This document shows positions 1 through 64,000 of a DNA stretch of 64,000 nucleotides, one piece after another; within the stretch, counting starts at the first letter, position 1; every line of letters begins with the position of its first letter. The stretch is from Gammaproteobacteria bacterium (lineage in GTDB: Bacteria; Pseudomonadota; Gammaproteobacteria; Eutrophobiales; Eutrophobiaceae). The notes beneath the pieces are model-generated. The model made no database searches and had not been told where the DNA came from. It worked only from the letters and a program-made list of their open reading frames with translations. Where the stretch lies: contig CBDCTH010000012.1 of assembly GCA_965222155.1 (NCBI GenBank), positions 3,445,456 through 3,509,455 of the forward strand, read 5' to 3'. Both the position numbers and the translations under genes were made by a program.

Positions 1-297
1 CCGTCACACTCCGATGTTCTGGGGATCGCCGTACTTGAAGCAATGGCCGCGCGGCTGCCTGTGGTGATTACTACGAAGTGTGAATTTCCCGAGGTCTCCG
101 AAAACAAGGCGGGCCTCGTGGTCGAAACAGATGAGGCGTCAATTGCCGCAGCGATGAGCCGGTTGCTGGAGGATGCAGCGCTACGCAAGCGTATGGGTCA
201 ACAGGGATACAAACTGGTCACCGACCATTATACCTGGCCTGCCGCCGCCGTGATGGCCGACCTTTATAAGGGTCTTGCAGCAGGTCAGCATGAATAA
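1..297 (+). CDS. GT4 glycosyltransferase, 3' end (runs off window start)
   Basis: SHSDVLGIAVLEAMAARLPVV...YTW C-terminal GT4 motif; paralogous to the C-terminus of 45187..46374. Confidence 0.85.
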   Translation, partial: PSHSDVLGIAVLEAMAARLPVVITTKCEFPEVSENKAGLVVETDEASIAAAMSRLLEDAALRKRMGQQGYKLVTDHYTWPAAAVMADLYKGLAAGQHE

Positions 298-1837
298 TCA
301 TGATGCGGGCGGGATGAGCCTCAGCGCACGTACGCTCAGTGGGCTTGGCTGGTCTTATCTGGCTACCTCCATCAAGGCTTTGCTGTCATTACTGGTATTG
401 GTTATCCTCGCCCGGCTGCTCGCACCGGTTGAATTTGGTCTGCTCGGCATTGCCTGGATTTTTATCATGCTGGGAGCCAGGTTCGGCCAAGCATTTATCG
501 GACCGGCCGTAGTCCAGCGGAGCGAGTTGACCGACCGTCATATTCAAGTCGGTTTTACCCTATCAGTGATAATCGGTATCGCCTTGGCGGGGATTATCCT
601 GTTGCTTACGCCGATTATCGGTGAATTCTTTAATGAATCGACGGCAGCGCGGGTTCTCCAAGCGTTATCAATAATATTCCTCATCAATGGCATTGGAAAC
701 GTACCCACCAACCTGCTGCGACGGGCTCTCCGTTTCAGAGAATTGATGGTTGCCGACGTACTGGCCTATTCCGTCGGCTACGGGCTTACGGCAATAGCCC
801 TCGCTCTCCAGGGCTATGGCGTATGGTCTCTTGTCTGGGGCGAGATCATGCACAGGGTCATCCATACGATAATGGTAGTCCGCTATACACATATGCATCT
901 TTATCCCCGCTGGGCACTTAGCGAGGCGACAGATCTCCTGTCCCGCGGGGCCGGCTTTTCGCTGGCCCGGTTTTTCGAGTTCATTGCCCGGCAAGGCGGC
1001 TACTTTGTTATAGGGCGCTGGCTGGGCGCCGCGTCACTGGGTTTTTACTCGCGGGCGGACAAGCTCATCCTGTTGCCGAGGAACTACGTCAGCCAGAGTT
1101 TGTTTCATGTACTGTTCCCGGTCATGGCACAGCGCCAGCAGAGGACGGAGCGGCTTGCAGGCATTTACCTGCATGGTTCCGAGATATTATCACTGGTGGC
1201 ATTACCGGTAAGTGCCTTGTTGTTTGTGGGGGCTCCGGAGATTGTATCGGTGATCCTGGGAGGGCAGTGGGACCCGGTTGTCGATCTTCTCCGGATTCTT
1301 GCATTTGCTGTCCTGTTCCAGATGTGCGACATCCTGAATATCGCCGCCATCGGCGCGTTAGGCGCGGTTTATCGCCAGGCCTGGCGGCAAGGGTTACACG
1401 CTTTTCTTGTTGTCGGCGGCGCCTGGTTTGCAAGCCGGTGGGGTCTGGAAGGCGTAGTTATCGTTATTGTCGGCGCTCAGGTTATCGCTTATTTGTTGTT
1501 GACGCAGTTGACGGTTTCACTTCTGAATATGCGGTGGCGCCATTTAATCCGCAGTTGCCTGCCGGCATTATGGGTCGGTTTCTGGGCTGGCGCGGCACTG
1601 TGGCTGGCGGCAGGACTAGCGCGGGCCATGGCCTTGCCGGCGCTACCGGCGCTGATTGTCGAGGTCCTTATCTGGTTCACGGCGGCGACCGCGGCGCTAT
1701 ACTTTGCCCCGTCTTGTGTACGGCCTTTCTCCCTGCACTGGACACTGGGCAACGTTCCCTTTGAGGTACTGGGAACGCCGGGAAGTTACCTGAGAACAGG
1801 ACTTGGATGGTTGTCACGGGAACGGGAGGATTGTTGA
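275..1837 (+). CDS. Polysaccharide flippase (Wzx/WzxC-like), copy 1
   Basis: Multi-TM protein with LARLLAPVEFG and GRWLGAASLGFY motifs; true start may be 290 or 314. Confidence 0.85.
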   Translation: MQQVSMNNHDAGGMSLSARTLSGLGWSYLATSIKALLSLLVLVILARLLAPVEFGLLGIAWIFIMLGARFGQAFIGPAVVQRSELTDRHIQVGFTLSVIIGIALAGIILLLTPIIGEFFNESTAARVLQALSIIFLINGIGNVPTNLLRRALRFRELMVADVLAYSVGYGLTAIALALQGYGVWSLVWGEIMHRVIHTIMVVRYTHMHLYPRWALSEATDLLSRGAGFSLARFFEFIARQGGYFVIGRWLGAASLGFYSRADKLILLPRNYVSQSLFHVLFPVMAQRQQRTERLAGIYLHGSEILSLVALPVSALLFVGAPEIVSVILGGQWDPVVDLLRILAFAVLFQMCDILNIAAIGALGAVYRQAWRQGLHAFLVVGGAWFASRWGLEGVVIVIVGAQVIAYLLLTQLTVSLLNMRWRHLIRSCLPALWVGFWAGAALWLAAGLARAMALPALPALIVEVLIWFTAATAALYFAPSCVRPFSLHWTLGNVPFEVLGTPGSYLRTGLGWLSREREDC

Positions 1838-1922
1838 CATCAGTGCTGGAACAGTCATACTTTGCAGGTCATTACACGATAATCGTGGAGAGTCCCCGCA
1901 CCTGATATCTGGTTAAAAAAGC

Positions 1923-2570
1923 GTGAAAGAAAGCACTGATGTATGTGACGGATACAAGCGCGTCTTCGATCTGGCGATAATAATTATCGCTTATATATTG
2001 TTTTTTCCGGTATGGCTGATTATTTGGTCCATAGTGCCCGTTGCCATCTGGCTGGAAGACCGGGGCCCGGTTTTCTATGCGCAGGAACGGGTTGGCCGAC
2101 GCGGTAAGCATTTCAATGTCTTCAAGTTTCGTACCATGATCCAGAACGCCGAAAGTCTGACGGGACAGGTCTGGGCAACGGAAGATGATCCCCGGCTGAC
2201 CCGGGTCGGGAAGATATTGCGCAGGTTTCATCTTGACGAGATACCGCAAGTAATCAATATCGTGAGGGGTGAGATGAGCCTGGTGGGGCCGCGCCCCGAG
2301 CGCCCGGTCCTGGCACAACAGTTCAACCGCGAAGTGCCCGGATTCTCCCAGCGCCTGAGGGTCAGGCCGGGTATTGCGGGGCTGGCCCAGGTGCGCGGCA
2401 GCTACTGGACAGATCCGGGTTACAAACTGAAATATGACAACCTGTACATCGAAACAATGAGTCCCTGGTTGGATTTAAAGCTGCTTTTTCTCGCCGTCTG
2501 GGTCGCCATCAAGCGTGTCTTTTGTGGTCCGGACGCTTCCGTTGCAGATAACGGCGCTGAAAAGGATTAA
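1923..2570 (+). CDS. Undecaprenyl-phosphate sugar transferase (Bac_transf), copy 1
   Basis: KRVFD, FKFRTM, DDPRLTRVG, LDEIPQ, GEMSLVGPRPERP, PGIAGLAQV motifs. Confidence 0.92.
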   Translation: MKESTDVCDGYKRVFDLAIIIIAYILFFPVWLIIWSIVPVAIWLEDRGPVFYAQERVGRRGKHFNVFKFRTMIQNAESLTGQVWATEDDPRLTRVGKILRRFHLDEIPQVINIVRGEMSLVGPRPERPVLAQQFNREVPGFSQRLRVRPGIAGLAQVRGSYWTDPGYKLKYDNLYIETMSPWLDLKLLFLAVWVAIKRVFCGPDASVADNGAEKD

Positions 2571-3391
2571 ACCTGATGACGCGACGAAACAGGTAGGCAA
2601 CCATTTGGAAACCGGGCATAAGAAGGCACAGCAGGTCACCGTTTCAATTATTATCCTGACCTGGAATTCCGAGCAGCAGGTCGGTGCCTGTTTAACCTCA
2701 CTGGATCAGGGGTTGAATTCGTTTTCGTCCGAAGTCATTGTGATTGACAACGGTTCACAGGATCGGACCTGCAGCATCGTCAGGGAAACCCGGCCTGGGG
2801 CGCAGTTGCTATGCAATCCGAAAAATCGTGGCGTTGCCCCGGCTCGCAACCAGGGAATACGACTTGCCCAGGGCGAATATGTACTTATCCTGGATGACGA
2901 CACGATCGTGCAGCCCGGAGCATTGGACCGTCTTATCCGTTACATGGAGGATCAGCCCGAGGCAGGACTATGCGGACCCAAACTGACTGACGCTGCCGGC
3001 GAGCTACAGTTATCGTGCCGGCTGTTTCCGACCCTGATTGATAAACTGGCCCGGCGCTTGCCAGGCGATTCGCCACAGCGCTTTACGGGAGGTGGGCCTG
3101 TTTGACGAGCGTATTTTTTATGGCCCGGAGGACATCGATATGTGTCTGCGCCTGCAACTGGCTGGCTGGTCGGTAGTGTATAACCCTGAAGCTGTGGTTA
3201 TGCACGAGGAACGCAGGATGACCCGCTCCCTGGGATCCGGCCTGGTGTGGAAACACGTTTGCGCTCTGGGCTATTATTTCTGGAAGCATGGCTATTTGCT
3301 GTCGTGTCAACGGTTGTATTCGCAGCTCACACACCCAGGGCAGCCTTTCAGTCAAGGACAGAAATCCAGTCAATCATCGACCCAGGAATGA
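2515..3391 (+). pseudogene. GT2 glycosyltransferase (rhamnosyltransferase-like), frameshifted by a 95-bp deletion
   Basis: Nearly identical to 9534..10460 but lacks the segment between two CGGCGCTTGCC repeats; split into ORFs 2515..3105 and 3038..3391. Confidence 0.85.
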
Positions 3392-4073
3392 TCAGCTTCG
3401 TAACCCAGATCTATCAGTGCCTGTCCGGCATAATGGTCAAATACTTCCCTTGCCTCCCGCGTGAAGTGGTTCTTCCAGTCCCCGACGATACCTTTGCGAA
3501 CAAAGCAGTACGCATTTTCATTACCCGGTTTACGACCTGTGACGTTCTCAAAAGAGAATTTTGAAATACACGCGCCAAGCTTCGCATCATCAACACTGTA
3601 TACCGACAGATACTCGAGGATTTTTTTCAATTCTCGTCCAGGATTCTCCCGCATGGATTCATAACTGGTTTCCACGTAATTAGTCCGATTTTTCCAGGTT
3701 TTTATGAAACTGGTCCAGGTCATATTGAATGGTGGCCCCTCTGTGAAGCAATAATCGATGTACCTCGGTAAGTATTGTTGTATATCCTGGGCATCTTTAA
3801 TCCCAAGTCGTTCCTGCTGCGATTCCGCCCAGCCCGGCATAACCGTACGTCTGTGAAACAAGTGATAGTAATAGTGGGACACAACCACATCTCTTCCATC
3901 GCGCCACATGACAATAGTATCGTTTGAATCGGCGACGTCCAGGTAGTGCCCATGCAGGATACAACGGCTGCGCGGCGGCAACGATCGCGCGTATTTGGCA
4001 TGTCCAGGTACTCGGCAATCATTTGGCACACCCAGGTTCCGCCGGATTTTGGATATTCCGTCAGCACAACCAT
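3370..4073 (-). pseudogene. Sulfotransferase, frameshifted near 3980
   Basis: YPKSGGTW (5'-PSB loop) in one frame; WRDGRDVVVS and FVRKGIVGDWKNHFT in another; paralog of intact 59925..60737. Confidence 0.8.
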
Positions 4074-4162
4074 ATTGCATTTAGCTTATTCCTCCTTAAA
4101 CTGTACACATACTCGTTGCCAGTTGTTGATTGTTCCAGCTTTAATATCCATCCATAACAGAA

Positions 4163-4624
4163 TTGAACCAAACTAATCCAGTAGATTTTCTCGTAGTCGG
4201 CGCCGCAAAATCAGGTACAACGACATTGTTCGAGACTCTGGGCAAACACCCTGGGATATATATTCCCCAGCGCAAGGAGTGCCGTTATTTTTCTTGCACG
4301 CTTGGCGAATTTGCTGAGCCCGGGCCGCAATATGCAAACAATGTAATTCGAACTCTGGAAGAATATCGGGCTTTATTTAAAAAGGCAAAACCAACTCAGG
4401 TTTGTGGAGATATCTCATCGGATTATCTCTATTATTATCGAAATGCCGTTCCCAAAATTCTTGAAGAAAAGAATGCGCAGACCCCGATTGTCATTGTTCT
4501 GCGTAATCCTATTGACCGGGCTTATTCGAGTTATCTCTATCATGTTCGCGATGGGCGGGAGAAGTTGAGTTTTGAAGATACCTTGGATGCGGAAGAAGAA
4601 CGTCGTACCGCAAATTGGGCCTAG
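4163..4624 (+). pseudogene. Sulfotransferase, 3' truncated
   Basis: DFLVVGAAKSGTTTL and LRNPIDRAYS motifs; stops at ANWA* whereas paralog 61025..61939 continues. Confidence 0.8.
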
Positions 4625-4675
4625 GGCTGCAAATCGACGCCACGTAGCGGGCTGGGCTTTGCTGCCGGCTATTTA

Positions 4676-6232
4676 GTCGCCCCTGAAAAACCCTGTTTCA
4701 GGCCGCCATTGAGGTCGCCGGCAGCCATGACAAACAGCGCGGTGCGCTCCACAGACGCAGCCAAGCCAGTATAAGTATCCTTTTTTTGAGACAAAAAAAC
4801 CTGAGCCGCCTCAGGATCAAGCGCAGGTTGTGGCCGGCACAACTCAACAGGACATTTAATTGGTCGCCGTCTGTCCCGTTCAGGTGATTGCGCCCTAACA
4901 GCCCATCGGCTTTCAAATGACCGATCACCGGTTCAATCGCCTGGCGGCGTTTGAGTGACTGTTTTAACCGCTGTGTCTTAATACCGCGCTTCTGCCCGGA
5001 GATGTACACCGTGGACTCGGTTTCATCATGCCCCCGATAGCCCCGGTCCACAAACGCCTCATCAATACTCGTCCCGGTCAAGCGCCGTACCTGCTCCAAT
5101 GCTTGTTTCAAGGTGTGCCCGTCATACGGGCTGCCCGGCAAGGCCATACCCCCCACCACAAAGTTACTCTTGTTCGTGGTGGCAATGCTCGCCTTCACCC
5201 CGAATTCATAACGTTTAGCCACCTTACCCTTACTGATACATTCCACCTCCGGGGCATGCAGGCTGTACAGCTTGTGTTTATCCTGTTTCTGCTGCGCCAG
5301 CAGTCGCTTGGCTAAGGCCAATTCATCGGCAAAGATACGCTGCTGTGCCGGATTGCCCGCGGTGTTACGCTCACTGTCACGCACCACCCGGCCCAGAGCC
5401 TGCCCCTGTATGGCGTTGAGCAGGGGGAGGTGCGTAACCGCTTCACCTCGCGCCGCAGCCGCCGATACTGTTTGGCATGACCGTAGCGGTTCGCCTGCTG
5501 CAACGCCCGCGGCCCCTTGCGGGCAGTGCTCTGGCGTAACACCACCCCCTGTTTGTGACATAACCGTACCCACCGCACCCGGGACCGATTCAGCAACTTG
5601 CTGTCGGTCGGATAACTCACCGCTTATCTCCTGTACCGTGGTGTCCACCGTCACCCGTTTGAAGTCCGTCGTCTTCACTGCCTTGCTCTGCACCCCCAGC
5701 GCCACCGTCACCTGTAAAATCCGCGCACACCCCGACTCCCCAATGCGTCGGCGAAAGCGCGTCAGACTGCTCGGGTCGACCGGCACCTCGTGCTGAAAGT
5801 ACACCGCCCCGCAGACGTACTGCCAGTACGGATTCTCCACCCAGCCCGACACCACCGCCTCATCGGATAACCCATAACAATGCTTCAGATAGTGCAACCC
5901 CACCATTAACCGGGTCGGTTTCCCCGGACAACCGTTATCCGGGCAGTACAGCGCACCCGAACTGCCTTATCAAACACCGACTAGTCCACCCGGTCGGCCA
6001 GGCGATATAAGGCATGGCGTTGATTGAGCATAGTGTCCAGGCGTTCGCGGAACAGGTCGGTTGAGGTGCGGGTTGCGGCGTCAGGTTGTCTGGGGGTCAT
6101 TTTTTCCTCCGAAATTGCAAGAAAATGAAGGTCCATGATACCAAAACCGGCACTATCAGTCCAGGAATAAATGCAGGTTACATAATTATAATCAATAGGT
6201 TAGAATAGCTTTTGGGGTTATTCAGGGACGAC
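4676..6232 (-). mobile_element. IS5-family element with degenerate transposase
   Basis: Inverted ends GTCGCCCCTGAAAAACCC / GTCGTCCCTGAATAACCC, flanking TATTTA duplication; YSLHAPEVECISKGK, FVDRGYRG and RRQAIEPVIGHLK motifs; frameshifts and stops. Confidence 0.85.
5399..5428. repeat. Half-copy of CCCCCTGCTCAAC REP-like element inserted in the IS5 transposase
   Basis: CCTGCCCCTGTATGGCGTTGAGCAGGGGG interrupts KRLRT/LGRVVRD; matches an arm of the 41771..41850 hairpin. Confidence 0.7.
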
Positions 6233-6417
6233 TATTTACATGATACATCGGGTTGTGCAATTTTCAGATTCTCAGCCAGGGCTGGCTGATTTCGGCCCCT
6301 GGCTTTTTTTCCCTCAGCGAGCGACATCTTCGCGACGATGTCCGCGGCTTTAGCCTTCGCAGCAGCCCGCACCTCCGGCTTAATGTTTTCTCTATGTTCA
6401 TTCAGTGGCTTGGCCAT
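6232..6417 (-). pseudogene. HigA-like HTH antitoxin, truncated
   Basis: Downstream of a RelE-type toxin; partial HTH LAENLKIAQPDVS ends at the IS5 boundary. Confidence 0.65.
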
Positions 6418-6430
6418 GATGTCCCTCCGC

Positions 6431-6790
6431 CTATTTGAACCCTTCATTATCCAGGTGATTTAAAAATTCATTCTCCGCCAACGGGATCATCCGATCATAA
6501 AATCGCTTATCCTTTTTACCGTCTTTACGTCCACCGCATAGCAAGACAGCACGTCGTTTTGGATCAAAGGCATAAAAGACGCGGTAGGGTTTCCCGGCAT
6601 GCTGAATTATCAACTCTTTCAGGTTCTTGACCGTACGTGTACCTTTCAAGGTATCCGCATAAGGTCGTGCCAGCCAGGGACCTGTCATCTCCAATACTTC
6701 AACCATTGCCAGTACGTCTTCCTGTTCCCCGTCCGTTAAAGCCAGAAACCACTTTTCATACTCCTCAGTGACCAGAATTTTCCATGTCAT
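6431..6790 (-). CDS. RelE/HigB-family toxin (phage Gp49-like)
   Basis: GPWLARPYADTLKG, NLKEL, YRVFYAFDPKRRAVLLCGGRK motifs. Confidence 0.85.
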   Translation of the reverse strand: MTWKILVTEEYEKWFLALTDGEQEDVLAMVEVLEMTGPWLARPYADTLKGTRTVKNLKELIIQHAGKPYRVFYAFDPKRRAVLLCGGRKDGKKDKRFYDRMIPLAENEFLNHLDNEGFK

Positions 6791-7306
6791 ATTGCATGCT
6801 CCCTACTCCATGGATAGAGCATACATTTAACATATATATTGTCAAATTATTGTCAGGGAATTGTCAGGCACTGTAGATAGCGCACGGGGCGAGATCATAC
6901 TTTTGTCGTAAACAATAGGGTTTGAAGCCAGGAGCGGAGTACCTTGCCTTGCGTTGAATCTCGACGTTCTACCAATAGCACACCCGTTTCAAGTTCCAAA
7001 ATTGTAATAACCGACAAGAAAAGACTCGTGGTTGAAACTTCATTGGACAAACCACGTTTTTTCTATCAAGCCAAAAGGCTCAATAATGAAAACGGTATCA
7101 TGTATCTGGATACAAATGAGGATAAACTAACCATACACAATGCTTTACCAGACAGGTGGTTTAAGCTATTAAACTGAACTATCATCCGGAAACAGATTCA
7201 CTTGCAGTGGCAGAACTGACGTCGGAGTTTTCCCGGCAAGGTATATGCTGTGAGGTCGTAACGATTCGTCGTTGTTATACGCCAACATAGAGCAAAGCAG
7301 ATCAGC

Positions 7307-8842
7307 ATGAATAGTAATGATGCGCGTGAGACCAGCCTGAGCGCGCGCACGCTGAGCGGGATTGGATGGTCTTATCTGTCTACTTTCATCAAGGCATTGT
7401 TGTCGTTGCTGGTCCTGGTGATCCTGGCCCGGTTGTTAACGCCGATTGACTTTGGGTTACTTGGTATTGCCTGGATTTTTATTATGTTGGGGGCTAGGTT
7501 CGGTCAGGCAGTCGTCGGTCCCGCAATAGTTCAACGGAGCGAGTTGACCGATCGTCATATTCAGGTCGGTTTTACGCTCTCAATGCTTATCGGCATTGTC
7601 ATAATGGGTATAATCTGGTTGCTTGCGCCGCTTATCGGTGAGTTCTTCAAGGAAGCAATGGCAGCGCAGGTCCTCCAGGTGTTATCAGTGGTATTTGTTA
7701 TTAATGGAGTGGGGGCTATACCTACTCACCTGCTGCGCCGTAATCTCCAATTTAGGCAATTGATGGTGGCTGACATCCTGGCGTATTCGATTGGCTACGG
7801 ATTTATAGCAGTAGTTCTGGCTTTTCAGGGATTTGGTGTATGGTCCCTGGTCTGGGGCGAGATCATGCACAAGGTGATCCATACAGCCGTGGTAATCCGT
7901 TATTCTCCAGAGCATCTCCGGCCCCGCTGGGCGATTCGTGAGGCAACTGAGCTGCTCTCGCGTGGGGCCGGGTTTTCGTTAGCCGGGTTTTTTGAGTTCG
8001 TCGCCCGGCAAGGCGGTTACTTCGTCATCGGGCGGTGGCTGGGTGCTACCTCTCTCGGTTATTACACTCGGGCTGACCGACTAATTCTTCTGCCGAGAAA
8101 CTACGTCAGTCAGAGTTTATTCCAGGTCCTGTTTCCAGCCATGGCACAGAGACAGCAGGGAACAGATCGTCTGGCAATCATTTACCTGCACGGCACCGAG
8201 ATATTGTCATTGGTGGCATTGCCGGTTGGCGCCATGCTGTTTGTATGTGCCCCCGAGATTGTCTCGGTCATTCTGGGAGGACAGTGGGGTCCGGTTGTTA
8301 TTCTGCTCCAGATTCTTGCATTTGCTGTTCTGTTCCAAATGTGTGACATCCTGAATATTGCAGCAGCAGGCGCAATCGGTGCAGTCTATCGTCAGGCCTG
8401 GCGACAAGGGGTACACGCTTTTCTTATTGTCGGCAGCGCCTGGTTCGCAAGTCGTTGGGGTCTGGAAGGCGTAGTGATTGCTATTGTCGGCGCCCAGGTT
8501 GTCGCTTATCTACTGTTGACACAATTGACAGTGTCGCTTTTAAAACTGCACTGGCGGCGTCTCCTGCGTTGCTGTCTGCCGGCGTTATGGGTCGGCGCCT
8601 GGGTTGTCATGACGCTGTGGCTGGCCGCCGGCCAGGTACGGGCTATGCACCTGTCTGCCGGGCTATCGCTGTTAATCGAGGTACTCATCTGGTCCGCGAC
8701 AATTATAGCGGCGGTATATTACGCTCCATCATTCGCTCGTCCCTTGTCCGTTCCCTGGGCAATGACGAATATACCCTTTGAGGTTTTGGGAACCACCGGA
8801 CATTACTTTAAAAAGGGACTGAAATGGCTGTCACGAGATTAA
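7307..8842 (+). CDS. Polysaccharide flippase (Wzx/WzxC-like), copy 2
   Basis: Collinear paralog of 275..1837. Confidence 0.85.
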   Translation: MNSNDARETSLSARTLSGIGWSYLSTFIKALLSLLVLVILARLLTPIDFGLLGIAWIFIMLGARFGQAVVGPAIVQRSELTDRHIQVGFTLSMLIGIVIMGIIWLLAPLIGEFFKEAMAAQVLQVLSVVFVINGVGAIPTHLLRRNLQFRQLMVADILAYSIGYGFIAVVLAFQGFGVWSLVWGEIMHKVIHTAVVIRYSPEHLRPRWAIREATELLSRGAGFSLAGFFEFVARQGGYFVIGRWLGATSLGYYTRADRLILLPRNYVSQSLFQVLFPAMAQRQQGTDRLAIIYLHGTEILSLVALPVGAMLFVCAPEIVSVILGGQWGPVVILLQILAFAVLFQMCDILNIAAAGAIGAVYRQAWRQGVHAFLIVGSAWFASRWGLEGVVIAIVGAQVVAYLLLTQLTVSLLKLHWRRLLRCCLPALWVGAWVVMTLWLAAGQVRAMHLSAGLSLLIEVLIWSATIIAAVYYAPSFARPLSVPWAMTNIPFEVLGTTGHYFKKGLKWLSRD

Positions 8843-8941
8843 CCCGATTATTGACATCAATGCCGGAACAGTCATACTTTGTATCTCATTACGTGGTGGT
8901 CGTGGAAAGTCTTGATACCTGAATCATCTGGTCAAAAAAGC

Positions 8942-9589
8942 ATGAACGAAAGCATTGTCGTGCGTGACGGATATAAACGCGTCTTCGACCTGGCGCTTAT
9001 TATTATCGCCTATATCCTGCTGTTTCCCCTGTGGCTGATCGTTTGGGTTGTGGTGCCCCTTGCCATCTGGCTGGAGGATCGCGGGCCGGTTTTCTATGCG
9101 CAAGAACGGATCGGCAGGCAGGGAAAGCATTTCAAAGTCCTCAAGTTTCGCACGATGATACCGGATGCCGAGAGTCAGACCGGGCAGGTTTGGGCGGCGG
9201 AAGACGACCCGCGCTTAACAAAAGTCGGAAAGTTGTTACGCAGGTTGCATTTTGACGAGATACCGCAGGTCATAAATATCGTGAGGGGTGAGATGAGTCT
9301 GGTGGGGCCGCGCCCCGAGCGCCCGGTCCTGGCACAACAGTTCAACCACGAAGTGCCCGGATTCTCCCAGCGCCTGAGGGTCAGGCCGGGTATTGCGGGG
9401 CTGGCCCAGGTGCGCGGCAGCTACTGGACAGATCCGGGTTACAAACTGAAATATGACAACCTGTACATCGAAACAATGAGTCCCTGGTTGGATTTAAAGC
9501 TGCTTTTTCTCGCCGTCTGGGTCGCCATCAAGCGTGTCTTTTGTGGTCCAGACGCTTCCGTTGCAGATAACGGCGCTGAAAAGGATTAA
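8942..9589 (+). CDS. Undecaprenyl-phosphate sugar transferase, copy 2
   Basis: Same Bac_transf motifs; 3' half nearly identical to copy 1. Confidence 0.92.
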   Translation: MNESIVVRDGYKRVFDLALIIIAYILLFPLWLIVWVVVPLAIWLEDRGPVFYAQERIGRQGKHFKVLKFRTMIPDAESQTGQVWAAEDDPRLTKVGKLLRRLHFDEIPQVINIVRGEMSLVGPRPERPVLAQQFNHEVPGFSQRLRVRPGIAGLAQVRGSYWTDPGYKLKYDNLYIETMSPWLDLKLLFLAVWVAIKRVFCGPDASVADNGAEKD

Positions 9590-10460
9590 ACCTGATGACG
9601 CGACGAAACAGATAGGCAACCATTTGGAAACCGGGCATAAGAAGGCACAGCAGGTCACCGTTTCAATTATTATCCTGACCTGGAATTCCGAGCAGCAGAT
9701 CGGTGCCTGTTTAACCTCACTGGATCAGGGGTTGAATTCGTTTTCGTCCGAAGTCATTGTGATTGACAACGGTTCACAGGATCGGACCTGCAGCATCGTC
9801 AGGGAAACCCGGCCTGGGGCGCAGTTGGTATGCAATCCGAAAAATCGTGGCGTTGCCCAGGCTCGCAATCAGGGAATACGACTTGCCCAGGGCGAATATG
9901 TACTTATCCTGGATGACGACACGATCGTGCAGCCCGGAGCATTGGACCGTCTTATCCGTTACATGGAGGATCAGCCCGAGGCAGGACTATGCGGGCCCAA
10001 ACTGACTGACGCTGCCGGCGAGTTGCAGTTATCGTGCCGGCTGTTTCCGACCCTGACTGATAAACTGGCCCGGCGCTTGCCTTCAACACTGGGTCAAAAA
10101 GTGGCCCGTAAAGCGGAAATGGCGGACTGGGACCACCAGACTATTCGGCCGGTAGATTATGTGATCGGCGCTTGCCAGGCGATTCGCCACAGTGCTTTAC
10201 AGGAGGTGGGCCTGTTTGACGAACGTATTTTTTATGGCCCGGAGGACGTCGATATGTGCCTGCGCCTGCAACTGGCGGGCTGGTCGGTGGTGTATAACCC
10301 TGAAGCTGTGGTTATGCACGAGGAACGCAGGATGACCCGCTCCCTGGGATCCGGCCTGGTGTGGGAACACGTTTGCGGGCTGGGCTATTTTTTCTGGAAG
10401 CATGGGTACCTATTGTCCCGTCAACGTCTATACTCGCAGCTTAATCAATCCAGGTCTTGA
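9534..10460 (+). CDS. GT2 glycosyltransferase, copy 2 (intact)
   Basis: VSIIILTWN, VIDNGSQD, LILDDD, VIGAC, FDERIFYGPEDVD motifs; start uncertain. Confidence 0.88.
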   Translation: MSFVVQTLPLQITALKRIKPDDATKQIGNHLETGHKKAQQVTVSIIILTWNSEQQIGACLTSLDQGLNSFSSEVIVIDNGSQDRTCSIVRETRPGAQLVCNPKNRGVAQARNQGIRLAQGEYVLILDDDTIVQPGALDRLIRYMEDQPEAGLCGPKLTDAAGELQLSCRLFPTLTDKLARRLPSTLGQKVARKAEMADWDHQTIRPVDYVIGACQAIRHSALQEVGLFDERIFYGPEDVDMCLRLQLAGWSVVYNPEAVVMHEERRMTRSLGSGLVWEHVCGLGYFFWKHGYLLSRQRLYSQLNQSRS

Positions 10461-10548
10461 AACTGAAGGCTACGATTTGAATCTGCTTATTGTTATGTTG
10501 AACCAATACATATTGTTTTGTCCTGTCTGAAATACAACACCCGTATAT

Positions 10549-13509
10549 TTGCAACATGAGGCAGGGAATAAATCTTATACAGGCTATTTTTCTCATACGG
10601 TAAATAAATTGAACTGTAAGAATATATTACTGCCGGTCGTGTATTTCTTATGTGTGGCTTTACTGGCTAGCCTTGTTTACGGATTGGCTGTTAGGAATAA
10701 TTACAAAGAAAATGTTTACGAACACGCAAATCTTGAGTTCAAGACCAGCGATGTGATTGAACGAAACCGCTATGCCGCTCGTGAAGATAATGGTAAGTTC
10801 TTGTTTGTGGCAGGTGCTCCCGATACGGCAGGAGCTAAACTGTTTTTTCGTAGAACCGCTGACATCAGATTTAAGGTAAGATCCCTCTATCAGGGACCAT
10901 CATGTACAGAAATTGGAAAGAATAAGTCCACTCTTGCCGTCGACACCCCCGTTAACTGGATTCGAATACTCCTCGACAAGCCAGACATTGAGTTTACGAT
11001 TACAGTTGTAGCAGGAGATGTCCTGTTTGTGAGGGTAAACAACCCTGACCAACAGCAGTGCGGCCAAGCTATGATTCGCTTACTCCAAATCAGTAACTCC
11101 CCATCGCAGCATTTTATTTTCGGCTATTTATTAGTCTGGATGGCAATGGCTCTATTGCTTGCGCATTTTCACCTGGGATACTTGGGGCTTTGGGGCGCGG
11201 CTATTCATACTTTTTATATTTACAGCGAAGCACTATACCAGCAAAAATTGGGTCTTGAACTTGGCCCAGCCTGCCTGGTGAGTTTGGCAGGAATTGGCGT
11301 CATCCTTCTACCGTTGATATCGCATTATACTCGACTTTTTGCACTACCACTTTTCATTGTCGTCACCATCGCGTTGGTCAGCTTCCCTCTAATAAATATA
11401 GGAAATTTCTGGTTAACTGGAAATGTTCTTGATACCGATGCAATTCACGCAATTTTCCAGACAAATCAATCAGAACTCCTACAGTATCTTGATGACAACT
11501 ACTCGGTTGTTAGGCTAATTGTTGTTTTCGGTTCCATCGCTATTTGTTTGGGATTGCTTGCTTGGAAACTGATAACAGCCGTTGCTGCCCCCTCCCTAGC
11601 TGGACTGGGAGTTCTATTCCTGTCTCTGGCTGTTTTATTTTCAGGCCAGATTTCCGATAGCCTGCTTACATTCAGTGTCTGGAGAGATGCCTCAATCAGA
11701 TACTACCAGGAACTCAGGGCTTTTCACGACCTCGCTGCAAAAAGAGAGGCAATGAGTGCAAGTTACGAGTTACAACGCTCACGTGGGGACCGGGTGACTG
11801 TCCTAGTGATTGGAGAATCCCATAACAAACGTCATATGTCCCTGTATGGATATCCACGCGATACAACACCGAAACTGGCGCAGAGGAACAAAGATGAGAA
11901 CCTTATTGTATTTGAAAACGTCTATTCCAACCATACCCATACAAATCCTTCTCTTTCCCTCTCTCTGACCGAAGCGAACCAGTACAAGAAGAAAAGCTGG
12001 ATTACTATGCCCTCATTAGTTACCGTTGCGCGTCAAGCGGGTATAAAGACTTACTGGATTAGCAATCAGCAAATGCTAGGTATTTGGGATAACGCTATAG
12101 CATTACTGGCCAAAGAATCTGTGAACGTCGTTAACATCAACAAGAAAATTGGCAAATCGAAGTCTTCGGACAAACAGGATGAGGTCTTGATCCCATACCT
12201 CAAAACTGCGCTGCAGGATACAGGCGAAAAACTAATAGTCGTTCATTTAAGCGGTAGCCATGGCAGTTACTGTTCACGTTTTCCCGCTGCTTGGAATGCT
12301 TTTACGGGGGAACTAGAAGTATCCGTATTTGGAAGTGCTTATACAACGACTAACATTAAGAATATAAATTGCTACGATAACAGTATTCACTACAATGATC
12401 ATGTACTAGACTTGGTGTTCACTAGCCTGGAAGAATCCGAGATTCCAGCATCAGCGTTATATTTTGCAGATCATTCCGAGGATGTATTCAATGGAAAGGG
12501 CCACAATTCTTCACGCTTTGATTTCAACATGACTGAGATTCCAATGGTTTTTACGGCCTCGAACTTATGGAAGCAGGAATTTTCTGGACATTGGAATCAA
12601 TTACTTAAAAACAGAAAGAAAATATTTACTAATGATCTGGTTTTCGAAACTGTACTTGGGTTGATGGGACTTAAAAGTAATGACATTAAAACAGAACATG
12701 ATCTAGGGCATGAGGATTTCGAAGATATTGGGGCACGTAAAACCCTACATGGACGTGTAAGTCTAAAGGACAATGATAATTATTACCTGTGGCAGCGAAT
12801 AAATGCTGACTTGGTTAAGAGTAACAATTTTGGAAGCCGCCTATTGCCCCATCGGGTCAATACTTTAGGGAAAATGTCTGAGATTACAAAAGCTGGACTC
12901 CGCTCATTTGAGATGGATGTTGTATTCCGTTCGGAAGGTGGGTTTCTTGAAGTTGGTCATCACTCTGGAGTGATGACCAGTATGACATTGGAAAACTTCC
13001 TCGAAAAAATCCCGAGAGACTTTGAAAAAATCTGGCTGGATATCAAGAATGCCACTAAACCCACGATTCCATTAATTGATAACCGACTGATTGAACTTGA
13101 TAAAAAGTTTGAATTGAAAAGTAGGAGCATTATTGAAACCAGTAATGAATCAGCATCTGTTTCGTTATTGTCTGATAGTGGATTTCACGTGTCTTTCTAT
13201 CTGCCCATCAAGGAAACCCTAGACATTATGGGTAAAGACGACAAGGCTAAGGAAATTTTTGCCAAAAAACTCGCAGAGATTGTTAAAAGACAAGATGCCA
13301 GTGCGGTTTCATTTGATCTGCGGTTGTACAAATTTGTCAAGGACTACCTTGAGTCAGAACTGCGCCCAGAAATCGTTTACCATACTTGGTCTCCTGGCAA
13401 CTCATTCAGGAACCCGAATTTGTTAAAGGAGATGGAGGCACAGGATTATTTTCTCGACCCAAGGGTTGAGACAATTCTACTACCTTTTATTTCACAATTT
13501 TCCCTCTAA
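10549..13509 (+). CDS. Phosphoethanolamine-transferase/sulfatase-family membrane protein with extra C-terminal phosphodiesterase-like domain
   Basis: TM region, then VLVIGES, MSLYGYPRDTTP, HLSGSH, YDNSIHYND, YFADHSE; C-terminal PHRVN...FEMDV...VGH. Confidence 0.8.
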   Translation: MQHEAGNKSYTGYFSHTVNKLNCKNILLPVVYFLCVALLASLVYGLAVRNNYKENVYEHANLEFKTSDVIERNRYAAREDNGKFLFVAGAPDTAGAKLFFRRTADIRFKVRSLYQGPSCTEIGKNKSTLAVDTPVNWIRILLDKPDIEFTITVVAGDVLFVRVNNPDQQQCGQAMIRLLQISNSPSQHFIFGYLLVWMAMALLLAHFHLGYLGLWGAAIHTFYIYSEALYQQKLGLELGPACLVSLAGIGVILLPLISHYTRLFALPLFIVVTIALVSFPLINIGNFWLTGNVLDTDAIHAIFQTNQSELLQYLDDNYSVVRLIVVFGSIAICLGLLAWKLITAVAAPSLAGLGVLFLSLAVLFSGQISDSLLTFSVWRDASIRYYQELRAFHDLAAKREAMSASYELQRSRGDRVTVLVIGESHNKRHMSLYGYPRDTTPKLAQRNKDENLIVFENVYSNHTHTNPSLSLSLTEANQYKKKSWITMPSLVTVARQAGIKTYWISNQQMLGIWDNAIALLAKESVNVVNINKKIGKSKSSDKQDEVLIPYLKTALQDTGEKLIVVHLSGSHGSYCSRFPAAWNAFTGELEVSVFGSAYTTTNIKNINCYDNSIHYNDHVLDLVFTSLEESEIPASALYFADHSEDVFNGKGHNSSRFDFNMTEIPMVFTASNLWKQEFSGHWNQLLKNRKKIFTNDLVFETVLGLMGLKSNDIKTEHDLGHEDFEDIGARKTLHGRVSLKDNDNYYLWQRINADLVKSNNFGSRLLPHRVNTLGKMSEITKAGLRSFEMDVVFRSEGGFLEVGHHSGVMTSMTLENFLEKIPRDFEKIWLDIKNATKPTIPLIDNRLIELDKKFELKSRSIIETSNESASVSLLSDSGFHVSFYLPIKETLDIMGKDDKAKEIFAKKLAEIVKRQDASAVSFDLRLYKFVKDYLESELRPEIVYHTWSPGNSFRNPNLLKEMEAQDYFLDPRVETILLPFISQFSL

Positions 13510-13521
13510 CTGATTCTTTGA

Positions 13522-14292
13522 ATGGCCATTCTCATAATGGACAAAGTATCTGTTGTCATCCCAAGCTATAACTCTTCATCCTACATATTGAATGCTATCC
13601 AGTCTGTATTGAACCAGACTTATGACAACCTTGAGGTGATAGTTGCAGACGATGCTTCGACTGACGACACCCGTGAAGTGGTACAAAATATTGGAGATCC
13701 GCGCGTAAAGCTAATAGAACGCAGAGTGAATGGTGGAGCTGCTGCAGCAAGAAATTCAGCCATTCGTTCTGCAACAGGCCGATATATAGCTTTTCTCGAT
13801 TCTGATGACTATTGGTTACCGAATAAATTGTCAGTACAAATAGACAAAATGCAGGAGGAAGCGGCAAGCTTCTCATGTACAAGTTTTATTATTAAATCGA
13901 AAAAACGCCAGGTCTTGATCGATATACCAGAGAAAATAGATTATAAACGCCTGTTAAGGGGAAATATAATCAACACTTCAACGGTGGTATATGATACTGC
14001 TGCGCTTGGTAAAATTTATATGCCCGCCCTACCTGTAGTGGAAGATTTCGCGACTTGGTTAAATATATTAAAGCAGTGCAATTCGGGGCTGGGGATACCT
14101 CAATATTTGGCTTATTACATAAAGCGGGACAATTCACTTTCTTCTCGATTCGTGCGTACTAAGTGGTTCACTTATAGAGCATATAGAGAGACACAGGGCT
14201 TATCTCATGTCATGTCAGTTTATTATTTGTTGGGTATTTTACTGCGCGGGTTATGGAAACGTTTACGGCGAGTTTATCTGCCGCAGTCGTAG
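13522..14292 (+). CDS. GT2 glycosyltransferase (TuaG-like)
   Basis: VSVVIPSYN, DDASTD, AARN, AFLDSDD, EDFATW; paralog of 44337..45089. Confidence 0.88.
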   Translation: MAILIMDKVSVVIPSYNSSSYILNAIQSVLNQTYDNLEVIVADDASTDDTREVVQNIGDPRVKLIERRVNGGAAAARNSAIRSATGRYIAFLDSDDYWLPNKLSVQIDKMQEEAASFSCTSFIIKSKKRQVLIDIPEKIDYKRLLRGNIINTSTVVYDTAALGKIYMPALPVVEDFATWLNILKQCNSGLGIPQYLAYYIKRDNSLSSRFVRTKWFTYRAYRETQGLSHVMSVYYLLGILLRGLWKRLRRVYLPQS

Positions 14293-14347
14293 ATTATTGG
14301 TGAGATTATCATAATATCCCGGCCGTACCATTACTGCGAAAGGTTAT

Positions 14348-14370
14348 CCCTGTATGGCGTTGAGCAGGGG
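14348..14370. repeat. Half-copy of CCCCTGCTCAAC REP-like element
   Basis: CCCTGTATGGCGTTGAGCAGGGG also occurs at ~5404..5426. Confidence 0.6.
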
Positions 14371-14381
14371 CGGGGATCCAG

Positions 14382-14517
14382 TCAATCATCGACCCAAGTG
14401 TGATCTGCCTCATAACCGAGGTCTATCAGTGCCTGCCCGGCATAATGGTCAAATATCTCCCGTGCCTCCCGCGTGAAGTGATTCTTCCAGTCCCCGACGA
14501 TGCCTTTGCGGACAAAG
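14382..14517 (-). pseudogene. Sulfotransferase 3' fragment
   Basis: Minus strand encodes FVRKGIVGDWKNHFTREAREIFDHYAGQALIDLGYEADHTWVDD*; cut 5 bp from repeat copy R1. Confidence 0.8.
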
Positions 14518-14522
14518 TCGTA

Positions 14523-14685
14523 CATCCAGGGTCAGACCAGCATAAAAAGTATAACTGTTTGATTTTAATTGATAATCCGTCTGTACATGACCTTTTCAAA
14601 TCGTTAGAACACGCGTTTTATTACGAAAAAAGACATTGTAAGAAATGTCACTTGCTTAACATGATATTTTCCGCCGTGAAAACCC
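14523..14685 (+). repeat. 245-bp junction element copy R1 (3' truncated)
   Basis: CATCCAGGGTCAGACC...GTGAAAACCC. Confidence 0.95.
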
Positions 14686-14865
14686 AGTACTTGTTTGAAC
14701 CAGAAAGGACATTTATACTCCACATATACACGCGTCAAACGCGATCTGCAATGGCCACAAGCTCAGACTGTAAGCGAAAGATAGGAATCATGGTATGCTT
14801 GGACTATTATGCCCTGGAAGACAAGAGGGACAAGCACCCGACCGAGAAATGTTGGAGAATTGGTG

Positions 14866-15288
14866 ATGGATGAGAAAGATAGCGCAGTCAATCAGAAGGC
14901 AGAGAGCACAAATAGAGTCTTTGCAGAATTCTTTAATAAAATTACTGATCGGTTTGTGCCAGCTACCTCCGAAGACGACAATGCCTCTTCATGGATAAGG
15001 TATGGTGTAACACCTCTGGGATTGTTTGTTTGGTGTGCCTACGCGTATTTATACGTGATTAATGATGAAATTGCCCGCGTAACAGAGAATCAAAATGATA
15101 TGCTATTTAAAGAACTTCCACCTGACTGGGCAGGATCAACCTCAGTAGTTCTTTGGAGTATGGCCATCATGCTGTGGTTTTTGATAGGTAAGAGCTTTAA
15201 ACGTGGGCAAGCACTGACTTTCTTTTTCTACGGTCTGATTTTCCCCACGTTAGCCTTGCAAATTCTGAGGTTCGCATTCCCATCGTAA
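14866..15288 (+). CDS. Hypothetical membrane protein (about 3 TM)
   Basis: Hydrophobic segments; co-oriented with the next ORF 15 bp away. Confidence 0.5.
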   Translation: MDEKDSAVNQKAESTNRVFAEFFNKITDRFVPATSEDDNASSWIRYGVTPLGLFVWCAYAYLYVINDEIARVTENQNDMLFKELPPDWAGSTSVVLWSMAIMLWFLIGKSFKRGQALTFFFYGLIFPTLALQILRFAFPS

Positions 15289-15303
15289 TGAGGCTCCGGA
15301 CAA

Positions 15304-15921
15304 ATGAATATATGGGCAACACAGGTATTAGTATTAATGATGGTCCTAGGTTGGACAGCACAAGTCGTCTCCCAAGGCAAACGCGATAATGCAATAGATA
15401 CGGAATACAGTGCCCAACTCGCCAACGCCAAACCGAACGATGTTGATCGTGCGACGCTTCCCAGAAAACTGCTTTGGGCGGGAATCTCATTGATCAATCC
15501 TGACGAGCGATACAAGCTTGTCCCTCTGTTCGGTTATTCCATTTCCAATTTGGATGAAAAATGGTCAGAAGAACATTTGGGCAATGTGCTGGCTAAGGTA
15601 GAGGCGGGCAGTGTCCGTCTTGCCATACTGAAACTAGATGCAGTTGCATCAGATTCTGGGAACACTTATAAAGGGCAGGGCATCCAAGTCAGCAGTAAAA
15701 AAAACAGTAATTTCCCAGTATATACTCAGGCACAGGTGTCCAATTTCCTGAAGGCTAATAGCATAGATATAAGTTATAAAGACATGATCGCATTCAGCCA
15801 ACCCCTTAGCGATGTGGATTTCAAGGAAGAATTCATTGCCAATTCAACTCTCTGGGCCAACGATAGCAGTGTGCGTCTACCTGACAAGGATACGGCTTCT
15901 ACATCATTAGTAAAAAAATAA
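15304..15921 (+). CDS. Hypothetical secreted protein
   Basis: N-terminal signal-like hydrophobic stretch; 205-aa ORF. Confidence 0.5.
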   Translation: MNIWATQVLVLMMVLGWTAQVVSQGKRDNAIDTEYSAQLANAKPNDVDRATLPRKLLWAGISLINPDERYKLVPLFGYSISNLDEKWSEEHLGNVLAKVEAGSVRLAILKLDAVASDSGNTYKGQGIQVSSKKNSNFPVYTQAQVSNFLKANSIDISYKDMIAFSQPLSDVDFKEEFIANSTLWANDSSVRLPDKDTASTSLVKK

Positions 15922-16081
15922 GAAGATACCTGTTAGGCGGATTCAAGTCATAAGTGCAACAAGTGGTTTGGTATTGTTCTGAACCAGCTCAGCGAATACC
16001 TCCCACGGGGTCTTAAACCCCAAACTTATACGCAAAATTAATGTCTTTTGCTATCAGATACAAAAGTATGCGTTTGCCCTG

Positions 16082-16180
16082 CTTTACCGGCCCGAATCCC
16101 GGAACGTTCTGCACCATGGCGTACTTTATGGTATTATCAAGTTTGCGCCGCGAACGCGTGTTTCTTCGTTCAAATGTCAT
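16082..16180 (-). pseudogene. Sulfotransferase 5' fragment
   Basis: MTFERRNTRSRRKLDNTIKYAMVQNVPGFGPVK aligns with RRLNILIKRAMVHNIPGFGPPK of 59925..60737. Confidence 0.7.
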
Positions 16181-16268
16181 TTATTAGTAGTGGGCAGGGA
16201 GCAGTTATGTGTAAGTGTGTTAGTCAAACCAGGATGACCTGTAATTATAAGCAAAGGAGTTCAACACA

Positions 16269-16586
16269 ATGCAACTACTCATAGAATCTATGGCAATTAT
16301 CATACCCTTGACCGCGATCATGGTGACGCTGTTTTCCTGGTTGCGTCAGGACATCAGGGCACAAGGTGATCGTCTCGATAGACGCATCGACGAACAGGGC
16401 AAGGAGATCAGGACGCAAGGTGATCGTCTTAATGAACGCGTCGACGAACAGGGCAAGGATGTCAAGATTCTGATCGCTGACATATCCGCCCTGAAAGCCA
16501 CGCTGGAAACTTTCTTCCGACTGCGCGTGGACCCGCCCCAGCCACCGGACAATACTAACCCTGATCAGGTCAGCAAGGTCGCATGA
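16269..16586 (+). CDS. Small TM plus coiled-coil repeat protein
   Basis: AAGGAG RBS; N-terminal TM; two 18-aa (54-bp) repeats IRAQGDRLDRRIDEQGKE / IRTQGDRLNERVDEQGKD. Confidence 0.65.
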   Translation: MQLLIESMAIIIPLTAIMVTLFSWLRQDIRAQGDRLDRRIDEQGKEIRTQGDRLNERVDEQGKDVKILIADISALKATLETFFRLRVDPPQPPDNTNPDQVSKVA

Positions 16587-16685
16587 ACGACATTCCCGTC
16601 GTACAGCACCACTATAAGGTATCTAAGTCCGATGCCTCTGTCGCACTCATACGTGTACTGAGTAGCGGTCTGGTTACGCCGCTGA

Positions 16686-16770
16686 ACCGGAATCGGTGTT
16701 CACCTTCAACCGGAATCAGTGTTCATCTTCACCGGAATACGCAGTCCTGGCGGTAGAAGTCGCTCAGGCG
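16686..16770. mobile_element. IS21-type terminal remnant fused to 27 bp of the mtfA-like 3' end
   Basis: Reiterated CCGGAATC..TGTTCA.CTTCA motifs ending GGAATACGCA; the same junction occurs at 58834..58897. Confidence 0.7.
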
Positions 16771-16854
16771 CATCCAGGGTCAGACCAGCATAAAAAGTAT
16801 AACTGTTTGATTTTAATTGATAATCCGTCTGTACATGACCTTTTCCAATCGTTA
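16771..16854 (+). repeat. Junction element copy R2 (5' 84 bp only)
   Basis: Sequence identity to other copies. Confidence 0.95.
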
Positions 16855-16863
16855 ATGGCAGTG

Positions 16864-17106
16864 CATCCAGGGTCAGACCAGTATAAAAACTATAACTGTT
16901 TGATTTTAATTGATAATCCGTCTATACATGACCTTTTCCAATCGTTAGAACACGCGTTTTATTACGAAAAAAGACATTGTAAGAAATGTCACTTGCTTAA
17001 CATGATATTTTCCGCCGTGAAAACCCTGTTCTAATCCTTAAAACGGCGCGCTATTGAGAATTTTATCCTCTATAATCATAGAGTTATATTGGTCCGACCC
17101 CCTCGT
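16864..17106 (+). repeat. Junction element copy R3 (full)
   Basis: CATCCAGGGTCAGACC...GGTCCGACCCCCTCGT. Confidence 0.95.
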
Positions 17107-17306
17107 GTCGTCGTATCACTGCAGCCTGCAAGTTGTACACTGGGCGACTATATCAGGCACTCAAGAGTTTCCGCACCGGTGTGGTCATCGCACCTGCGGT
17201 CTGATGTGATTTAACATAGATAATTGCACGTTACGTGAGAATTTGCGAAAAATTTACGAATAATGCTATAATTGTGTCATCTAAATGCCCCAAAAGGAAT
17301 AAGCCA

Positions 17307-18578
17307 ATGCTGTTACGTTTTGCTGTAGCAAATCACCTTTCCATTCGCGAGAGTCAGGAATTGTCCTTCGCTGCATCTTCGTTGAGAGACCGAGGCGATG
17401 GGCTAATTGACTGCAAAGCGGTGCAGAGCGGGTCAGTTTTGCCCGCGATAGTGATCTATGGCGCCAATGCATCAGGCAAATCCAATATCGTGAATGCAAT
17501 AGCCGCCATGATGAAAATGGTATTGAGGTCGCATACCCAGGGTGAACCCGGTGGTGGCGTACCACGCCATGCATTTAAGCTTGATTCAACTTGTTCGCAA
17601 ACCCCGTCCAGATTCGAAATCGACTTCGTCATCGATGACGTAAGATACCATTATGGATTTGAAACAACGGATGAAGTTTTTGCTGCGGAGTGGCTGTACA
17701 CTTTTCCCAAATCACATCGCAGAAAGATGTTCGAGCGCGACAACAGCGAATTTGAATTTGGACGCTGGTTGAGAGGGCAGAACAATAATATTGCTGGATT
17801 GACTAGACCCAATAGCCTATTTTTATCAGCTGCCGCACAGAATGGTCATGAGCAGTTATCAAAAATATACGAATATTTTAGGTCAATTAAGTTTGCTAGT
17901 ACGATTTCAATACCAGGTATAGAGGCTTCAGCGCGATTTGTAGGAGATGACCCAGATTCACGGGTGATCGATTTCTTAGCATCGATCAATACTGGGGTTA
18001 TTGGTTACCAAAAAAGGACAGATGAAATTTCGGAAAAAGATCGAGCAATACGTCGAGAGCTAATCGCTATAGTTGAAAAGTTTTCAGATGGTCCTATAAA
18101 ATTTGAACCCGACGAGGATGATAAGCATGTTGCTATTGAACTGGCTCATCGTGGTCGGCAGGGAGAGTCGGTTTATCTTGACTTAGATTCGGAAAGCGCT
18201 GGTACACGGCGGTTATTGATAGTGCTTGGCCTGGTATACCAAGCATTGGATAAGGGTGTCCCGCTATGCGTAGACGAAGTGGATGCCAGTCTGCATACCC
18301 ATGCCAGTGAAGCGATATTGAAGTTATTCTGCCTACCAGAGATAAATCAAAGCGGTGCGCAGCTTATTGCTACAACTCACGATACTAACTTAATGAAATC
18401 GTCAGTATTGAGACGCGATCAACTTTGGTTTACTGAAAAGACCTCGGAGGGAGCTACGGAGCTTTATCCGCTAACGGATATTCGAACGCGCAAGGGCGAC
18501 AATATTGAATTAGGGTATTTGCAAGGCCGATTTGGAGCGCTTCCAAGTGACGACATAACATTGCCAATTCGTGAGTAG
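17307..18578 (+). CDS. RloA-like AAA_21 ATPase
   Basis: IYGANASGKSN, ESAGT, VDEVDASLH, QLIATTHD, LRRDQLWF, YLQGRFGALP motifs. Confidence 0.85.
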   Translation: MLLRFAVANHLSIRESQELSFAASSLRDRGDGLIDCKAVQSGSVLPAIVIYGANASGKSNIVNAIAAMMKMVLRSHTQGEPGGGVPRHAFKLDSTCSQTPSRFEIDFVIDDVRYHYGFETTDEVFAAEWLYTFPKSHRRKMFERDNSEFEFGRWLRGQNNNIAGLTRPNSLFLSAAAQNGHEQLSKIYEYFRSIKFASTISIPGIEASARFVGDDPDSRVIDFLASINTGVIGYQKRTDEISEKDRAIRRELIAIVEKFSDGPIKFEPDEDDKHVAIELAHRGRQGESVYLDLDSESAGTRRLLIVLGLVYQALDKGVPLCVDEVDASLHTHASEAILKLFCLPEINQSGAQLIATTHDTNLMKSSVLRRDQLWFTEKTSEGATELYPLTDIRTRKGDNIELGYLQGRFGALPSDDITLPIRE

Positions 18579-18584
18579 AATTGA

Positions 18585-18666
18585 ATGGCGAGGCTCAAGA
18601 TACCGCCAATCCGACGGCGAAAATCGCGTAAAGAACCGAAACAACATTTTGTCCTGTTTTGCGATC
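18585..18666 (+). pseudogene. RloB-like gene, only the first ~27 codons
   Basis: MARLKIPPIRRRKSRKEPKQHFVLFC resembles RloB N-termini; directly follows the ATPase and is cut by R4. Confidence 0.65.
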
Positions 18667-18672
18667 ATCCAG

Positions 18673-18918
18673 CATCCAGGGTCAGACCAGCATAAAAAGT
18701 ATAACTGTTTGATTTTAATTGATAATCCGTCTGTACATGACCTTTTCCAATCGTTAGAACACGCGTTTTATTACGAAAAAAGACATTGTAAGAAATGTCA
18801 CTTGCTTAACATGATATTTTCCGTCGTGAAAACCCTGTTCTAATCCTTAAAACAGCGCGCTATTGAGAATTTTATCCTCTATAATCATAGAGTTATATTG
18901 GTCCGACCCACTCGTATG
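18673..18918 (+). repeat. Junction element copy R4 (full)
   Basis: Sequence identity; preceded by an extra CATCCAG. Confidence 0.95.
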
Positions 18919-18921
18919 TAC

Positions 18922-19238
18922 TCATCACGCGGCGTCTCCAGCTCAAACTGGCTCTCCCCGGTGGTCAGTGTCTTGCTGCTATAGCCGTTGCGGCGGTTGG
19001 CATTCTCCGATGGCGCATGCCGGGCGTAGCCCAGGTGGTCCGCCAGCTCAGCATTCAGCGCCGCTTCCACGGTGACCTTGGTCAGCATCTGGCTGAACTC
19101 GTTCAGGTCTTGCTCGGTTTTCAGGCCCTTCGCCACCTCACGGGCAAAGGCTTGCAGGTCTTTCTTGTTCATAGTACCTATCCTCACCCATAGTGATGGT
19201 TAATGATAGGCGGTTTACACAGTTTTTGTTACAGTCCC
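18922..19238 (-). mobile_element. IS256-family left end and transposase 5' fragment
   Basis: End GGGACTGTAACAAAAACTGTGTAAA; EAALNAELADHLGY, NRRNGYSSKTL, LETPRD motifs; cut at R4. Confidence 0.85.
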
Positions 19239-19311
19239 AGATAAAGTAGCGCGGCTGCTCGACGACTTATCTTTATTCGTTGTATTCCGCATTTTTTGAA
19301 ACCACTGGTAA

Positions 19312-20229
19312 TCAATCCTGAATATCAAACGTGGTTGATAAGGCGCATGACATCGGTCTGCGCTTTTGGTCCATCAGGATTCTTAAGCTTTCGAAATTTG
19401 GAGAGTCATCTATCAACCCCTCCTTACATTCCAACATAAGGTCGGTGACAAAGTTCTCTAATCGCCAGCCACAGGTAAACTCTTCTCCAGACAACTTGCT
19501 TGGCACTCCATTTTTAATATCTTTGTAGGATGGGACGTAACCCGAGGTTTTTGAGTGAAGTGCATCATCTAGCTGTTTTTTTGGAAGCACTCGGCAACCG
19601 ATTATGTTTTCGCCTATATTTGGAACACTTGTCATTGGCATCCTGACTGCATGGGGAATATCTACGGGGTTATAGAATAGGTAATACATCTTTGTTTCCC
19701 AGCGGCGCTCAAAATGCCCCATAGTTTCTTGTTGTTCACTCTGTTTTTTCAATGCTTGATATTTTGACGTCTCTTCGAATACCAATAACTTATCTGCTAT
19801 CAAATCTGAATGTTCTTCATCCGTTACTAGCAATCTACCTAGGCCGAATCGTCTGACGTACTTGCTCTCTTCAGTATATTTCAAGCTGTTTGCATAAAGC
19901 TTCTTCGACTGTAGCAGCGCTATTTTACTTTTTACCACCTTACCTCGATGACGAAATACCATCATTAAACCAATATCTGCTACCTCCCAAGTTCCAAAGT
20001 GCCTTCCTCCTCCAATGAAGTGGGCATCAATTCGTACGATCCAATTTGAAGTTAATGTTACTGGTGTTTGGTTCCTCGAAAAGTAAGAAATAAAATTCAT
20101 ATCCAGAGACTCTTCATGAATTGCAGGAAACCTGGATAAATCGACCGCTACTTGCCTATTACAACTAGCGAAGTGGGATCTCAAAAAATCACTTACGTCG
20201 TGTGGTATATCAATATGAGTAATGCTCAT
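19312..20229 (-). CDS. Putative PD-(D/E)XK-fold nuclease-like protein
   Basis: EESLD...EVADIG...ALLQSKKL pattern resembles D...(Q/E)xK nuclease motifs; AT-rich. Confidence 0.5.
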   Translation of the reverse strand: MSITHIDIPHDVSDFLRSHFASCNRQVAVDLSRFPAIHEESLDMNFISYFSRNQTPVTLTSNWIVRIDAHFIGGGRHFGTWEVADIGLMMVFRHRGKVVKSKIALLQSKKLYANSLKYTEESKYVRRFGLGRLLVTDEEHSDLIADKLLVFEETSKYQALKKQSEQQETMGHFERRWETKMYYLFYNPVDIPHAVRMPMTSVPNIGENIIGCRVLPKKQLDDALHSKTSGYVPSYKDIKNGVPSKLSGEEFTCGWRLENFVTDLMLECKEGLIDDSPNFESLRILMDQKRRPMSCALSTTFDIQD

Positions 20230-20744
20230 TTCTGGTGTATGGGCTGAATAGTGAGGTGGTGCATCCGATGTTGTATAACTGTCTCTTTCAAAAGATAACA
20301 AACAACTTAAGAGGAGTACACCACTACCCTGATTTGACGCACACTCTCATATAGTCCCAGGGGAGAGTGAAGATGGCAAGACAAATATACATTTGTCATT
20401 TTCGGGTCGACTGGAAAGTATAATCTGGCTTCAATCAGAGACGTATTTCGAAGCTGCATTATGACCACTCATGAGTGTGAAGCAGTGTGCAATATTGACC
20501 TCTATTTGTCTTATTGCCAATATAGGTTACAATTTGCTAATCAGATTATGATGCGTATTATACCTCAATCACTAATAATTGACACTTGAGTGCCCGCATC
20601 ACGGACAGGGTTATGAGTGAAGCCAGCAGATGCGGGACGAACAGTTCGAGTTTGAAATCAGCATTAAAACGTCACAGAAAATGGCTGTGCAGTCAGTACA
20701 ATCGGGTGTCTCATAACCGTGCCGCAGTATAAATTTATGGGCGA

Positions 20745-22328
20745 TTGATGAGTTATAGCTACTCAAGTTTGGACAAAAAGAACAGGAAATGGTTCATAAA
20801 TGACGATTCGAGGGGCACTCTTGCAAGCGTTTCTCTTGTTATAGGAAAGATCCGCGGATTACATCCATTCAAGATTTGCTTTGAGTATCCCATATCTGCA
20901 ATTGCAGGGGTCAACGGATCAGGTAAATCAACAATTTTAGCGATTGTGTCGTGTGCATTTCACAATCATCCTGGGGGATTTACGCCATCCCTTAGGAAGC
21001 AATCATATTATACGTTCAGGGATTTCTTTATCCAATCTGCAGACGAAACTCCCATTGAAGGTGTGGAGATCAGGTTCGGTATACGCAATAACAAATGGCG
21101 TGGCGGAAAGTCAGGTCTCAGATATCAAGTCAGAAGGAAGCGCAGTGGTGGGAGGTGGAACGATTACCACACTCGGGTAAAGCGAAACGTTATATATTTT
21201 GGTATTCAAAGGGTTGTCCCGCACTTTGAGCGGAGTGTTCATAAATCGTACCATTCACATTTCAAACCAGGTAGCCTGCCTTTAGAAACTCGAAAGAAAA
21301 TAGCCGATATTACTGGTCGTATTATCGGGAAAACTTATACTTATTTCGATAACTACGAGCATTCCAAATATTCACTTCCGCGAGTGGAGACTGCGGGAAT
21401 AAACTACTCTGGTTTCAATATGGGATCTGGAGAGAGTGCTGTTTTTGAGATTTTCACGGCAATTTTTCTGGCTGGACCTGGAACGCTCGTTGTCGTTGAT
21501 GAAATTGAACTTGGCCTTCACGAAGAAGCTCAACACCGACTTATAGATGAGTTCAAGAAACTCTGTCTTGACTTAAAATGTCAAATTATTTGCTCGACAC
21601 ACTCACATGCTATTTTGAGCCGACTCCCCCCTGAAGGCCGTTTCTATATTGAGGAGGTAAATTCCAAAACATCGATCAACAAGGGGATTTCTGCTGATTT
21701 TGCATGTGGAAAAATGGGCCGACCACACGCTCAGGAGCTCGATATCTTTGTTGAAGATGCTGTTGCCAAGTCAATCCTTCAAAGCTTGCTGCCATTGGAC
21801 CTCAGAAAGCGCTCTCGAATAACGCCAATTGGTTCCCACGGTAGTGTATTGCGCCAACTCACTTCCCGTTATTTAGACGGCAAAGGAAATTGTCTGTGTA
21901 TATTGGATGGTGATCAGGAAAATGCCGCGGAAGCTTCTAAGAAGCTCGTTATTAAATACTCTGAAGCAAGCACAGACGCGAAAAAATCTGAGGTATCTGA
22001 TTGGGCCGAGAAGAGGATATCTTTCCTACCTGGGAGCACATGGCCAGAAAAATGGTTGTTGGAAAGTGCAATCAACTGGCTTCAAAGCGGTTCTCCTGAT
22101 GTTCCAACAGACATAGTCTGCCCTTGGGGACTGACCTCAAAACATGAATTATTGGGGTTTCTTGAGAAAGCGAACAACTCTGATAAACACAACGAGTTTT
22201 TTGAACTTGCCAAAGTAGTCGACCTGGATAAAGAGCGTGTTCGAGATGACATAATAAAGTTTGTGCTGAAGATCGAAGAGCCGAAAACACAGGTGCTTAT
22301 CGATAAGGTTAAGGAGATGCTGCCTTAG
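20745..22328 (+). CDS. OLD-like ATP-dependent nuclease (ABC ATPase plus TOPRIM)
   Basis: GVNGSGKS, MGSGE, VDEIELGLH, STHS; TOPRIM-type FVED and CILDGD. Confidence 0.75.
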   Translation: MMSYSYSSLDKKNRKWFINDDSRGTLASVSLVIGKIRGLHPFKICFEYPISAIAGVNGSGKSTILAIVSCAFHNHPGGFTPSLRKQSYYTFRDFFIQSADETPIEGVEIRFGIRNNKWRGGKSGLRYQVRRKRSGGRWNDYHTRVKRNVIYFGIQRVVPHFERSVHKSYHSHFKPGSLPLETRKKIADITGRIIGKTYTYFDNYEHSKYSLPRVETAGINYSGFNMGSGESAVFEIFTAIFLAGPGTLVVVDEIELGLHEEAQHRLIDEFKKLCLDLKCQIICSTHSHAILSRLPPEGRFYIEEVNSKTSINKGISADFACGKMGRPHAQELDIFVEDAVAKSILQSLLPLDLRKRSRITPIGSHGSVLRQLTSRYLDGKGNCLCILDGDQENAAEASKKLVIKYSEASTDAKKSEVSDWAEKRISFLPGSTWPEKWLLESAINWLQSGSPDVPTDIVCPWGLTSKHELLGFLEKANNSDKHNEFFELAKVVDLDKERVRDDIIKFVLKIEEPKTQVLIDKVKEMLP

Positions 22329-22384
22329 TGGTTGACTTATAAGTAAGTTTTTTTAAGGCGTTTCGGCGAGCTGTTTATGGTAAA

Positions 22385-22466
22385 AAAAGGGGACAGACTG
22401 GAAGAAAAGGAGACAGGTTTAAACCTGCTCCCTTTCCCTCCTTCCTGCAGAGTAAAAATAAATCTG
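22385..22466. repeat. Degenerate REP-like ends (AAAAGGGGACAGA ... AAAATAAATCTG)
   Basis: Motif similarity to the GGGGACAC ends elsewhere in the window. Confidence 0.35.
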
Positions 22467-22559
22467 CCTAGGTGCATCCGCCAAAAGTTGTTCAACGAAA
22501 GGCCGGTTGTCCGACTTTCTGGATGACGCGGCTGGTTCCTTTAATGCTCTGATATGTGT

Positions 22560-22814
22560 TCATATTTCAGGCTTTGCAACGTCGATTACGTAAATTGAGA
22601 TCTTGCGCTTCTCGTCTTCTGAGAGCGTGTCGAGCAAACGATTTTCGAGATCGGCAGCACTTTTTGGCCGGCGTCTCTCCCCGGGTGTTGATCGACAATG
22701 TTCCGTGTCTCCGAACCAGAATACGAGATAAATTCCATAACTATCTGCGCCCGGGTCCCGAGTGTATTTGGCAATCAACTGCGTTTTTATCGCACTCCAA
22801 AGATCGCGATGACA
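22560..22814 (-). pseudogene. 3' end of the IS21-interrupted gene (C-terminal endonuclease-like domain)
   Basis: CHRDLWSAIKTQLIAKYTRDPGADSYGIYLVFWFG continues VEVKRSCHR of 25396..26161. Confidence 0.75.
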
Positions 22815-22973
22815 TGCGTATTTCACGGCAAAGCTGCCTCCCATTACATCCGAAAGCTGCCACCTGTTACACGGCAAAGCTGCCACCCCTGACGGGGTAA
22901 AAATCCGGAGTGTTTGACGCGGATAACCACCGGTATCCTGTATCCTTTTTTCTGTTGAAAGGAGGAGACGCAA

Positions 22974-24515
22974 ATGCCTGCAAAGAGGTTATCCATGAGA
23001 AAGATAAAAGACGTTTTACGCTTGTGTTGGGGGCAGGGCCTGAGCAAACGCAAGGCCGCCAGAAGTTGCGGGGTCTCACGTCCGGCGGTCGATGAGTATC
23101 TGCGCCGGGCCGAGGCGGTCGGGCTGTGCTGGCCGTTGCCCGCGGGGCTGGATGATGGGGCGCTGGAGCGCCTGCTGTTTCCGCCCCCACCGGTCTTGCC
23201 GGCCGGGGAACGCGGCGTGCCCGATTGGTCTCACATCCACCAGGAGTTGAAACGAAAAGGCGTCACCTTGTTTCTGTTGTGGCAGGAATATCGCCAGCGC
23301 CATCCTCACGGTTATCAGTACACCTGGTTCTGCCAGCATTATCGAACGTGGTGCGGCAAGCTGGACCTCGTCATGCGCCAGACCCACCGGGCCGGTGAGA
23401 AGCTGTTCGTGGATTATGCCGGCATGCGGGTTGCCATCATCGACCCATCGACCGGGGAGGTGCGTGAGGCGGAGGTCTTTGTGGCGGCGCTGGGCGCGTC
23501 CAACTACACCTATGCCGAGGCCACCTGGAGCCAGGGCCTGGAAGATTGGGTCGGTGCGCATGTGCGCTGTTTTGCGTACCTGGGTGGCGTGCCTGAGTTG
23601 GTGGTGCCTGATAATTTACGCGCCGGGGTCAGCAAGGCGCATCGCTATGAGCCGGACATCAACCCCACCTATCAGGACATGGCCACACATTACGGGGTCG
23701 CCATCCTGCCGGCGCGGGTGCGTCGCCCGCGTGACAAAGCGAAAGCAGAGGTCGCCGTACAGGTGGTGGAACGCTGGATTCTCGCCGCGCTGCGCCACCG
23801 TCAGTTCTTCTCACTGGCGGCCTTGAACCGTGCCATAGATGAACTGCTGGCGCAGCTCAACAATCGGCCCTTCAAGAAACTGCCGGGTACCCGGCGCGAG
23901 CAGTTCGAGCAACTGGACCGGCCGGCCCTGCAGCCCCTGCCCACCGAACCCTATGTGTATGCCGAGTGGAAACGGGTGCGCGTACACATCGACTATCACG
24001 TCGAGGTGCATGGTCACTACTACTCCGTGCCCCACGCGCTGGTCAAAAAGCAACTGGACGTGCGCATCACCCGCCATACCATTGAGTGTTTCCATCGTGG
24101 CCAGCGGGTCGCCAGCCATCGACGCGCATACCACAAGGCACGCCATACGACCGTCACGGCCCATATGCCCGAGGCACACCGTCAGGCCGGTGAGTGGTCC
24201 CCGCAACGCCTGGGACGCTGGGCGGCGAAGGTCGGGCCGGCCACAGAAACACGTATCCTCAGTGTGCTCTCTGCCCGCAAGCACCCCCAGCAAGCCTACC
24301 GTAGTTGCCTGGGGATTTTGCGCCTTGATAACAGCTATGGCAAAGACCGGCTGGAGGCCGCCTGCCAGCGCGTACTCACCCTGGGCAGCCACAGTTACAA
24401 GAGTATCGAATCCATCCTCCGCCACGGCCTGGACCGGCAACCTCTCGCCGAGCAGACCGAGGCGGCTTTGCCCGAGGACCACGATAACATCCGTGGCCCC
24501 GCCTATTACCACTGA
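22974..24515 (+). CDS. istA: IS21 transposase IstA
   Basis: [37 protein letters not shown]. Confidence 0.95.
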
Positions 24516-24534
24516 CCGATAACAGGAGACTGCT

Positions 24535-25290
24535 ATGTTGACACATCCCACCCTGGATAAACTCCAGACACTGAAATGTACCGCTATGGCCACCGCCCTG
24601 ACCGAGCAGATGCGTATGCCGGCTATCGAGGAGTTGGCCTTCGAGGAACGCCTCGGTTTGCTGGTCGACCGGGAAATCACCGAGCGGGAAAACCGACGCC
24701 TCACCAGCCGGCTGCGCCGCGCCCGACTCAAGCATAATGCCGCCTTGGAGAATGTCGACTATCGCCATCCGCGGGGACTGGACAAAGCCCTGATACAGTC
24801 GCTGACCACCTGCCAGTGGGTCAGCGAACACCTCAATATCCGCATCACCGGCCCCACCGGCGTGGGCAAAACCTGGCTGGCCTGTGCCCTGGCACACAGC
24901 GCCTGCCGGCACGGCTACACAGCCCTGTACCTGCGCCTGCCCAGATTCCTGCAGGACAGGGCAATCGCTAAGGGGGATGGACGCTATCCCAAGCTCCTCA
25001 CCACCCTGGCGAAAACGCATGTCCTGATCCTCGATGACTGGGGTCTTGTCACATTGACCGCAGAGCACCGCCGTGACCTGCTGGAAATCCTGGAAGACCG
25101 CCACGGGCTACGCTCCACACTGGCTACCAGCCAGTTGCCGACCGAAAAATGGCACGACAGCATCGGCGACCCCACACTCGCCGATGCGATCCTTGACCGG
25201 CTGGTTCACAACGCTTACAAGCTCAATCTCAAGGGAGAATCCATGCGAAAACACAAAGAAAAGTTGACGTACACCACCCTGGCTGAGTAA
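24535..25290 (+). CDS. istB: IS21 ATPase IstB
   Basis: GPTGVGKT, LILDDWG, TLADAILDRL. Confidence 0.95.
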   Translation: MLTHPTLDKLQTLKCTAMATALTEQMRMPAIEELAFEERLGLLVDREITERENRRLTSRLRRARLKHNAALENVDYRHPRGLDKALIQSLTTCQWVSEHLNIRITGPTGVGKTWLACALAHSACRHGYTALYLRLPRFLQDRAIAKGDGRYPKLLTTLAKTHVLILDDWGLVTLTAEHRRDLLEILEDRHGLRSTLATSQLPTEKWHDSIGDPTLADAILDRLVHNAYKLNLKGESMRKHKEKLTYTTLAE

Positions 25291-25395
25291 TACTACCCAA
25301 AACCCGCGTCGCTCCGCTCCGATGGGTGGTAGCTTTGCCCCGTTCCGGGTGGCAGCTTTCACGTGTGATGGGCGGCAGGATTCAGTGAATTACGC

Positions 25396-26161
25396 GATGA
25401 CAGCTTCTCTTAACCTCCACCGGAGCGTTGAAACTACCGTAACATACGTGAATGTCTGACCGTTTGTCGTTGGCGTAACGACCCTCCGGTTGGGCGTCGA
25501 TACCCAATTGCTTTAACCTGTCTTGTAAAGCTGATAACAGTGCATCCCGGCACGCGTCTTCCGGTTTCGGGTTCTGTGGTCGATTGTAAGAGTCTACGTT
25601 CCAATACTGGCGCCAGTCGGATGTGTTTCCATAGCGGATGTTTTTTGATATTACGCGTAAATATTCAAACGTCAGCGCGGCGAGGTCGTTAGCGTTCGCA
25701 GGATTGCGATTATCGAGTACCTCAAGCACCTGCTCGACCTCGGGATGCTGAAATTCGACTTCACGTCGCGTGATGTTCTGTTGATATTTGGCATCGTTGA
25801 GATAGGACCGCCAAGGGAGCAGCTCATCGTCGGACGACAGCGTTTCGAGAGCATCGGTAGCGGCCCGGGTTGGGACGGATGCCAGTTGATTGATGAATCT
25901 CCGAATGTGGTCCGGCGCTGTCATGGCCGCTGTCACAGTAATGTCTTCTTCCGAAGTGGAATCAAGAGAATAAGGTCTGCAGGAAGGACCGATCAGCCGG
26001 ACCAGAAGTTGCAGTATCGGAACAGTCAGGCGTTCGATGACCCCTTGGGTTTGGACCGCCGCCAAGCATCGAAGTCGGCGTTCATTACCGGCTGTATAGG
26101 ATGCCAGCCTTTCGAGATACGAGTCCGGCGAAGCAAGAAGACCGGCGGGAGTTTGGGACAC
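25396..26161 (-). pseudogene. C-terminal part of a larger protein with a restriction-endonuclease-like domain; 5' truncated and IS21-interrupted
   Basis: PKPEDACRD...PEGRYANDKRSDI...VEVK motif; no convincing N-terminus; begins at an AGTGTCCC motif. Confidence 0.65.
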
Positions 26162-26207
26162 TCATAAAATAGCGAATTCATGCCACTGAGTCTTATCGCC
26201 AGACCGA

Positions 26208-26537
26208 CTAATTAATCTTGCAAAGGATCCTTATATGATTGCCTTTCATTTCTGCCTGGTATTTCGGAGGATCCCGGAAGGGCCATGGGCAATCGCCCCG
26301 CTTTTTCATCCAATTACCGATGCTTTGGCTACGAATTTCCGAGCATGTGCGCCAGAATGATGGGCTTAGTTCGATATTCAGGGGCTGCACTTCACCGTTG
26401 CAGAGAGGCAGTTCGAGGACAACTTCACTCAGCCCTTTGAACAGTTTATTACGATCCATTAGCTTTACTCCGAACCCCAATGCTCCTGGTGCCTCCCTTG
26501 TTCCCGATTTCCAACCAGTCAATTCTATAATCGTCAT
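26208..26537 (-). CDS. Small hypothetical protein
   Basis: Open frame with SPSFWRTCSEIRSQSIGNW; function unknown. Confidence 0.5.
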   Translation of the reverse strand: MTIIELTGWKSGTREAPGALGFGVKLMDRNKLFKGLSEVVLELPLCNGEVQPLNIELSPSFWRTCSEIRSQSIGNWMKKRGDCPWPFRDPPKYQAEMKGNHIRILCKIN

Positions 26538-26851
26538 GTTCATCCACTCAGTGTTTTTGGATATAGAAAGTATAAACCCCGTTATTCTCGCAAATCCATA
26601 CTCATTTTTTGTCAGCCTTTCCCTCTTCTTCACTGGAAGCTGATATAAGTTTGTCCAATATGTATTGCACCCGGACAATGTATTGACTGTTTTATGAAGC
26701 ATGTTATAAGATCAGGACAACTATTTGAGCTTGTGCAAGGGTAGTATATCCGATGGGTGAAGATTGGCATTTACCTGTATCGGAGCAGAAAAAAGCCTCA
26801 TTAGACGGCTGATATCAACGGACCAACGGGATTTTTGCAGGAGGAATTGAA

Positions 26852-27781
26852 ATGGCCAAACGTATAAGTATTATCAACTTCAAAGGTGGGGTTGGTAAAA
26901 CCACCCTTGCATATCACCTCGGCACTGGACTGGCAAAGTATCATAATGCCAGAGTACTGCTGATAGACGTGGACCACCAAAGCAGTTTATCCATTGTTTG
27001 CTTAAAGGCTGATAAATGGCAAAAAGCAGTCGATGAAAAATGTACGATTAATGAGGTCTTTCAACCGTTTGTTGGCCAATCATCTGGCCCACCCGGTGAT
27101 GAAATTATTCTCAGAGAGCCAATCAGGAATAGGGGCTATAACAGCATGGACCTCGTTCCTGCCAGCCTGCAACTTGATGATACCGAAATTGAACTGACGG
27201 CTTCACATCAGGGTAACGCTATCCACTCGGAATGGAACAAGAGAACTCTTATATGTCGTTGGATTGAAGATGTCGGAATTAATGATGAATACGATTATAT
27301 TATTTTCGATTGTCCACCCGCGACGAAAATCGTTTCCCAGAACGCCATTGCAGCTAGCCATGGTTATATCATTCCCGTTGTTCCGGAAGCAGTGATGGAG
27401 CGTGGAGCACCCCATCTGTACGAAATGGTACGGACTGGCATTGATACCCGATTGAATGCGCTAGCTGCAATGGGAGAACCAAGAAAGATGTACGTGTCCG
27501 AGACTAAACTTGTCGGGTTGGTAATCACTCGAATACAGACTGCTGGGGGCTACTCTGGATATACCAATGATCACACTCAGCATCTCGATTCGCTGAAAAG
27601 GCGTTGGAAAAATATGTTGGTAAAACCCTATATTGTTCAGGGAACAGGTCTGTCTCAGGCCTTGGCAGATGGCGTTCCGGTTTATGATCGGAGTTCGACC
27701 CAGAACGTAGGTGGGCGAGGAATTCATAAACAGTTTGAGAAACTGACAACCGAACTTAAACAGAGGGTTGACAGCCTATGA
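26852..27781 (+). CDS. Orphan ParA/Soj-family ATPase, copy A
   Basis: NFKGGVGKTT deviant Walker A, IDVDHQ, FDCPP; GGAGG RBS. Confidence 0.88.
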   Translation: MAKRISIINFKGGVGKTTLAYHLGTGLAKYHNARVLLIDVDHQSSLSIVCLKADKWQKAVDEKCTINEVFQPFVGQSSGPPGDEIILREPIRNRGYNSMDLVPASLQLDDTEIELTASHQGNAIHSEWNKRTLICRWIEDVGINDEYDYIIFDCPPATKIVSQNAIAASHGYIIPVVPEAVMERGAPHLYEMVRTGIDTRLNALAAMGEPRKMYVSETKLVGLVITRIQTAGGYSGYTNDHTQHLDSLKRRWKNMLVKPYIVQGTGLSQALADGVPVYDRSSTQNVGGRGIHKQFEKLTTELKQRVDSL

Positions 27782-28296
27782 ATGACGAACAGCAGAATTC
27801 GGTTAGAGAACCTGATCCCAATGCCCAGGCAAATTATTTGCTGGTTGACGATATCGTTCGATACTTATCGCGCCTGGCGAACCTGTACAGTGAAGCAAAA
27901 ACAGGCAACTCGGAATTAAGTGATGGGCTTCGACAGTTGGTCAATGCCTTACGGCCTTATTCAAACCGCCCTGTTCCTGATCTTGCCGATATTATCAGAG
28001 AGGCAACTCTACGGAGATTCCGTGAAACTTCCCCAAAGAAGATTAAAGCAATACTTCCATCTAATCTGGAATCTCTTCCGCCACAGGAGGTCGAAAAAAT
28101 ACTGGATGATGAAAACTACACAAAGGATCAGGTGATTAACCTCGGGGTCCAACGTTTTGGTATTTCCTCTGCGAAGCTCACACGCCTTGGCAAGAAAAAT
28201 GTACTGGAGTCAATACGTGCTGCGCTAAACCATGAAAAATCACTCGAAGTGATTTCCAAGGAAGCACAACGCGGAGGTGAAATGAGGTCATCTTAG
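27778..28296 (+). CDS. Hypothetical ParA-coupled protein A
   Basis: ATGA overlap with the ParA gene; helical, no ParB motif. Confidence 0.7.
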   Translation: MNDEQQNSVREPDPNAQANYLLVDDIVRYLSRLANLYSEAKTGNSELSDGLRQLVNALRPYSNRPVPDLADIIREATLRRFRETSPKKIKAILPSNLESLPPQEVEKILDDENYTKDQVINLGVQRFGISSAKLTRLGKKNVLESIRAALNHEKSLEVISKEAQRGGEMRSS

Positions 28297-28317
28297 GCAG
28301 TATAATTCTGAATATAG

Positions 28318-28395
28318 GTTGTTGACGCCGCACAATCAGGAACAGCGACGTTGTTCGAGGCTCTTAATTAGCACCCTCGGATTTTTATTCCTCAG
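28318..28395 (+). pseudogene. Sulfotransferase 5' fragment
   Basis: VVDAAQSGTATLFEALN*HPRIFIPQ matches VVGAAQSGTTTLFEILREHPRIFMPQ of 61025..61939; cut at a RAYT-remnant end. Confidence 0.7.
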
Positions 28396-28411
28396 GAAAT
28401 TCAGAAATTCA

Positions 28412-28569
28412 GGGGACACAATACTTAATTATCCTGCCGTTGTTTTGGCCTTGGTTTTTTCTTTTTCAGCGACCGGCCCAACACCCCCTCAATCCTGCCA
28501 ATAAATCCCTCATCCCCCAAGGGTCTGCCCGTACGCGCATGGGTATTCCAGAATTAAGTATTGTGTCCC
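28412..28569 (-). mobile_element. Internally deleted RAYT (Y1 tyrosine transposase) element keeping the C-terminus
   Basis: Inverted ends GGGGACACAATACTTAATT / AATTAAGTATTGTGTCCC; minus strand HARTGRPLGDEGFIGRIEGVLGRSLKKKKPRPK. Confidence 0.75.
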
Positions 28570-28572
28570 TAG

Positions 28573-30213
28573 CCCGGATATCTCACCAATAATTGGAAAA
28601 GGGTCTCAATCTCTGGTATAATGTGAGTGTTGTCAGTAACTTACATAAAAGCGGAGACGAGACCCTATGACGACACAGTGTACTTCAACCCAACTGGCAT
28701 TTCAATCGTTTGGTCGCCGTAACGTGGTGGGGCGATTTGACGGCGGTCGGCTGACCTCAGACGCTGGCGGCCTGCTGTTACGCGCAGTGGACCAGCAGCT
28801 CGACGTGTTGCCTCGGCTGGCGTCGTGTTTCCTTGGCCCTCGGTGTGCGGGGATGATTGCTCACTCGGTGGCTGAGTTGCTGGCGCAACGCATGTATGCG
28901 CTGGCCTTGGGCTATGAGGCTATCAATGACCATGATGCGTTGCGTGCGGACAGTTTGTTGGCGCGGTTGGTGGGCAAGCCGGCCCTGACCGGGGCACAAC
29001 GCCGCCGGGTGCGTGACCGGCGTTATCCGTTGGCGGGGTCAAGCACCTTGAACCGGTTGGCGTTGGGGACACCGGCGCACGCGCCCGGTCATCGTTACCA
29101 GAAGGTCGTGGCGCTCCCTGAGGAGTTGGACCGGTTGTTGGTCGACGGGTGCCTGGAAGCGCAGCCACATCCGCCGCCGGTGTTGTGGCTGGATTTGGAT
29201 GCGACCGATGACCCGTTGCACGGTCATCAGGAGGGCCGGTTCGTTCACGGCTACTATAAGTCATACTGTTATCTGCCCTTATATATTTTCTGCGGGGCGC
29301 TTCGGGCTTTTGCCGGGAGGAGATAATGGGGGGGTGCGAGGCCACTGGCGTGGGTTACCTGCTGGGCCTGGCGCGCACTCTGCGCGTGGCGGGGTTGATT
29401 GACAAGGCCTTGCGCAAGTCCCGGCGCCGTTACCTGCAAACCGGGACGGCGTCCCGGCGGTTTCGTGAGTTGCGTTATCGCACCCGACAACGTTGGACGC
29501 GCAGCCGGCGGGTGGTGGCCAAGGCGGAGTACCTGGCCAAGGGCGCCAACCCGCGTTTCGTGGTCACCAACCTGGCTACACAGACCGCTGGCGCCCAGTC
29601 CTTGTATGAGGCCCTGTACTGTGCCCGGGGTGACATGGAAAACCGCATCAAGGAGCAGCAACTGGGGCTGTTTGCCGACCGCACCAGCACGGCGACGCTA
29701 CGCGCCAACCAGTTACGCCTGTATTTATCCTCATTTGCCTACCTGTTGATGCACGGCCTGCGACGCCTGGGACGGGCCGGGACACGCTGGGCCAGGGCGC
29801 AAGGTACCACCCTCCGGGCCAAGCTGTTGAAGTTGGCCGCCGCCGTGCGCATAACTGCACGCAAGGTGTGGGTCTCCTTCGCCGCCGGCTACCCGTATCA
29901 GAACGAGTTCGCCGCCGTGCTGGCCCATCTTCAGCAGGGCCCGGCCCGGGCGCCCCCCGGATAGACCGCCGGCCCGGGCCGGCCCGACTGTATGCGGCGC
30001 TGACAACCGCGTCGGCGACCACACTTGTCCTGATGACCATACCGGGCCGGACACACCGGGTCAACACCCGGTTGAACACGGGGTTTCCCGGTTCAACGGC
30101 TCACCCAGCCGCCCGGGCGCAAGTCAGCTGGCCTTGACACTACCCCGAAAGGAGTAAATCGCCGGAATTGAGCCTGTTTGACACCTCATAGTAAGATCGG
30201 TGAGATATCCGGG
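28573..30213 (+). mobile_element. IS1380-family element with frameshifted and deleted transposase (28667..29964)
   Basis: TIR CCCGGATATCTCACC, CTAG on both sides; FDGGRLTSDAG, LDLDATDDPLHGHQEG, YCARGDMENRIKE motifs. Confidence 0.9.
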
Positions 30214-30319
30214 CTAGCGGTGTTTCTCCTGGTACGTCTGCCGCTGTTTCCTGCTCCGTCACCCCGGCAACGTCTACGTCGTTATTCCCAAACAACCCCG
30301 GATATTCCTGCCAGCCCCA

Positions 30320-31334
30320 CTAGGCGCCCACACCCAGCAAGACCACTATGACCACTGTTAGCGCCACACTCGACCAATGTATTCCGGTACGGTCTGTTGT
30401 CGTGCCCTCTGCAGGCTGGACTGCGGGCTTACGTACAGACTTTGTTGGACGACTGCCCCCGGTCAACGCCTGACGCCATGCTGCCACACTCTGCGGCCGG
30501 TCATGTTCGTTCACTTCCATCGCCCAGTCTATGGCTTCCAGCAGCTTGGGACTGTATCTGCCCTTGCCTGCCTCTATGGCAGGGAGTAATACTGCTTCTC
30601 CCCTTGTATGCGCCAGCATCCTTGCCACCGCATCCGGTAATTCACTGTCTCCCAGCCCGCTGATACACCGGTACGCCACCATCCCCAAGGCATAAATGTC
30701 CGTCCAGGCGCCGACTCGGTCTACCTTGCCGTCATACTGCTCCACCGGCGCATACCCCGGGGTTAATATGCTGGTAATCGGCTTGGAACGCTGCCCCACC
30801 GCCTGACGGGCAGCGCCGAAGTCCAATACCACAGCACTCCCGTCATCTTCCCGCAACATCAGGTTGCCCGGCTTGATGTCCCGATGCACGTAACCGGCCT
30901 CGTGCATGACTGCCAAGCCCGATAACACTTCCTCCAGTAGACGACTTAAGGATTCTTCCTCTAGGCAGGGCTCTTTACTTAATCGGGCAGCCAGGGTCTC
31001 TCCATGAACGTACTCCAGCACCATGTACGCCGTGCCGTTGGACTCGAAGAAACGATAGACCCGGTTCAGGTGGGTATGGACAAACCGGGCCAGGGTGCGG
31101 GCCTCATCCAGGAACCGGGTCAACCCCCAGTGGTAGTCCTGGGCATCCGTGTTAGATTTGGGTACTACCGTGCTGGCTTCCGTGCGCGCGGCAAACTCTC
31201 CGGGCAAGTACTCCTTGATGGCCACGAACTTGTCCAGGTGGGCGTCATAGGCCCGGGGTCCCCAGCACCGCATCCAGCCGGTATTCCTCAAAGCGGGTGC
31301 CGGGCGGCAGGGCATGGATATGGTCTATGGGCAT
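30320..31334 (-). pseudogene. Eukaryote-like Ser/Thr protein kinase with Gly-loop deletion/frameshift and premature stop after the TM
   Basis: VAIKEYLP, HRDIKPGN, DFG, TPGYAPVEQY; N-terminus MPIDHIHALPPGTRFEEYRLDAVLG lies in another frame. Confidence 0.8.
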
Positions 31335-31744
31335 AGGCGGCTGCAAGTCCCCGGCTGCAGTGGATGAGTGATTCTGATTGTAGGACAGCCCTTGAGACAG
31401 AGTCAATGCGGAGGATGTCCTGATGGCAATGCACCAGTCGTTTAATTGAGAAGCAGCCGGCAAAGTGCCACCGACTAAGTTTGAAAAATGTACTATAATT
31501 AGTTTGACAGGTCATGCAAAGCGGCATGACTCAAACTAACGGGGCTCCAGAATTCCTGGGGCGGTTCAGAAAGCCGCTATATTTTAATACTACCAGCACA
31601 ATAGGCGGAAAACTGCATTTCATGGCCTCGCTGAAATTGATAAAATACATGATTAGTGCTTTAACCACCCCGGTAAGTGTCTGGCCATCCTTGGCGTGCT
31701 TGCGCCTTGTCAGTAAAACGTCATTTTTCCACACCGCTTTTACA

Positions 31745-33391
31745 ATGTTCTGGCTAGGATGTCTGTTTTTACTAACATCATGCACGTTTGCATACAAGGA
31801 GGAAGGGGCGATTGATTATCGTAAAACCGAGGTCTCAACTACAGATCTGAGTAAATTCACTGTTAAGACCGATAGTATAGAAACAAATATACAGGGAGAA
31901 CCAATTCGTATTGCCAAGTTGCAACGTAAGAATTTACCGCAAGATAACAGGGAAGTAACATTTTCAGAAAATGACAACATATGCATACGGCTTACATCAG
32001 CTTATATAAAAGACTATTCAGAAGGCCCCCTAAGCTGGGTTAATGATGCAGTTGGGGGGCAAATCAGGTCCAAGGGAGAAATTGCCGTTGTAGTTAACGC
32101 TTTTGCAGTCAAAGATTCTGTTGCTTTTGACTTCTCCGACAAAGGAGTTAATAAAGGAAAGGTGGTTTTTTTCTCTGATGATATCGTTGCAGGCCAGTTC
32201 ATGAATTTTAATAATATGCCAATTTACGGCCCCTCCTCTGAAGGAAAGAATGGCATAGGTCTTGAAATCTGGATTATGGAGCTGGATATTTCCGACGTTC
32301 TAACAGGAAATTTGCTCCGGGACATAGCCTCATATGGAACAATACCTCTTCCCTTTTCGTCTGTTGGGAACGTAATTCTGGAATCTATGGGTAAAAGCCT
32401 GTTAAGTTCCACTAATACTCACGATACAAATTTTCTTTACAGAGTACTGCTAGAGCCCAAGAAAGCAGCCATGCTTCCAAACGCCCCCCTAGAAGTCGGC
32501 CATTACGTATTCATTCGAGTTCAGGAAGATATTGGAGACATTCTGAAAAATATCAAGAACCTTGATTTTAAGAAAATTATCAAAGGGGGTAGAATTGATG
32601 ATATAAACTGGTCAGAACTGGTGCTTGATGAAAACAGTGGACGATTATATAAAAAGGTTAAAATGAACGGAGTAAATGCTCAGTGTGATTGTGATGATAA
32701 TGGTTATGATTATATTGAGTACACAGATCGAAATTATTTGGTTATAAGTGTTGATAAAGATACTTCTGGACGTGATTTATCTGTAGATAATAAGTTGTAT
32801 GAAGCTTTTCTCGGCTCTGTGAAAGAATCGGCAAATACCAATCAATTCGTTGCGACAATCATAATGGAATTAAAAATGCGTGAGATTATGACTTTGTTCG
32901 ACCAGTACTTTGAAGCAGTGAGCAAAGTTAATTCCGCAGAGGATGTCGTGAGAAAAGAAGATGATGCGATCAAGAAAGCAGCGGCAGAGGCTACGGCTAG
33001 GAAAGCTAAGGCTGATGCCACCTCCAAGAAAACGGATATGATTAATGGCTTTACATATTTTTGGGATGATTACATCAAACCTTCATTGGAAAAGCATTAT
33101 TACAAGTCGGCGTCACTCAACAGTAACGATCTCACAGAACGGGATCTAAGCCAAGCTGCTAGGCAATTTATGGCTAAAATCAGCCAAGGAGTTGGTAAAG
33201 GAATAAACGATATTGACATTTGTGTGTCTGACCTGTTCACGTGGTTTTCAAGTGGAGTCAAAGAAACAAATCGGGAGGTCGCTAAAGATAGAATAAACGA
33301 AATAAGGCAGAAGATAATTTCTTTGATCAACGGTAATGGGTGCCCGACTTCTACACCGCCGACTACAACCCCATCCGAGCAACAAACGTGA
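31745..33391 (+). CDS. Hypothetical probable lipoprotein
   Basis: Long AT-rich ORF; lipobox-like LLTSC; start uncertain (frame open from 31514). Confidence 0.55.
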   Translation: MFWLGCLFLLTSCTFAYKEEGAIDYRKTEVSTTDLSKFTVKTDSIETNIQGEPIRIAKLQRKNLPQDNREVTFSENDNICIRLTSAYIKDYSEGPLSWVNDAVGGQIRSKGEIAVVVNAFAVKDSVAFDFSDKGVNKGKVVFFSDDIVAGQFMNFNNMPIYGPSSEGKNGIGLEIWIMELDISDVLTGNLLRDIASYGTIPLPFSSVGNVILESMGKSLLSSTNTHDTNFLYRVLLEPKKAAMLPNAPLEVGHYVFIRVQEDIGDILKNIKNLDFKKIIKGGRIDDINWSELVLDENSGRLYKKVKMNGVNAQCDCDDNGYDYIEYTDRNYLVISVDKDTSGRDLSVDNKLYEAFLGSVKESANTNQFVATIIMELKMREIMTLFDQYFEAVSKVNSAEDVVRKEDDAIKKAAAEATARKAKADATSKKTDMINGFTYFWDDYIKPSLEKHYYKSASLNSNDLTERDLSQAARQFMAKISQGVGKGINDIDICVSDLFTWFSSGVKETNREVAKDRINEIRQKIISLINGNGCPTSTPPTTTPSEQQT

Positions 33392-33442
33392 AGCGCTTTA
33401 GCGATGCCCTATTAGGTATTTCCTACCCCATTCATACTGGCA

Positions 33443-33641
33443 CAGGCCGATTTGCAACGCTATTTCCAGGTCTCGCCTCCCTCAGTCCACCGCATGTTGA
33501 CCCAATTGGAGGACAAGGGACTCATTCGAAAACAGCTTGGTGTCGCACGTAGCCTCTCATTGGTACTGCCTGTCCATCAACTGCCACAACTTGACTGAAT
33601 TTGACTCGTCAATCGATCAGAATTAAATTGAAACGGTACTA
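33443..33641 (+). mobile_element. Remnant LexA/MarR-like winged-helix 3' end with probable IS630-type terminus
   Basis: ADLQRYFQVSPPSVHRMLTQLEDKGLIRKQLGVARSLSL...LPQLD*, followed by TTGAAACGGTACTA. Confidence 0.5.
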
Positions 33642-33715
33642 GTCTTGCCGGGTATTGATGACGTTACATACCCTTCTGACGGAGTTGAAACGGTAGCGAG
33701 TAGACTGGAGGTTTC

Positions 33716-34555
33716 TTGATGCCCCAACTACCCCATTGGCTGGAACAGTTACGCCGCACCGAAATCATACAGCGCGTAAAGAACGATCCTCGTTCCGGGC
33801 CAGAACAATACCTTGGAGTCAGTAGCTCGGATGCGACGCACGAAGTTGCCGGGTGGGGTCAGGCGGACTTCGACAAACCTTGGCGTCATCTGTCGCCTGA
33901 TGACCGTGTCCTTCTTTACGCTTACTTCTTTCAGCTTGGGCACTTGGAAGAACTTGTCGAGGCGTTTGGTATGCTCTTTGCCAAAACCCGTCCTGCGGAA
34001 CAACCCATTGTCGTCGATTTAGGTTGTGGACCGTTCACAGGCGGACTTGCTTTTGCCAGCGCACTTGGCTCCGAACAGCAATTTGATTATATCGGCGTGG
34101 ACCGATCTGAGGCTATGCGCAGACTAGGCGAACGGCTCGCAATCGCCGCCGAACATCACAATACAGCACTTCAAATTGGTCGCCAATGGGCATCCGACAT
34201 CTCCTCGATTTCCTGGCATCAACCACTGACTTGGCATCCGGTATTTGTCATTGTGTCGTACCTTCTGGCTAGCCCGACGGTGGACGTGGTGGAGCTTATC
34301 AAGGAGTTGGAACAACTGCTCTCAAAATTTGGCCGAGGGTCAGTCACAGTTTTGTACACAAATTCGAAACGAGACGAAGCCAATAAAAACTTTCCGGATT
34401 TTTGCAACGCATTGCGTGATGCAGATTTCAAAACACTTAAAGATGACATTGGAACAATTGCGGTGGAAAGAATGCACGGTACTCAGGGCCGCGACTTACG
34501 ATATGCTCTGTTCCATCGTCCTGCACAAAATACTCTTTCTCTTGGAGATAACTGA
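33716..34555 (+). CDS. Class I SAM-dependent methyltransferase-fold protein
   Basis: VVDLGCGPFTG motif I and YIGVDRS motif II; GGAGG RBS. Confidence 0.7.
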   Translation: MMPQLPHWLEQLRRTEIIQRVKNDPRSGPEQYLGVSSSDATHEVAGWGQADFDKPWRHLSPDDRVLLYAYFFQLGHLEELVEAFGMLFAKTRPAEQPIVVDLGCGPFTGGLAFASALGSEQQFDYIGVDRSEAMRRLGERLAIAAEHHNTALQIGRQWASDISSISWHQPLTWHPVFVIVSYLLASPTVDVVELIKELEQLLSKFGRGSVTVLYTNSKRDEANKNFPDFCNALRDADFKTLKDDIGTIAVERMHGTQGRDLRYALFHRPAQNTLSLGDN

Positions 34556-34556
34556 A

Positions 34557-35645
34557 GTGCGGCTACCAACTTGGGATGAAATCGTCAGCGAGGAGGACCA
34601 GCGCGATGTGTTGGAATATCCGCTTGATCAGCACCTATTCGTTGTGGGGCCACCTGGTTCCGGCAAGACAGTCCTTGCCTTGCACAGGGCGCGGATGATG
34701 GTGGATACAGGGATGCCAGTTAAACTTGTCACATACAATCGCATGCTCAGGCGTTTGCTGGAGCTGTTGGGGGGCGGAAGTATAGATGTTCAGACAATGC
34801 ATCAATTTGCATGGTACGACTACAAGGACCGGATGGGTGAAGAGCCACCACAGTATGTGGAATATAATAATGATTGGGAAACCATGCTTGCGCGCGTCAA
34901 AGACAACCATAAGTGCCACAACCAATTTCACATGATTGTGGATGAGGGACAAGACCTTCACCAGGAATTTTTCAGGTATGCTTCGTATGTCTCGAACGCC
35001 ATCACCGTATTTGCAGATGACGATCAAGCACTCAGTACGGATCGCTCAACGCTTGAGGACATCAAAGCCGCAGCCCACTTGAATGATCCGATTATTCTCA
35101 AAAAAAATCATCGGAATAGTCCGGAGATTGCTACGGTGGTGGAACATTTCCATAGTGGTCGTCTCCCCGCCGCATCCATCGTCCGCTCCTCAACGGGAGA
35201 ACTTCCTCGCCTGGTCAAAACAAAAAACCTTGAATCTACAGCCACGTTGGTGTCGAATTGGTATAATACCCGAGGCGGTAGTATCGGCGTTATTTTCAAT
35301 CGAAACGAGACCGGTAATGAGTTGCACACCATGCTCCGCAAGAAACTGCCCGACAAGCGCGTTGACATGTACACAAATGATCAAAAAAACGAGGGTAGTA
35401 TCGACATGCTATCTTCGGGTGTGACCATACTCAACAAAGAATCCGTGAAAGGCCAGGAATTTGCCACAGTGTTTATTTTGGAACTGGAATCCTTCATCCC
35501 ATGCAATACCCCTGTAAATAAACCCGCAATGTACATGATGTGTGCCCGTGCTTGTGATAATCTTTTTCTTATTTACGGCCCCGATTCACTTTCGATACAG
35601 GCAGAGAGAGCATTGCCGGGGGCTGATGCTTTGGAGCGGTCATGA
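34557..35645 (+). CDS. Short SF1 (UvrD-like) helicase
   Basis: GPPGSGKT, VDEGQD, FADDDQ, NHRN, KGQEF, CARA; GTG start 1 bp after the upstream stop. Confidence 0.8.
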   Translation: MRLPTWDEIVSEEDQRDVLEYPLDQHLFVVGPPGSGKTVLALHRARMMVDTGMPVKLVTYNRMLRRLLELLGGGSIDVQTMHQFAWYDYKDRMGEEPPQYVEYNNDWETMLARVKDNHKCHNQFHMIVDEGQDLHQEFFRYASYVSNAITVFADDDQALSTDRSTLEDIKAAAHLNDPIILKKNHRNSPEIATVVEHFHSGRLPAASIVRSSTGELPRLVKTKNLESTATLVSNWYNTRGGSIGVIFNRNETGNELHTMLRKKLPDKRVDMYTNDQKNEGSIDMLSSGVTILNKESVKGQEFATVFILELESFIPCNTPVNKPAMYMMCARACDNLFLIYGPDSLSIQAERALPGADALERS

Positions 35646-37822
35646 ATCCTCCTGAACCCCAGATGGCAATGCGCTTTTCCGAGGTTCGTGAACCTGAATC
35701 CCGCTGGTTGGGACTGGCCACTGATAATCGGCGTCTTTTTGATGCGTTGCAGGATGGTTGGCTACGACCCCAGTCTTCGGACGGGCAGATGGTAGGAATC
35801 GGAACGTACGTTCGGGATGGGAGCCCGGTCGATGCGGGGCATCCAATACACGTCCAGGTAAGACTAGATCCCGCGAAGTTGCCTAATCTTGATATTGACG
35901 TCTTGCGCAACAAAAGTTGGCGGACATCTTGTATTGGCGCGCTTGAGCCAACAGATCAGGCGTTGTACTGGCCGGGTGCGCTACCGACTTTCGCCATCTC
36001 GAAACTATTAGTATCGACCGAAGAAGAGCGTGCGCGTTTCACCGGCATGGCCAGGTATGTCTCGAATCTGATACTACCCAAAGAGTTGGTCAGAGTCGGT
36101 GCTAAACCCGGGGACTGTTTCGATGTGGAGGTTTCCCCACCCAAGGCAACGGTGGGTATTGGCATTCCAAGCGATATGGATGCAATCCACGGCGCTATTG
36201 CTATGGCTGTTTGGGGAGTTCCGCGAATTGATCCCTGGCTGGATATTCTCACCACCAGCCTTGACCCTGAACAATCGGGGCTGGAAGATCTGGCCGCGAA
36301 AATGGACGCCTCATGGTGGCGGTTTCCACCCTGGATGCGGCTTCAGGGTGAGGTCAATTCAGACAGCCTGCACGATCGCCTCTGGTTGGCTGCCGTGGAA
36401 GTGTTTCGAAGTCAAGTAAGTGGCGAGCGTATCGATCCCCGTGAACTCTCAACACGAATACACGCTAGGGCGTCACAAAGCTGTCCTGCAAAAGGTCGGG
36501 ACGAGCAGGCGAGAGAGTGGTTGGAGACCACAAACGGTATTCTACGCGCCGAGTCGGTCATTCAACTCCGGGATTGGCGGAGTTGCCCTGTTGGAATAGC
36601 CATTCAATTGGTGTTGGCTCGTCCAGAACCAACGAACTTCAAGACATGGTTTAAGGATATGCCGCAACTCCCCCCGGCAATTGCCTGGTCTGCAGCAGTT
36701 CTATGCGGTCTTTTGCATGGATACAGGCGTCTCGACTGCCAATTCCGTGGGACGGTGCTGCAACGCGAACTTCTATCAATTCAGGCATTGCGCCTGTCTG
36801 TCGCGGGGAAACGCGATCTTTGTTGGCCATCTGTCACCGCCAGGAAACCCGAATGGAGAAGGGCTGCCGGCCGCTTCGTGTTGGCTTGGGACGGTAATGA
36901 TTTTTCTACAAAGCCGGAGAATGCGCGCGGTCAATGGTTTGGCGCGGATTTCAAGAGAACAAAAGTTCAGGAAGAGGCCCATAAACTCGCAACAAATTTG
37001 AATTGGCCCTGTCTTTCCCAGCAGATCATTCTGACAGACGTACTACTACCCTATTCTGGTCCAGGCACTATGCGTTTACCCACCAATAAGGATACGCTAA
37101 TCGAGGTTGAAGGGACTGTACGGTTCCAGTTGCCGGAAAATTTGGAAATCGAGAAAAAACTTAATGTTGATCGGTTCCGCCACTTCATCGCCACGGAGGC
37201 AGGACCACTGTCGAATCCGCCATCCTCCTCGCTAGCAGCCGAGACGCAACCCCTGCAATCAGCTATTCCTGGCTTGATATATATCCGAGATTATCTGAGC
37301 GAGGGCGAAGAAGATGAACTTGTTAAACTCATTGATAGTCACCCATGGGACACTCAACTGAAACGACGCGTTCAGCACTATGGGTGGCGTTATGCTTACA
37401 AAGCCCGTCAAGTTGACCCAGCCATGCGTCTCGGCCCCCTGCCGGATTGGGCTGACAAACTCGCCGGACGCCTTGTTTCAGAAGGGCTTGTACCGCAACT
37501 TCCCGATCAGGTTATTGTCAATGAGTATATTAGAGAACAGGGCATCAGTGCCCATGTTGATAGTAACAGCTTTGCTGATCATATCGTCACGATCAGTCTA
37601 TTGGAATCGTGGGGGATGGTGTTTCGCAAAAAAGGGTCAAAAAACAAAGTCGAACAGCTACTTGAGCGACGCAGTGCGGCAATCATGAGTGGCGAAGCCC
37701 GGTATGACTGGAAACATGGAATACCAATGCGGAAGAGCGAGCGTAACAAGTCCGGCGAGGGACGCAGGAACCGAGAGCGTCGCATTTCACTTACCTTTCG
37801 CAAGGTGAAATACTCCGTGTAG
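35642..37822 (+). CDS. Large protein: ~540-aa unknown N-terminus plus C-terminal AlkB-type 2OG-Fe(II) dioxygenase
   Basis: RRVQHYGWRY, IVNEY..QGISAHVD, WKHGI, RRISLTFR; ATGA overlap with the helicase. Confidence 0.8.
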   Translation: MNPPEPQMAMRFSEVREPESRWLGLATDNRRLFDALQDGWLRPQSSDGQMVGIGTYVRDGSPVDAGHPIHVQVRLDPAKLPNLDIDVLRNKSWRTSCIGALEPTDQALYWPGALPTFAISKLLVSTEEERARFTGMARYVSNLILPKELVRVGAKPGDCFDVEVSPPKATVGIGIPSDMDAIHGAIAMAVWGVPRIDPWLDILTTSLDPEQSGLEDLAAKMDASWWRFPPWMRLQGEVNSDSLHDRLWLAAVEVFRSQVSGERIDPRELSTRIHARASQSCPAKGRDEQAREWLETTNGILRAESVIQLRDWRSCPVGIAIQLVLARPEPTNFKTWFKDMPQLPPAIAWSAAVLCGLLHGYRRLDCQFRGTVLQRELLSIQALRLSVAGKRDLCWPSVTARKPEWRRAAGRFVLAWDGNDFSTKPENARGQWFGADFKRTKVQEEAHKLATNLNWPCLSQQIILTDVLLPYSGPGTMRLPTNKDTLIEVEGTVRFQLPENLEIEKKLNVDRFRHFIATEAGPLSNPPSSSLAAETQPLQSAIPGLIYIRDYLSEGEEDELVKLIDSHPWDTQLKRRVQHYGWRYAYKARQVDPAMRLGPLPDWADKLAGRLVSEGLVPQLPDQVIVNEYIREQGISAHVDSNSFADHIVTISLLESWGMVFRKKGSKNKVEQLLERRSAAIMSGEARYDWKHGIPMRKSERNKSGEGRRNRERRISLTFRKVKYSV

Positions 37823-37896
37823 TGCCGGCTCGAAGATAATGTATGGTCCGCCCCGAGTTTGAAAGACAAATAACTGGCGAGGCAAGTCAGGTCGCG

Positions 37897-38152
37897 CATC
37901 CAGGGTCAGACCAGTATAAAAACTATAACTGTTTGATTTTAATTGATAATCCGTCTGTACATGACCTTTTCCAATCGTTAGAACACGCGTTTTATTACGA
38001 AAAAAGACATTGTAAGAAATGTCACTTGCTTAACATGATATTTTCCGCCGTGAAAACCCTGTTCTAATCCTTAAAATAGCGCGCTATTGAGAATTTTATC
38101 CTCTATAATCATAGAGTTATATTGGTCCGACCCACTCGTATCCCCTCGTATG
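37897..38152 (+). repeat. Junction element copy R5 (full, right end stuttered)
   Basis: Ends CCCACTCGTAT-CCCCTCGTATG. Confidence 0.95.
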
Positions 38153-38238
38153 TACCTCTAAGGGGGGTGGCTTTGTAAAACGCTTGTTGAGTACACCTGC
38201 TCTCTAACTCAAATTTTGTTGATTTTAGTTTTATTAAA
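38153..38238 (+). repeat. ~87-bp extension that travels with the junction element (1 of 3)
   Basis: TACCTCTAAGGGGGGTGG...TTTTATTAAA also at 38753..38839 and 56394..56480. Confidence 0.9.
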
Positions 38239-38534
38239 GGGAACCTCTAATAATTGACGATTTCCGTTACTATCGCTATCTATGCGGGCAAGCCGGGTTC
38301 TTTTACATATAAATGTATTCGGCCAGTGGCGAAATGACCCCGTGCTCGCCTTCATCGACCCCTTAATCGGGCCGTTTTATTGCCTTCGGGTGTCGGTTTG
38401 ACACCCGCCGGGCGTTGTCTCCGTCAAGCAGGCGCGCTGACCCCTTCCAGGTAACACAGTCGTCGCATGTTATACACCAGGTTCAGCATCCCAATGGCCA
38501 ACTCACTGCGCGCCAGCCCGATACAGCGTATCAG
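38239..38534 (-). mobile_element. IS5 right-end fragment
   Basis: Nearly identical to 46690..46985; cut 7 bp before R6. Confidence 0.9.
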
Positions 38535-38541
38535 AGATCCG

Positions 38542-38839
38542 CATCCAGGGTCAGACCAGTATAAAAAGTATAACTGTTTGATTTTAATTGATAATCCGTC
38601 TGTACATGACCTTATCCAATCGTTAGAACACGCGTTTTATTACAAAAAAAGACATTGTAAGAAATGTCACTTGCTTAACATGATATTTTCCGCCGTGAAA
38701 ACCCTGTTCTAATCCTTATCATAGGGTTATAATGGTCCGACTCCCTCGTATGTACCTCTAAGGGGGGTGGCTTTGTAAAACGCTTGTTGAATACACCTGC
38801 TCTCTAACTCAAATTTTGTTGATTTTAGTTTTATTAAAA
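38542..38839 (+). repeat. Junction element copy R6 (~35-bp internal deletion) plus 87-bp extension
   Basis: Sequence identity; shares the AGATCCG left flank and CTTATCCAA variant with R8. Confidence 0.93.
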
Positions 38840-38901
38840 TTTCTATAAAGTTGTGCTATTTTTTTGAAAGAAAAAGATATACAGTTTTCTTTTAAAAATA
38901 T

Positions 38902-39525
38902 ATGGGAAAACACACGCACAGCACTGATAGCAATATCCTCCGGCGGATTCATTCCCGTAAGCGGGGTTGGGTCTTTACGCCTGACAGTTTCACAGACCTC
39001 GGTACCCGGCAGGCAATTGATCTCGCGCTGATGGGGCATCGGAAGACTGGCCTCATCCGAAAACTGGCCCGGGGGTTGTATGATTACCCGAAAATCGATC
39101 CTCAGCTTGGTCCTTTACAGCCATCTACGGATGACATTGCAAAAGCCTTGGCAGGTCGTGATGCTGCCCGTTTACAACCCTCCGGGGCTTATGCGGCTAA
39201 TCTCCTTGGACTTTCTACACAAGTGCCAATGAAAGTCGTGTATTTGACGGATGGCCGGGCGCGGACAGTAAAGGTTGGCAAGCGAGAGATCGTCCTGAAA
39301 CGAACCACCCCCCGCAATATGGCTACCGCCGGGAGCAGCAGCGGGTCGGTGATCCAGGCCCTGCGCCACTTGGGCCGGAAAAACGTCGACCAACAAGTCA
39401 TTGCACAGCTTGATCGCCGTCTTGATGACGATGTTCGCAAGCAACTGATGAAAGATATTTGGTATGCCCCGGCTTGGATCGCCGATATCATTCGCATACT
39501 GGCTGCCCAGGAAAGTACAGTATGA
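38902..39525 (+). CDS. AbiEi-like (DUF6088-type) antitoxin
   Basis: [40 protein letters not shown]. Confidence 0.85.
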
Positions 39526-39886
39526 GAGAATTTATTGCAATGCCGAAAGAACGTCGCCGGCTGGCCTGTACGGAGGCCGGCGCACAACTGAACCTGTCTG
39601 AGATTGCTGTCGAAAAGGACTTCTGGGTTTGCTGGACCCTGCGCAAATTGTTCGAGCTACCCAAATGGGGTGAACACCTGACGTTCAAGGGTGGTACATC
39701 ATTGTCCAAGTGTTGGAAGCTAATTGAACGTTTTTCCGAAGATATCGATATCGTCATCGAACGGGGCGCCTTGGGTTTTAGTGGAGAGAATGCCGTGGAA
39801 CAGGCACCCAGCAAGACACAGACAGAAAAGCGCCTCAAGGCACTGAAAGTAGCTTGCCAGCAATGTATCAGCGACAGGAGGATTCA
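39522..39886 (+). pseudogene. AbiEii nucleotidyltransferase toxin, 3' truncated by R7
   Basis: [25 protein letters not shown]; frame runs into the repeat after ~120 codons. Confidence 0.85.
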
Positions 39887-40132
39887 CATCCAGGGTCAGA
39901 CCAGCATAAAAAGTATAACTGTTTGATTTTAATTGATAATCCGTCTGTACATGACCTTTTCCAATCGTTAGAACACGCGTTTTATTACGAAAAAAGACAC
40001 TGTAAGAAATGTCACTTGCTTAACATGATATTTTCCGCCGTGAAAACCCTGTTCTAATCCTTAAAACAGCGCGCTATTGAGAATTTTATCCTCTATAATC
40101 ATAGAGTTATATTGGTCCGACCCCCTCGTATG
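39887..40132 (+). repeat. Junction element copy R7 (full)
   Basis: Sequence identity. Confidence 0.95.
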
Positions 40133-40293
40133 CCGGTGCAGTTTTCGTCGATCAGATCGCGGTATTGCTGATTGGCCGCCGTAGTGACTGCGTAAAACTT
40201 GCGAGCGGGGCGAGTGTGGGTATAGTCGGCGAAGAGCCGGTCGTGGAATTGAGCTTCTCGTTGCAGGCGGGTATCTTTATCAAAATCAATCAC
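40133..40293 (-). pseudogene. 5' fragment of a gene (possibly a methyltransferase) cut by R7
   Basis: MIDFDKDTRLQREAQFHDRLF... overlaps the upstream stop and runs into the repeat. Confidence 0.45.
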
Positions 40294-41062
40294 CGGGTTC
40301 TCTATCAGAATCAGGCGCTACATAGATGTTTTGTTTTTGGAGGACTTTTATGATTGTCTGCTGGTAATCTTTTGATGAACTGAGTTTTGGGTCTTGAAAA
40401 GCTAATAAACCAGCTTCTACGTCTTTATTCCGCAAGCCAGGTAATACGCCGGATATGGCCAAAGTGCGTGGCTCAGGATGTTGTAATGCCAGAAAGGTTA
40501 CCGTTATTAATTCATTGCGGTTTTTATTTTGATTAACCTGCCAATGTTCTGCTACACCTAATTCGCGATATTGGGCCTGCTTACCTTTATCGATGGATGT
40601 AATCCCGACTTCTACTACCAGATCCGGGGCGTGGTTAAGAACAAAGTTATCGCCAGCCTGTACACTATGCGCTCTAGCAAGTCGATACGCGCGGGCTTTT
40701 GGCCCGAGGTAATAACAGCAATCAGGTTCCAGGCCCGTATTCTCTGGATCGTTTGAACGGCGCCATCGATTTGCACGCAAAGCACTTCTTGATATAGAAA
40801 ATTCGTCTACTACGGCTTTGATAAGGGTATCTATGTCTTCTGCGAGTTGTTCGTGTGTTGCGCTGGGTGACATCAACATAACCAGGCCACGTACTGGATC
40901 TAATATTACCCGTCGAAAGACCTTCTCAAGCGGTAAACGAGCCAGGTTTAGCACCAGATCTTTATTCGCCAGGAAAGCGACGTACCCAGAATCCAATGAG
41001 TTTTTTCTGTGGACAAGTTCTGCTAAGTCGTCAACATTAATGGTTGTAGTTGTTAAATTCAT
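40286..41062 (-). CDS. Uma2-family endonuclease
   Basis: MSPSATHE, EPDCCYY, PDLVVEV, YRELGVAEHW. Confidence 0.85.
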   Translation of the reverse strand: MNLTTTTINVDDLAELVHRKNSLDSGYVAFLANKDLVLNLARLPLEKVFRRVILDPVRGLVMLMSPSATHEQLAEDIDTLIKAVVDEFSISRSALRANRWRRSNDPENTGLEPDCCYYLGPKARAYRLARAHSVQAGDNFVLNHAPDLVVEVGITSIDKGKQAQYRELGVAEHWQVNQNKNRNELITVTFLALQHPEPRTLAISGVLPGLRNKDVEAGLLAFQDPKLSSSKDYQQTIIKVLQKQNIYVAPDSDREPGD

Positions 41063-41191
41063 GGTGGTAATTCCTTAGTTGTAATGTGTACATCTTATTT
41101 GATGTAATTGTATAAAGTTGCCCTGGAGATTTTATAACGTTCTGTAATGGTTTTGATGGGGATGGCCGGGTTCTGTTTTAAAGTTTTGATC

Positions 41192-41638
41192 TCAGTGATT
41201 TGCGCGGGAGTCAGGGCTTGTGGTCTGCCGCCGCAGCGGCCGCGCGCGGGCTGCTTTGAGGCCGGCCAGGGTGCGTTCGCGGATCAGTTCACGTTCGTAT
41301 TCTGCCAGCGCGTCGACGACGTGGAACATGAGTTTGCCGGCAGGCGTGGTGGTATCGATATTTTCTTTCAGGATTTTGAAATGGATGGCTCTGTTTTCCA
41401 GATCCTGGGGTATTTTGATGAGGTGGCTGAGACTGCGACCTAACCGGTCCAGGCGCCAGACGATGAGGATATCGGCGGCTCTGAGTACTTTCAGACACTG
41501 GTTAAGTTGCGGCCGATCGCGGTCTTTCCCACGGGTAACATCCGTGTAGATCTGTTCGCACTGGGCGTTTTGCAGGGCGTCATGCTGTAATGCCAGGGAT
41601 TGATCACCGGTGGATACCCGCGCATAACCTATTTTCAT
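41192..41638 (-). pseudogene. Serine resolvase/invertase, C-terminal HTH lost
   Basis: MKIGYARVST, VWRLDRLGRS, AEYERELIRERTLAGLKAARAR, then divergence. Confidence 0.8.
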
Positions 41639-41770
41639 TTTCTGCCCGTTTTTTGTACGTTGATAAATATACGGGTTGTTAGACAAATGATCAAGCAACA
41701 ACAGCAACATCAGTATTTTCCAATATGAAATGAGCCTGACATAATCTGTGTTTCTGCTCATTGCGCCCAT

Positions 41771-41850
41771 CCCCCTGCTCAACTCCATACAGAGCTTGCC
41801 CCTGCGGTTGTAAGCAGGGGGGCAGGCTCTGTATGGAGTTGAGCAGGGGG
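41771..41850. repeat. 80-bp palindromic REP/MITE-like hairpin
   Basis: CCCCCTGCTCAACTCCATACAGAGC ... GCTCTGTATGGAGTTGAGCAGGGGG. Confidence 0.85.
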
Positions 41851-43083
41851 GTGGCCTTTGAGGTAGCCGGTGACAAACAGAGCCGTTATGACTGGCTACG
41901 TCGGACACTGGTTAAAGTCAACACTTCAGACTGTGGTAAAGCGAACAAGGGGGTGCTGATGCGTTACCTGATGCAGGTCAGCGGGTATTCCCGAGCGCAG
42001 GTGAAGCGGCTGATTAAACACTACCGGGAGAGCGGGCAACTGGCGCCGCGGCAGCGCACGGTATGTGGCTTTGCCCGGCGCTATACGCAGACGGATAGCC
42101 GCCTGCTGGCGGCCCTGGATGAACGCCATAACACGCCCAACGGGTTGACCCTGAAGAAGCTCTGCGAACGCGCGTATGAGGTCTTCGGTCAGGCCGAGTA
42201 TGCGCGCCTGGCCGGTATCTCGGTGTCCCACCTGTACAACCTGCGCCAATCGCAGACCTACCGGCGTCAGCGGCACACGGTGGAGAAGACCCGTCCGGTC
42301 AACCGTAACATCGGCGAACGACGTAAGCCGCAGAGTGACGGCCAACCGGGTACTATTCGCATCGATACCGTGCACCAGGGCGATTTGGACGGGGAAAAAG
42401 GCGTCTATCCTATCAATGCGGGGTAGATGAGGTGACCCGGTTCGAGGTCGTGGTCAGTGTCGAGCGCATCAGCGAGGTCTATCTCATCCCGGCCCTTCAA
42501 TACCTGCTGGAGAGCGTCCCGTTCGTGGTCCTGGGGTTCCATGCCGACAACGGCTTGGAGTACATCAACCACCGGGTCGCCCGGCTGCTGGAGAAACTGC
42601 GTATCGAGTTCACCAAGTCCCGCGCCCGGCACAGCAACGACAACGCCCTGGTGGAATGCAAGAACGGCCATGTCGTGCGCAAGCTCCTCGGCCATGCCCA
42701 TATCCCGTAGCGCTGGGCCGGCCTGCTCAATGCCTTCCATCGCCAGCACCTCAACCCGTACGTCAACTATCACCGGCCCTGCCTGTTCCCGCACACCGTC
42801 ACCGACAAGACCGGGAAACAACGAAAATGCTATCCCTACGCGTCCCTGATGACCCCGTATGAGAAACTCAAATCCCTCACCGATGCAAAGACGTACTTGA
42901 AACCGGGCGTAAGCTTTGACAGACTGGACACCATCGCTTACCGGATCAGCGACAACGCGGCGGCCGATGCCTTGCAACAGGCGCGCCGACAACTCTTTAC
43001 GACCATTTATGAACAGGCGCAGAAACGGGCTTGAGATGAGTCAGAATCACTCTCTCTTCAGGCTCAGTCCGAATTGGAAAACA
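41851..43083 (+). mobile_element. IS481/ISNCY-like DDE transposase pseudogene (5' truncated, frameshift, internal stop)
   Basis: RIDTVHQGDLDG, FHADNGLEYIN, FTKSRARHSNDNALVECKNG, TPYEKLKSL. Confidence 0.75.
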
Positions 43084-43085
43084 CT

Positions 43086-43278
43086 CCAGGTGCGCGGCAG
43101 TTACTGGACCGACCCGGGTTACAAGTTGAAGTACGACAAGCTGTACATCGAAACTATGAGTCCCTGGCTGGATATCAAACTGCTCTTCCTCTCCGTCTGG
43201 GTCGCTATCAAGCGCGTGCTCAACGGTTCGGATGTCTCCGTCATCAAAGAGGGTTCCGGGGAGAATCAAGCAAAATGA
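43086..43278 (+). pseudogene. Sugar transferase copy 3, 3' fragment
   Basis: QVRGSYWTDPGYKLKYDKLYIETMSPWLD. Confidence 0.85.
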
Positions 43279-43439
43279 GAAGATACAGAATGGCAAGCTC
43301 GCCATACTATGCAAATGCCATTAAGCGCCGGGGAAGATCAAACCGAATGAGAAGACGCAGGGCAGTCGGCCACTGTGCTCAATGTGCGCCATGATACTGA
43401 GCGCAAACACCACACTGAAGCAAGAGGAGAAAGACACCG

Positions 43440-44297
43440 GTGACTGAGCAGAAGCAGGACCGACAAGTCAGCGTTTCAATAGTCATCCTGACTTGGAATT
43501 CCGAGCGGCATATTATGGCCTGTCTGGCCTCCCTGGAGCAGGGCTTGCGCGCGTTCAGTTCCGAAGTCATCGTGGTTGACAACGGTTCGCGGGACTCAAG
43601 CTGCGCCGTCATCGAAAACAGCTGGCCCGGCGTGCGCCTGGTGCGTAACGCTGAAAACCGCGGCGTTGCCGCGGCCCGTAACCAGGGTATCCGCCTGGCC
43701 GGGGGGGACTATGTACTGGTCCTGGATGATGATACGGTCGTGCAGGCCGGTGCGCTTGACTGCCTGGCGCGTTATATGGAGGGCCGGCCCGAGGTCGGGC
43801 TGTGCGGGCCGAGACTGACCGGCGCCGACGGGGCATTGCAGTTGTCATGCCGGCAGTTTCCAACCTTGACGGATAAATTAGCCCGGCGTCTGCCCCCCTT
43901 CGCGGGCAGGAGGATGACTCAAACGGTAGAAATGGCGGACTGGGACCACCAGACGGTGCGCGCGGTGGATTACGTGATTGGCGCCTGCCAGATGATACGC
44001 CGGCGCGCCTTGCAGGAAGTGGGTCTGTTTGATGAACGCATCTTTTACGGCCCGGAGGATATCGACATGTGCCTGCGGCTGCGACAGGCCGGCTGGCAGG
44101 TCGTGTACCACCCCGAGGCTGTGGTTATGCACAATGAGCGCCGGCTGACCCGATCGCTACGCTCCGGCCTGACCTGGAAACACCTGTGGGGACTCGGCTA
44201 TTTTTTCCGTAAGCATGGCTACCTGCTGTCCCGCCGGCGGTTGTACGCGCAACTCCCCGAAGTCATGCGCCGGTCCGGCCCGGAGGTGGCGAATTGA
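43440..44297 (+). CDS. GT2 glycosyltransferase, copy 3
   Basis: Paralog of 9534..10460. Confidence 0.88.
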   Translation: MTEQKQDRQVSVSIVILTWNSERHIMACLASLEQGLRAFSSEVIVVDNGSRDSSCAVIENSWPGVRLVRNAENRGVAAARNQGIRLAGGDYVLVLDDDTVVQAGALDCLARYMEGRPEVGLCGPRLTGADGALQLSCRQFPTLTDKLARRLPPFAGRRMTQTVEMADWDHQTVRAVDYVIGACQMIRRRALQEVGLFDERIFYGPEDIDMCLRLRQAGWQVVYHPEAVVMHNERRLTRSLRSGLTWKHLWGLGYFFRKHGYLLSRRRLYAQLPEVMRRSGPEVAN

Positions 44298-44336
44298 ATC
44301 TGCCCGGTCACGCGACAAAGTTAACGGCATATTGTT

Positions 44337-45089
44337 ATGGATAAAGTATCCGTTGTCATACCCAGCTACAACTCCTCAGCGTACATCACGCGCGCCGTAG
44401 AATCTGCCCTGAACCAGACTTACGATAACCTGGAAGTGATCGTTTCCGATGACGCCTCCACCGACGACACCTGTGCCCTGGTGCGCAAGACAGACGACCC
44501 ACGCGTCCGGTTGCTGGAACATACGGAGAAAAGCAGCGCCGCCTCCGTGCGGAATTCAGCCATAGACGCGGCGACCGGGCGCTATATCGCGTTTCTCGAT
44601 TCAGACGATTACTGGTTGCCCGATAAACTGACTGTACAAATCAGCAAAATGCAGGCGGCTTCAAAGAGCTTCTCCTATACCAGCTTTATAGCCAAATCGA
44701 AAACGGGGGAGGTATTGATTGACGTGCAGGAACAAGTGGATTACAAGACCCTGTTGAAAGGAAATATAATCGGCGCCTCAACAGTCGTTTATGATGCCGG
44801 CGCGCTGGGCAAGATGTACATGCCGTTGTTGCCCATGACGGAAGATTACGCGACCTGGCTGAACATACTGAGGCAGTGCGGTTCAGGGCTGGGGATATGC
44901 GAACCGCTGACGTATTATACGATACGCAGCGGTTCACTGTCTTCGCGGTTTGTGGTGGCTGTGTATTTCAATTACCAGATGTATAGAAAAACGCAAGGTT
45001 TGTCGCCAGCCATGGCACTGTATTACCTGTCCCGGAATTCGCTGAGGGCGCTACGGAAACGAGCGCAGTATTTGACGAGTAATTTATAA
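44337..45089 (+). CDS. GT2 glycosyltransferase (TuaG-like)
   Basis: Paralog of 13522..14292. Confidence 0.88.
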   Translation: MDKVSVVIPSYNSSAYITRAVESALNQTYDNLEVIVSDDASTDDTCALVRKTDDPRVRLLEHTEKSSAASVRNSAIDAATGRYIAFLDSDDYWLPDKLTVQISKMQAASKSFSYTSFIAKSKTGEVLIDVQEQVDYKTLLKGNIIGASTVVYDAGALGKMYMPLLPMTEDYATWLNILRQCGSGLGICEPLTYYTIRSGSLSSRFVVAVYFNYQMYRKTQGLSPAMALYYLSRNSLRALRKRAQYLTSNL

Positions 45090-45186
45090 ATGTTACGTCG
45101 GACGGGCTTCCCCGAATGACGCGCCGGGTTTCCGGTCTCGATTCCGTGGCGCGCACTGAGCGATGATGTAACGACATACCAGCAAA

Positions 45187-46374
45187 ATGTTAAACGTCCT
45201 CCACGTTACGGCCAGCATGTCGCCCACCTGGACCGGGCCTGCCTTTGCCGTGGCGGAACTCACTTCGGAGCTGTCCCGGCAAGGCGTGGGCTGCGAGATT
45301 GTCACGACCCGTGGCTACCGGGTGGGCAGCAACCCCATGTCCCCTCCCGGCGTGCCCGTGCACAGTTTCGACGCGGGGCTGCCGGCGCGCCTCTGGACCG
45401 CTTATGCGAAAGAATTGTCCCGCTTTATCGATGACAGGGCGGCCGACTATGACCTCATCCACGTCCACGAGGTATGGCATTACCCCGGCTACGTCGCTTT
45501 GCGCGCCGCCGTAAGACATCAACTCCCCTGCGTGCTGAGCCTTCACGGCGGACTCAGCCAGTGGGGCCTGCGGCAGAAGGCGCTGAAGAAACGCATCTAC
45601 CGGTTTGTCCTGCAGGACCGGATGTTGCGCAATGCCGGTGTGTTGCATGCGATTACCCACGCCGAACGGGAACAGTTCGCCCGGTTGGGCTTCGCAACCC
45701 CGACGGTGGTCATCCCGAACGGGGTAGTACCCGCCTCGTTCGAGGCGTTGCCGGAACCGGCTGCGCTGACGCGGCGCTTTCCGCCTTTGGCGGGAAAACG
45801 CGTTGTCCTGTTTTTGGGCCGGCTGCATCCTGTCAAGGGCCTGGACGTGCTGGTGCGCAGTTTCGCCACCATTGCCCGGCGTTTTGAAGACGCCGCGTTA
45901 CTGCTCGCGGGGCCGGACAAGTTCGGAACCCGGCAATACCTGGAATCTGTCCTGCGTGAACTCGGCCTGCTGGACCGGGCAGTGTTTACCGGCATGCTGA
46001 CGGGCAGGGACAAGCTGGCAGCCCTGAGTTGTGCCGAGCTCCTGGTGCTGTCGTCCCATACCGAGGCGCTGGGGATAGCCGCGCTGGAAGCGATGGCGGC
46101 GCGCCTGCCCGTGGTGGTCAGCGAAGGCTGCGGGTTCCCGGAAGTCGCCGAGCGCGGCGCCGGCCTGGTCGTGAAAACCGACGAGACGGCCATCGCCGAA
46201 GCGGTATGCAGGTTGCTGGCGGATGCCCCGCTTCGGCACCGTATGGGAGAGCAGGGGCGCAAACTGGTATGTGAAAGTTATACCTGGCAGATAACCGCGA
46301 ATCAGATAACCAATCTATATAAGAGTCTTATGGCAGGCAAGCCGGTAAAAGGCAACTATGACTGTGACCCCTAA
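45187..46374 (+). CDS. GT4 glycosyltransferase
   Basis: FLGRLHPVKG, EALGIAALEAMAARLPVV. Confidence 0.9.
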   Translation: MLNVLHVTASMSPTWTGPAFAVAELTSELSRQGVGCEIVTTRGYRVGSNPMSPPGVPVHSFDAGLPARLWTAYAKELSRFIDDRAADYDLIHVHEVWHYPGYVALRAAVRHQLPCVLSLHGGLSQWGLRQKALKKRIYRFVLQDRMLRNAGVLHAITHAEREQFARLGFATPTVVIPNGVVPASFEALPEPAALTRRFPPLAGKRVVLFLGRLHPVKGLDVLVRSFATIARRFEDAALLLAGPDKFGTRQYLESVLRELGLLDRAVFTGMLTGRDKLAALSCAELLVLSSHTEALGIAALEAMAARLPVVVSEGCGFPEVAERGAGLVVKTDETAIAEAVCRLLADAPLRHRMGEQGRKLVCESYTWQITANQITNLYKSLMAGKPVKGNYDCDP

Positions 46375-46428
46375 TCCCGCATTAGAGATTTGAAACGGTC
46401 ATTCAAGGCGCATTCTGTCTGTTTGCCA

Positions 46429-46455
46429 AATCAATCGAGTCTGACCCCATTGATT
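46429..46455. repeat. Solo REP-like end AATCAATCGAGTCTGACCCCATTGATT
   Basis: Contains TCTGACCCC like the junction-element ends; lies where polysaccharide copy 3 stops. Confidence 0.45.
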
Positions 46456-46689
46456 TCGGCCGCAGCAACTCAGCCACACACACCAAGCCGCCGCGCCCGG
46501 TCAATAAATCGTTGGTATTTGCGATTCTGTACGGTACGATTTGCATAAGCCTTGTCTGTTGCACCCAGCGGGTGATAGTCATTGATCGTACAACCTATTA
46601 TACAGGCAAGGCTTTTTTGATTCCTGCACTTTCTAATGCGGGATTAGGGGGATGGATAGGTATTGACTTATGGAGCGAGTTGTGCGTTA

Positions 46690-47987
46690 GGGAACCTCTA
46701 ATAATTGACGATTTCCGTTACTATCGCTATCTATGCGGGCAAGCCGGGTTCTTTTACATATAAATGTATTCGGCCAGTGGCGAAATGACCCCGTGCTCGC
46801 CTTCATCGACCCCTTAATCGGGCCGTTTTATTGCCTTCGGGTGTCGGTTTGACACCAGCCGGGCGTTGTCTCCGTCAAGCAGGCGCGCTGACCCCTTCCA
46901 GGTAACACAGTCGTCGCATGTTATACACCAGGTTCAGCATCCCAATGGCCAACTCACTGCGCGCCAGCCCGATACAGCGTATCAGCTTGGCCCGGGTCGC
47001 ACACTGCGCCCCGAACACGTGCTCCACCCGCACCCGCACCTTGGCCCGCGTGCGGTTGCCCTGCTGCGCCCACGCCGTCAACGGCTTGTTGCGGCGCCCC
47101 TTGCGCTGAATGTGGCTGCGGTAGCGCTGGGCCTGCAAGCGTTCCTCCTGCTCCCTGGAACGGTAGGCGCGGTCCGCCCATAACGCCTTGCTGCTGTTGT
47201 GCTCATCCAACAACTCATCGAGCAGTTGGGAATCATGCACAGTCGCCGCGCTCACCGCATACGTGCGTATCAGCTTGTGCGCATTGTCCACGTTCACGTG
47301 ATTCTTGTACCCGTAATGACTCCTGCCCCGCTGCTTCGTCCAACGTGCCTCCACGTCCTTCTGCCGCCGCTTGGATTTGGCTGCCTCATCGTCCCAGCCC
47401 GCAGGTGCCTCCCCCGCCTTAAGCGCCGCATTCTCCTCGCGCGTGTTGCGCTGCACCGGCACCGGCACCAGGGACGCATCCACCCACTGCCCCTTGCGCG
47501 CCCGATACCCCAAGTCTGCCAACTGCTCGGCAAAGCGCGTAAATAACGTATCCATCAGGCCCAACCTCACCAACTTCTCCCGAAACGCCCAGAAGGTCTT
47601 CGCAGCCGGTGCCCGACGCACATTATCCAACCCCATAAACCGCTGAAAACTGCGCCGGTCTTCAAGCTGATATTCCAACTGCTCATCACTCAACCCGTAC
47701 AAATGCTGTAACACCAACCCCTTGAACAGCAGCACCTCATCCCGACGCGGCGCACCCGCCTTGCTCTTGCGGGTCGTGGGACGGATACGCACCAATAGCG
47801 GACGAAATGCCTCCCAGTCCACTACCTCACCCAACCGCACCAGAGGATCCTTCAGTTTATTCAAGCGGGTGTCTTGCAAGTCAAACAACGAACCGAATAT
47901 GTCTTGTGTCTTCATGAAACCACCTTGAGGAAAGAGTTGAAATAAGTCACCGCTATTATATCATCTGACCGAATAAATAGAGGTTCC
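46690..47987 (-). mobile_element. IS5-family element; transposase 46875..47915 apparently intact
   Basis: TIR GGAACCTCTA; VDASLV, YGYKNH, ADRAY, RVRVEHVFG. Confidence 0.9.
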
Positions 47988-48570
47988 TTCAAGTTGTGGC
48001 TCCGGCTTGCCATCCGAGACAAATGCCGTAATGACCGAAAAATATTTCGACAGAAATGCGAATGAGACTACGCACGGGTGCATTTTCTATCTGGGCAACC
48101 GGGTAGTAGGGAAGCATAGGATTATCTTTAAGCATCCGAGGGCCGACCTAACTTGGTGAAATTGACATTATTCATCAGGTGAAAATGATACTTTAAAAGT
48201 GGTGAAACTGTTAATGGGAAACTTATCGAGTTGTTGAATTGAAAATGTGAAACATCTGTAAATCAGGTCTTGGTCTTCTCCCCTTGAATAGTATTGACCA
48301 GATTATTGAGGATTGGGTACCATTAATGGAGGCAAATTTGAAAAAGGAAGCAATGTCCGCAAAGACGAGGGAGATACACAAAGAAAAGTTTCAGGTAAAT
48401 ATCACCCTGTTGGCAGAGCAGACTAACATTCCCGTTCAAAAGTTCTGGACGGATTTTCGATAAGATGTCTTTACTATTCTCGCACCGGTTATTATTGGAA
48501 TTCTCAAATACATAGATAAGCATGAAAGCTCTAGCCTTAGAAGACAAGGACAATGTGTAGGCATACTATT

Positions 48571-51258
48571 TTACTGCCAACTCTGACCGAATACTTTCTC
48601 CAACCCCATCATGCTGGTTGGCAGTTCCTGCTCACACGTTATCCCAAGATAGGTGGCTGCCCTTGTAGCTCCTACGTAAAGATATTTGTCAAAAAGGTCA
48701 GGCTGAAGCCTCGCCAGCTGATCGATTCCAACGAAAAACGCTGCTTCGAACTCTAGTCCTTTGATGTGATGAATATTAAACACCCGAACTGCACTATCAT
48801 GTCCGTGTACCTGCCCGTCTGAACAGGCAATAACCTGGATGTTTTGACCCACCAAGGCGTTACTGAGGGCAGTCGCAATGGTACGCACTTTTTCTTCATC
48901 GTTTACAAGCACTGCAATCGACGGCAAGTCATGGATGAAACGCTCGATTTCTACGATCCGCTCAGCTAGCCAACCCGCAATTTGTGAATCCTCAGTCATG
49001 TTTTTCACTAGAACCGGCGCAACGCCGTCGTTGTCTACATGGTCAGGCAACACAACATCGGTAGTGCTGTCTCCCGATATGCCTGCGAGCTGCTTGGCGA
49101 GGTCATTTAACTGATGGCTTTGCCTGTATACTACAGAGATGCGCTTTGTATCCATATCAGGAACCACCCACTTCATTTCCTCGACTGAGCGAGTGCCCCA
49201 GCTCGTAACACGCTGGTTGAAGTCACCACAGGCGAAGAACGAACGCGTTCCGGGTCGCGCCAACGCTGCCATACACGCCAGTTGGATAGGTGAGAAATCC
49301 GTCGCCTCGTCCACAAATACCTGAATTCGATACAGCTGCTCTACCCTCTCTAAAGTAGTGCCTGCCGGATTATCCGTACCGCGCAAGCTGCGAGCACCCG
49401 TAATCAGATAGTCTGTGCCTCGGATCATCGCTAATAGGAGGATATCTACCTCCAAAGGGTGAATATCCGTATGGCTGAATCCGTCGGTGAGATACCAGCG
49501 TTTCTCACCCTGCCGAACTCGGCGGTATCTACGATACCGTATTGGTACGCGGTCAATGTATCTGCGGACAGGATTTACGAATCGCCTCAGGGCCGATTGA
49601 ACTATAAGGTTGGTACCAACATCCAGCAAATCCCGTTCGCTGAGTGATCGGTCACCTATCCATTCGATCAATCTTCCATTACGGCTCGTTTTGCCGACAC
49701 TCCGTCTTCTCGCTCGTGCCCTAGCGTATGCACGAACTGCCCGCATGTAATGGGAGACGGCAGCTGTTTGCCCAACTCGTGACTGACTGGACTCCTCTTC
49801 GTCTTCGGAGTCCTGATCTTCCGGTTCGTCGTTCAATTCTTTCAGACCTTCAATGAACTTTGCCATATCATCAAGAAACTGCCTGTCACGGTTGATCTGG
49901 AAGTTCAGTGCACCGCGGATTTTCTGATCTGTGATTTCCTTCATGCTCCTGACTAAATCTTGTATCTCATTTGCTACTGTTGTAAGGGACACAAAGACGC
50001 TAGGTTGCGGTGTTGGTCCAGCCGTATCTAGGACCGCTAGAATCCTGCTGCCAAGTTTCGATATCTCTTGCGCTGTATTCTCACTCAAGCTCAGTGCCGA
50101 AGTGCGCGTCTCTTCCCAAAAGGCCGATTTCTGCCATTGATCAAAGTCGGAAAACCAAGCGATCTGATCGGTTTCGGTCGCGACCTCAAGAGTTCGCGCA
50201 GTGTCCTTCATCACGAATGGGCTACGGTTGTCCCCCGGGCGCAAGATGCCGAAATTCTTTCTTGCCAAGTTGTAGCGGAAGACCGTCCAGGTGGTGATAC
50301 GTTCGTCCGGTGCCGGGATTCCTTCCCTATTGAACGCTTCTTTCATATACAACTTCAATAGCTCCGTTGGTGTGAACATGATCCAGCTTCGTGCGTGATC
50401 ATCCTTTCCACCAAAGGTGTTAGCCTGGATTGATTGTTGTTCGTCCTCGTTTAGGAATGCTGTGTCGAGCTTCTGCCCCAGACGTCTTATCAGCGTCGTT
50501 GTCTTACCCGTGCCAGGGGCACCAAGAATGAGTAGGCGACTATTCAATGGGAGGCGGAAGATATCGTCTTGATACTGGTCAAGGATGGGCTGGTCGCGCA
50601 GGTCCATTTTAGTGATGACGCTTCGACGAAGCCCCTGCCGCACGTTCTCAGCCTTGCTTTCTTCCTCCAAGAGGCGATCAATGGCGTCTATTTCCTTGCC
50701 GTCACGCTTGAGCAAAGCCCGTAGCGATTCAACGGTTAGCGGCCCATAGGCATCCCCTTCGAGAACTGAGTTGTGGGAATCCCATTCCTGGTCCGTCAAT
50801 ATCGGATAGAACTTCGCGTTCTCCAGTACCTCGACAAGGATCGTTTGACCGTCACGCGGCAAAGTATGCTCTGACCTAACGGGAAGTGAAGCTAGGCGTC
50901 CCACAGGCGAACGATAACTCGCGAGCTTTATTTCCGTATCAAGCCCCGGCGGCGATGCCACACGACAGATGTAGTACGTTGTCTTATCTCCGTTCTCGTC
51001 GATCACTAACACACGGGCGATAGCAGGCTCACCGCTAAGTATCCTGTAACCTTCAGTGCTAGCCCGTATGCTCTGCTCTATGTTCTTGACTGCTTCAGAA
51101 TTAGTCCATGTGTTGGGGGCGGCAAGTGCTTCAGACGCGCTGCTGGGCAAAACGCTGGCAAGATGAGATTTGGCGGACTCGGCTACCTTCAAGAAGGTTC
51201 CCAAGCTTTCATCTGCGATAACCTCAATGCGGTCTTGATTCTCCTTGGAATTTGCCAT
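48571..51258 (-). CDS. Large SF1 (UvrD/HelD-like) helicase
   Basis: GAPGTGKTT, VDEATDFS, CGDFNQR, YRQS, KGLEFE, YVGATRA. Confidence 0.85.
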   Translation of the reverse strand: MANSKENQDRIEVIADESLGTFLKVAESAKSHLASVLPSSASEALAAPNTWTNSEAVKNIEQSIRASTEGYRILSGEPAIARVLVIDENGDKTTYYICRVASPPGLDTEIKLASYRSPVGRLASLPVRSEHTLPRDGQTILVEVLENAKFYPILTDQEWDSHNSVLEGDAYGPLTVESLRALLKRDGKEIDAIDRLLEEESKAENVRQGLRRSVITKMDLRDQPILDQYQDDIFRLPLNSRLLILGAPGTGKTTTLIRRLGQKLDTAFLNEDEQQSIQANTFGGKDDHARSWIMFTPTELLKLYMKEAFNREGIPAPDERITTWTVFRYNLARKNFGILRPGDNRSPFVMKDTARTLEVATETDQIAWFSDFDQWQKSAFWEETRTSALSLSENTAQEISKLGSRILAVLDTAGPTPQPSVFVSLTTVANEIQDLVRSMKEITDQKIRGALNFQINRDRQFLDDMAKFIEGLKELNDEPEDQDSEDEEESSQSRVGQTAAVSHYMRAVRAYARARARRRSVGKTSRNGRLIEWIGDRSLSERDLLDVGTNLIVQSALRRFVNPVRRYIDRVPIRYRRYRRVRQGEKRWYLTDGFSHTDIHPLEVDILLLAMIRGTDYLITGARSLRGTDNPAGTTLERVEQLYRIQVFVDEATDFSPIQLACMAALARPGTRSFFACGDFNQRVTSWGTRSVEEMKWVVPDMDTKRISVVYRQSHQLNDLAKQLAGISGDSTTDVVLPDHVDNDGVAPVLVKNMTEDSQIAGWLAERIVEIERFIHDLPSIAVLVNDEEKVRTIATALSNALVGQNIQVIACSDGQVHGHDSAVRVFNIHHIKGLEFEAAFFVGIDQLARLQPDLFDKYLYVGATRAATYLGITCEQELPTSMMGLEKVFGQSWQ

Positions 51259-51705
51259 TGTATTTCTCGTTATGTTTTCAATCGTTCTTAATTTCTTACT
51301 ACGAGAATCAAACATAACAAAGTTATCGGTAAATTGCTGAAAACCTATTCTTAAATTCAGATAATGAAAAAAATGGTTAACAGGACACCCACCATAAGTT
51401 GCCACCTGGGGTTGCCAGAGGCGAATGTTATGGTGCATGTCCAAGTAAGGTGAACGAATTGTAGTATTTGAAAACTCTGACCCCGATACAGGGGCACCAC
51501 GTATAGTAGCTAGAATCGAGGACTTCGATCACATACGCAACGCCATGAGAAATCATTGATAACGATGGTGAACACAATAACGGATTGGGATTCCTGATAA
51601 GAATTGCAAGCGCCAACCTGTTCGGGTTATGATCACACGAAGCCGTCAAGATAGATACAATTATAGTGGACAGATGATACTGTATGGAATAATGAGCTTA
51701 CGATC

Positions 51706-52560
51706 ATGAAAACGGTTGCAACAATCAATTTCAAAGGCGGCGTGGGCAAAACAACTGTTACTTGGTGTTTGGGAGACGTGCTTTCAACCTTTGGTAATTC
51801 TAATGTTCTTCTTTTTGACCTTGATGCTCAGATGTCGCTCACCCAGGCTATTGCTCTGGATGCTGATGGGTCCTCGTCAGGGAAATTTGATCAATGGTAT
51901 GAAAAGAGTATCAACAATCAAAGAAATATTTTCTCCGTTCTTCGCCGGCATTTGGAAGACGACCTGACGAAATTCGAACCTGATAACGGATTTGTCTACA
52001 GGTTAAAGAAAAACTATCACTTCGTTCCGTCAACCGAGCAATTGTATTGGCTTGAACTTGAAACCCCGGACCCTGGCAAAGGAAAGTTTTTCGTCAAAAA
52101 CCTTCTGGGCCGAATCCAGAACTCCGGTAGTCTGCCGGAATATGACTACGTTCTATTTGATTGTCCGCCGTCATTTACGCTTCTGTCGTACAGCGTTCTT
52201 ACGTGTTGCGACCTCATTCTTATTCCATTTAATCCGGATTTCTTTGCTGCTCGTGGTATCGGTTTGCTGATTGCCGGTTTGCGTCATCGAATACAACCAC
52301 ACCCATTACCGCGGCTCGGAGTATTCGCAAATCGAGTGCGAACATACCGCCAACCTACAAGACTTGCGCGAGCTTGGATTAACGATGTTAAGGAAGCATG
52401 TAGACAGGCCAGTGATCAAAATAATCTTGATATCCGCTTTATGGATACTTGGATTCCTGACCGTACTTCGCTACGCGATGCCATAACGAATCGTATGACG
52501 CCCACCGAACTTGTTCATGAGTTCAGGTCGCTCTGGTCCGAAGCGGAGAATATGCTATGA
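51706..52560 (+). CDS. Orphan ParA/Soj-family ATPase, copy B
   Basis: NFKGGVGKTT, DLDAQ, FDCPPS. Confidence 0.88.
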   Translation: MKTVATINFKGGVGKTTVTWCLGDVLSTFGNSNVLLFDLDAQMSLTQAIALDADGSSSGKFDQWYEKSINNQRNIFSVLRRHLEDDLTKFEPDNGFVYRLKKNYHFVPSTEQLYWLELETPDPGKGKFFVKNLLGRIQNSGSLPEYDYVLFDCPPSFTLLSYSVLTCCDLILIPFNPDFFAARGIGLLIAGLRHRIQPHPLPRLGVFANRVRTYRQPTRLARAWINDVKEACRQASDQNNLDIRFMDTWIPDRTSLRDAITNRMTPTELVHEFRSLWSEAENML

Positions 52561-53021
52561 GCATTGATAAGAAGATATATGCCGATAACCAGGATGAACT
52601 GGAACTGCTTGTGCTTGAACTCTCGGAAGTCAAAGGTATCCTGCGAGAATTATCACAACAGGTGCTACGGGTAGAAAGACGGGTAAAAGCTGCATTGCCT
52701 GCGTCTCAAAAGCCGTCAAAATCAAATCCTCGTCAGCGGCTTGATGAAAGCGCTGCGCGCCGTACCATCAGTCGTTTGAGGGAACGCGCCAGGGGCGGAG
52801 AGCAAATCGAAAACGAGCTCAGGAACATGAAGGTTAAGGACGAACTGGCAGTTATGGCCAGGGAACTGGGGATGACAAACGCGAAGTTACCGCCAAAGGA
52901 TGATCTCATCCGCCGAATTTCGACCCGGCTTCGTCAAAGCGCATCGGTTGTAAGTAGTATCCATGAAGGGGTACGAGAGGACAGTGAAAGTCTTCCTGGT
53001 GAAGACCGGGTAGATACGTGA
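52557..53021 (+). CDS. Hypothetical ParA-coupled protein B
   Basis: ATGA overlap; N-terminal coiled coil; Rho-N/HEH-like ELAVMARELGM...KDDLIRRI. Confidence 0.7.
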   Translation: MSIDKKIYADNQDELELLVLELSEVKGILRELSQQVLRVERRVKAALPASQKPSKSNPRQRLDESAARRTISRLRERARGGEQIENELRNMKVKDELAVMARELGMTNAKLPPKDDLIRRISTRLRQSASVVSSIHEGVREDSESLPGEDRVDT

Positions 53022-53049
53022 GGCGATTATCGTAAATCCAAATCCAGCT

Positions 53050-53553
53050 ATGACTTGCCAAACCGGTGTAAACTTTTTATGGGGTATGGCATCAACAGTC
53101 TTTGGATGTGTGTTGCTTGCCATTCTCTTTTTTCTCTCAAGAGAAATATAGTTCCCGCTACCCAATGTAACTGGAAAATGGCATGTTGAAATGCGCACGT
53201 CCAAAACGGCTTACGAACCGTATGAAGGCATGGTATTGAGATATATAGCGATAGTCTGGCGCGAGGGCTCTGTTATCAAGGGTACCGTGGAGCAAGTCTA
53301 TGAAAACTCTTCGACAGGCGAACGTGAATATGTGGGCAAGAACAGGACTCGTGGTCAGGTCGAGGGGCACATTGAGAAACGATATTTTTTGAAGAACGGG
53401 GTGTCTCTACATATCGTTGAGGATGGTCACGGACGACAGTCAACATGTTTTTATGAACTTGTTGTATAGAGAAACGACCGTATGACAGGCACTTTTTTTG
53501 CGATGGCAGCAGCTTCTCAAGGTGAAGTAACTTGGCAACGAGAACCATTCTGA
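53050..53553 (+). pseudogene. TM plus beta-strand-rich protein with two in-frame TAG stops
   Basis: One frame: MTCQTG...TM...REI*FPLPNVTGKWHV...ELVV*RNDRMTGTF...GEVTWQREPF*. Confidence 0.55.
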
Positions 53554-53746
53554 AAGTTGTATGCGGTTCAGGCGCGCCGGTTGGGATGAAAGAATCTGAG
53601 TGGGAAGATCCCTTTGTAAAAGGTGGTCCTCAGGACCTGCTTGATCAGCTTATTTCGTCTGGTTTTCCATGGGGAATGTTGGGCAAAGAAAAACGGTTGG
53701 TTTTTTATGAACCCGCTGAAGCGTCTTGCTGGTGCAATTAAATTAA

Positions 53747-54895
53747 GGAAGCTCTGATTAAGCCCCATTTTTAAAAATATTGTCTTGTTTCAGGCAAAAC
53801 CGGCGTATAACAGACCTGACAACTACGCTTTTGCATCGCTGTGAAGCGATGTTCTCATTCCCGTCCAACCTGCAGACAGATTAATCCTCATGTTACGGCC
53901 AATTCCCGCCTGACCAGGTAAAAATTGGCCAGGGCAAACAGGGTAAAGACCTGTGCCGCATTCTTCTCCAAGCCCCGATAACGGACCTTCCGATAGCCCC
54001 ATAAATGCTTGATAACACCAAAGGCATGTTCCACCCGGGAGTGGGTGCGATTGCTCTTCCGGTTAAACGACTTGTCCGCACAACTGAGCCGCTTGCCCCG
54101 TCTCGCCTTGCGACTCACCCGCCAATCAACGCCCCGGGCCAGCGCCGCCTGCCGGCGCACCTCGTCGGCATACGCCTTGTCCCCGTAGATGACGGCCTCC
54201 TCACCATGCAGACAGTCCGCCATCACCGTGGAAGCATGCACCGCGGCATGCGTCACCGCCACACTATGCACCCGTCCCTGTGTGTCAGTGCCGATGTGCG
54301 CCTTCATGCCAAAATACCAGGCATTCCCCTTCTTCGTCTGTTTCATCTCAGGGTCCCGCTGCCGGTCCCGATTCTTCGTCGAACTCGGCGCACTGATAAT
54401 GCTGGCATCCACTATCGTCCCCGCACTCAACAGCAATCCCCGCTCAGACAAATAGCGCCGGGTCAGCCGAAACAACTGCTCCGTTAAACGGTGACGTTCC
54501 AGAAAGTGCCGGAACTTCAAAATCGTGCTTTCAGCCGGCACCGACTCCAACTCCACCCCCGCAAACCGACGCATCGACTCCACGTCGTACAAACTGTCCT
54601 CCATCCCCGGGTCACTTAACCCATACCACTGTTGCAGAAAGTAAATCCGTAACATCACCGCCGCCGGAATGGGTTGCCGGCCCTGACCGGCTTTCGGATA
54701 CTTCTTCAAGATCGGCTTCAGAAGCTCCTGCCAAGGCAATATCGCATCCATCTCCCCAAGAAACCGCTCTTTGCGTGTCGTTTTCTTCTTATGCTCATAG
54801 GCCAAGTCCGAAAAACTCGATTGTTTCATACGTGTTCCCCTGATGGTTTACTTTTGCCTATGATCTCATATTATGAAGACTTGATCAGAGTTTCC
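53747..54895 (-). mobile_element. IS5-family element; transposase 53888..54829
   Basis: TIR GGAAGCTCTGATTAAG / GGAAACTCTGATCAAG, TTAA duplication; MLRIYFLQQWY, IVDASII, YFGMKAH, GDKAY. Confidence 0.93.
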
Positions 54896-55116
54896 TTAAA
54901 CGTTATACCTATAATCCTTTAGATAATACCGAAACAGAATATCCTGGTTTGAGGTCTAGTATCTGTCAGTCATCTGCTTGATTGGCAAGCTCCACAATGT
55001 GCAATGTGACCGATTCTGGAAGCCAGTGTGTGTGGCCGTATTGACTAGCAGCCCAGTCAGCGGGTGGCCTTGTTTCACAATTAATGGTGCATGGTATGAA
55101 AGGACGCCGATGGGAG

Positions 55117-55551
55117 TCAATGGTCGTTTGTCTGATCATCCTTCTTATCCTTTTTGTTCGTTATCAGCTGTTCCAATTCAGACTCGATGGTTGTTACGAT
55201 TTTCTCAGCCATATCATAGATTTTGCCGGCTTCAGCAGCATCAATAAGCTTGCCGCTATAGTCTGCCACAAGTCTTGCATTCTCTGTTTTAGATAAATAA
55301 TCCGATATATCTAAATCTACCATGCCGGCATTGACAATATGCCGGTGAAACTGGATATTCACCCCCTTGTGTGTTTTCGGAACAGCAAGCCCCCGCGCGA
55401 TCAAAGCGCTGCAAACCGCATTATAGGCAGCATAATACGCACTTGTGCATGTATCGCGATAAAAACCGTTGTCCAGCGCAGAGCGTGATGCACCGAGACG
55501 CTCATAGGCAAGCGCCATATATTGCTCAGGCGTTAATTGCTGTTCGTCCAC
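55117..55551 (-). CDS. HEPN-domain protein
   Basis: AYYAAYNA, KTHKGV, RLVADY. Confidence 0.85.
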   Translation of the reverse strand: MDEQQLTPEQYMALAYERLGASRSALDNGFYRDTCTSAYYAAYNAVCSALIARGLAVPKTHKGVNIQFHRHIVNAGMVDLDISDYLSKTENARLVADYSGKLIDAAEAGKIYDMAEKIVTTIESELEQLITNKKDKKDDQTNDH

Positions 55552-55943
55552 GTTATATCCACCCCGTCGGCCAGCACGTTGCGGTAGAAATCAGGATTGC
55601 GTTGTTTACTCGGTTGGTGCAGTTCGTCTTCCCAGACGACAAAGGCTTCCACGTACATCGGGTTGTCCATCCCCATCATGATTCTGGACCTGACCACAGC
55701 CAATTGCATCATGAGATCAAAGAAGGTGCCATCGCCCGGGTCTGAACCGGACAACACCACCGCGATATCCACGTCGCTGTCCGTCTGATGGTCGCCGCGG
55801 GCGCGGCTGCCGTACAGCAGCACCTTAGAGATGCTAGGCAACTCAAGATCATGAAGGCGAGTCATGAATAATTTAACGGCCTGTCTCGTGTCGGGAGACA
55901 GTACATCATCAGGCCTTGCAGCATTGGTCAGTGTTGTCTCCAT
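55533..55943 (-). CDS. Minimal nucleotidyltransferase (MNT)
   Basis: LYGSRARGDHQTDSDVDIAV; overlaps the HEPN gene. Confidence 0.88.
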   Translation of the reverse strand: METTLTNAARPDDVLSPDTRQAVKLFMTRLHDLELPSISKVLLYGSRARGDHQTDSDVDIAVVLSGSDPGDGTFFDLMMQLAVVRSRIMMGMDNPMYVEAFVVWEDELHQPSKQRNPDFYRNVLADGVDITWTNSN

Positions 55944-56137
55944 TATGGGTGTATTATACCTGACCGTTCGGAATTTTTGGAAATACGGCTGCCTGCCGTC
56001 CCGTCAACTGGAAGATTCGGGATTCCTGATGATCGATGTTCTCCTACAAAATCGGCTGATAATTCCGTCAAAGTAGTTATCAGCCTGGTGCAAGCCGAAT
56101 GTCAGAACGCCGTATTGGTATAATCGATATAGATCCG

Positions 56138-56480
56138 CATCCAGGGTCAGACCAGTATAAAAAGTATAACTGTTTGATTTCAATTGATAATCCGTCTGTA
56201 CATGACCTTATCCAATCGTTAGAACACGCGTTTTATTACGAAAAAAGACATTGTAAGAAATGTCACTTGCTTAACATGATATTTTCCGCCGTGAAAACCC
56301 TGTTCTAATCCTTAAAACAGCGCGCTATTGAGAATTTTATCCTCTATAATCATAGAGTTATATTGGTCCGACCCCCTCGTATCCCCTCGTATGTACCTCT
56401 AAGGGGGGTGGCTTTGTAAAACGCTTGTTGAGTACACCTGCTCTCTAACTCAAATTTTGTTGATTTTAGTTTTATTAAAA
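56138..56480 (+). repeat. Junction element copy R8 (right end stuttered) plus 87-bp extension
   Basis: Ends CCCCCTCGTAT-CCCCTCGTATG at 56393, then the extension. Confidence 0.95.
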
Positions 56481-56651
56481 TTTTTCATTAGTGTCCCAAG
56501 AATTAATCGAATAAATTCAACTGGTTAAGTATATCATGGCGGTCTGTTTTGTAATCGGTCTGCGTAAGTAATTGATACAGAGGTACTTTTTCAAACAGGG
56601 TCAGGCTTAAAACCTGTAACATTGTGTAGAGTTCTGCAATTCAGCAATTCA

Positions 56652-56801
56652 GGGGACACAATAATTAATTATCGCCGTCACAAAAGAAAACATCCCGACG
56701 GCGGTTCTCCCGTTGCGTCATGTAGTGGGGATACTCAGGTAGAACGATCATTGCCAGCCTTGACATATTGGCAGTATTCCAGAATTAAGTATTGTGTCCC
56801 C
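56652..56801 (-). mobile_element. Internally deleted RAYT element keeping the N-terminus
   Basis: Same inverted ends as 28412..28569; minus strand MSRLAMIVLPEYPHYMTQRENRRRDVFFCDGD. Confidence 0.78.
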
Positions 56802-56851
56802 AGAACTCCTATTGTTTAACGTGGGGCCGTCAGCTATACTTGTCATACCCC

Positions 56852-57322
56852 ATGACCTCACCGGATATTTTATCACCTGATGTACTGGGTTACGACCCGC
56901 GTCCCGACCAGCACGATTGGCGCGGCACGCCCATTCCCAAGGTAAACAATCCTTTGCCCGCCACCCCCGAACTGGTGGAGATTGCGGACAAGATGTGGTG
57001 GAACGGGGACCCCTGGACCATCCTGCGCAACCGGGTTGTCTTTCTCCGCCACGCGCTGGATTATGCCTTGGAGGGGCACTGCGAGTTCCTGTGGCGGACA
57101 ATCCCGCGCGAGGACTGGGTGCATATGCTCACCACAGCAAGGCCCGGCCAGGTGTCCATGCGCTCCTGGAAGTACTGGTCCTGGCGCGCGGGCCTGCTGG
57201 ATGAGCGTCTTCGCATCCCCGAAGAATGGCACCAGCCCAGACATATCATAGACCTGATATATAACAATCAACAGACCTGGGCTGACATAAAACAGGAATT
57301 GCTTTCCAGTGAAAGTGGCTGA
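56852..57322 (+). CDS. Putative antitoxin partner of an AbiEii-like toxin
   Basis: Overlaps the downstream nucleotidyltransferase gene; Trp-rich. Confidence 0.6.
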   Translation: MTSPDILSPDVLGYDPRPDQHDWRGTPIPKVNNPLPATPELVEIADKMWWNGDPWTILRNRVVFLRHALDYALEGHCEFLWRTIPREDWVHMLTTARPGQVSMRSWKYWSWRAGLLDERLRIPEEWHQPRHIIDLIYNNQQTWADIKQELLSSESG

Positions 57323-58043
57323 TATAAATTTAGAGCCTGTTCATATGGATTTCATGGATCAGGACATGATTGATTTGTGGGAGAGGATGGTAGCCCACGA
57401 TCTGAAAACATATCGGCTCTACGGCGGCACGGCGCTCGCCATGTACTTGAATCACAGAAATTCTACGGATTTCGATTTCTTCCGGGACGGTTCGGTGACA
57501 AAAGCCGAGATTGAAAAATTCACATGGCTGAGAGGCGCACAATTCAGAGGGACCAGTGGCATGGTGGATGCCATGATGCCGGCCTCAAAAAGAAGTATCA
57601 CAATAAATTTCATTAGCACAAGATCATTTAATGGCATCCCCCCCACACAGAGTCCGATACGTGCGGCAAATGGCATATTTGTGGCGCATCCCGTTGATAT
57701 TCTGACCGGGAAGCTGTCTGCCATGTCACGACGAAAAGAAGTACGTGATTTTATTGATATTGCCAGCGCGCACGATGTTATCCCAGACATGCTGCAAGAT
57801 GCAATTGATGTCTATTTGCAGGATTCTATGACACAGGAGGCGTCACGCAGGGAACTGGCCAAAACTATCATAGCTTGCCCACAGGCTGTCGAATACGAAC
57901 TGTCTGATCAGTTATTGAAATCGCTGAGCGCATTGACAGAGTCTCTCAGCGCACCTGAAGATGGCAATGGCAGGGGGCGCAAAAACGTTCACGCTTCGTC
58001 AAAGAACGCCGATAAAACGACAAAAAGGACTGATCGTCGCTAA
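57309..58043 (+). CDS. AbiEii/AbiGii-family nucleotidyltransferase
   Basis: LYGGTALAMYLNHRNSTDFDFF, K...R...RDFIDI. Confidence 0.85.
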   Translation: MKVADINLEPVHMDFMDQDMIDLWERMVAHDLKTYRLYGGTALAMYLNHRNSTDFDFFRDGSVTKAEIEKFTWLRGAQFRGTSGMVDAMMPASKRSITINFISTRSFNGIPPTQSPIRAANGIFVAHPVDILTGKLSAMSRRKEVRDFIDIASAHDVIPDMLQDAIDVYLQDSMTQEASRRELAKTIIACPQAVEYELSDQLLKSLSALTESLSAPEDGNGRGRKNVHASSKNADKTTKRTDRR

Positions 58044-58477
58044 TGCGCTCTGCGCGCGTAAGTAAAACTAGTCAAAGACGTTCCATGTGTTCAGGTACAG
58101 TGTAAAATACCAGTCAGTTACAGAGTTTATCCCCAATGAAACGGAACGTCTTTACTGCCGCCTGTGCCGCATTCAAAACATACGTGCGTGGGTTACCCTG
58201 CCTGAACACGCGTATTTTTGATATCGATGAGTTCCTTTTCAGCCCCGAAATACAATATCGCCAAGGGGGGGTCAAGGGGGAGATGCCCCCTTGCCCGACC
58301 TTTTGAGGCACGATAAAGGTTTACCGGGCTTTGGCGGGGCGAACGGAGTGAGGCACGGCGACACAGCTGAGCTGAGGACTGGCGGTGTTTTTTCCGACTT
58401 CAACGGTGTAGAGCGCCCGGAAGGGCTGAAAATTCCTTATAAATCAAAGCGGGTTTTAGGGCAGGTTGTTGTAGTGC

Positions 58478-58775
58478 CTAGTGCTATGTCATAATTAAAA
58501 GTTATAGAACATAATGTCCTTATCTGCAATACTATCAGGCACTCACTCTGACCGACAGCGAGGTGCATGGTATGCACAAGAAATATATCGTTCGGCTCAC
58601 CGACGCAGAACGCGCGATTTGTCGCGAGACGATTCACCGACTCAAGGGGAGCAGCGAGAAAGTGCGGCGTGCGCAGATGTTGTTGAAGGCGGATGTCGAC
58701 GGGCCGGGCTGGAGCGACCGGCAGATTGCCGAGGCGTTCGGCTGTCGCACGAAGACGGTGGAGAATCTGCGTCGG
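58478..58775 (+). mobile_element. IS630-family left end and HTH 5' fragment
   Basis: MHKKYIVRLTDAER, RRAQMLLKAD, WSDRQIAEAFG, TVENLRR. Confidence 0.75.
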
Positions 58776-58832
58776 GGTGTTCGGTCAGCACGACCTTTGC
58801 CGGCCCGAATCCCGGAACGTTCTGCACCATGT
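58776..58832 (-). pseudogene. 57-bp sulfotransferase 5' fragment
   Basis: MVQNVPGFGPAKVVLTEHP; nearly identical to 16083..16118 over the shared part. Confidence 0.7.
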
Positions 58833-58833
58833 A

Positions 58834-58870
58834 AACCGGAATCAGTGTTCACCTTCACCGGAATACGCAG
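58834..58870. mobile_element. IS21-type terminal remnant
   Basis: AACCGGAATCAGTGTTCACCTTCACCGGAATACGCA. Confidence 0.65.
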
Positions 58871-59586
58871 TCCTGGCGGTAGAAGTCGCTCAGGCGCCTG
58901 TAGACGGCAGGGTAGGCGCTGTCAAGTACAGCTGGCGCATCAAAAAAATACTCGCTGGTAACAGCGAAGAACTCAGCAGGGTCCTCGGCGGCGTACTCGT
59001 CTATCACCAGCGTCTCGCCGGCATCGATACGGCGGTTCATATCCTCGAAAGCCGCGCCGAAGTCCCGGTTCCAGGCTTCGAGGTCCATACCCCGGTGCAG
59101 CGACGGGCAGCCGTTTGCCCCACCATGCAACATGTCAAGTTTGTGAGCCATCTCATGGATTATGACGTTATAACCCTCGCCCTGCCCTGAGGCTGCGATA
59201 TCTTCCCAGGAAAGGATAACCGGGCCACACAACCAGGCCTCGCCGGCTCGGGCTTCCTCCCACTCATGTTCAACGCCAGCCTCATCCATCTCGTATTCCC
59301 GCGCGACAAAGCTGCCGGGATAGACTACGATACTATGCCACGAACTGTAGGCGCCAAGACCAGGAACAAGAACAGGCAGACAGGCCTGGGCCGCGATCAC
59401 AACCAGGTCCAGCGCATCAAGGCACTGTCCGCGTACCGGTTCGATGGACTTGCCGGCGATAAAACGAGCGGAAAGTTCCCGCAACCTGGCGCGTTCGCTT
59501 GCATCCAGCGGTGCAAGCGCAGGAAGGGCGTCAAGCGCCGCTCTCCATACGGATTCATCAATTGGTTTTTGCCGATGCGGCCACAT
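58855..59586 (-). CDS. mtfA: MtfA/M90-family zinc peptidase, last codons replaced by the IS end
   Basis: NVIIHEMAHKLD, YAAEDPAEFFAVTSEYFF, FYRQD. Confidence 0.8.
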   Translation of the reverse strand: MWPHRQKPIDESVWRAALDALPALAPLDASERARLRELSARFIAGKSIEPVRGQCLDALDLVVIAAQACLPVLVPGLGAYSSWHSIVVYPGSFVAREYEMDEAGVEHEWEEARAGEAWLCGPVILSWEDIAASGQGEGYNVIIHEMAHKLDMLHGGANGCPSLHRGMDLEAWNRDFGAAFEDMNRRIDAGETLVIDEYAAEDPAEFFAVTSEYFFDAPAVLDSAYPAVYRRLSDFYRQDCVFR

Positions 59587-59659
59587 AAGCGATCACAATA
59601 CAGGTTCCCAAAAGTCAATATAGCATCGTTTCCAGCAGGTGTTCCCGCTAACTTCCCGG

Positions 59660-59800
59660 GGGCGCGGGCGTCCGCCCGCATGGCGTGCTGGACGTGCCCC
59701 ACGACTCCCGCCAACTGGTGATCAGCTACTCCCCGGTACGGGCCGAGAAAGACCGCCACGACCGGGACAAGGCCCTCAGCAAACTGCTCCGGCACACCTT
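59660..59800 (+). mobile_element. Internal fragment of an IS1634-like transposase
   Basis: RQLVISYSPVRAEKDRHDRDKALSKL. Confidence 0.45.
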
Positions 59801-59924
59801 ACGAACTCAAATAATTCCCTGCCTTCCTGCTTTGAACATAGGGCATTTGTAGTGCCTACGGGCAAACTCGTCTTCAACAAAATCAATCAGTTAGCAAAAT
59901 AAACCGTCGAAGTCGGGATGTTTA

Positions 59925-60737
59925 TCAGACATCCACCCAAGAGTGATCTGTTTCATAGCCCAGATCTATCAGCGCATGACCGGCATAATGATCGAATACT
60001 TCCCGTGCTTCCCGCGTAAAATGGTTCTTCCAGTCCCCGACGATGCCTTTACGGACAAAGCAGTGAGCATTTTCCTCGCCAGGTTTGCGGCCCGTGACGT
60101 TCTCAAATGAGAATTTTGAAATACATGAGACAAGTTTCTCATCATCGATCTTTTGCTCCGAGATATATTGAAGAATCTTTTTCATCTCGCGTCTGGGATT
60201 TTCCCTCATTGCCTCATAGCTGGTCTTCACGCATCCTGTCCGGTTCTTCCACGTTTCGATAAAACTTGTCCATGTCATATGGAGTGGGGGCCCATCAGTG
60301 AAACAATACTCGATGTATCTCGGTAAGTAGCGTTGTACGTCGCGCGGGTCTTTGATACCGAGTCGTTGCTGCTGCTCTTCTGCCCAGCCCCGCATCGTCG
60401 TTCTTCTATGAAACAGATGATAGTAATAGTGTGATACGATTACGTCTCTCCCGTCGCGCCACATAACGATAGTATCATTGGCACTGTCGACGTAGAGGTA
60501 ATGACCATGCAGTATGCACCGGCGCCGTGTCGGTAAATGATCGCGCGGATTGGGCATGTCCATATATTCGGCTACCATCTGGCTCACCCAGGTTCCGCCT
60601 GACTTGGGGTGTTCGGTCAGTACAATCTTCGGAGGACCAAAACCCGGAATATTGTGTACCATGGCGCGCTTGATCAGTATGTTCAGTCTACGCCACCAGA
60701 GAGAGTTTTTCCGGTCGCCTATCACCCTGCACCCCAA
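59925..60737 (-). CDS. Sulfotransferase (intact)
   Basis: HPKSGGTW, WRDGRDVIVS, FVRKGIVGDWKNHFT. Confidence 0.88.
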   Translation of the reverse strand: MGCRVIGDRKNSLWWRRLNILIKRAMVHNIPGFGPPKIVLTEHPKSGGTWVSQMVAEYMDMPNPRDHLPTRRRCILHGHYLYVDSANDTIVMWRDGRDVIVSHYYYHLFHRRTTMRGWAEEQQQRLGIKDPRDVQRYLPRYIEYCFTDGPPLHMTWTSFIETWKNRTGCVKTSYEAMRENPRREMKKILQYISEQKIDDEKLVSCISKFSFENVTGRKPGEENAHCFVRKGIVGDWKNHFTREAREVFDHYAGHALIDLGYETDHSWVDV

Positions 60738-61024
60738 ACTTTGATGCGTTTAAGAATTTTACTGTCTCCTACTATATAAATATTTACAATCGATACGACG
60801 CAGCCAATGCGATTACGTTCTTCTCTCTATGGCCACACTGCATCGCTACAACTCTTTTATTGTTGATGGCGCAGATTTTACCGCATAAAACATACCTGAT
60901 AAATCGCTGATATATGATTATTTTCAACACAGCATTGCACTTTATTCATTCTTCCTTACGCCATATGAAAAGCCGTTGTCAGCGGCTGATATAATCCGGC
61001 TTTAACAGCAACCCCGGAAGAACA

Positions 61025-61939
61025 TTGAAACAAAATAAAATGGCTGATTTTCTCGTTGTCGGCGCCGCTCAGTCAGGGACAACGACATTGTTCGAGATTC
61101 TCCGTGAGCATCCCCGAATTTTTATGCCTCAGCGCAAGGAATCTCGATATTTTTCTTGTATGCCGAGAGATATTGCGGGGCCAAGGACAGTATCACCGAT
61201 TGATAATCCTCAAACTTTAGATGAATATAAAAAACTATTTATAAATGCAAAACCCGACCAACTCAGTGGGGATATATCACCTGATTACCTGTATCATTGC
61301 CAAGTTTCAGTTCCTAAAATTCTTAACGAAATCAATGCGCAGATACCGATTATTATTATTTTGCGAAATCCCGTTGAAAGGGCTTATTCGAACTACCTCC
61401 ACCATGTGCGCGACGGTTGGGAGAATTTGAGTTTTGAGGATGCTCTGGATGCGGAGGAGCAACGTCGTACAGCAAATTGGGCTTGGGGGTGGAATTACGT
61501 CGGCGTCGGATTATACGCCGAACAGGTCAAAGCCTATCTGGACAATTTTGAACGAGTGTTGTTGCTTCTGTTTGAAGAAGACATCGTAACGGGCCTGGCA
61601 ACGGACAAGGTGTTGGATTTTCTGAACATCGGACCCTTCCAGGCAGGCCCCGGTAAAGTTCATGCAAACATTTCCGGATATCCGCAAAATCGCCTCTTGC
61701 ACTGGATTATGACGGACAAACTGGTTGTCAGAAAAGTCAAGAATGCGGTCAAGACAACGCCTTTGTATGCCTGCTCAAAGCAGATATACCGGAAAGTGAT
61801 GGAGGCGAACCTAAGAAAGAGGAAATGGCCCCGCACACCAGGCAGATGCTCAAAGAGAAGTTTCAGGATGATGTTGCCCTGCTGGCCGAGTACACCGGAC
61901 TTCCGGTGCAGAAGTTCTGGCGGATTTTCAATGAGATAA
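61025..61939 (+). CDS. Sulfotransferase, probable frameshift near the 3' end
   Basis: DFLVVGAAQSGTT, LRNPVERAYS; the expected tail MAPHTRQMLKEKFQDDVALL is in another frame. Confidence 0.8.
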   Translation: MKQNKMADFLVVGAAQSGTTTLFEILREHPRIFMPQRKESRYFSCMPRDIAGPRTVSPIDNPQTLDEYKKLFINAKPDQLSGDISPDYLYHCQVSVPKILNEINAQIPIIIILRNPVERAYSNYLHHVRDGWENLSFEDALDAEEQRRTANWAWGWNYVGVGLYAEQVKAYLDNFERVLLLLFEEDIVTGLATDKVLDFLNIGPFQAGPGKVHANISGYPQNRLLHWIMTDKLVVRKVKNAVKTTPLYACSKQIYRKVMEANLRKRKWPRTPGRCSKRSFRMMLPCWPSTPDFRCRSSGGFSMR

Positions 61940-61964
61940 GTCTTGTAACCGAAGTCGCCCAGGG

Positions 61965-62351
61965 TTACCAAAGTCGGCGAACGCCGTATCGGTCGAACGG
62001 CGTTTCAATCGAGATTAAGACAAGGTTGCGTGCAAGCGCCTGTGATATGAGCATTCTATCGAACGGGTCGCGTAGAGGGCCAGGCAGTTCGCCGGCGCGT
62101 CCGGCGTCATCCACGCTAACCGCCAGTTCCTCAAAACCCTGACTGGCAATGGTGCCTGCAATGTCTTGGGCGACCATTTCAGCGCCTTGAAGTTTACCGA
62201 GGCGATGCTTGGTTGCTATCTCCCAGGCAGAGGCTGCGCTCACCAGTACGTCGTTTGCTTCATCCGCAATCGCCTGGCGGGCTGATTGCGACAGCTTTTC
62301 GCTTCCGGCAAGCCACCACAGGAATGCGTGGGTGTCGAGCAAAAGTTGCAA
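61965..62351 (-). CDS. vapC: PIN-domain VapC toxin
   Basis: LLLDTHAFLWW, VSAASAWEI, RDPFDRMLISQA. Confidence 0.9.
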   Translation of the reverse strand: MQLLLDTHAFLWWLAGSEKLSQSARQAIADEANDVLVSAASAWEIATKHRLGKLQGAEMVAQDIAGTIASQGFEELAVSVDDAGRAGELPGPLRDPFDRMLISQALARNLVLISIETPFDRYGVRRLW

Positions 62352-62354
62352 TGC

Positions 62355-62584
62355 TCACGTATTCCAGGCAGTCAGTTCCGCTTCCGGAAGCGGATCAAAA
62401 AAGTTGTCGTCAATCGAGACCTGCCCTGCGAGGGAACCGAATTCACGCTTGCCGCGGCTATTGCAACTCACGAGCCGAGCTACCGGTTTGCCGTTACGGG
62501 CTATGACGACCTCCTGGCCGTCCTCGACTTGCGCGAGCAACGCGACAATTGGGTCTTTGCTTCATGTACATTCACTAAAGGCAT
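62355..62584 (-). pseudogene. Phd/YefM (VapB-type) antitoxin with a 1-bp frameshift
   Basis: MPLVNVHEAKTQLSR in one frame; LAQVEDGQEVVIARNGKPVARL in the next. Confidence 0.75.
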
Positions 62585-62695
62585 CGCCGGTTCCTTGATA
62601 TAACAGTTAGCTAATTATATGACTAAGAGCTATAATGTGTCAAGCGGCCTGAGAGAATTCACTCCGTTTGTCAGAACTCTTGGGAAAGACTTGTT

Positions 62696-62941
62696 CATCC
62701 AGGGTCAGACCAGTATAAAAACTATAACTGTTTGATTTTAATTGATAATCCGTCTGTACATGACCTTTTCCAATCGTTAGAACACGCGTTTTATTACGAA
62801 AAAAAGACATTGTAAGAAATGTCACTTGCTTAACATGATATTTTCCGCCGTGAAAACCCTGTTCTAATCCTTAAAACAGCGCGCTATTGAGAATTTTATC
62901 CTCTATAATCATTGAGTTATATTGGTCCGACCCCCTCGTAT
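62696..62941 (+). repeat. Junction element copy R9 (full)
   Basis: Sequence identity. Confidence 0.95.
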
Positions 62942-62951
62942 CGCGTAGTGA

Positions 62952-64000
62952 TTAAATTTTTCGATATTGCGTGGACCGACCCTGCCCGATTCTTTCAATC
63001 TTTTTGAGACGCAAAAGCTTATCCAGTGCCTGTCTCACTGTTGGTTGCACAACGTTTGTATTCTCAGCAATTTCACCAGGTCGTGCACTGTCAACTTTCC
63101 GAAGATACTCCCAGACTGCCATTTGCTTTGCGGTGAGCAACTTCTCAAGTTTTTCTTTTGCGAGTAATTCAACTGCCATCTGGGCCTGCTTGAGGAGCAT
63201 GGTGAGGAAGAAATCAAGCCACGCTACGATATTATCTTTTTTCGCATCAAGCATTTTCTGAGTTTGACGAAGAGCGATATAGTATTCCGGCTTATTATCT
63301 TCAATCAGTTTCTCATGGGAGATGTAGGGCATGTACACATAACCCTCTTTGAGCAGAAGGAGATTTGTCAGGATGCGGCTAAGTCTGCCATTGCCATCCT
63401 GGAATGGATGAATAGCCAGGAACTGAACAAGAAAGTGCCCGATGATGAGCAGAGGATGATACCTTTTTTCTGCAAGCGATTGCTTGCTCCACTCAACCAA
63501 CTCCTGCATCTCTTTGGGGGTGAGATAGGGCTCAGTGGTATTAAAGAGGATAGCAAGCGATTGGCCAGCCTCATCAACCATATGCACCTTGTTCTCCCGC
63601 TTTTTGTAATTACCGCGATGTGGTTTGTCTTTTTCAACATATTTGAGAAGTTCCTGGTGGAAGTGCTTAATGGTATTCTCGTTAAAAGACAGTGTCCTCC
63701 ATGAATTAAAAACGTTCTCAAGGAGTTCGTAGTATCCCTTCACTTCCTGTTTGTCCCGATTGGTGAATTTCTGAATATCAATACCACGCATCAGATTCTC
63801 AACATCCTTGTCTGAAAGGCGTGCACCCTCTATACGAGTCGATGCGCCGGTGGAGGTAATCAGAACAGAACGCTTAAGACGTCCTAACACCTGGACGCCA
63901 AGCTGTGCTCCGGCGACCCATCGTCCCTTCAACTCATCAATTTGAGCGAGTTTTAAGACGATTTCAGCCGGGATATACTTCAGCCGATGATCAAATTTTG
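62952..64000 (-). CDS. Fic-domain protein with C-terminal HTH (start beyond window end)
   Basis: STRIEG, IHPFQDGNGRLSR; frame open to the window edge. Confidence 0.9.
   Translation of the reverse strand, partial: KFDHRLKYIPAEIVLKLAQIDELKGRWVAGAQLGVQVLGRLKRSVLITSTGASTRIEGARLSDKDVENLMRGIDIQKFTNRDKQEVKGYYELLENVFNSWRTLSFNENTIKHFHQELLKYVEKDKPHRGNYKKRENKVHMVDEAGQSLAILFNTTEPYLTPKEMQELVEWSKQSLAEKRYHPLLIIGHFLVQFLAIHPFQDGNGRLSRILTNLLLLKEGYVYMPYISHEKLIEDNKPEYYIALRQTQKMLDAKKDNIVAWLDFFLTMLLKQAQMAVELLAKEKLEKLLTAKQMAVWEYLRKVDSARPGEIAENTNVVQPTVRQALDKLLRLKKIERIGQGRSTQYRKI

Follow-up and report, generated by a model that had tools for sequence, protein, structure and literature searches.

Defence islands are known mosaics, and to our knowledge it is mostly unknown how their modules are joined outside integrons and IS26-type arrays. 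IS26 and other IS6-family elements form direct arrays, move as translocatable units and produce adjacent deletions; stutters at the element tips are not a known trait of IS26 arrays. The attC sites of integrons are about 60–140 bp long, and REPs measure a few tens of bp. In this study, we analyzed a stretch of 64,000 nucleotides (hereafter, the window), the final 64 kb of contig C12, in which a 245-bp, non-coding foldback repeat, here named R, lies, with all copies facing one way, at nearly every seam of a mosaic of toxin-antitoxin and anti-phage genes. A near-identical region is present in a second contig, C4.

R resembles several described systems in part. As in IS26 arrays, the copies are directly oriented between unrelated cargo with no target duplication at internal copies, the cargo is intact beside one end and truncated against the next copy, and island variants differ by deletions beginning at an element end. 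Unlike IS26, R has only 245 bp and no transposase, its ends are unlike those of the IS6-family element of this genome, genes of that family occur in just 2 of 23 genomes of the genus, and R-type tips show stutters. R is also like a MITE in being small (under about 600 bp), without coding capacity and bounded by terminal inverted repeats, with many copies, subfamilies and a foldback structure; however, the inspected copies show no target duplication, no parent with the same ends was found, and the R subfamily is restricted to one island and one orientation.

The arms of the wider superfamily of R occur singly or as inverted pairs, locally clustered, intergenic and without duplication, as in REP/REPIN systems with a RAYT, but at about 110–120 bp they are longer than REPs, and they are absent from the flanks of this genome's Y1 genes. 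Similar to integron arrays, co-oriented imperfect palindromes separate unrelated modules, often of defence or toxin-antitoxin genes, whereas no integron integrase was found in the window ORFs scanned or near the G002 array, R is longer than attC, its spacing ranges from 93 bp to 19 kb, and the multi-gene cargo lies on both strands and ends in broken genes. In the relative G020, an IS1634-family transposase sits between R-like arms, the sole case of arms flanking a transposase; this element has inverted repeats of its own and, within the R-like copy, a 4-base duplication, and it was rejected as the parent of R, being a nested guest.

Copies of R and their joints

The window holds six full and three partial copies, and the original prediction of nine copies of an element of about 245 bp, all on the + strand, was confirmed at every start position:

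R1, 14523-14691, + strand: left 169 bp, right arm missing; the C4 island has the same truncation.
R2, 16771-16854, + strand: left 84 bp, with the break inside inner motif B; 9 bases (16855-16863) follow, then R3.
R3, 16864-17106, + strand: full; 128 bp upstream of an AbiLi-type ATPase gene (17235-18578).
R4, 18673-18917, + strand: full; 7 terminal bases tandem-duplicated at the left joint; an IS256-type transposase fragment on the right.
R5, 37897-38141, + strand: full; 11 nt of its right tip are repeated directly behind it (38142-38152), and an extension, X (38153-38238), comes next.
R6, 38542-38752, + strand: 32-bp internal deletion; followed by X (38753-38838).
R7, 39887-40131, + strand: full; the C4 counterpart has no substitution difference and a different left flank.
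R8, 56138-56382, + strand: full; followed by an 11-nt tip repeat (56383-56393) and X (56394-56479).
R9, 62696-62941, + strand: full; a Fic-family gene of the - strand has its stop 10 bp away.

R consists of two diverged arms of about 120 bp each in inverted order (inverted-order arm homology, z 6.3), and each arm carries two conserved, protein-binding-like motifs. Hairpin folding of the whole repeat is strong (z -4.1 and -3.7), its core motif is a 4+1+4 palindrome, and the imperfect inverted-repeat ends that had been predicted are real in the copies. Rfam gave no match at the gathering score across the whole window and chance-level matches only for R itself (E 1.9–5.9). Small tandem stutters were observed at the element tips, which the IS26 model does not predict.

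The ends of the six full copies are precise, with all left joints beginning at the same base and right joints ending within one base. None of the six has a flanking direct repeat, bearing out the predicted lack of target-site duplication, and no duplication was present at 13 other arm pairs of the same genome with printed flanks. The position of the left end is constant, and the right extents differ (84 bp, 169 bp, 245 bp and 245 bp plus X), R1 and R2 both being broken within inner motif B. At the joints for which the uninterrupted sequence is known (R1, R2 and R6), 0–2 bases are common to flank and element, and those shared at the left tip may be element or target. Such precise ends beside unrelated flanks would suit an enzyme specific for the ends more readily than joining by slippage or microhomology.

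The flanks had also been described as often broken, and the following remnants were recognized beside the copies:

14385-14522, - strand: C-terminal 46-aa sulfotransferase fragment directly adjoining R1 on its left; it matches positions 222-254 of the 255 in the Sulfotransfer_1 profile.
16708-16770: M90/MtfA fragment directly adjoining R2 on its left, with 98% identity to the gene at 58855-59586 (3-prime end).
38238-38534: IS5-like element, intact elsewhere at 46689-47996, of which the left 297 bp are present here, stopping 7 nt short of the left end of R6.
38902-39886, + strand: AbiEi at 38902-39525; AbiEii starts at 39459 and is truncated by the left end of R7 to its N-terminal third.

Together with an N-terminal fragment of an IS256-type (Mutator) transposase to the right of R4, these verify five of the seven broken flanks named (sulfotransferase, M90/MtfA, IS256-type, IS5-like and AbiEii), whereas the 34-aa rloB fragment named at R4 had no match. 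The remnant at R2 covers the last 43 nt of its gene.

The cargo between the copies follows a pattern. Reading frames on the + strand begin about 40–410 bp to the right of R1, R3, R6+X and R8+X, those after R1 having no function found, and the far ends of modules are truncated genes against the next left tip (the mtfA fragment at R2, the IS5 fragment at R6 and the AbiEii fragment at R7). A putative AbiLi partner is apparently truncated likewise against the left tip of R4. Right joints are sometimes broken too, as by the IS256 fragment at R4, and IS21, IS5-like, IS1380 and IS256 insertion sequences also disrupt the island. The 7 bases immediately left of R6 are common to R8, so that a unit of 7 nt, R and the 86-bp X is present at both, and R+X is found at R5. 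The cargo behind this unit is AbiE-type at both sites, but R8 lies upstream of a second pair that is unrelated to the one at R6 and has no protein similarity to it. A unit longer than R (R+X) probably moves too.

Distribution of R and two versions of the island

The 4.55-Mb assembly contains 15 copies of the R subfamily, solely in the window island (nine) and the C4 island (six, all on the + strand), the latter being a variant of the former with 97–100% identity. The genome-wide search thus agreed with the prediction: the subfamily is not scattered and occurs only in two homologous islands, each co-oriented. The two-sided probability that nine copies face the same way is indeed 0.004, or 0.016 with seven independent copies, and clustering outweighs co-orientation as evidence, all 15 copies lying in two homologous stretches of about 50 kb.

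R belongs to an abundant, genus-wide superfamily of arms. Elsewhere in the same genome its members are dispersed in both orientations, which goes against an island-specific type of site; because of these members, directionality is not a fixed property of the superfamily. Partial copies in other genomes retain the right end, in contrast to the left end retained in the window.

The C12 and C4 versions of the island show differences at element ends, in support of reading R as a joint site, although copies were paired by their right flanks and differences at left joints therefore arise by construction. The left flank of R1 differs between them exactly at the element tip. C4 lacks window positions 18564-39886; position 18563, followed by 7 other bases, is joined to an R7-like copy without a substitution difference from R7, and this join takes off the last 5 codons of the AbiLi-type gene (17235-18578). 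This deletion is not explicable by homologous recombination alone, because recombination between R4 and R7 would have kept 18564-18672. Orthologous C12 and C4 copies differ by 0–3 substitutions and paralogous copies by 3–8, and the array is therefore older than the split of the two versions. IS21 and IS5-like elements explain part of the rearrangement. In run X3, the depth of C12-specific contigs is about 100 and that of C4-type contigs 146–177; because of this inequality, the two versions may come from different strains rather than one cell.

Candidate enzymes and readings of the array

The transposase or recombinase envisaged in the original prediction, bounded by the same termini or co-distributed with the element, was searched for and none was found. 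In the genome itself and in those loci of G002, G011 and G020 that were read, no such gene bounded by R ends was seen. G000 has no pair of arms facing inward around a transposase, and one metagenome scan gave 0 matches. The IS6-family transposase of the host (at C12:436906) was rejected as the enzyme, as its element has different ends (11 of 19 positions alike by eye) and the family is confined to two of 23 genomes of the genus, with G002 and its array of 14 arms not among them. Y1 (RAYT) was also rejected: the genome has three matches, one a fragment, and one gene is flanked by another repeat, while within 2.5 kb of the other complete gene no arm motif occurs. Just one recombinase lies near a copy:

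41192-41908, - strand: small serine recombinase, catalytic domain at residues 93-223, 1 kb from R7.

It is not co-distributed with R. Its matches in the genus are in G002 (three, all with internal stop codons), G022 (two, one with stop codons) and G011 (one, 35% identity, no stop codon), none of them where arms were mapped.

Considering all the above results, we tentatively favor, at somewhat under an even chance, the reading of R as a non-autonomous, MITE- or REPIN-type foldback transposon. It would have multiplied locally within the island, its copies both building up and eroding the island much as IS26 does. We infer the reaction chemistry, an enzyme supplied in trans and the sequence of events. 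A putative enzyme acting in trans would recognize the ends of R and act replicatively or via cointegrates, like IS26 and other replicative elements. First, a copy with DNA of its right-hand neighbor would be joined beside another copy, giving direct repeats without target duplications. Second, an element end would attack nearby DNA and the intervening DNA would be deleted, leaving a truncated gene butted on the element tip with at most two shared bases. Third, homologous recombination among the 245-bp direct repeats would add or remove whole modules. A rare contig of run X4, in which window position 48458 is joined to the left tip of a copy with only 25 nt on that side, weakly supports new joints at tips. 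The 14 co-oriented single arms of the relative G002 show a similar habit and agree with this reading.

It is unlikely, but deserves the most weight among the alternatives, that R is an ordinary small inverted-repeat element moving locally by cut-or-copy-and-paste, with island decay having erased duplications and broken flanks, and with the orientation due to chance or a few local duplications. The superfamily does behave elsewhere as a normal dispersed repeat in both orientations, the island holds many other insertion sequences, the array is not very young, and the flanking sequence shared by R5, R6 and R8 suggests that some copies are duplicates of a larger piece. However, independent decay would have had to stop precisely at the tip of the element at five joints or more, no inspected copy of any subfamily has a duplication, all 15 copies lie within about 2% of the genome, and shared orientation is seen not only in 9 of 9 copies in the window but also in 14 of 14 single arms within about 10 kb in the relative G002.

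Rather doubtful, and a shade less probable again, is the reading closest to the original prediction of a capture and shuffling system, namely that the arms of R serve as the active ends in a capture system not described before and driven in trans. Its enzyme, specific for the ends, would link the tip of R to DNA of any kind and insert element-plus-neighbor units next to resident copies. Of the original prediction, co-orientation, confinement to the island, the lack of duplications and truncated joints of modules were borne out, whereas a growing cassette array proved to be one of several readings.

An attachment-type site is improbable. Circular modules with one R would integrate into a resident R, for example via the serine recombinase at 41192-41908, and pile up in tandem as in tRNA-linked islands and integrons. 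Unrelated cargo between direct repeats without duplication, a recombinase gene so close to R7, and the breaks of R1 and R2 at a possible crossover site are consistent with this; but the cargo ends are truncated genes and not whole mobile modules, the recombinase matches are few, mostly interrupted and away from mapped arms, integrase families had no match among those window ORFs that were scanned with Pfam or around the G002 array, 245 bp exceeds the size of integron sites, and the C4 junction lies outside the repeat.

Equally improbable is single-stranded or rolling-circle movement with an HUH-type enzyme (IS200/IS605-like, REP/RAYT-like or IS91-like), which would give no duplication, a bias of strand or direction, one-ended products and read-through (R+X). 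The missing duplication, the constant left end with variable right extents, the strong hairpin folding and the presence of Y1-type genes agree with it. Against it, these genes lack R-type surroundings, a search for Y2 genes, the control of which was silent, was empty, no conserved target word extends past the shared terminal bases of R, partial copies elsewhere keep the right end instead, and the core palindrome is too short for a hairpin.

Lastly, an assembly artefact at a repeat, or a two-strain chimera, is very improbable, despite the position of the window at the end of C12 with its near-identical region in C4, a contamination figure of 7.28% for the genome and the differing contig depths, since Logan contigs of runs X3 and X4 cross three joints (S4|R5, R7|S7 and S7|R8) without mismatch, leading out of unique flank and about 25 nt into R, run X5 from another study holds C12-specific segments, and five of the six C4 copies keep the right flanks of their C12 counterparts with copy-specific substitutions, which is not expected of a collapsed repeat. 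No Logan contig of runs X3, X4 and X5 spans a whole copy, which speaks for an artefact; X5 reaches just 7 nt into R5, its other listed pieces lying within unique island segments.

Implications for defence islands

Here a gene-less repeat stands at nearly every seam of a mosaic, and the seams differ between two naturally occurring versions of the island. If IS26-type direct arrays are the closest known behavior, as in the foldback-transposon reading that we favor, the principle of R arrays would not be new. If instead the capture reading were true, a transposase-free repeat would assemble, shuffle and trim anti-phage and toxin-antitoxin arrays in one direction, as a miniature, non-autonomous counterpart of IS26 or integron arrays, and its enzyme could come from a family not yet linked to such behavior. 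If no such enzyme exists, the case would still show foldback repeats acting as breakpoints. If an enzyme for the ends of R were found, the list of IS26-like elements would become longer, and R would offer a tractable case of small repeats building and pruning defence and toxin-antitoxin arrays in an uncultured bacterium.

Copies and anatomy of element R

The window forms the final 64 kb of contig C12 in a 4.55-Mb assembly of 12 contigs (own genome, G000). All nine + strand copies of the non-coding foldback element R reported in the original prediction were present at the starts listed below, together with the imperfect inverted repeats described at the ends of the element. None of the full copies was flanked by direct repeats, in agreement with the reported absence of target-site duplications.

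Copies of element R in the window and broken genes at their joints
R1, start 14523, + strand: left 169 bp kept; sulfotransferase C-terminus at the left joint
R2, start 16771, + strand: left 84 bp kept; last 43 nt of an M90/MtfA gene at the left joint
R3, start 16864, + strand: full length (243-246 bp over the six full copies)
R4, start 18673, + strand: full length; IS256-type N-terminal fragment at the right joint
R5, start 37897, + strand: full length
R6, start 38542, + strand: 32-bp deletion inside the copy; 297 bp of an IS5-like element at the left joint
R7, start 39887, + strand: full length; first third of AbiEii at the left joint
R8, start 56138, + strand: full length
R9, start 62696, + strand: full length

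R consists of two diverged, inverted arms of ~120 bp (left half against reverse-complemented right half, z 6.3 against shuffles). Each arm carries one outer motif, with a 4+1+4 palindrome core a few bases inward of the tip, and one inner motif located ~60 nt inward of the outer one. Single-stranded R was predicted to fold into a long hairpin (fold z -4.1 and -3.7 for the two strands). Promoter-like matches were close to the shuffle level (3 against a shuffle mean of 1.4, sd 1.3), and R matched no Rfam family.

Broken flanks had been claimed at several copies; those at R1, R2, R6, R7 and on the right of R4 were confirmed, but the 34-aa piece assigned to 'rloB' had no match. At the joints of R1, R2 and R6, for which the unbroken sequence is known, 0-2 bases are common to flank and element. 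At R1, R3, R6 and R8, + strand reading frames begin ~40-410 bp beyond the right side of the copy (no function could be assigned to those following R1), and the far end of a module is a truncated gene abutting the left tip of the next R copy. Past their right ends, R5, R6 and R8 continue into a common 86-bp extension, X, and the 7 bases left of the element are common to R6 and R8. Downstream of X, the AbiE-type genes at R6 showed no protein similarity to those at R8; therefore, a unit somewhat longer than R was also copied before unrelated cargo.

Element tips commonly 'stutter', in R as in the other subfamilies, with the terminal 7-38 nt, often plus a few flank bases, repeated once or twice (window 18666-18679 and 38133-38152; C12:867456-867510; C12:312081-312156; locus L015 7047-7064), a pattern that the joining reaction may have left behind. 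A further case of 'end plus neighbour' copying is locus L016 on contig C10 (G000:C10:24000-29500), where a 3-kb inward arm pair surrounds host genes and a VapC-type gene, with no transposase. The right arm tip and 59 bp of its flank, the 3' end of an alpha/beta-hydrolase gene, occur there twice, 2.8 kb apart (L016 1177-1425 and 4151-4220), the second time directly after the VapC-type gene.

Island content, its two versions and read support

Glycosyltransferases, a sulfatase and sulfotransferases are encoded in the left 14 kb of the window and in portions further to the right, and the interval from R1 to R9 carries the genes listed below. The label 'defence-gene mosaic' was a fair one.

Genes of the R1-R9 interval
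ATPases and kinase: AbiLi-type ATPase; HEC-04-type ATPase; PD-T4-6-type kinase
NACHT protein and helicases: EruA-type NACHT protein (C-terminal fragment); helicases
Pairs: two AbiE-type pairs; HEPN/nucleotidyltransferase pair
Others: Fic-family gene; two ParA-like genes; small serine recombinase (41192-41908)
Insertion sequences: IS21, IS1380, IS256-type, IS5-type

Measured in 4-kb steps, the G+C content of the window varied between 0.42 and 0.58, and no tRNA gene was found in the island or its vicinity. R1 and R2 enclose two ORFs that are rare cargo, occurring in G000 and one other genome of the genus (G018) only; a 105-aa ORF between these copies contains two tandem 54-nt units that are 85% alike (window 16348-16455). 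Left of the island, three-gene polysaccharide blocks are repeated as tandem paralogues with ~82% identity (279-3327 and 7296-10441), and sulfotransferase paralogues are located at 3370-4080, 59925-60737 and 61025-61939.

In G000, the R subfamily is confined to the window and a stretch of contig C4 (72072-125422), which is 97-100% identical and holds six R copies, each of them + with respect to the sequence common to both. This stretch is a second version of the island, paired with C12:3436187-3509455 (window -9268 to 64000) and differing from it by several rearrangements; identity by segment was 97.3 to 100%, and contig C12 terminates within sequence common to both versions. Orthologous R copies of the two versions differ by 0-3 substitutions and paralogous copies by 3-8, and thus the R array predates the split of the C12 and C4 versions.

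Window 18564-39886, comprising R4, R5, R6 and 21 kb of cargo, is missing in C4. At the C4 junction, position 18563 is followed by 7 other bases and then by a copy with no substitution difference from R7, so that the AbiLi-type gene loses its last five codons. Had R4 and R7 exchanged, 18564-18672 would have been retained; hence, the C4 deletion ends at an element tip and not within the repeat. At R1, the left flank differs between the versions outward from the first base of the element, and the truncated right side of the copy is common to both. Further differences concern IS21 and IS5-like elements and the block 22682-28572, which is located elsewhere in C4. No empty site was found for R9; the C4 paralogue of its flank diverges 52 bp short of the element.

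Between 70 and 84% of the words sampled from a 10-kb stretch were present in sequencing runs X3 and X4 of one study and X5 of a different one, and their Logan contigs covered unique island segments, C12-specific ones included; regions lacking contig cover and the low word share of run X2 are uninformative. Contigs of X3 and X4 entered R5 and R8 from the left and R7 from the right by ~25 nt without mismatch and then ended, as is expected of short-word contigs at a repeat; the X5 piece listed at R5 extended only 7 nt into the copy. Depth, which is a value per contig and not a copy number, was ~97-112 (X3) and 65-68 (X4) for C12-specific contigs and 146-177 (X3) and 102-111 (X4) for C4-type contigs. 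Both island versions are present in the sample at unequal depth, so that they may come from different strains, or the two islands may be two loci. One X4 contig (depth 31) fuses window 48458 to a copy at the latter's left tip, with only 25 nt on the copy side, a weak hint of a further island variant. Misassembly of the array is unlikely, a judgement that applies less surely to individual joints.

The R superfamily and the search for a moving enzyme

BLAST across the genus recovered one full-length relative of R (86%, in genome G011), for which no empty site was found as the copy sits among other repeats, and fragments in other genomes. The 20-nt left-end pattern of R, with up to 2 mismatches, had single sites in 4 of 22 other genus genomes. 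A plasmid collection gave no match, and a metagenome pattern scan gave 0 matches. In G000, 115 sites carry the outer 10-base motif, 62 in one form and 53 in the other; against these two counts, same-letter shuffled 10-mers, tallied one word at a time, gave a mean of ~15 and a maximum of 43. The sites fall into many subfamilies and lie scattered in arm pairs and single arms of both orientations. In a genome-collection scan, several Gammaproteobacteria MAG records among the matches listed carry the motif, most matches being estimated as chance.

In genome G002, 14 of 14 single arms are co-oriented over ~10 kb, and their unit is homologous to both R arms (z 10.8 and 18.7). This thicket (locus L013, G002:C1:1138000-1157999, at ~6900-16200) is gene-poor, interleaves at least 5 small-repeat families and adjoins an RTX-type repeat protein gene. 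A small inverted repeat family of the thicket is also found after R8 and its extension X in the window (~56600-56800). As an impression without statistics, superfamily arms often lie beside toxin-antitoxin genes of Gp49/HigB-like, ParE, VapC/PIN, AbiE and HEPN/MNT types (locus L014 5239-8139; L016 3742-4146; C12:449900-450330; window 38902-39886, 55117-55943 and 56792-58043).

A transposase or recombinase with R termini, for which the original prediction had proposed a search, was not found, and no arm pair in G000 encloses a transposase. In genome G020, an element with a 615-aa IS1634-family transposase (L015 7220-9298) lies between an R-like left part and an R-like right part. This element has inverted repeats of 20-22 bp and three further copies in G000 (L142-L144; transposases of 615-618 aa), and is bounded by copies of a 4-base palindrome; in G020, the 4-base repeat at its borders lies within the R-like copy. 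Its own inverted repeats and this border repeat mark it as a guest, and it was rejected as the parent of R.

Other candidates were also rejected. The ends of the IS4-like element at C12:1005442 share the first 10 bases only, and those of ISAs1-family elements and of the IS6-family element (C12:436906) are unlike R, the IS6 family being found in 2 of 23 genus genomes. No arms enclose the IS110-family genes, Y1 genes are flanked by repeats other than R arms, and the serine recombinase beside R7 was not found at other arm loci and is not co-distributed with R. The IS5-family element at window 4674-6234 (gene at 4698-5906) occurs at ~20 further places in G000 with 6-base direct repeats of TA-NN-TA form; it was discarded as the parent of R on account of these clear duplications and a chance-level resemblance (z 1.8-2.2). 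One other arm subfamily contains a 22-nt motif that is also present close to the transposase-proximal end of this IS5-family element (z 9.2). The Y2/IS91 search gave no match, and its control was also silent. At C12:1984900-1986700, a Y1 (RAYT-like) gene is bracketed by another short repeat in inverted copies, apparently a REP/RAYT system of its own in G000.

Possible origin of the array

IS26-type elements form translocatable units, show targeted insertion beside a resident copy and produce adjacent deletions. R resembles them in its direct arrays, in cargo with one whole and one truncated side, in a deletion ending at an element tip and in the copying of element-plus-neighbour units. From these likenesses, we tentatively favour, as a possible explanation, an IS26-like process in which an end-recognising enzyme would act on the R tips and homologous exchange between the 245-bp direct repeats would contribute. 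Such an enzyme, as opposed to passive decay, is suggested by precise tips with unrelated flanks, by the lack of duplications in the superfamily and by joints with at most 2 common bases.

Ordinary local hopping of R with subsequent decay is unlikely; the same tips and joints speak against it. Mechanisms beyond the readings considered here are given little weight. Site-specific accretion at R appears improbable, and so, to the same degree, does HUH-type single-strand or rolling-circle movement. An assembly artefact is highly improbable in view of the contigs that run into the copies.

Considering the original picture of a DNA capture and shuffling system, the directional copies at the joints of a mosaic stood, but R proved to be part of a broader foldback superfamily, no dedicated machinery was found, and the principle of the array already has a known counterpart. 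A literature search found nothing matching such arrays, though so limited a search does not establish their absence from print. The nine-copy finding is real and statistically sound. Given the spread of the superfamily in the genus and the co-oriented array in G002, R is a member of a genus-wide foldback-repeat superfamily in which local co-oriented clusters recur.

Follow-up and report, generated by a model that had tools for sequence, protein, structure and literature searches.

Within the 64,000-nucleotide stretch of gammaproteobacterial DNA analysed here (the window), we identified a single, self-contained cassette of three coupled, co-inherited genes that encode a methyltransferase (MT), a short SF1 helicase (HEL) and a fusion protein ending in an AlkB-type oxygenase (ALKB). 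The cassette occurs in many bacterial phyla but is sporadic in distribution, and it transfers horizontally between distant phyla. By analogy with known systems it could be a DarT-DarG-like writer/eraser conflict module that uses methyl chemistry, a reading that we favor tentatively. The genes and domains are:

33719..34555, + strand: MT; ATG at 33719, TGA at 34553-34555, 278 aa
34557..35645, + strand: HEL; GTG at 34557, TGA at 35643-35645, 362 aa
35642..37822, + strand: ALKB fusion protein; ATG at 35642, TAG at 37820-37822, 726 aa
35705..36832, + strand: N-module, residues ~22-397 of the ALKB fusion (profile search, domain mapping)
36839..37246, + strand: Module B, residues ~400-535 of the ALKB fusion (profile extent, secondary structure)
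37268..37804, + strand: AlkB-type Fe(II)/2-oxoglutarate oxygenase domain, residues 543-721 of the ALKB fusion (PDB profile search, Foldseek)

A first-pass annotation of the window had described three apparently intact open reading frames joined by a 1-bp gap and an ATGA overlap and ending 75 bp before a feature labeled R5. This layout was borne out: MT, HEL and ALKB are three intact, translationally coupled genes at 33719-37822. The ATG of MT is preceded by an in-frame TTG at 33716, and GGAGG sits 7 nt 5' of the start. Between the end of MT and the GTG of HEL lies 1 nt, and the ALKB ATG overlaps the HEL stop as ATGA. The GTG start of HEL is validated by the homologues, since all 22 in the alignment start at that codon, with M(R/K/Q)LP or a comparable sequence. 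Sequence and homologue alignments indicate that the catalytic motifs of all three enzymes are intact. R5 is a 248-nt repeat that begins at 37897, 74 nt past the ALKB stop codon.

Conservation of the three-gene order had been proposed as a check on the locus, and we surveyed the best 80 of 496 relatives in species-representative genomes. The order MT-HEL-ALKB was found at 61 loci and HEL-ALKB-MT at 5; the trio is kept at 66 of 80 loci, which shows that the genes are not side by side by chance. The remainder comprised 6 loci with partial partners, 4 cut by contig ends and 4 without partners. The identities of MT, HEL and ALKB to the window's copies co-vary across 61 loci (r = 0.88-0.95, the sequences being related and hence not independent data points). 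Gene fusions join HEL to ALKB in P0038 (1108 aa) and P0094/L012 (1114 aa), and MT to HEL as one 669-aa frame in L071. In all six places where a profile search found MT, it adjoined HEL and ALKB or was truncated. At one locus (L056) the MT and HEL frames are intact and ALKB is broken into three open reading frames, a split that may be a sequencing error because the contig belongs to a metagenome-assembled genome with 8x coverage.

MT belongs to an unnamed family of class I SAM-dependent methyltransferases. Its motif I reads DLGCGPFTGG, and D100, G102, G104 and P105 of DLGCGP, the motif from which a SAM-binding protein had been proposed, do not vary among 22 homologues. The acidic residue D128, which falls within YIGVDRS, is also invariant in the homologue alignment. 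No Pfam methyltransferase model reached its cut-off (best 19.7 bits), and Pfam gave no match to N6_Mtase, MethyltransfD12 or similar models. An AlphaFold2 model of MT (pLDDT 90.6) had more than 500 Foldseek matches at E ≤ 0.001; those listed were all methyltransferases, of the generic Rossmann kind (NNMT, METTL17, BioC, METTL5/6). The best PDB sequence matches were Tmt1 and METTL17 (~1e-4), and in PADLOC MT matched the 'methyl transferase' C3a159 (1.7e-10), a type III CRISPR-associated candidate. Two more specific assignments were rejected. DNA N6-adenine and N4-cytosine amino-methyltransferases carry (D/N/S)PP(Y/F) as catalytic motif IV, and the strand-4 motif IV position of MT instead reads SYLLASP. 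A Trm9-like enzyme was discarded on the lack of a Methyltransf_11 match in Pfam and of Trm9 among the PDB sequence matches.

By its motifs, HEL is a predicted minimal UvrD/Rep-like SF1 ATPase/helicase core, in agreement with the short UvrD-like helicase proposed earlier. Motifs I (Walker A, GPPGSGKT), Ia, II (VDEGQD), III, IV (NHRN), V and VI are intact in its 362 residues, and it has no accessory insertions of 1B/2B size, leaving a bare 1A/2A core. Pfam detects AAA_19 (1.5e-10, 41.8 bits against a cut-off of 25.1) and UvrD-helicase (5.8e-5, 23.3 bits against 23). In a PDB profile search HEL matched B. subtilis HelD (1.2e-21), UvrD (9e-11) and GajB (1e-5), and in PADLOC it matched C3a187 (2.5e-13), another type III CRISPR-associated candidate. 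It is not an orthologue of HelD, HelR or UvrD by NCBIfam (scores of 31.7, 27.5 and 17.3 versus curated cut-offs of 419, 750 and 1144, respectively). The parallel drawn earlier with Gabija holds for the SF1 core; however, HEL is nearer to HelD/helicase IV than to GajB. Members of the HelD/helicase IV branch and GajB have the same SF1 motif set as HEL but are 500-780 aa long. We rejected the assignment of the cassette to Gabija: matches to the GajB model were partial (best 1.4e-7 across 84 residues), and Pfam and PADLOC revealed no GajA-like protein on either side of HEL.

The ALKB fusion protein had 371 homologues at E ≤ 0.001, is conserved along its entire length, and among the 120 homologues listed ranges from 591 to 1114 aa at 48-95% identity. 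Residues 582-720 match Pfam 2OG-FeII_Oxy_2 (PF13532; 69.3 bits, cut-off 31.2), and the AlkB set HxD...H...RxxxxxR, reported as complete in the first reading, is indeed so: all 19 aligned homologues have H638, D640, H692, R714 and R720. The nearest solved relative by PDB profile search was ALKBH8 (best match 3thp, 2.3e-33; 25-28% identity), followed by NMAD-1 (3e-21), Ofd2, ALKBH7, ALKBH6 and ALKBH2; ALKBH8 also occupied Foldseek ranks 1-3. E. coli AlkB was absent from the 30 PDB sequence matches, and the E. coli-type equivalog (NCBIfam NF011930) was rejected because the score, 19.9 bits, falls short of the cut-off, 267. From these comparisons we place the domain in the ALKBH8/ALKBH4/6/7 clade, with ALKBH8 nearest. 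E. coli AlkB belongs to the same PF13532 superfamily and has the same Fe(II)/2-oxoglutarate ligand set; by contrast, the ALKB fusion is ~3.5 times its length and shares an operon with a methyltransferase.

The ~540 residues ahead of the oxygenase, which the earlier reading could not assign, have no Pfam match (residues 1-540), and the AlphaFold2 model is poor over the N-terminal region. The N-module is a Trp-rich domain pair, beta-rich at 22-125 and helical at 179-384, for which we found no sequence match in Pfam, NCBIfam, PADLOC, PHROG or PDB. Profile searches recovered it as a stand-alone protein of ~400 aa and as part of giant proteins with many domains, where it lies beside DUF4326+NADAR or SLOG domains; in P0213 it comes after DUF4326+NADAR. 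Module B, an alpha/beta region between the N-module and the oxygenase, is specific to the AlkB fusions, and the N-terminal profile reaches residue 521 only in AlkB-bearing proteins.

Within the genus, 3 of 23 genomes carry the cassette, one of the three copies being decayed. It was found in none of 300 genomes sampled elsewhere in the phylum and in 2 of 401 sampled Pseudomonadales (0.5%), one of which carries two divergent complete cassettes. In the window it lies, as first described, among defense genes, in a defense/mobile-element island that encodes an AbiLi-like ATPase (1.2e-88), an HEC-04-like ATPase (2.1e-44), a PD-T4-6-like kinase (5.4e-40), AbiEi (1e-68) and a truncated AbiEii. Outside the window, across 120 nearest-neighbor genes from 68 loci, a scan whose size limit left out one defense-like neighbor, an Eco57I-like methylase at L008, no flanking family recurred (any one family accounted for at most 2 of the 120) and defense matches were scattered. 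Many of the 25 top families listed are housekeeping (TGT, a gyrase/topo IV subunit, Leu-tRNA synthetase, methionine synthase and others). Neither a nuclease nor a recognizable sensor is part of the cassette. Consistent with the earlier statement that no named system has this trio, PADLOC-DB v2.0.0 gave no match for the 726-aa protein, and weak or partial matches for MT and HEL, those to mad2 and mad8 being partial only; we found no description of the cassette in the literature.

At variant locus L005 a coupled operon encodes an Eco57I-like methylase, a UvrD-like helicase (23-30% identical to HEL across the longer of its matches), DarT and an ADP-ribosylglycohydrolase-HTH protein, followed by the AlkB-fusion gene; at L009 this glycohydrolase gene lies directly upstream of MT-HEL-ALKB. 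At L088 a relative of one of the giant N-module proteins combines Macro, DprA/SLOG, DUF4326 and NADAR domains, lacks the N-module itself, and adjoins a serine recombinase and a Toprim protein. This composition recalls the 'polyvalent proteins' known from phages and conjugative elements (PMC5512222). Two genomes of the genus also carry a simpler pair, in which a gene with weak likeness to methyltransferases immediately precedes a free-standing ALKBH8-like AlkB gene; the methyltransferase-like genes are weakly related to the MT profile (hhalign probability 81-89%). Like the cassette, such pairs combine an ALKBH8-clade oxygenase with an unnamed methyltransferase, whereas in the cassette the oxygenase also carries the 520-aa N-terminal region and the SF1 helicase gene separates the two.

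Two further characterized systems are comparable. The DarT-DarG and DarT-NADAR systems, in which NADAR is a DNA ADP-ribose eraser, would have in common with the cassette the logic of a base-modifying writer and an eraser in a sporadic, mobile operon. However, the window's three proteins have no DarT, macro or NADAR domain in Pfam, and DarT together with an ADP-ribosylglycohydrolase occurs only in variant L005, and NADAR only in P0213. The chemistry of DarT-DarG is ADP-ribosylation, whereas that of the cassette would be methylation and oxidative demethylation, and the cassette has an obligatory third part, the SF1 helicase. The other parallel is ALKBH8, the eukaryotic tRNA wobble-uridine methyltransferase/hydroxylase, in which, as in the cassette, an AlkB-type oxygenase is functionally paired with a SAM methyltransferase. 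ALKBH8 has an N-terminal RRM, a C-terminal zinc finger and a fused Trm9-like methyltransferase. Pfam found no RRM in the ALKB fusion, and a C-terminal zinc finger has no room there because the protein ends 5 residues past the oxygenase fold. ALKBH8 is eukaryotic and its methyltransferase fused; the cassette is a rare and mobile bacterial unit that keeps MT as a separate gene and adds the helicase and the 520-aa N-terminal region. According to the titles of PDB entries and of references in PMC4738411, ALKBH8 adds a hydroxyl group to a tRNA side chain, which yields a stable product, and is not an eraser of methyl groups.

The kinship with ALKBH8 makes erasure just one of two candidate chemistries, and it weakens the writer/eraser reading, since the nearest characterized relative of the oxygenase makes a stable hydroxylated product. 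The main rival reading, possible although we consider it doubtful, is that the cassette performs a two-step hypermodification in which MT methylates a base or side chain of tRNA, another RNA or DNA, HEL opens the structured substrate and the AlkB domain hydroxylates the methylated group to a stable product that could tune translation or mark self nucleic acid. ALKBH8 is the top match of the domain by both sequence and fold, the two-gene pairs in the genus repeat the combination, and in animals ALKBH8 is fused to a methyltransferase of its own, an arrangement to which references in PMC4738411 also point. Against this, MT shows neither likeness to Trm9 nor a Methyltransf_11 match, its best PDB matches being Tmt1 and METTL17; the sporadic, transferred and often decaying spread better suits an accessory conflict gene than translation tuning; and the links of the N-module to NADAR and to DarT/ADP-ribosylglycohydrolase suggest lesion reversal. 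The human ASCC3 helicase unwinds for ALKBH3, a precedent for helicase-AlkB alkylation repair, and the HEL-ALKB fusions show that motor and oxygenase cooperate. Plain repair of alkylation damage, with HEL unwinding duplex nucleic acid for an AlkB demethylase and MT in an unrelated or regulatory role, is nevertheless improbable: it leaves the co-inheritance of MT (66/80) and the MT-HEL fusion unexplained, the oxygenase lies outside the E. coli AlkB and ALKBH2/3 repair clades, and presence in so few Pseudomonadales is unexpected for a repair function.

Counter-defense or self-protection of mobile elements would cast the methylase and helicase as a pair that modifies the element's own DNA and so evades host restriction, much like the DarB-type methylase-helicase dyads of phage P1, and the AlkB fusion as mending base damage from host nucleic-acid-modifying toxins. 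The occurrence of the N-module within giant DUF4326/NADAR or SLOG proteins, the polyvalent-like protein at L088 beside its recombinase and Toprim genes, and viral proteins in which AlkB-like domains accompany NADAR or an SNF2 helicase (BFVD ranks 5 and 8) fit such a role, as do the orphan NADAR-type antitoxins that phages encode against DarTG1 (PMC11825919). We judge it unlikely all the same, as none of 8 IMG/VR matches reaches the ALKB N-terminal region (all 8 have the AlkB domain alone, several on contigs labeled GVMAG or of ~1 Mb), no integrase, transposase or conjugation family is among the 25 neighbor families listed, the N-module is missing from L088, and MT lacks the motif IV of DNA amino-methyltransferases. 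Finally, MT might methylate lysine or another residue of a protein that the oxygenase demethylates or hydroxylates. Protein substrates have been proposed for ALKBH4, ALKBH7 and Ofd2; the ALKBH4-clade NMAD-1, Ofd2 and ALKBH7 are among the nearest oxygenases, the top sub-threshold Pfam match of MT is Methyltransf_16 (lysine methyltransferases), and VCP lysine methyltransferase is among its Foldseek matches. These similarities of MT are generic and at fold level only, and the obligatory SF1 helicase partner and the fusions argue for a nucleic-acid substrate, making a protein-directed pair highly improbable.

The writer/eraser module, which the first-pass annotation had proposed alongside a modified-base-sensing anti-phage module, draws indirect support for its eraser logic from the fusion of the N-module to NADAR in P0213 and from DarT with an ADP-ribosylglycohydrolase in L005; the company that MT keeps in all six places and the defense/mobile-element island of the window also speak for it. 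The L056 locus, where MT is intact and ALKB split, counts against a strict toxin/antidote pair, which should not tolerate such a split, and the many housekeeping neighbors elsewhere and the lack of a nuclease or recognizable sensor also weigh against the reading. In the model that we tentatively favor, MT, which falls outside the canonical DNA amino- and C5-methyltransferases, would add methyl groups that block growth or replication to bases of single-stranded DNA or RNA, the SF1 motor HEL would expose or track single strands, and the AlkB domain, placed by the N-module, would clear the cell's own nucleic acid of these methyl groups by oxidation. If an infection began or the cassette were lost, the balance would be upset, leaving methyl lesions on invader or host and stopping replication or translation. 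If this model is true, the cassette may act in conflicts with phages as a 'methyl poison and antidote' whose effect can be reversed.

The three apparently intact reading frames named in the first-pass annotation were borne out by an ORF scan and by the sequence, and all lie on the plus strand.

33719-34555, plus strand: MT, a SAM methyltransferase gene, ATG start, 278 aa
34557-35645, plus strand: HEL, an SF1 helicase gene, GTG start, 362 aa
35642-37822, plus strand: ALKB, an AlkB fusion gene, ATG start, 726 aa

An in-frame TTG at 33716 precedes the ATG of MT, and GGAGG lies 7 nt 5' of that ATG. The GTG of HEL is validated by aligned homologues, which all begin at the same residue. The proposed coupling of the genes was also found: 1 nt separates the MT stop from the HEL start, and the ALKB start overlaps the HEL stop in an ATGA. 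The repeat "R5", said to lie just 3' of the operon, is a 248-nt element that begins 74 nt past the last stop.

We asked how constant this arrangement is. A set of 5.8 billion proteins contained 371 homologues of ALKB at E<=0.001, with the 726-aa protein conserved over its full length; the 120 listed matches are 48-95% identical, and two of these 120 (P0038 and P0094) carry a helicase fused ahead of the ALKB part. Relatives of ALKB were found in 496 stretches of GTDB (one genome per species), of which the best 80 were compared by tblastn, scoring MT and HEL as present when each was at least 80% covered. The gene order was conserved, with MT and HEL directly upstream of ALKB in 61 of these best 80 of 496 loci. 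The order was HEL-ALKB-MT in 5, partners were partial or split in 6, a contig end cut the locus in 4, and ALKB was partnerless in 4 (L005, L006, L052 and L061). Across the 61 loci, identities to the window's MT, HEL and ALKB co-vary (r = 0.88-0.95), the sequences being related and not independent. In addition, MT and HEL share a single 669-aa frame in locus L071, and HEL and ALKB a single 1114-aa frame in L012. Carriers among the best 80 loci include Gammaproteobacteria (Pseudomonadales, Pseudomonas, Lysobacter), Burkholderiales, Alphaproteobacteria, Acidobacteriota (many of them Vicinamibacterales), Gemmatimonadota, Nitrospira, Gemmataceae, Bdellovibrionales, Myxococcota and Entotheonella.

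When 1131 ORFs from the 80 loci were clustered all against all, no further family turned up in more than 5 loci. Similarly, a Pfam census found no family in more than 2 of 120 nearest neighbours; it covered 120 of the 122 nearest-neighbour ORFs from 68 of the 80 loci, with 12 near-duplicate loci left out and the two longest ORFs, one of them the Eco57I-like methylase of L008, omitted for size. Because the trio is conserved and no other family recurs, the cassette is exactly MT, HEL and ALKB. This three-gene cassette is a real and widespread unit built from known enzyme folds and one new domain. A 625-aa ORF (31514-33391), 325 nt upstream of MT on the same strand and with no Pfam, PADLOC or PHROGs match, was considered as a fourth component and rejected: it had no tblastn match in the 80 loci and is unrelated to ALKB. 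Just upstream of MT, at 33416-33598, lies a 60-codon open frame lacking a start codon, probably a gene remnant, whose translation appears to resemble the C-terminal half of a winged-helix regulator.

All three proteins retain intact catalytic sites. MT gave sub-threshold matches to Pfam methyltransferase models (best 19.7 bits) and no match in PHROGs, where ALKB likewise had none. Its predicted structure is a class I Rossmann methyltransferase (pLDDT 90.6) with generic Foldseek neighbours (NNMT, METTL17, BioC, METTL5/6 and VCP-KMT), placing it in the class I methyltransferase superfamily. The SAM-binding motif I (DLGCGP) read from the sequence was invariant in all 22 homologues, as was D128. 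DNA amino-methyltransferases carry a (D/N/S)PP(Y/F) motif; the MT family has SYLLASP at this position, indicating that MT is no canonical DNA N6A/N4C enzyme. HEL, described as UvrD-like, consists of no more than an SF1 core, in which every motif is intact, and is a member of the SF1 helicase superfamily. Among solved structures it is closest to B. subtilis HelD (1.2e-21), followed by UvrD (9e-11) and GajB (1e-5), and it scored under every NCBIfam equivalog cut-off.

Consistent with the complete AlkB set noted earlier, the C-terminal 180 residues of ALKB form an AlkB-type oxygenase that retains every iron and 2OG ligand. The nearest solved structures in a profile search, with which Foldseek agreed, were human ALKBH8 (2.3e-33), C. 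elegans NMAD-1, S. pombe Ofd2, ALKBH7, ALKBH6 and ALKBH2. E. coli AlkB was not among the 30 PDB matches listed, and ALKB scored 19.9 bits against the NCBIfam AlkB equivalog cut-off of 267. The domain belongs to the AlkB/2OG oxygenase superfamily. The region ahead of it, which the first-pass annotation could not assign, had no match over residues 1-540 in Pfam, NCBIfam, PADLOC, PHROGs or PDB sequences. AlphaFold2 with 19 sequences gave a mean pLDDT of 64.9, with residues 125-198 and 361-405 below 50, and Foldseek against PDB and BFVD returned matches to the AlkB domain only. A protein-atlas search with residues 1-535 returned unnamed clusters at 0.81-0.82, scores that shuffled proteins also reach. 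We assigned no fold to the N-terminal region. Its predicted complex with MT scored 0.01.

We next consider the partners of the N-module (ALKB residues about 22-397). An N-terminal profile run against 1.84 billion representatives detected 445 proteins at E<=0.001, most of them 720-780-aa AlkB fusions. The N-module also stands alone in proteins of ~400 aa (P0240, P0253, P0256, P0266 and P0271); a word search for homologues of P0240 returned P0240 itself only. In P0213 (1213 aa), DUF4326 (203-277) and the DNA ADP-ribose eraser NADAR (325-466) precede the N-module (504-861), and P0229 (1963 aa) combines the N-module (540-905) with SLOG/YAcAr (1543-1605). One of the partnerless loci has a variant operon.

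1068-10253 of L005: five coupled genes of a Vicinamibacterales MAG, a hybrid of ADP-ribosyl and AlkB components

Its genes encode, in order, an Eco57I-like methylase of 1032 aa, a 463-aa UvrD-like helicase that shares 23-30% identity with HEL over its longer matches, DarT (9e-19), an ADP-ribosylglycohydrolase-HTH protein (2.5e-37) and an N-module-AlkB protein. DarT, a known DNA-base writer toxin, stands where MT usually does, and L009, a related locus, has the same glycohydrolase immediately upstream of an ordinary MT-HEL-ALKB. Together, P0213 and the L005/L009 associations indicate that the N-module travels with enzymes that strip modifications from nucleic-acid bases. In BFVD, an AlkB-like fold is combined with NADAR or an SNF2 helicase in giant-virus proteins.

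L088, a metagenome contig, was rejected as the genomic context of the N-module-NADAR protein: it has no N-module and thus illustrates the polyvalent-protein type only. At 5949-13738 it encodes giant "polyvalent"-type proteins (SLOG/YAcAr and Macro-DprA/SLOG-DUF4326-NADAR) that adjoin a DUF7146-Toprim protein and a serine recombinase; a C-terminal domain of roughly 340 aa is repeated in both large ORFs.

The cassette lies within an island of defence-like and mobile genes, in agreement with the earlier statement that it sits among defence genes. The defence-like genes are AbiLi-like and HEC-04-like ATPases, a PD-T4-6-like kinase, and AbiEi with a truncated AbiEii; Uma2, a resolvase, a Mu-type transposase, a split DDE transposase and ParA are also present. 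The AbiEi antitoxin-like gene (38902-39926 region) is intact (PADLOC 1e-68). The AbiEii toxin-like ORF next to it covers no more than positions 1-105 of a 309-position model, which makes the AbiE pair a remnant. The DDE_Tnp_1_4 transposase (28667-29964) is spread over two neighbouring ORFs (model positions 4-177 and 235-432) and is therefore probably frameshifted or inactivated. The repeat to which R5 belongs, of ~250 nt (up to 345 nt), has at least 8 window copies at 97-99% identity and one more at 79-86%.

37897-38144, 38542-38789 and 39887-40134: repeat copies
near 14523, 16769, 16863, 18667 and 62696: repeat copies

One window copy abuts the truncated AbiEii, and contig 4 of this genome has an additional copy; the repeat looks like a small non-coding mobile element. 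Contig 4 also carries a second, rearranged copy of the island (L098, 98000-112000), 98-99% identical in comparison with window 33627-34292, 40833-46690 and 51492-58593. There, MT breaks off after codon 191 and runs into sequence found at window 51492. L098 reflects either segmental duplication or co-assembly of a second strain (the genome contamination estimate is 7.28%). In other carriers, the nearest neighbours include no recurrent partner, many of the top 25 Pfam families are housekeeping, and PADLOC matches are sporadic (methylases of types I and II, Ppl, PDC-S01, AriA-like and mad3-like).

In the window's genus, ALKB was present in 3 of 23 genomes (the window's own, G011 and G010), and MT in the same three. 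The G010 cassette is decayed, with internal deletions in MT and HEL and an interruption of roughly 1.1 kb in ALKB. None of 300 other genomes sampled across the phylum matched the N-terminal profile. Two of 401 sampled Pseudomonadales carry MT, followed in both by HEL and ALKB; one Pseudomonadales MAG (G339) has two complete, divergent cassettes (L103, 4852-8905, and L017), whose MT/HEL/ALKB are 51/49/41% and 55/55/45% identical to the window's. In IMG/VR, none of 8 matches reached past the AlkB domain and no contig held a full ALKB protein. This sporadic occurrence is that of a rare accessory cassette spreading by horizontal transfer.

The cassette matches no PADLOC v2 system, in line with the claim that no named system has this trio; the PADLOC models C3a159 and C3a187 derive from a survey of type III CRISPR accessory genes. 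At the level of orthologues and systems, every comparison made was negative, whether with E. coli AlkB, the ALKBH8 architecture, HelD/HelR/UvrD, Gabija, DarTG (the DarT ADP-ribosyltransferase and its eraser) or MADS. Full-text literature searches, which stopped short of the newer defence catalogues, returned no description of the trio. The passages of one paper compared contain no such operon, and its main text lacks the word "helicase". As far as searched, the trio is undescribed. Homology to the methyltransferase-AlkB-helicase replicases of plant RNA viruses was rejected, the matches being to AlkB at fold level only with rmsd >20 A, and we treat this likeness as convergence in domain content rather than homology of the cassette.

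We rate the cassette as a modification-based conflict module and hypothesize that it serves in defence. The best-supported mechanism, which we hold tentatively, is a writer/eraser module that resembles DarTG but uses methyl chemistry. MT would write blocking methyl groups on single-stranded nucleic acid, HEL would supply or track single strands, and the AlkB domain, aimed by the N-module, would erase the marks of MT; within this model we infer the toxicity of MT, the substrate, the trigger and any anti-phage effect. Somewhat doubtful is the reading of base methylation as a reversible poison, in which the unnamed methyltransferase of a mobile system would place methyl lesions that block replication or translation, and an ALKBH8-clade oxygenase, with a new "eraser-targeting" module also coupled to NADAR, would keep the host clean. 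A strict toxin/antidote pair is at odds with locus L056, a low-coverage MAG contig in which the MT and HEL frames are open and ALKB is in three pieces.

The main rival, an ALKBH8-like pathway in which methylation is followed by hydroxylation to a stable hypermodified nucleoside, takes the kinship of ALKB to ALKBH8 at face value; we consider it rather unlikely. Two genomes of the window's genus pair a methyltransferase-like protein with a stand-alone ALKBH8-like AlkB, and these pairs are compatible with both the writer/eraser and the hypermodification models. An operon of this genus (L085, 4309-11687, minus strand) encodes a protein of 548 aa, a subtilase of 790 aa, a weakly methyltransferase-like protein, a stand-alone ALKBH8-like AlkB of 226 aa with 54% identity to the window's domain, and a DUF3604 protein. 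The 548-aa protein of the operon in G022 was considered as a split N-module and rejected (hhalign probability 0.2%). Of the weaker rivals, a counter-defence role on mobile elements is distinctly unlikely, plain helicase-assisted alkylation repair is highly improbable, and a protein substrate for this cassette is barely credible. Eukaryotic relatives of ALKBH8-clade oxygenases modify tRNA, DNA and protein, and we found no description in the literature of a substrate for the bacterial ones.

ADP-ribosylation by DarTG is an established reversible nucleic-acid modification used as toxin and antidote, and the cassette would be its methyl counterpart if the poison reading is true. Cultured, non-pathogenic carriers, according to genome records, include Pseudomonas peradeniyensis BW13M1, Paraburkholderia sp. 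SIMBA_030, Lysobacter enzymogenes 521, Enhygromyxa salina SWB007 and Rugamonas aquatica FT29W, and the role of the cassette is therefore testable at the bench now. If the writer/eraser model is true, methylation and oxidative demethylation would join the short list of reversible toxin/antidote modifications in bacterial immunity, and the N-module would be a new targeting domain common to two chemically different erasers, AlkB and NADAR. If the methyl-poison reading is true, ALKBH8-like enzymes of bacteria would acquire a physiological role for the first time. Under any reading, the cassette makes the bacterial oxygenases of the ALKBH8 clade directly accessible to experiment.
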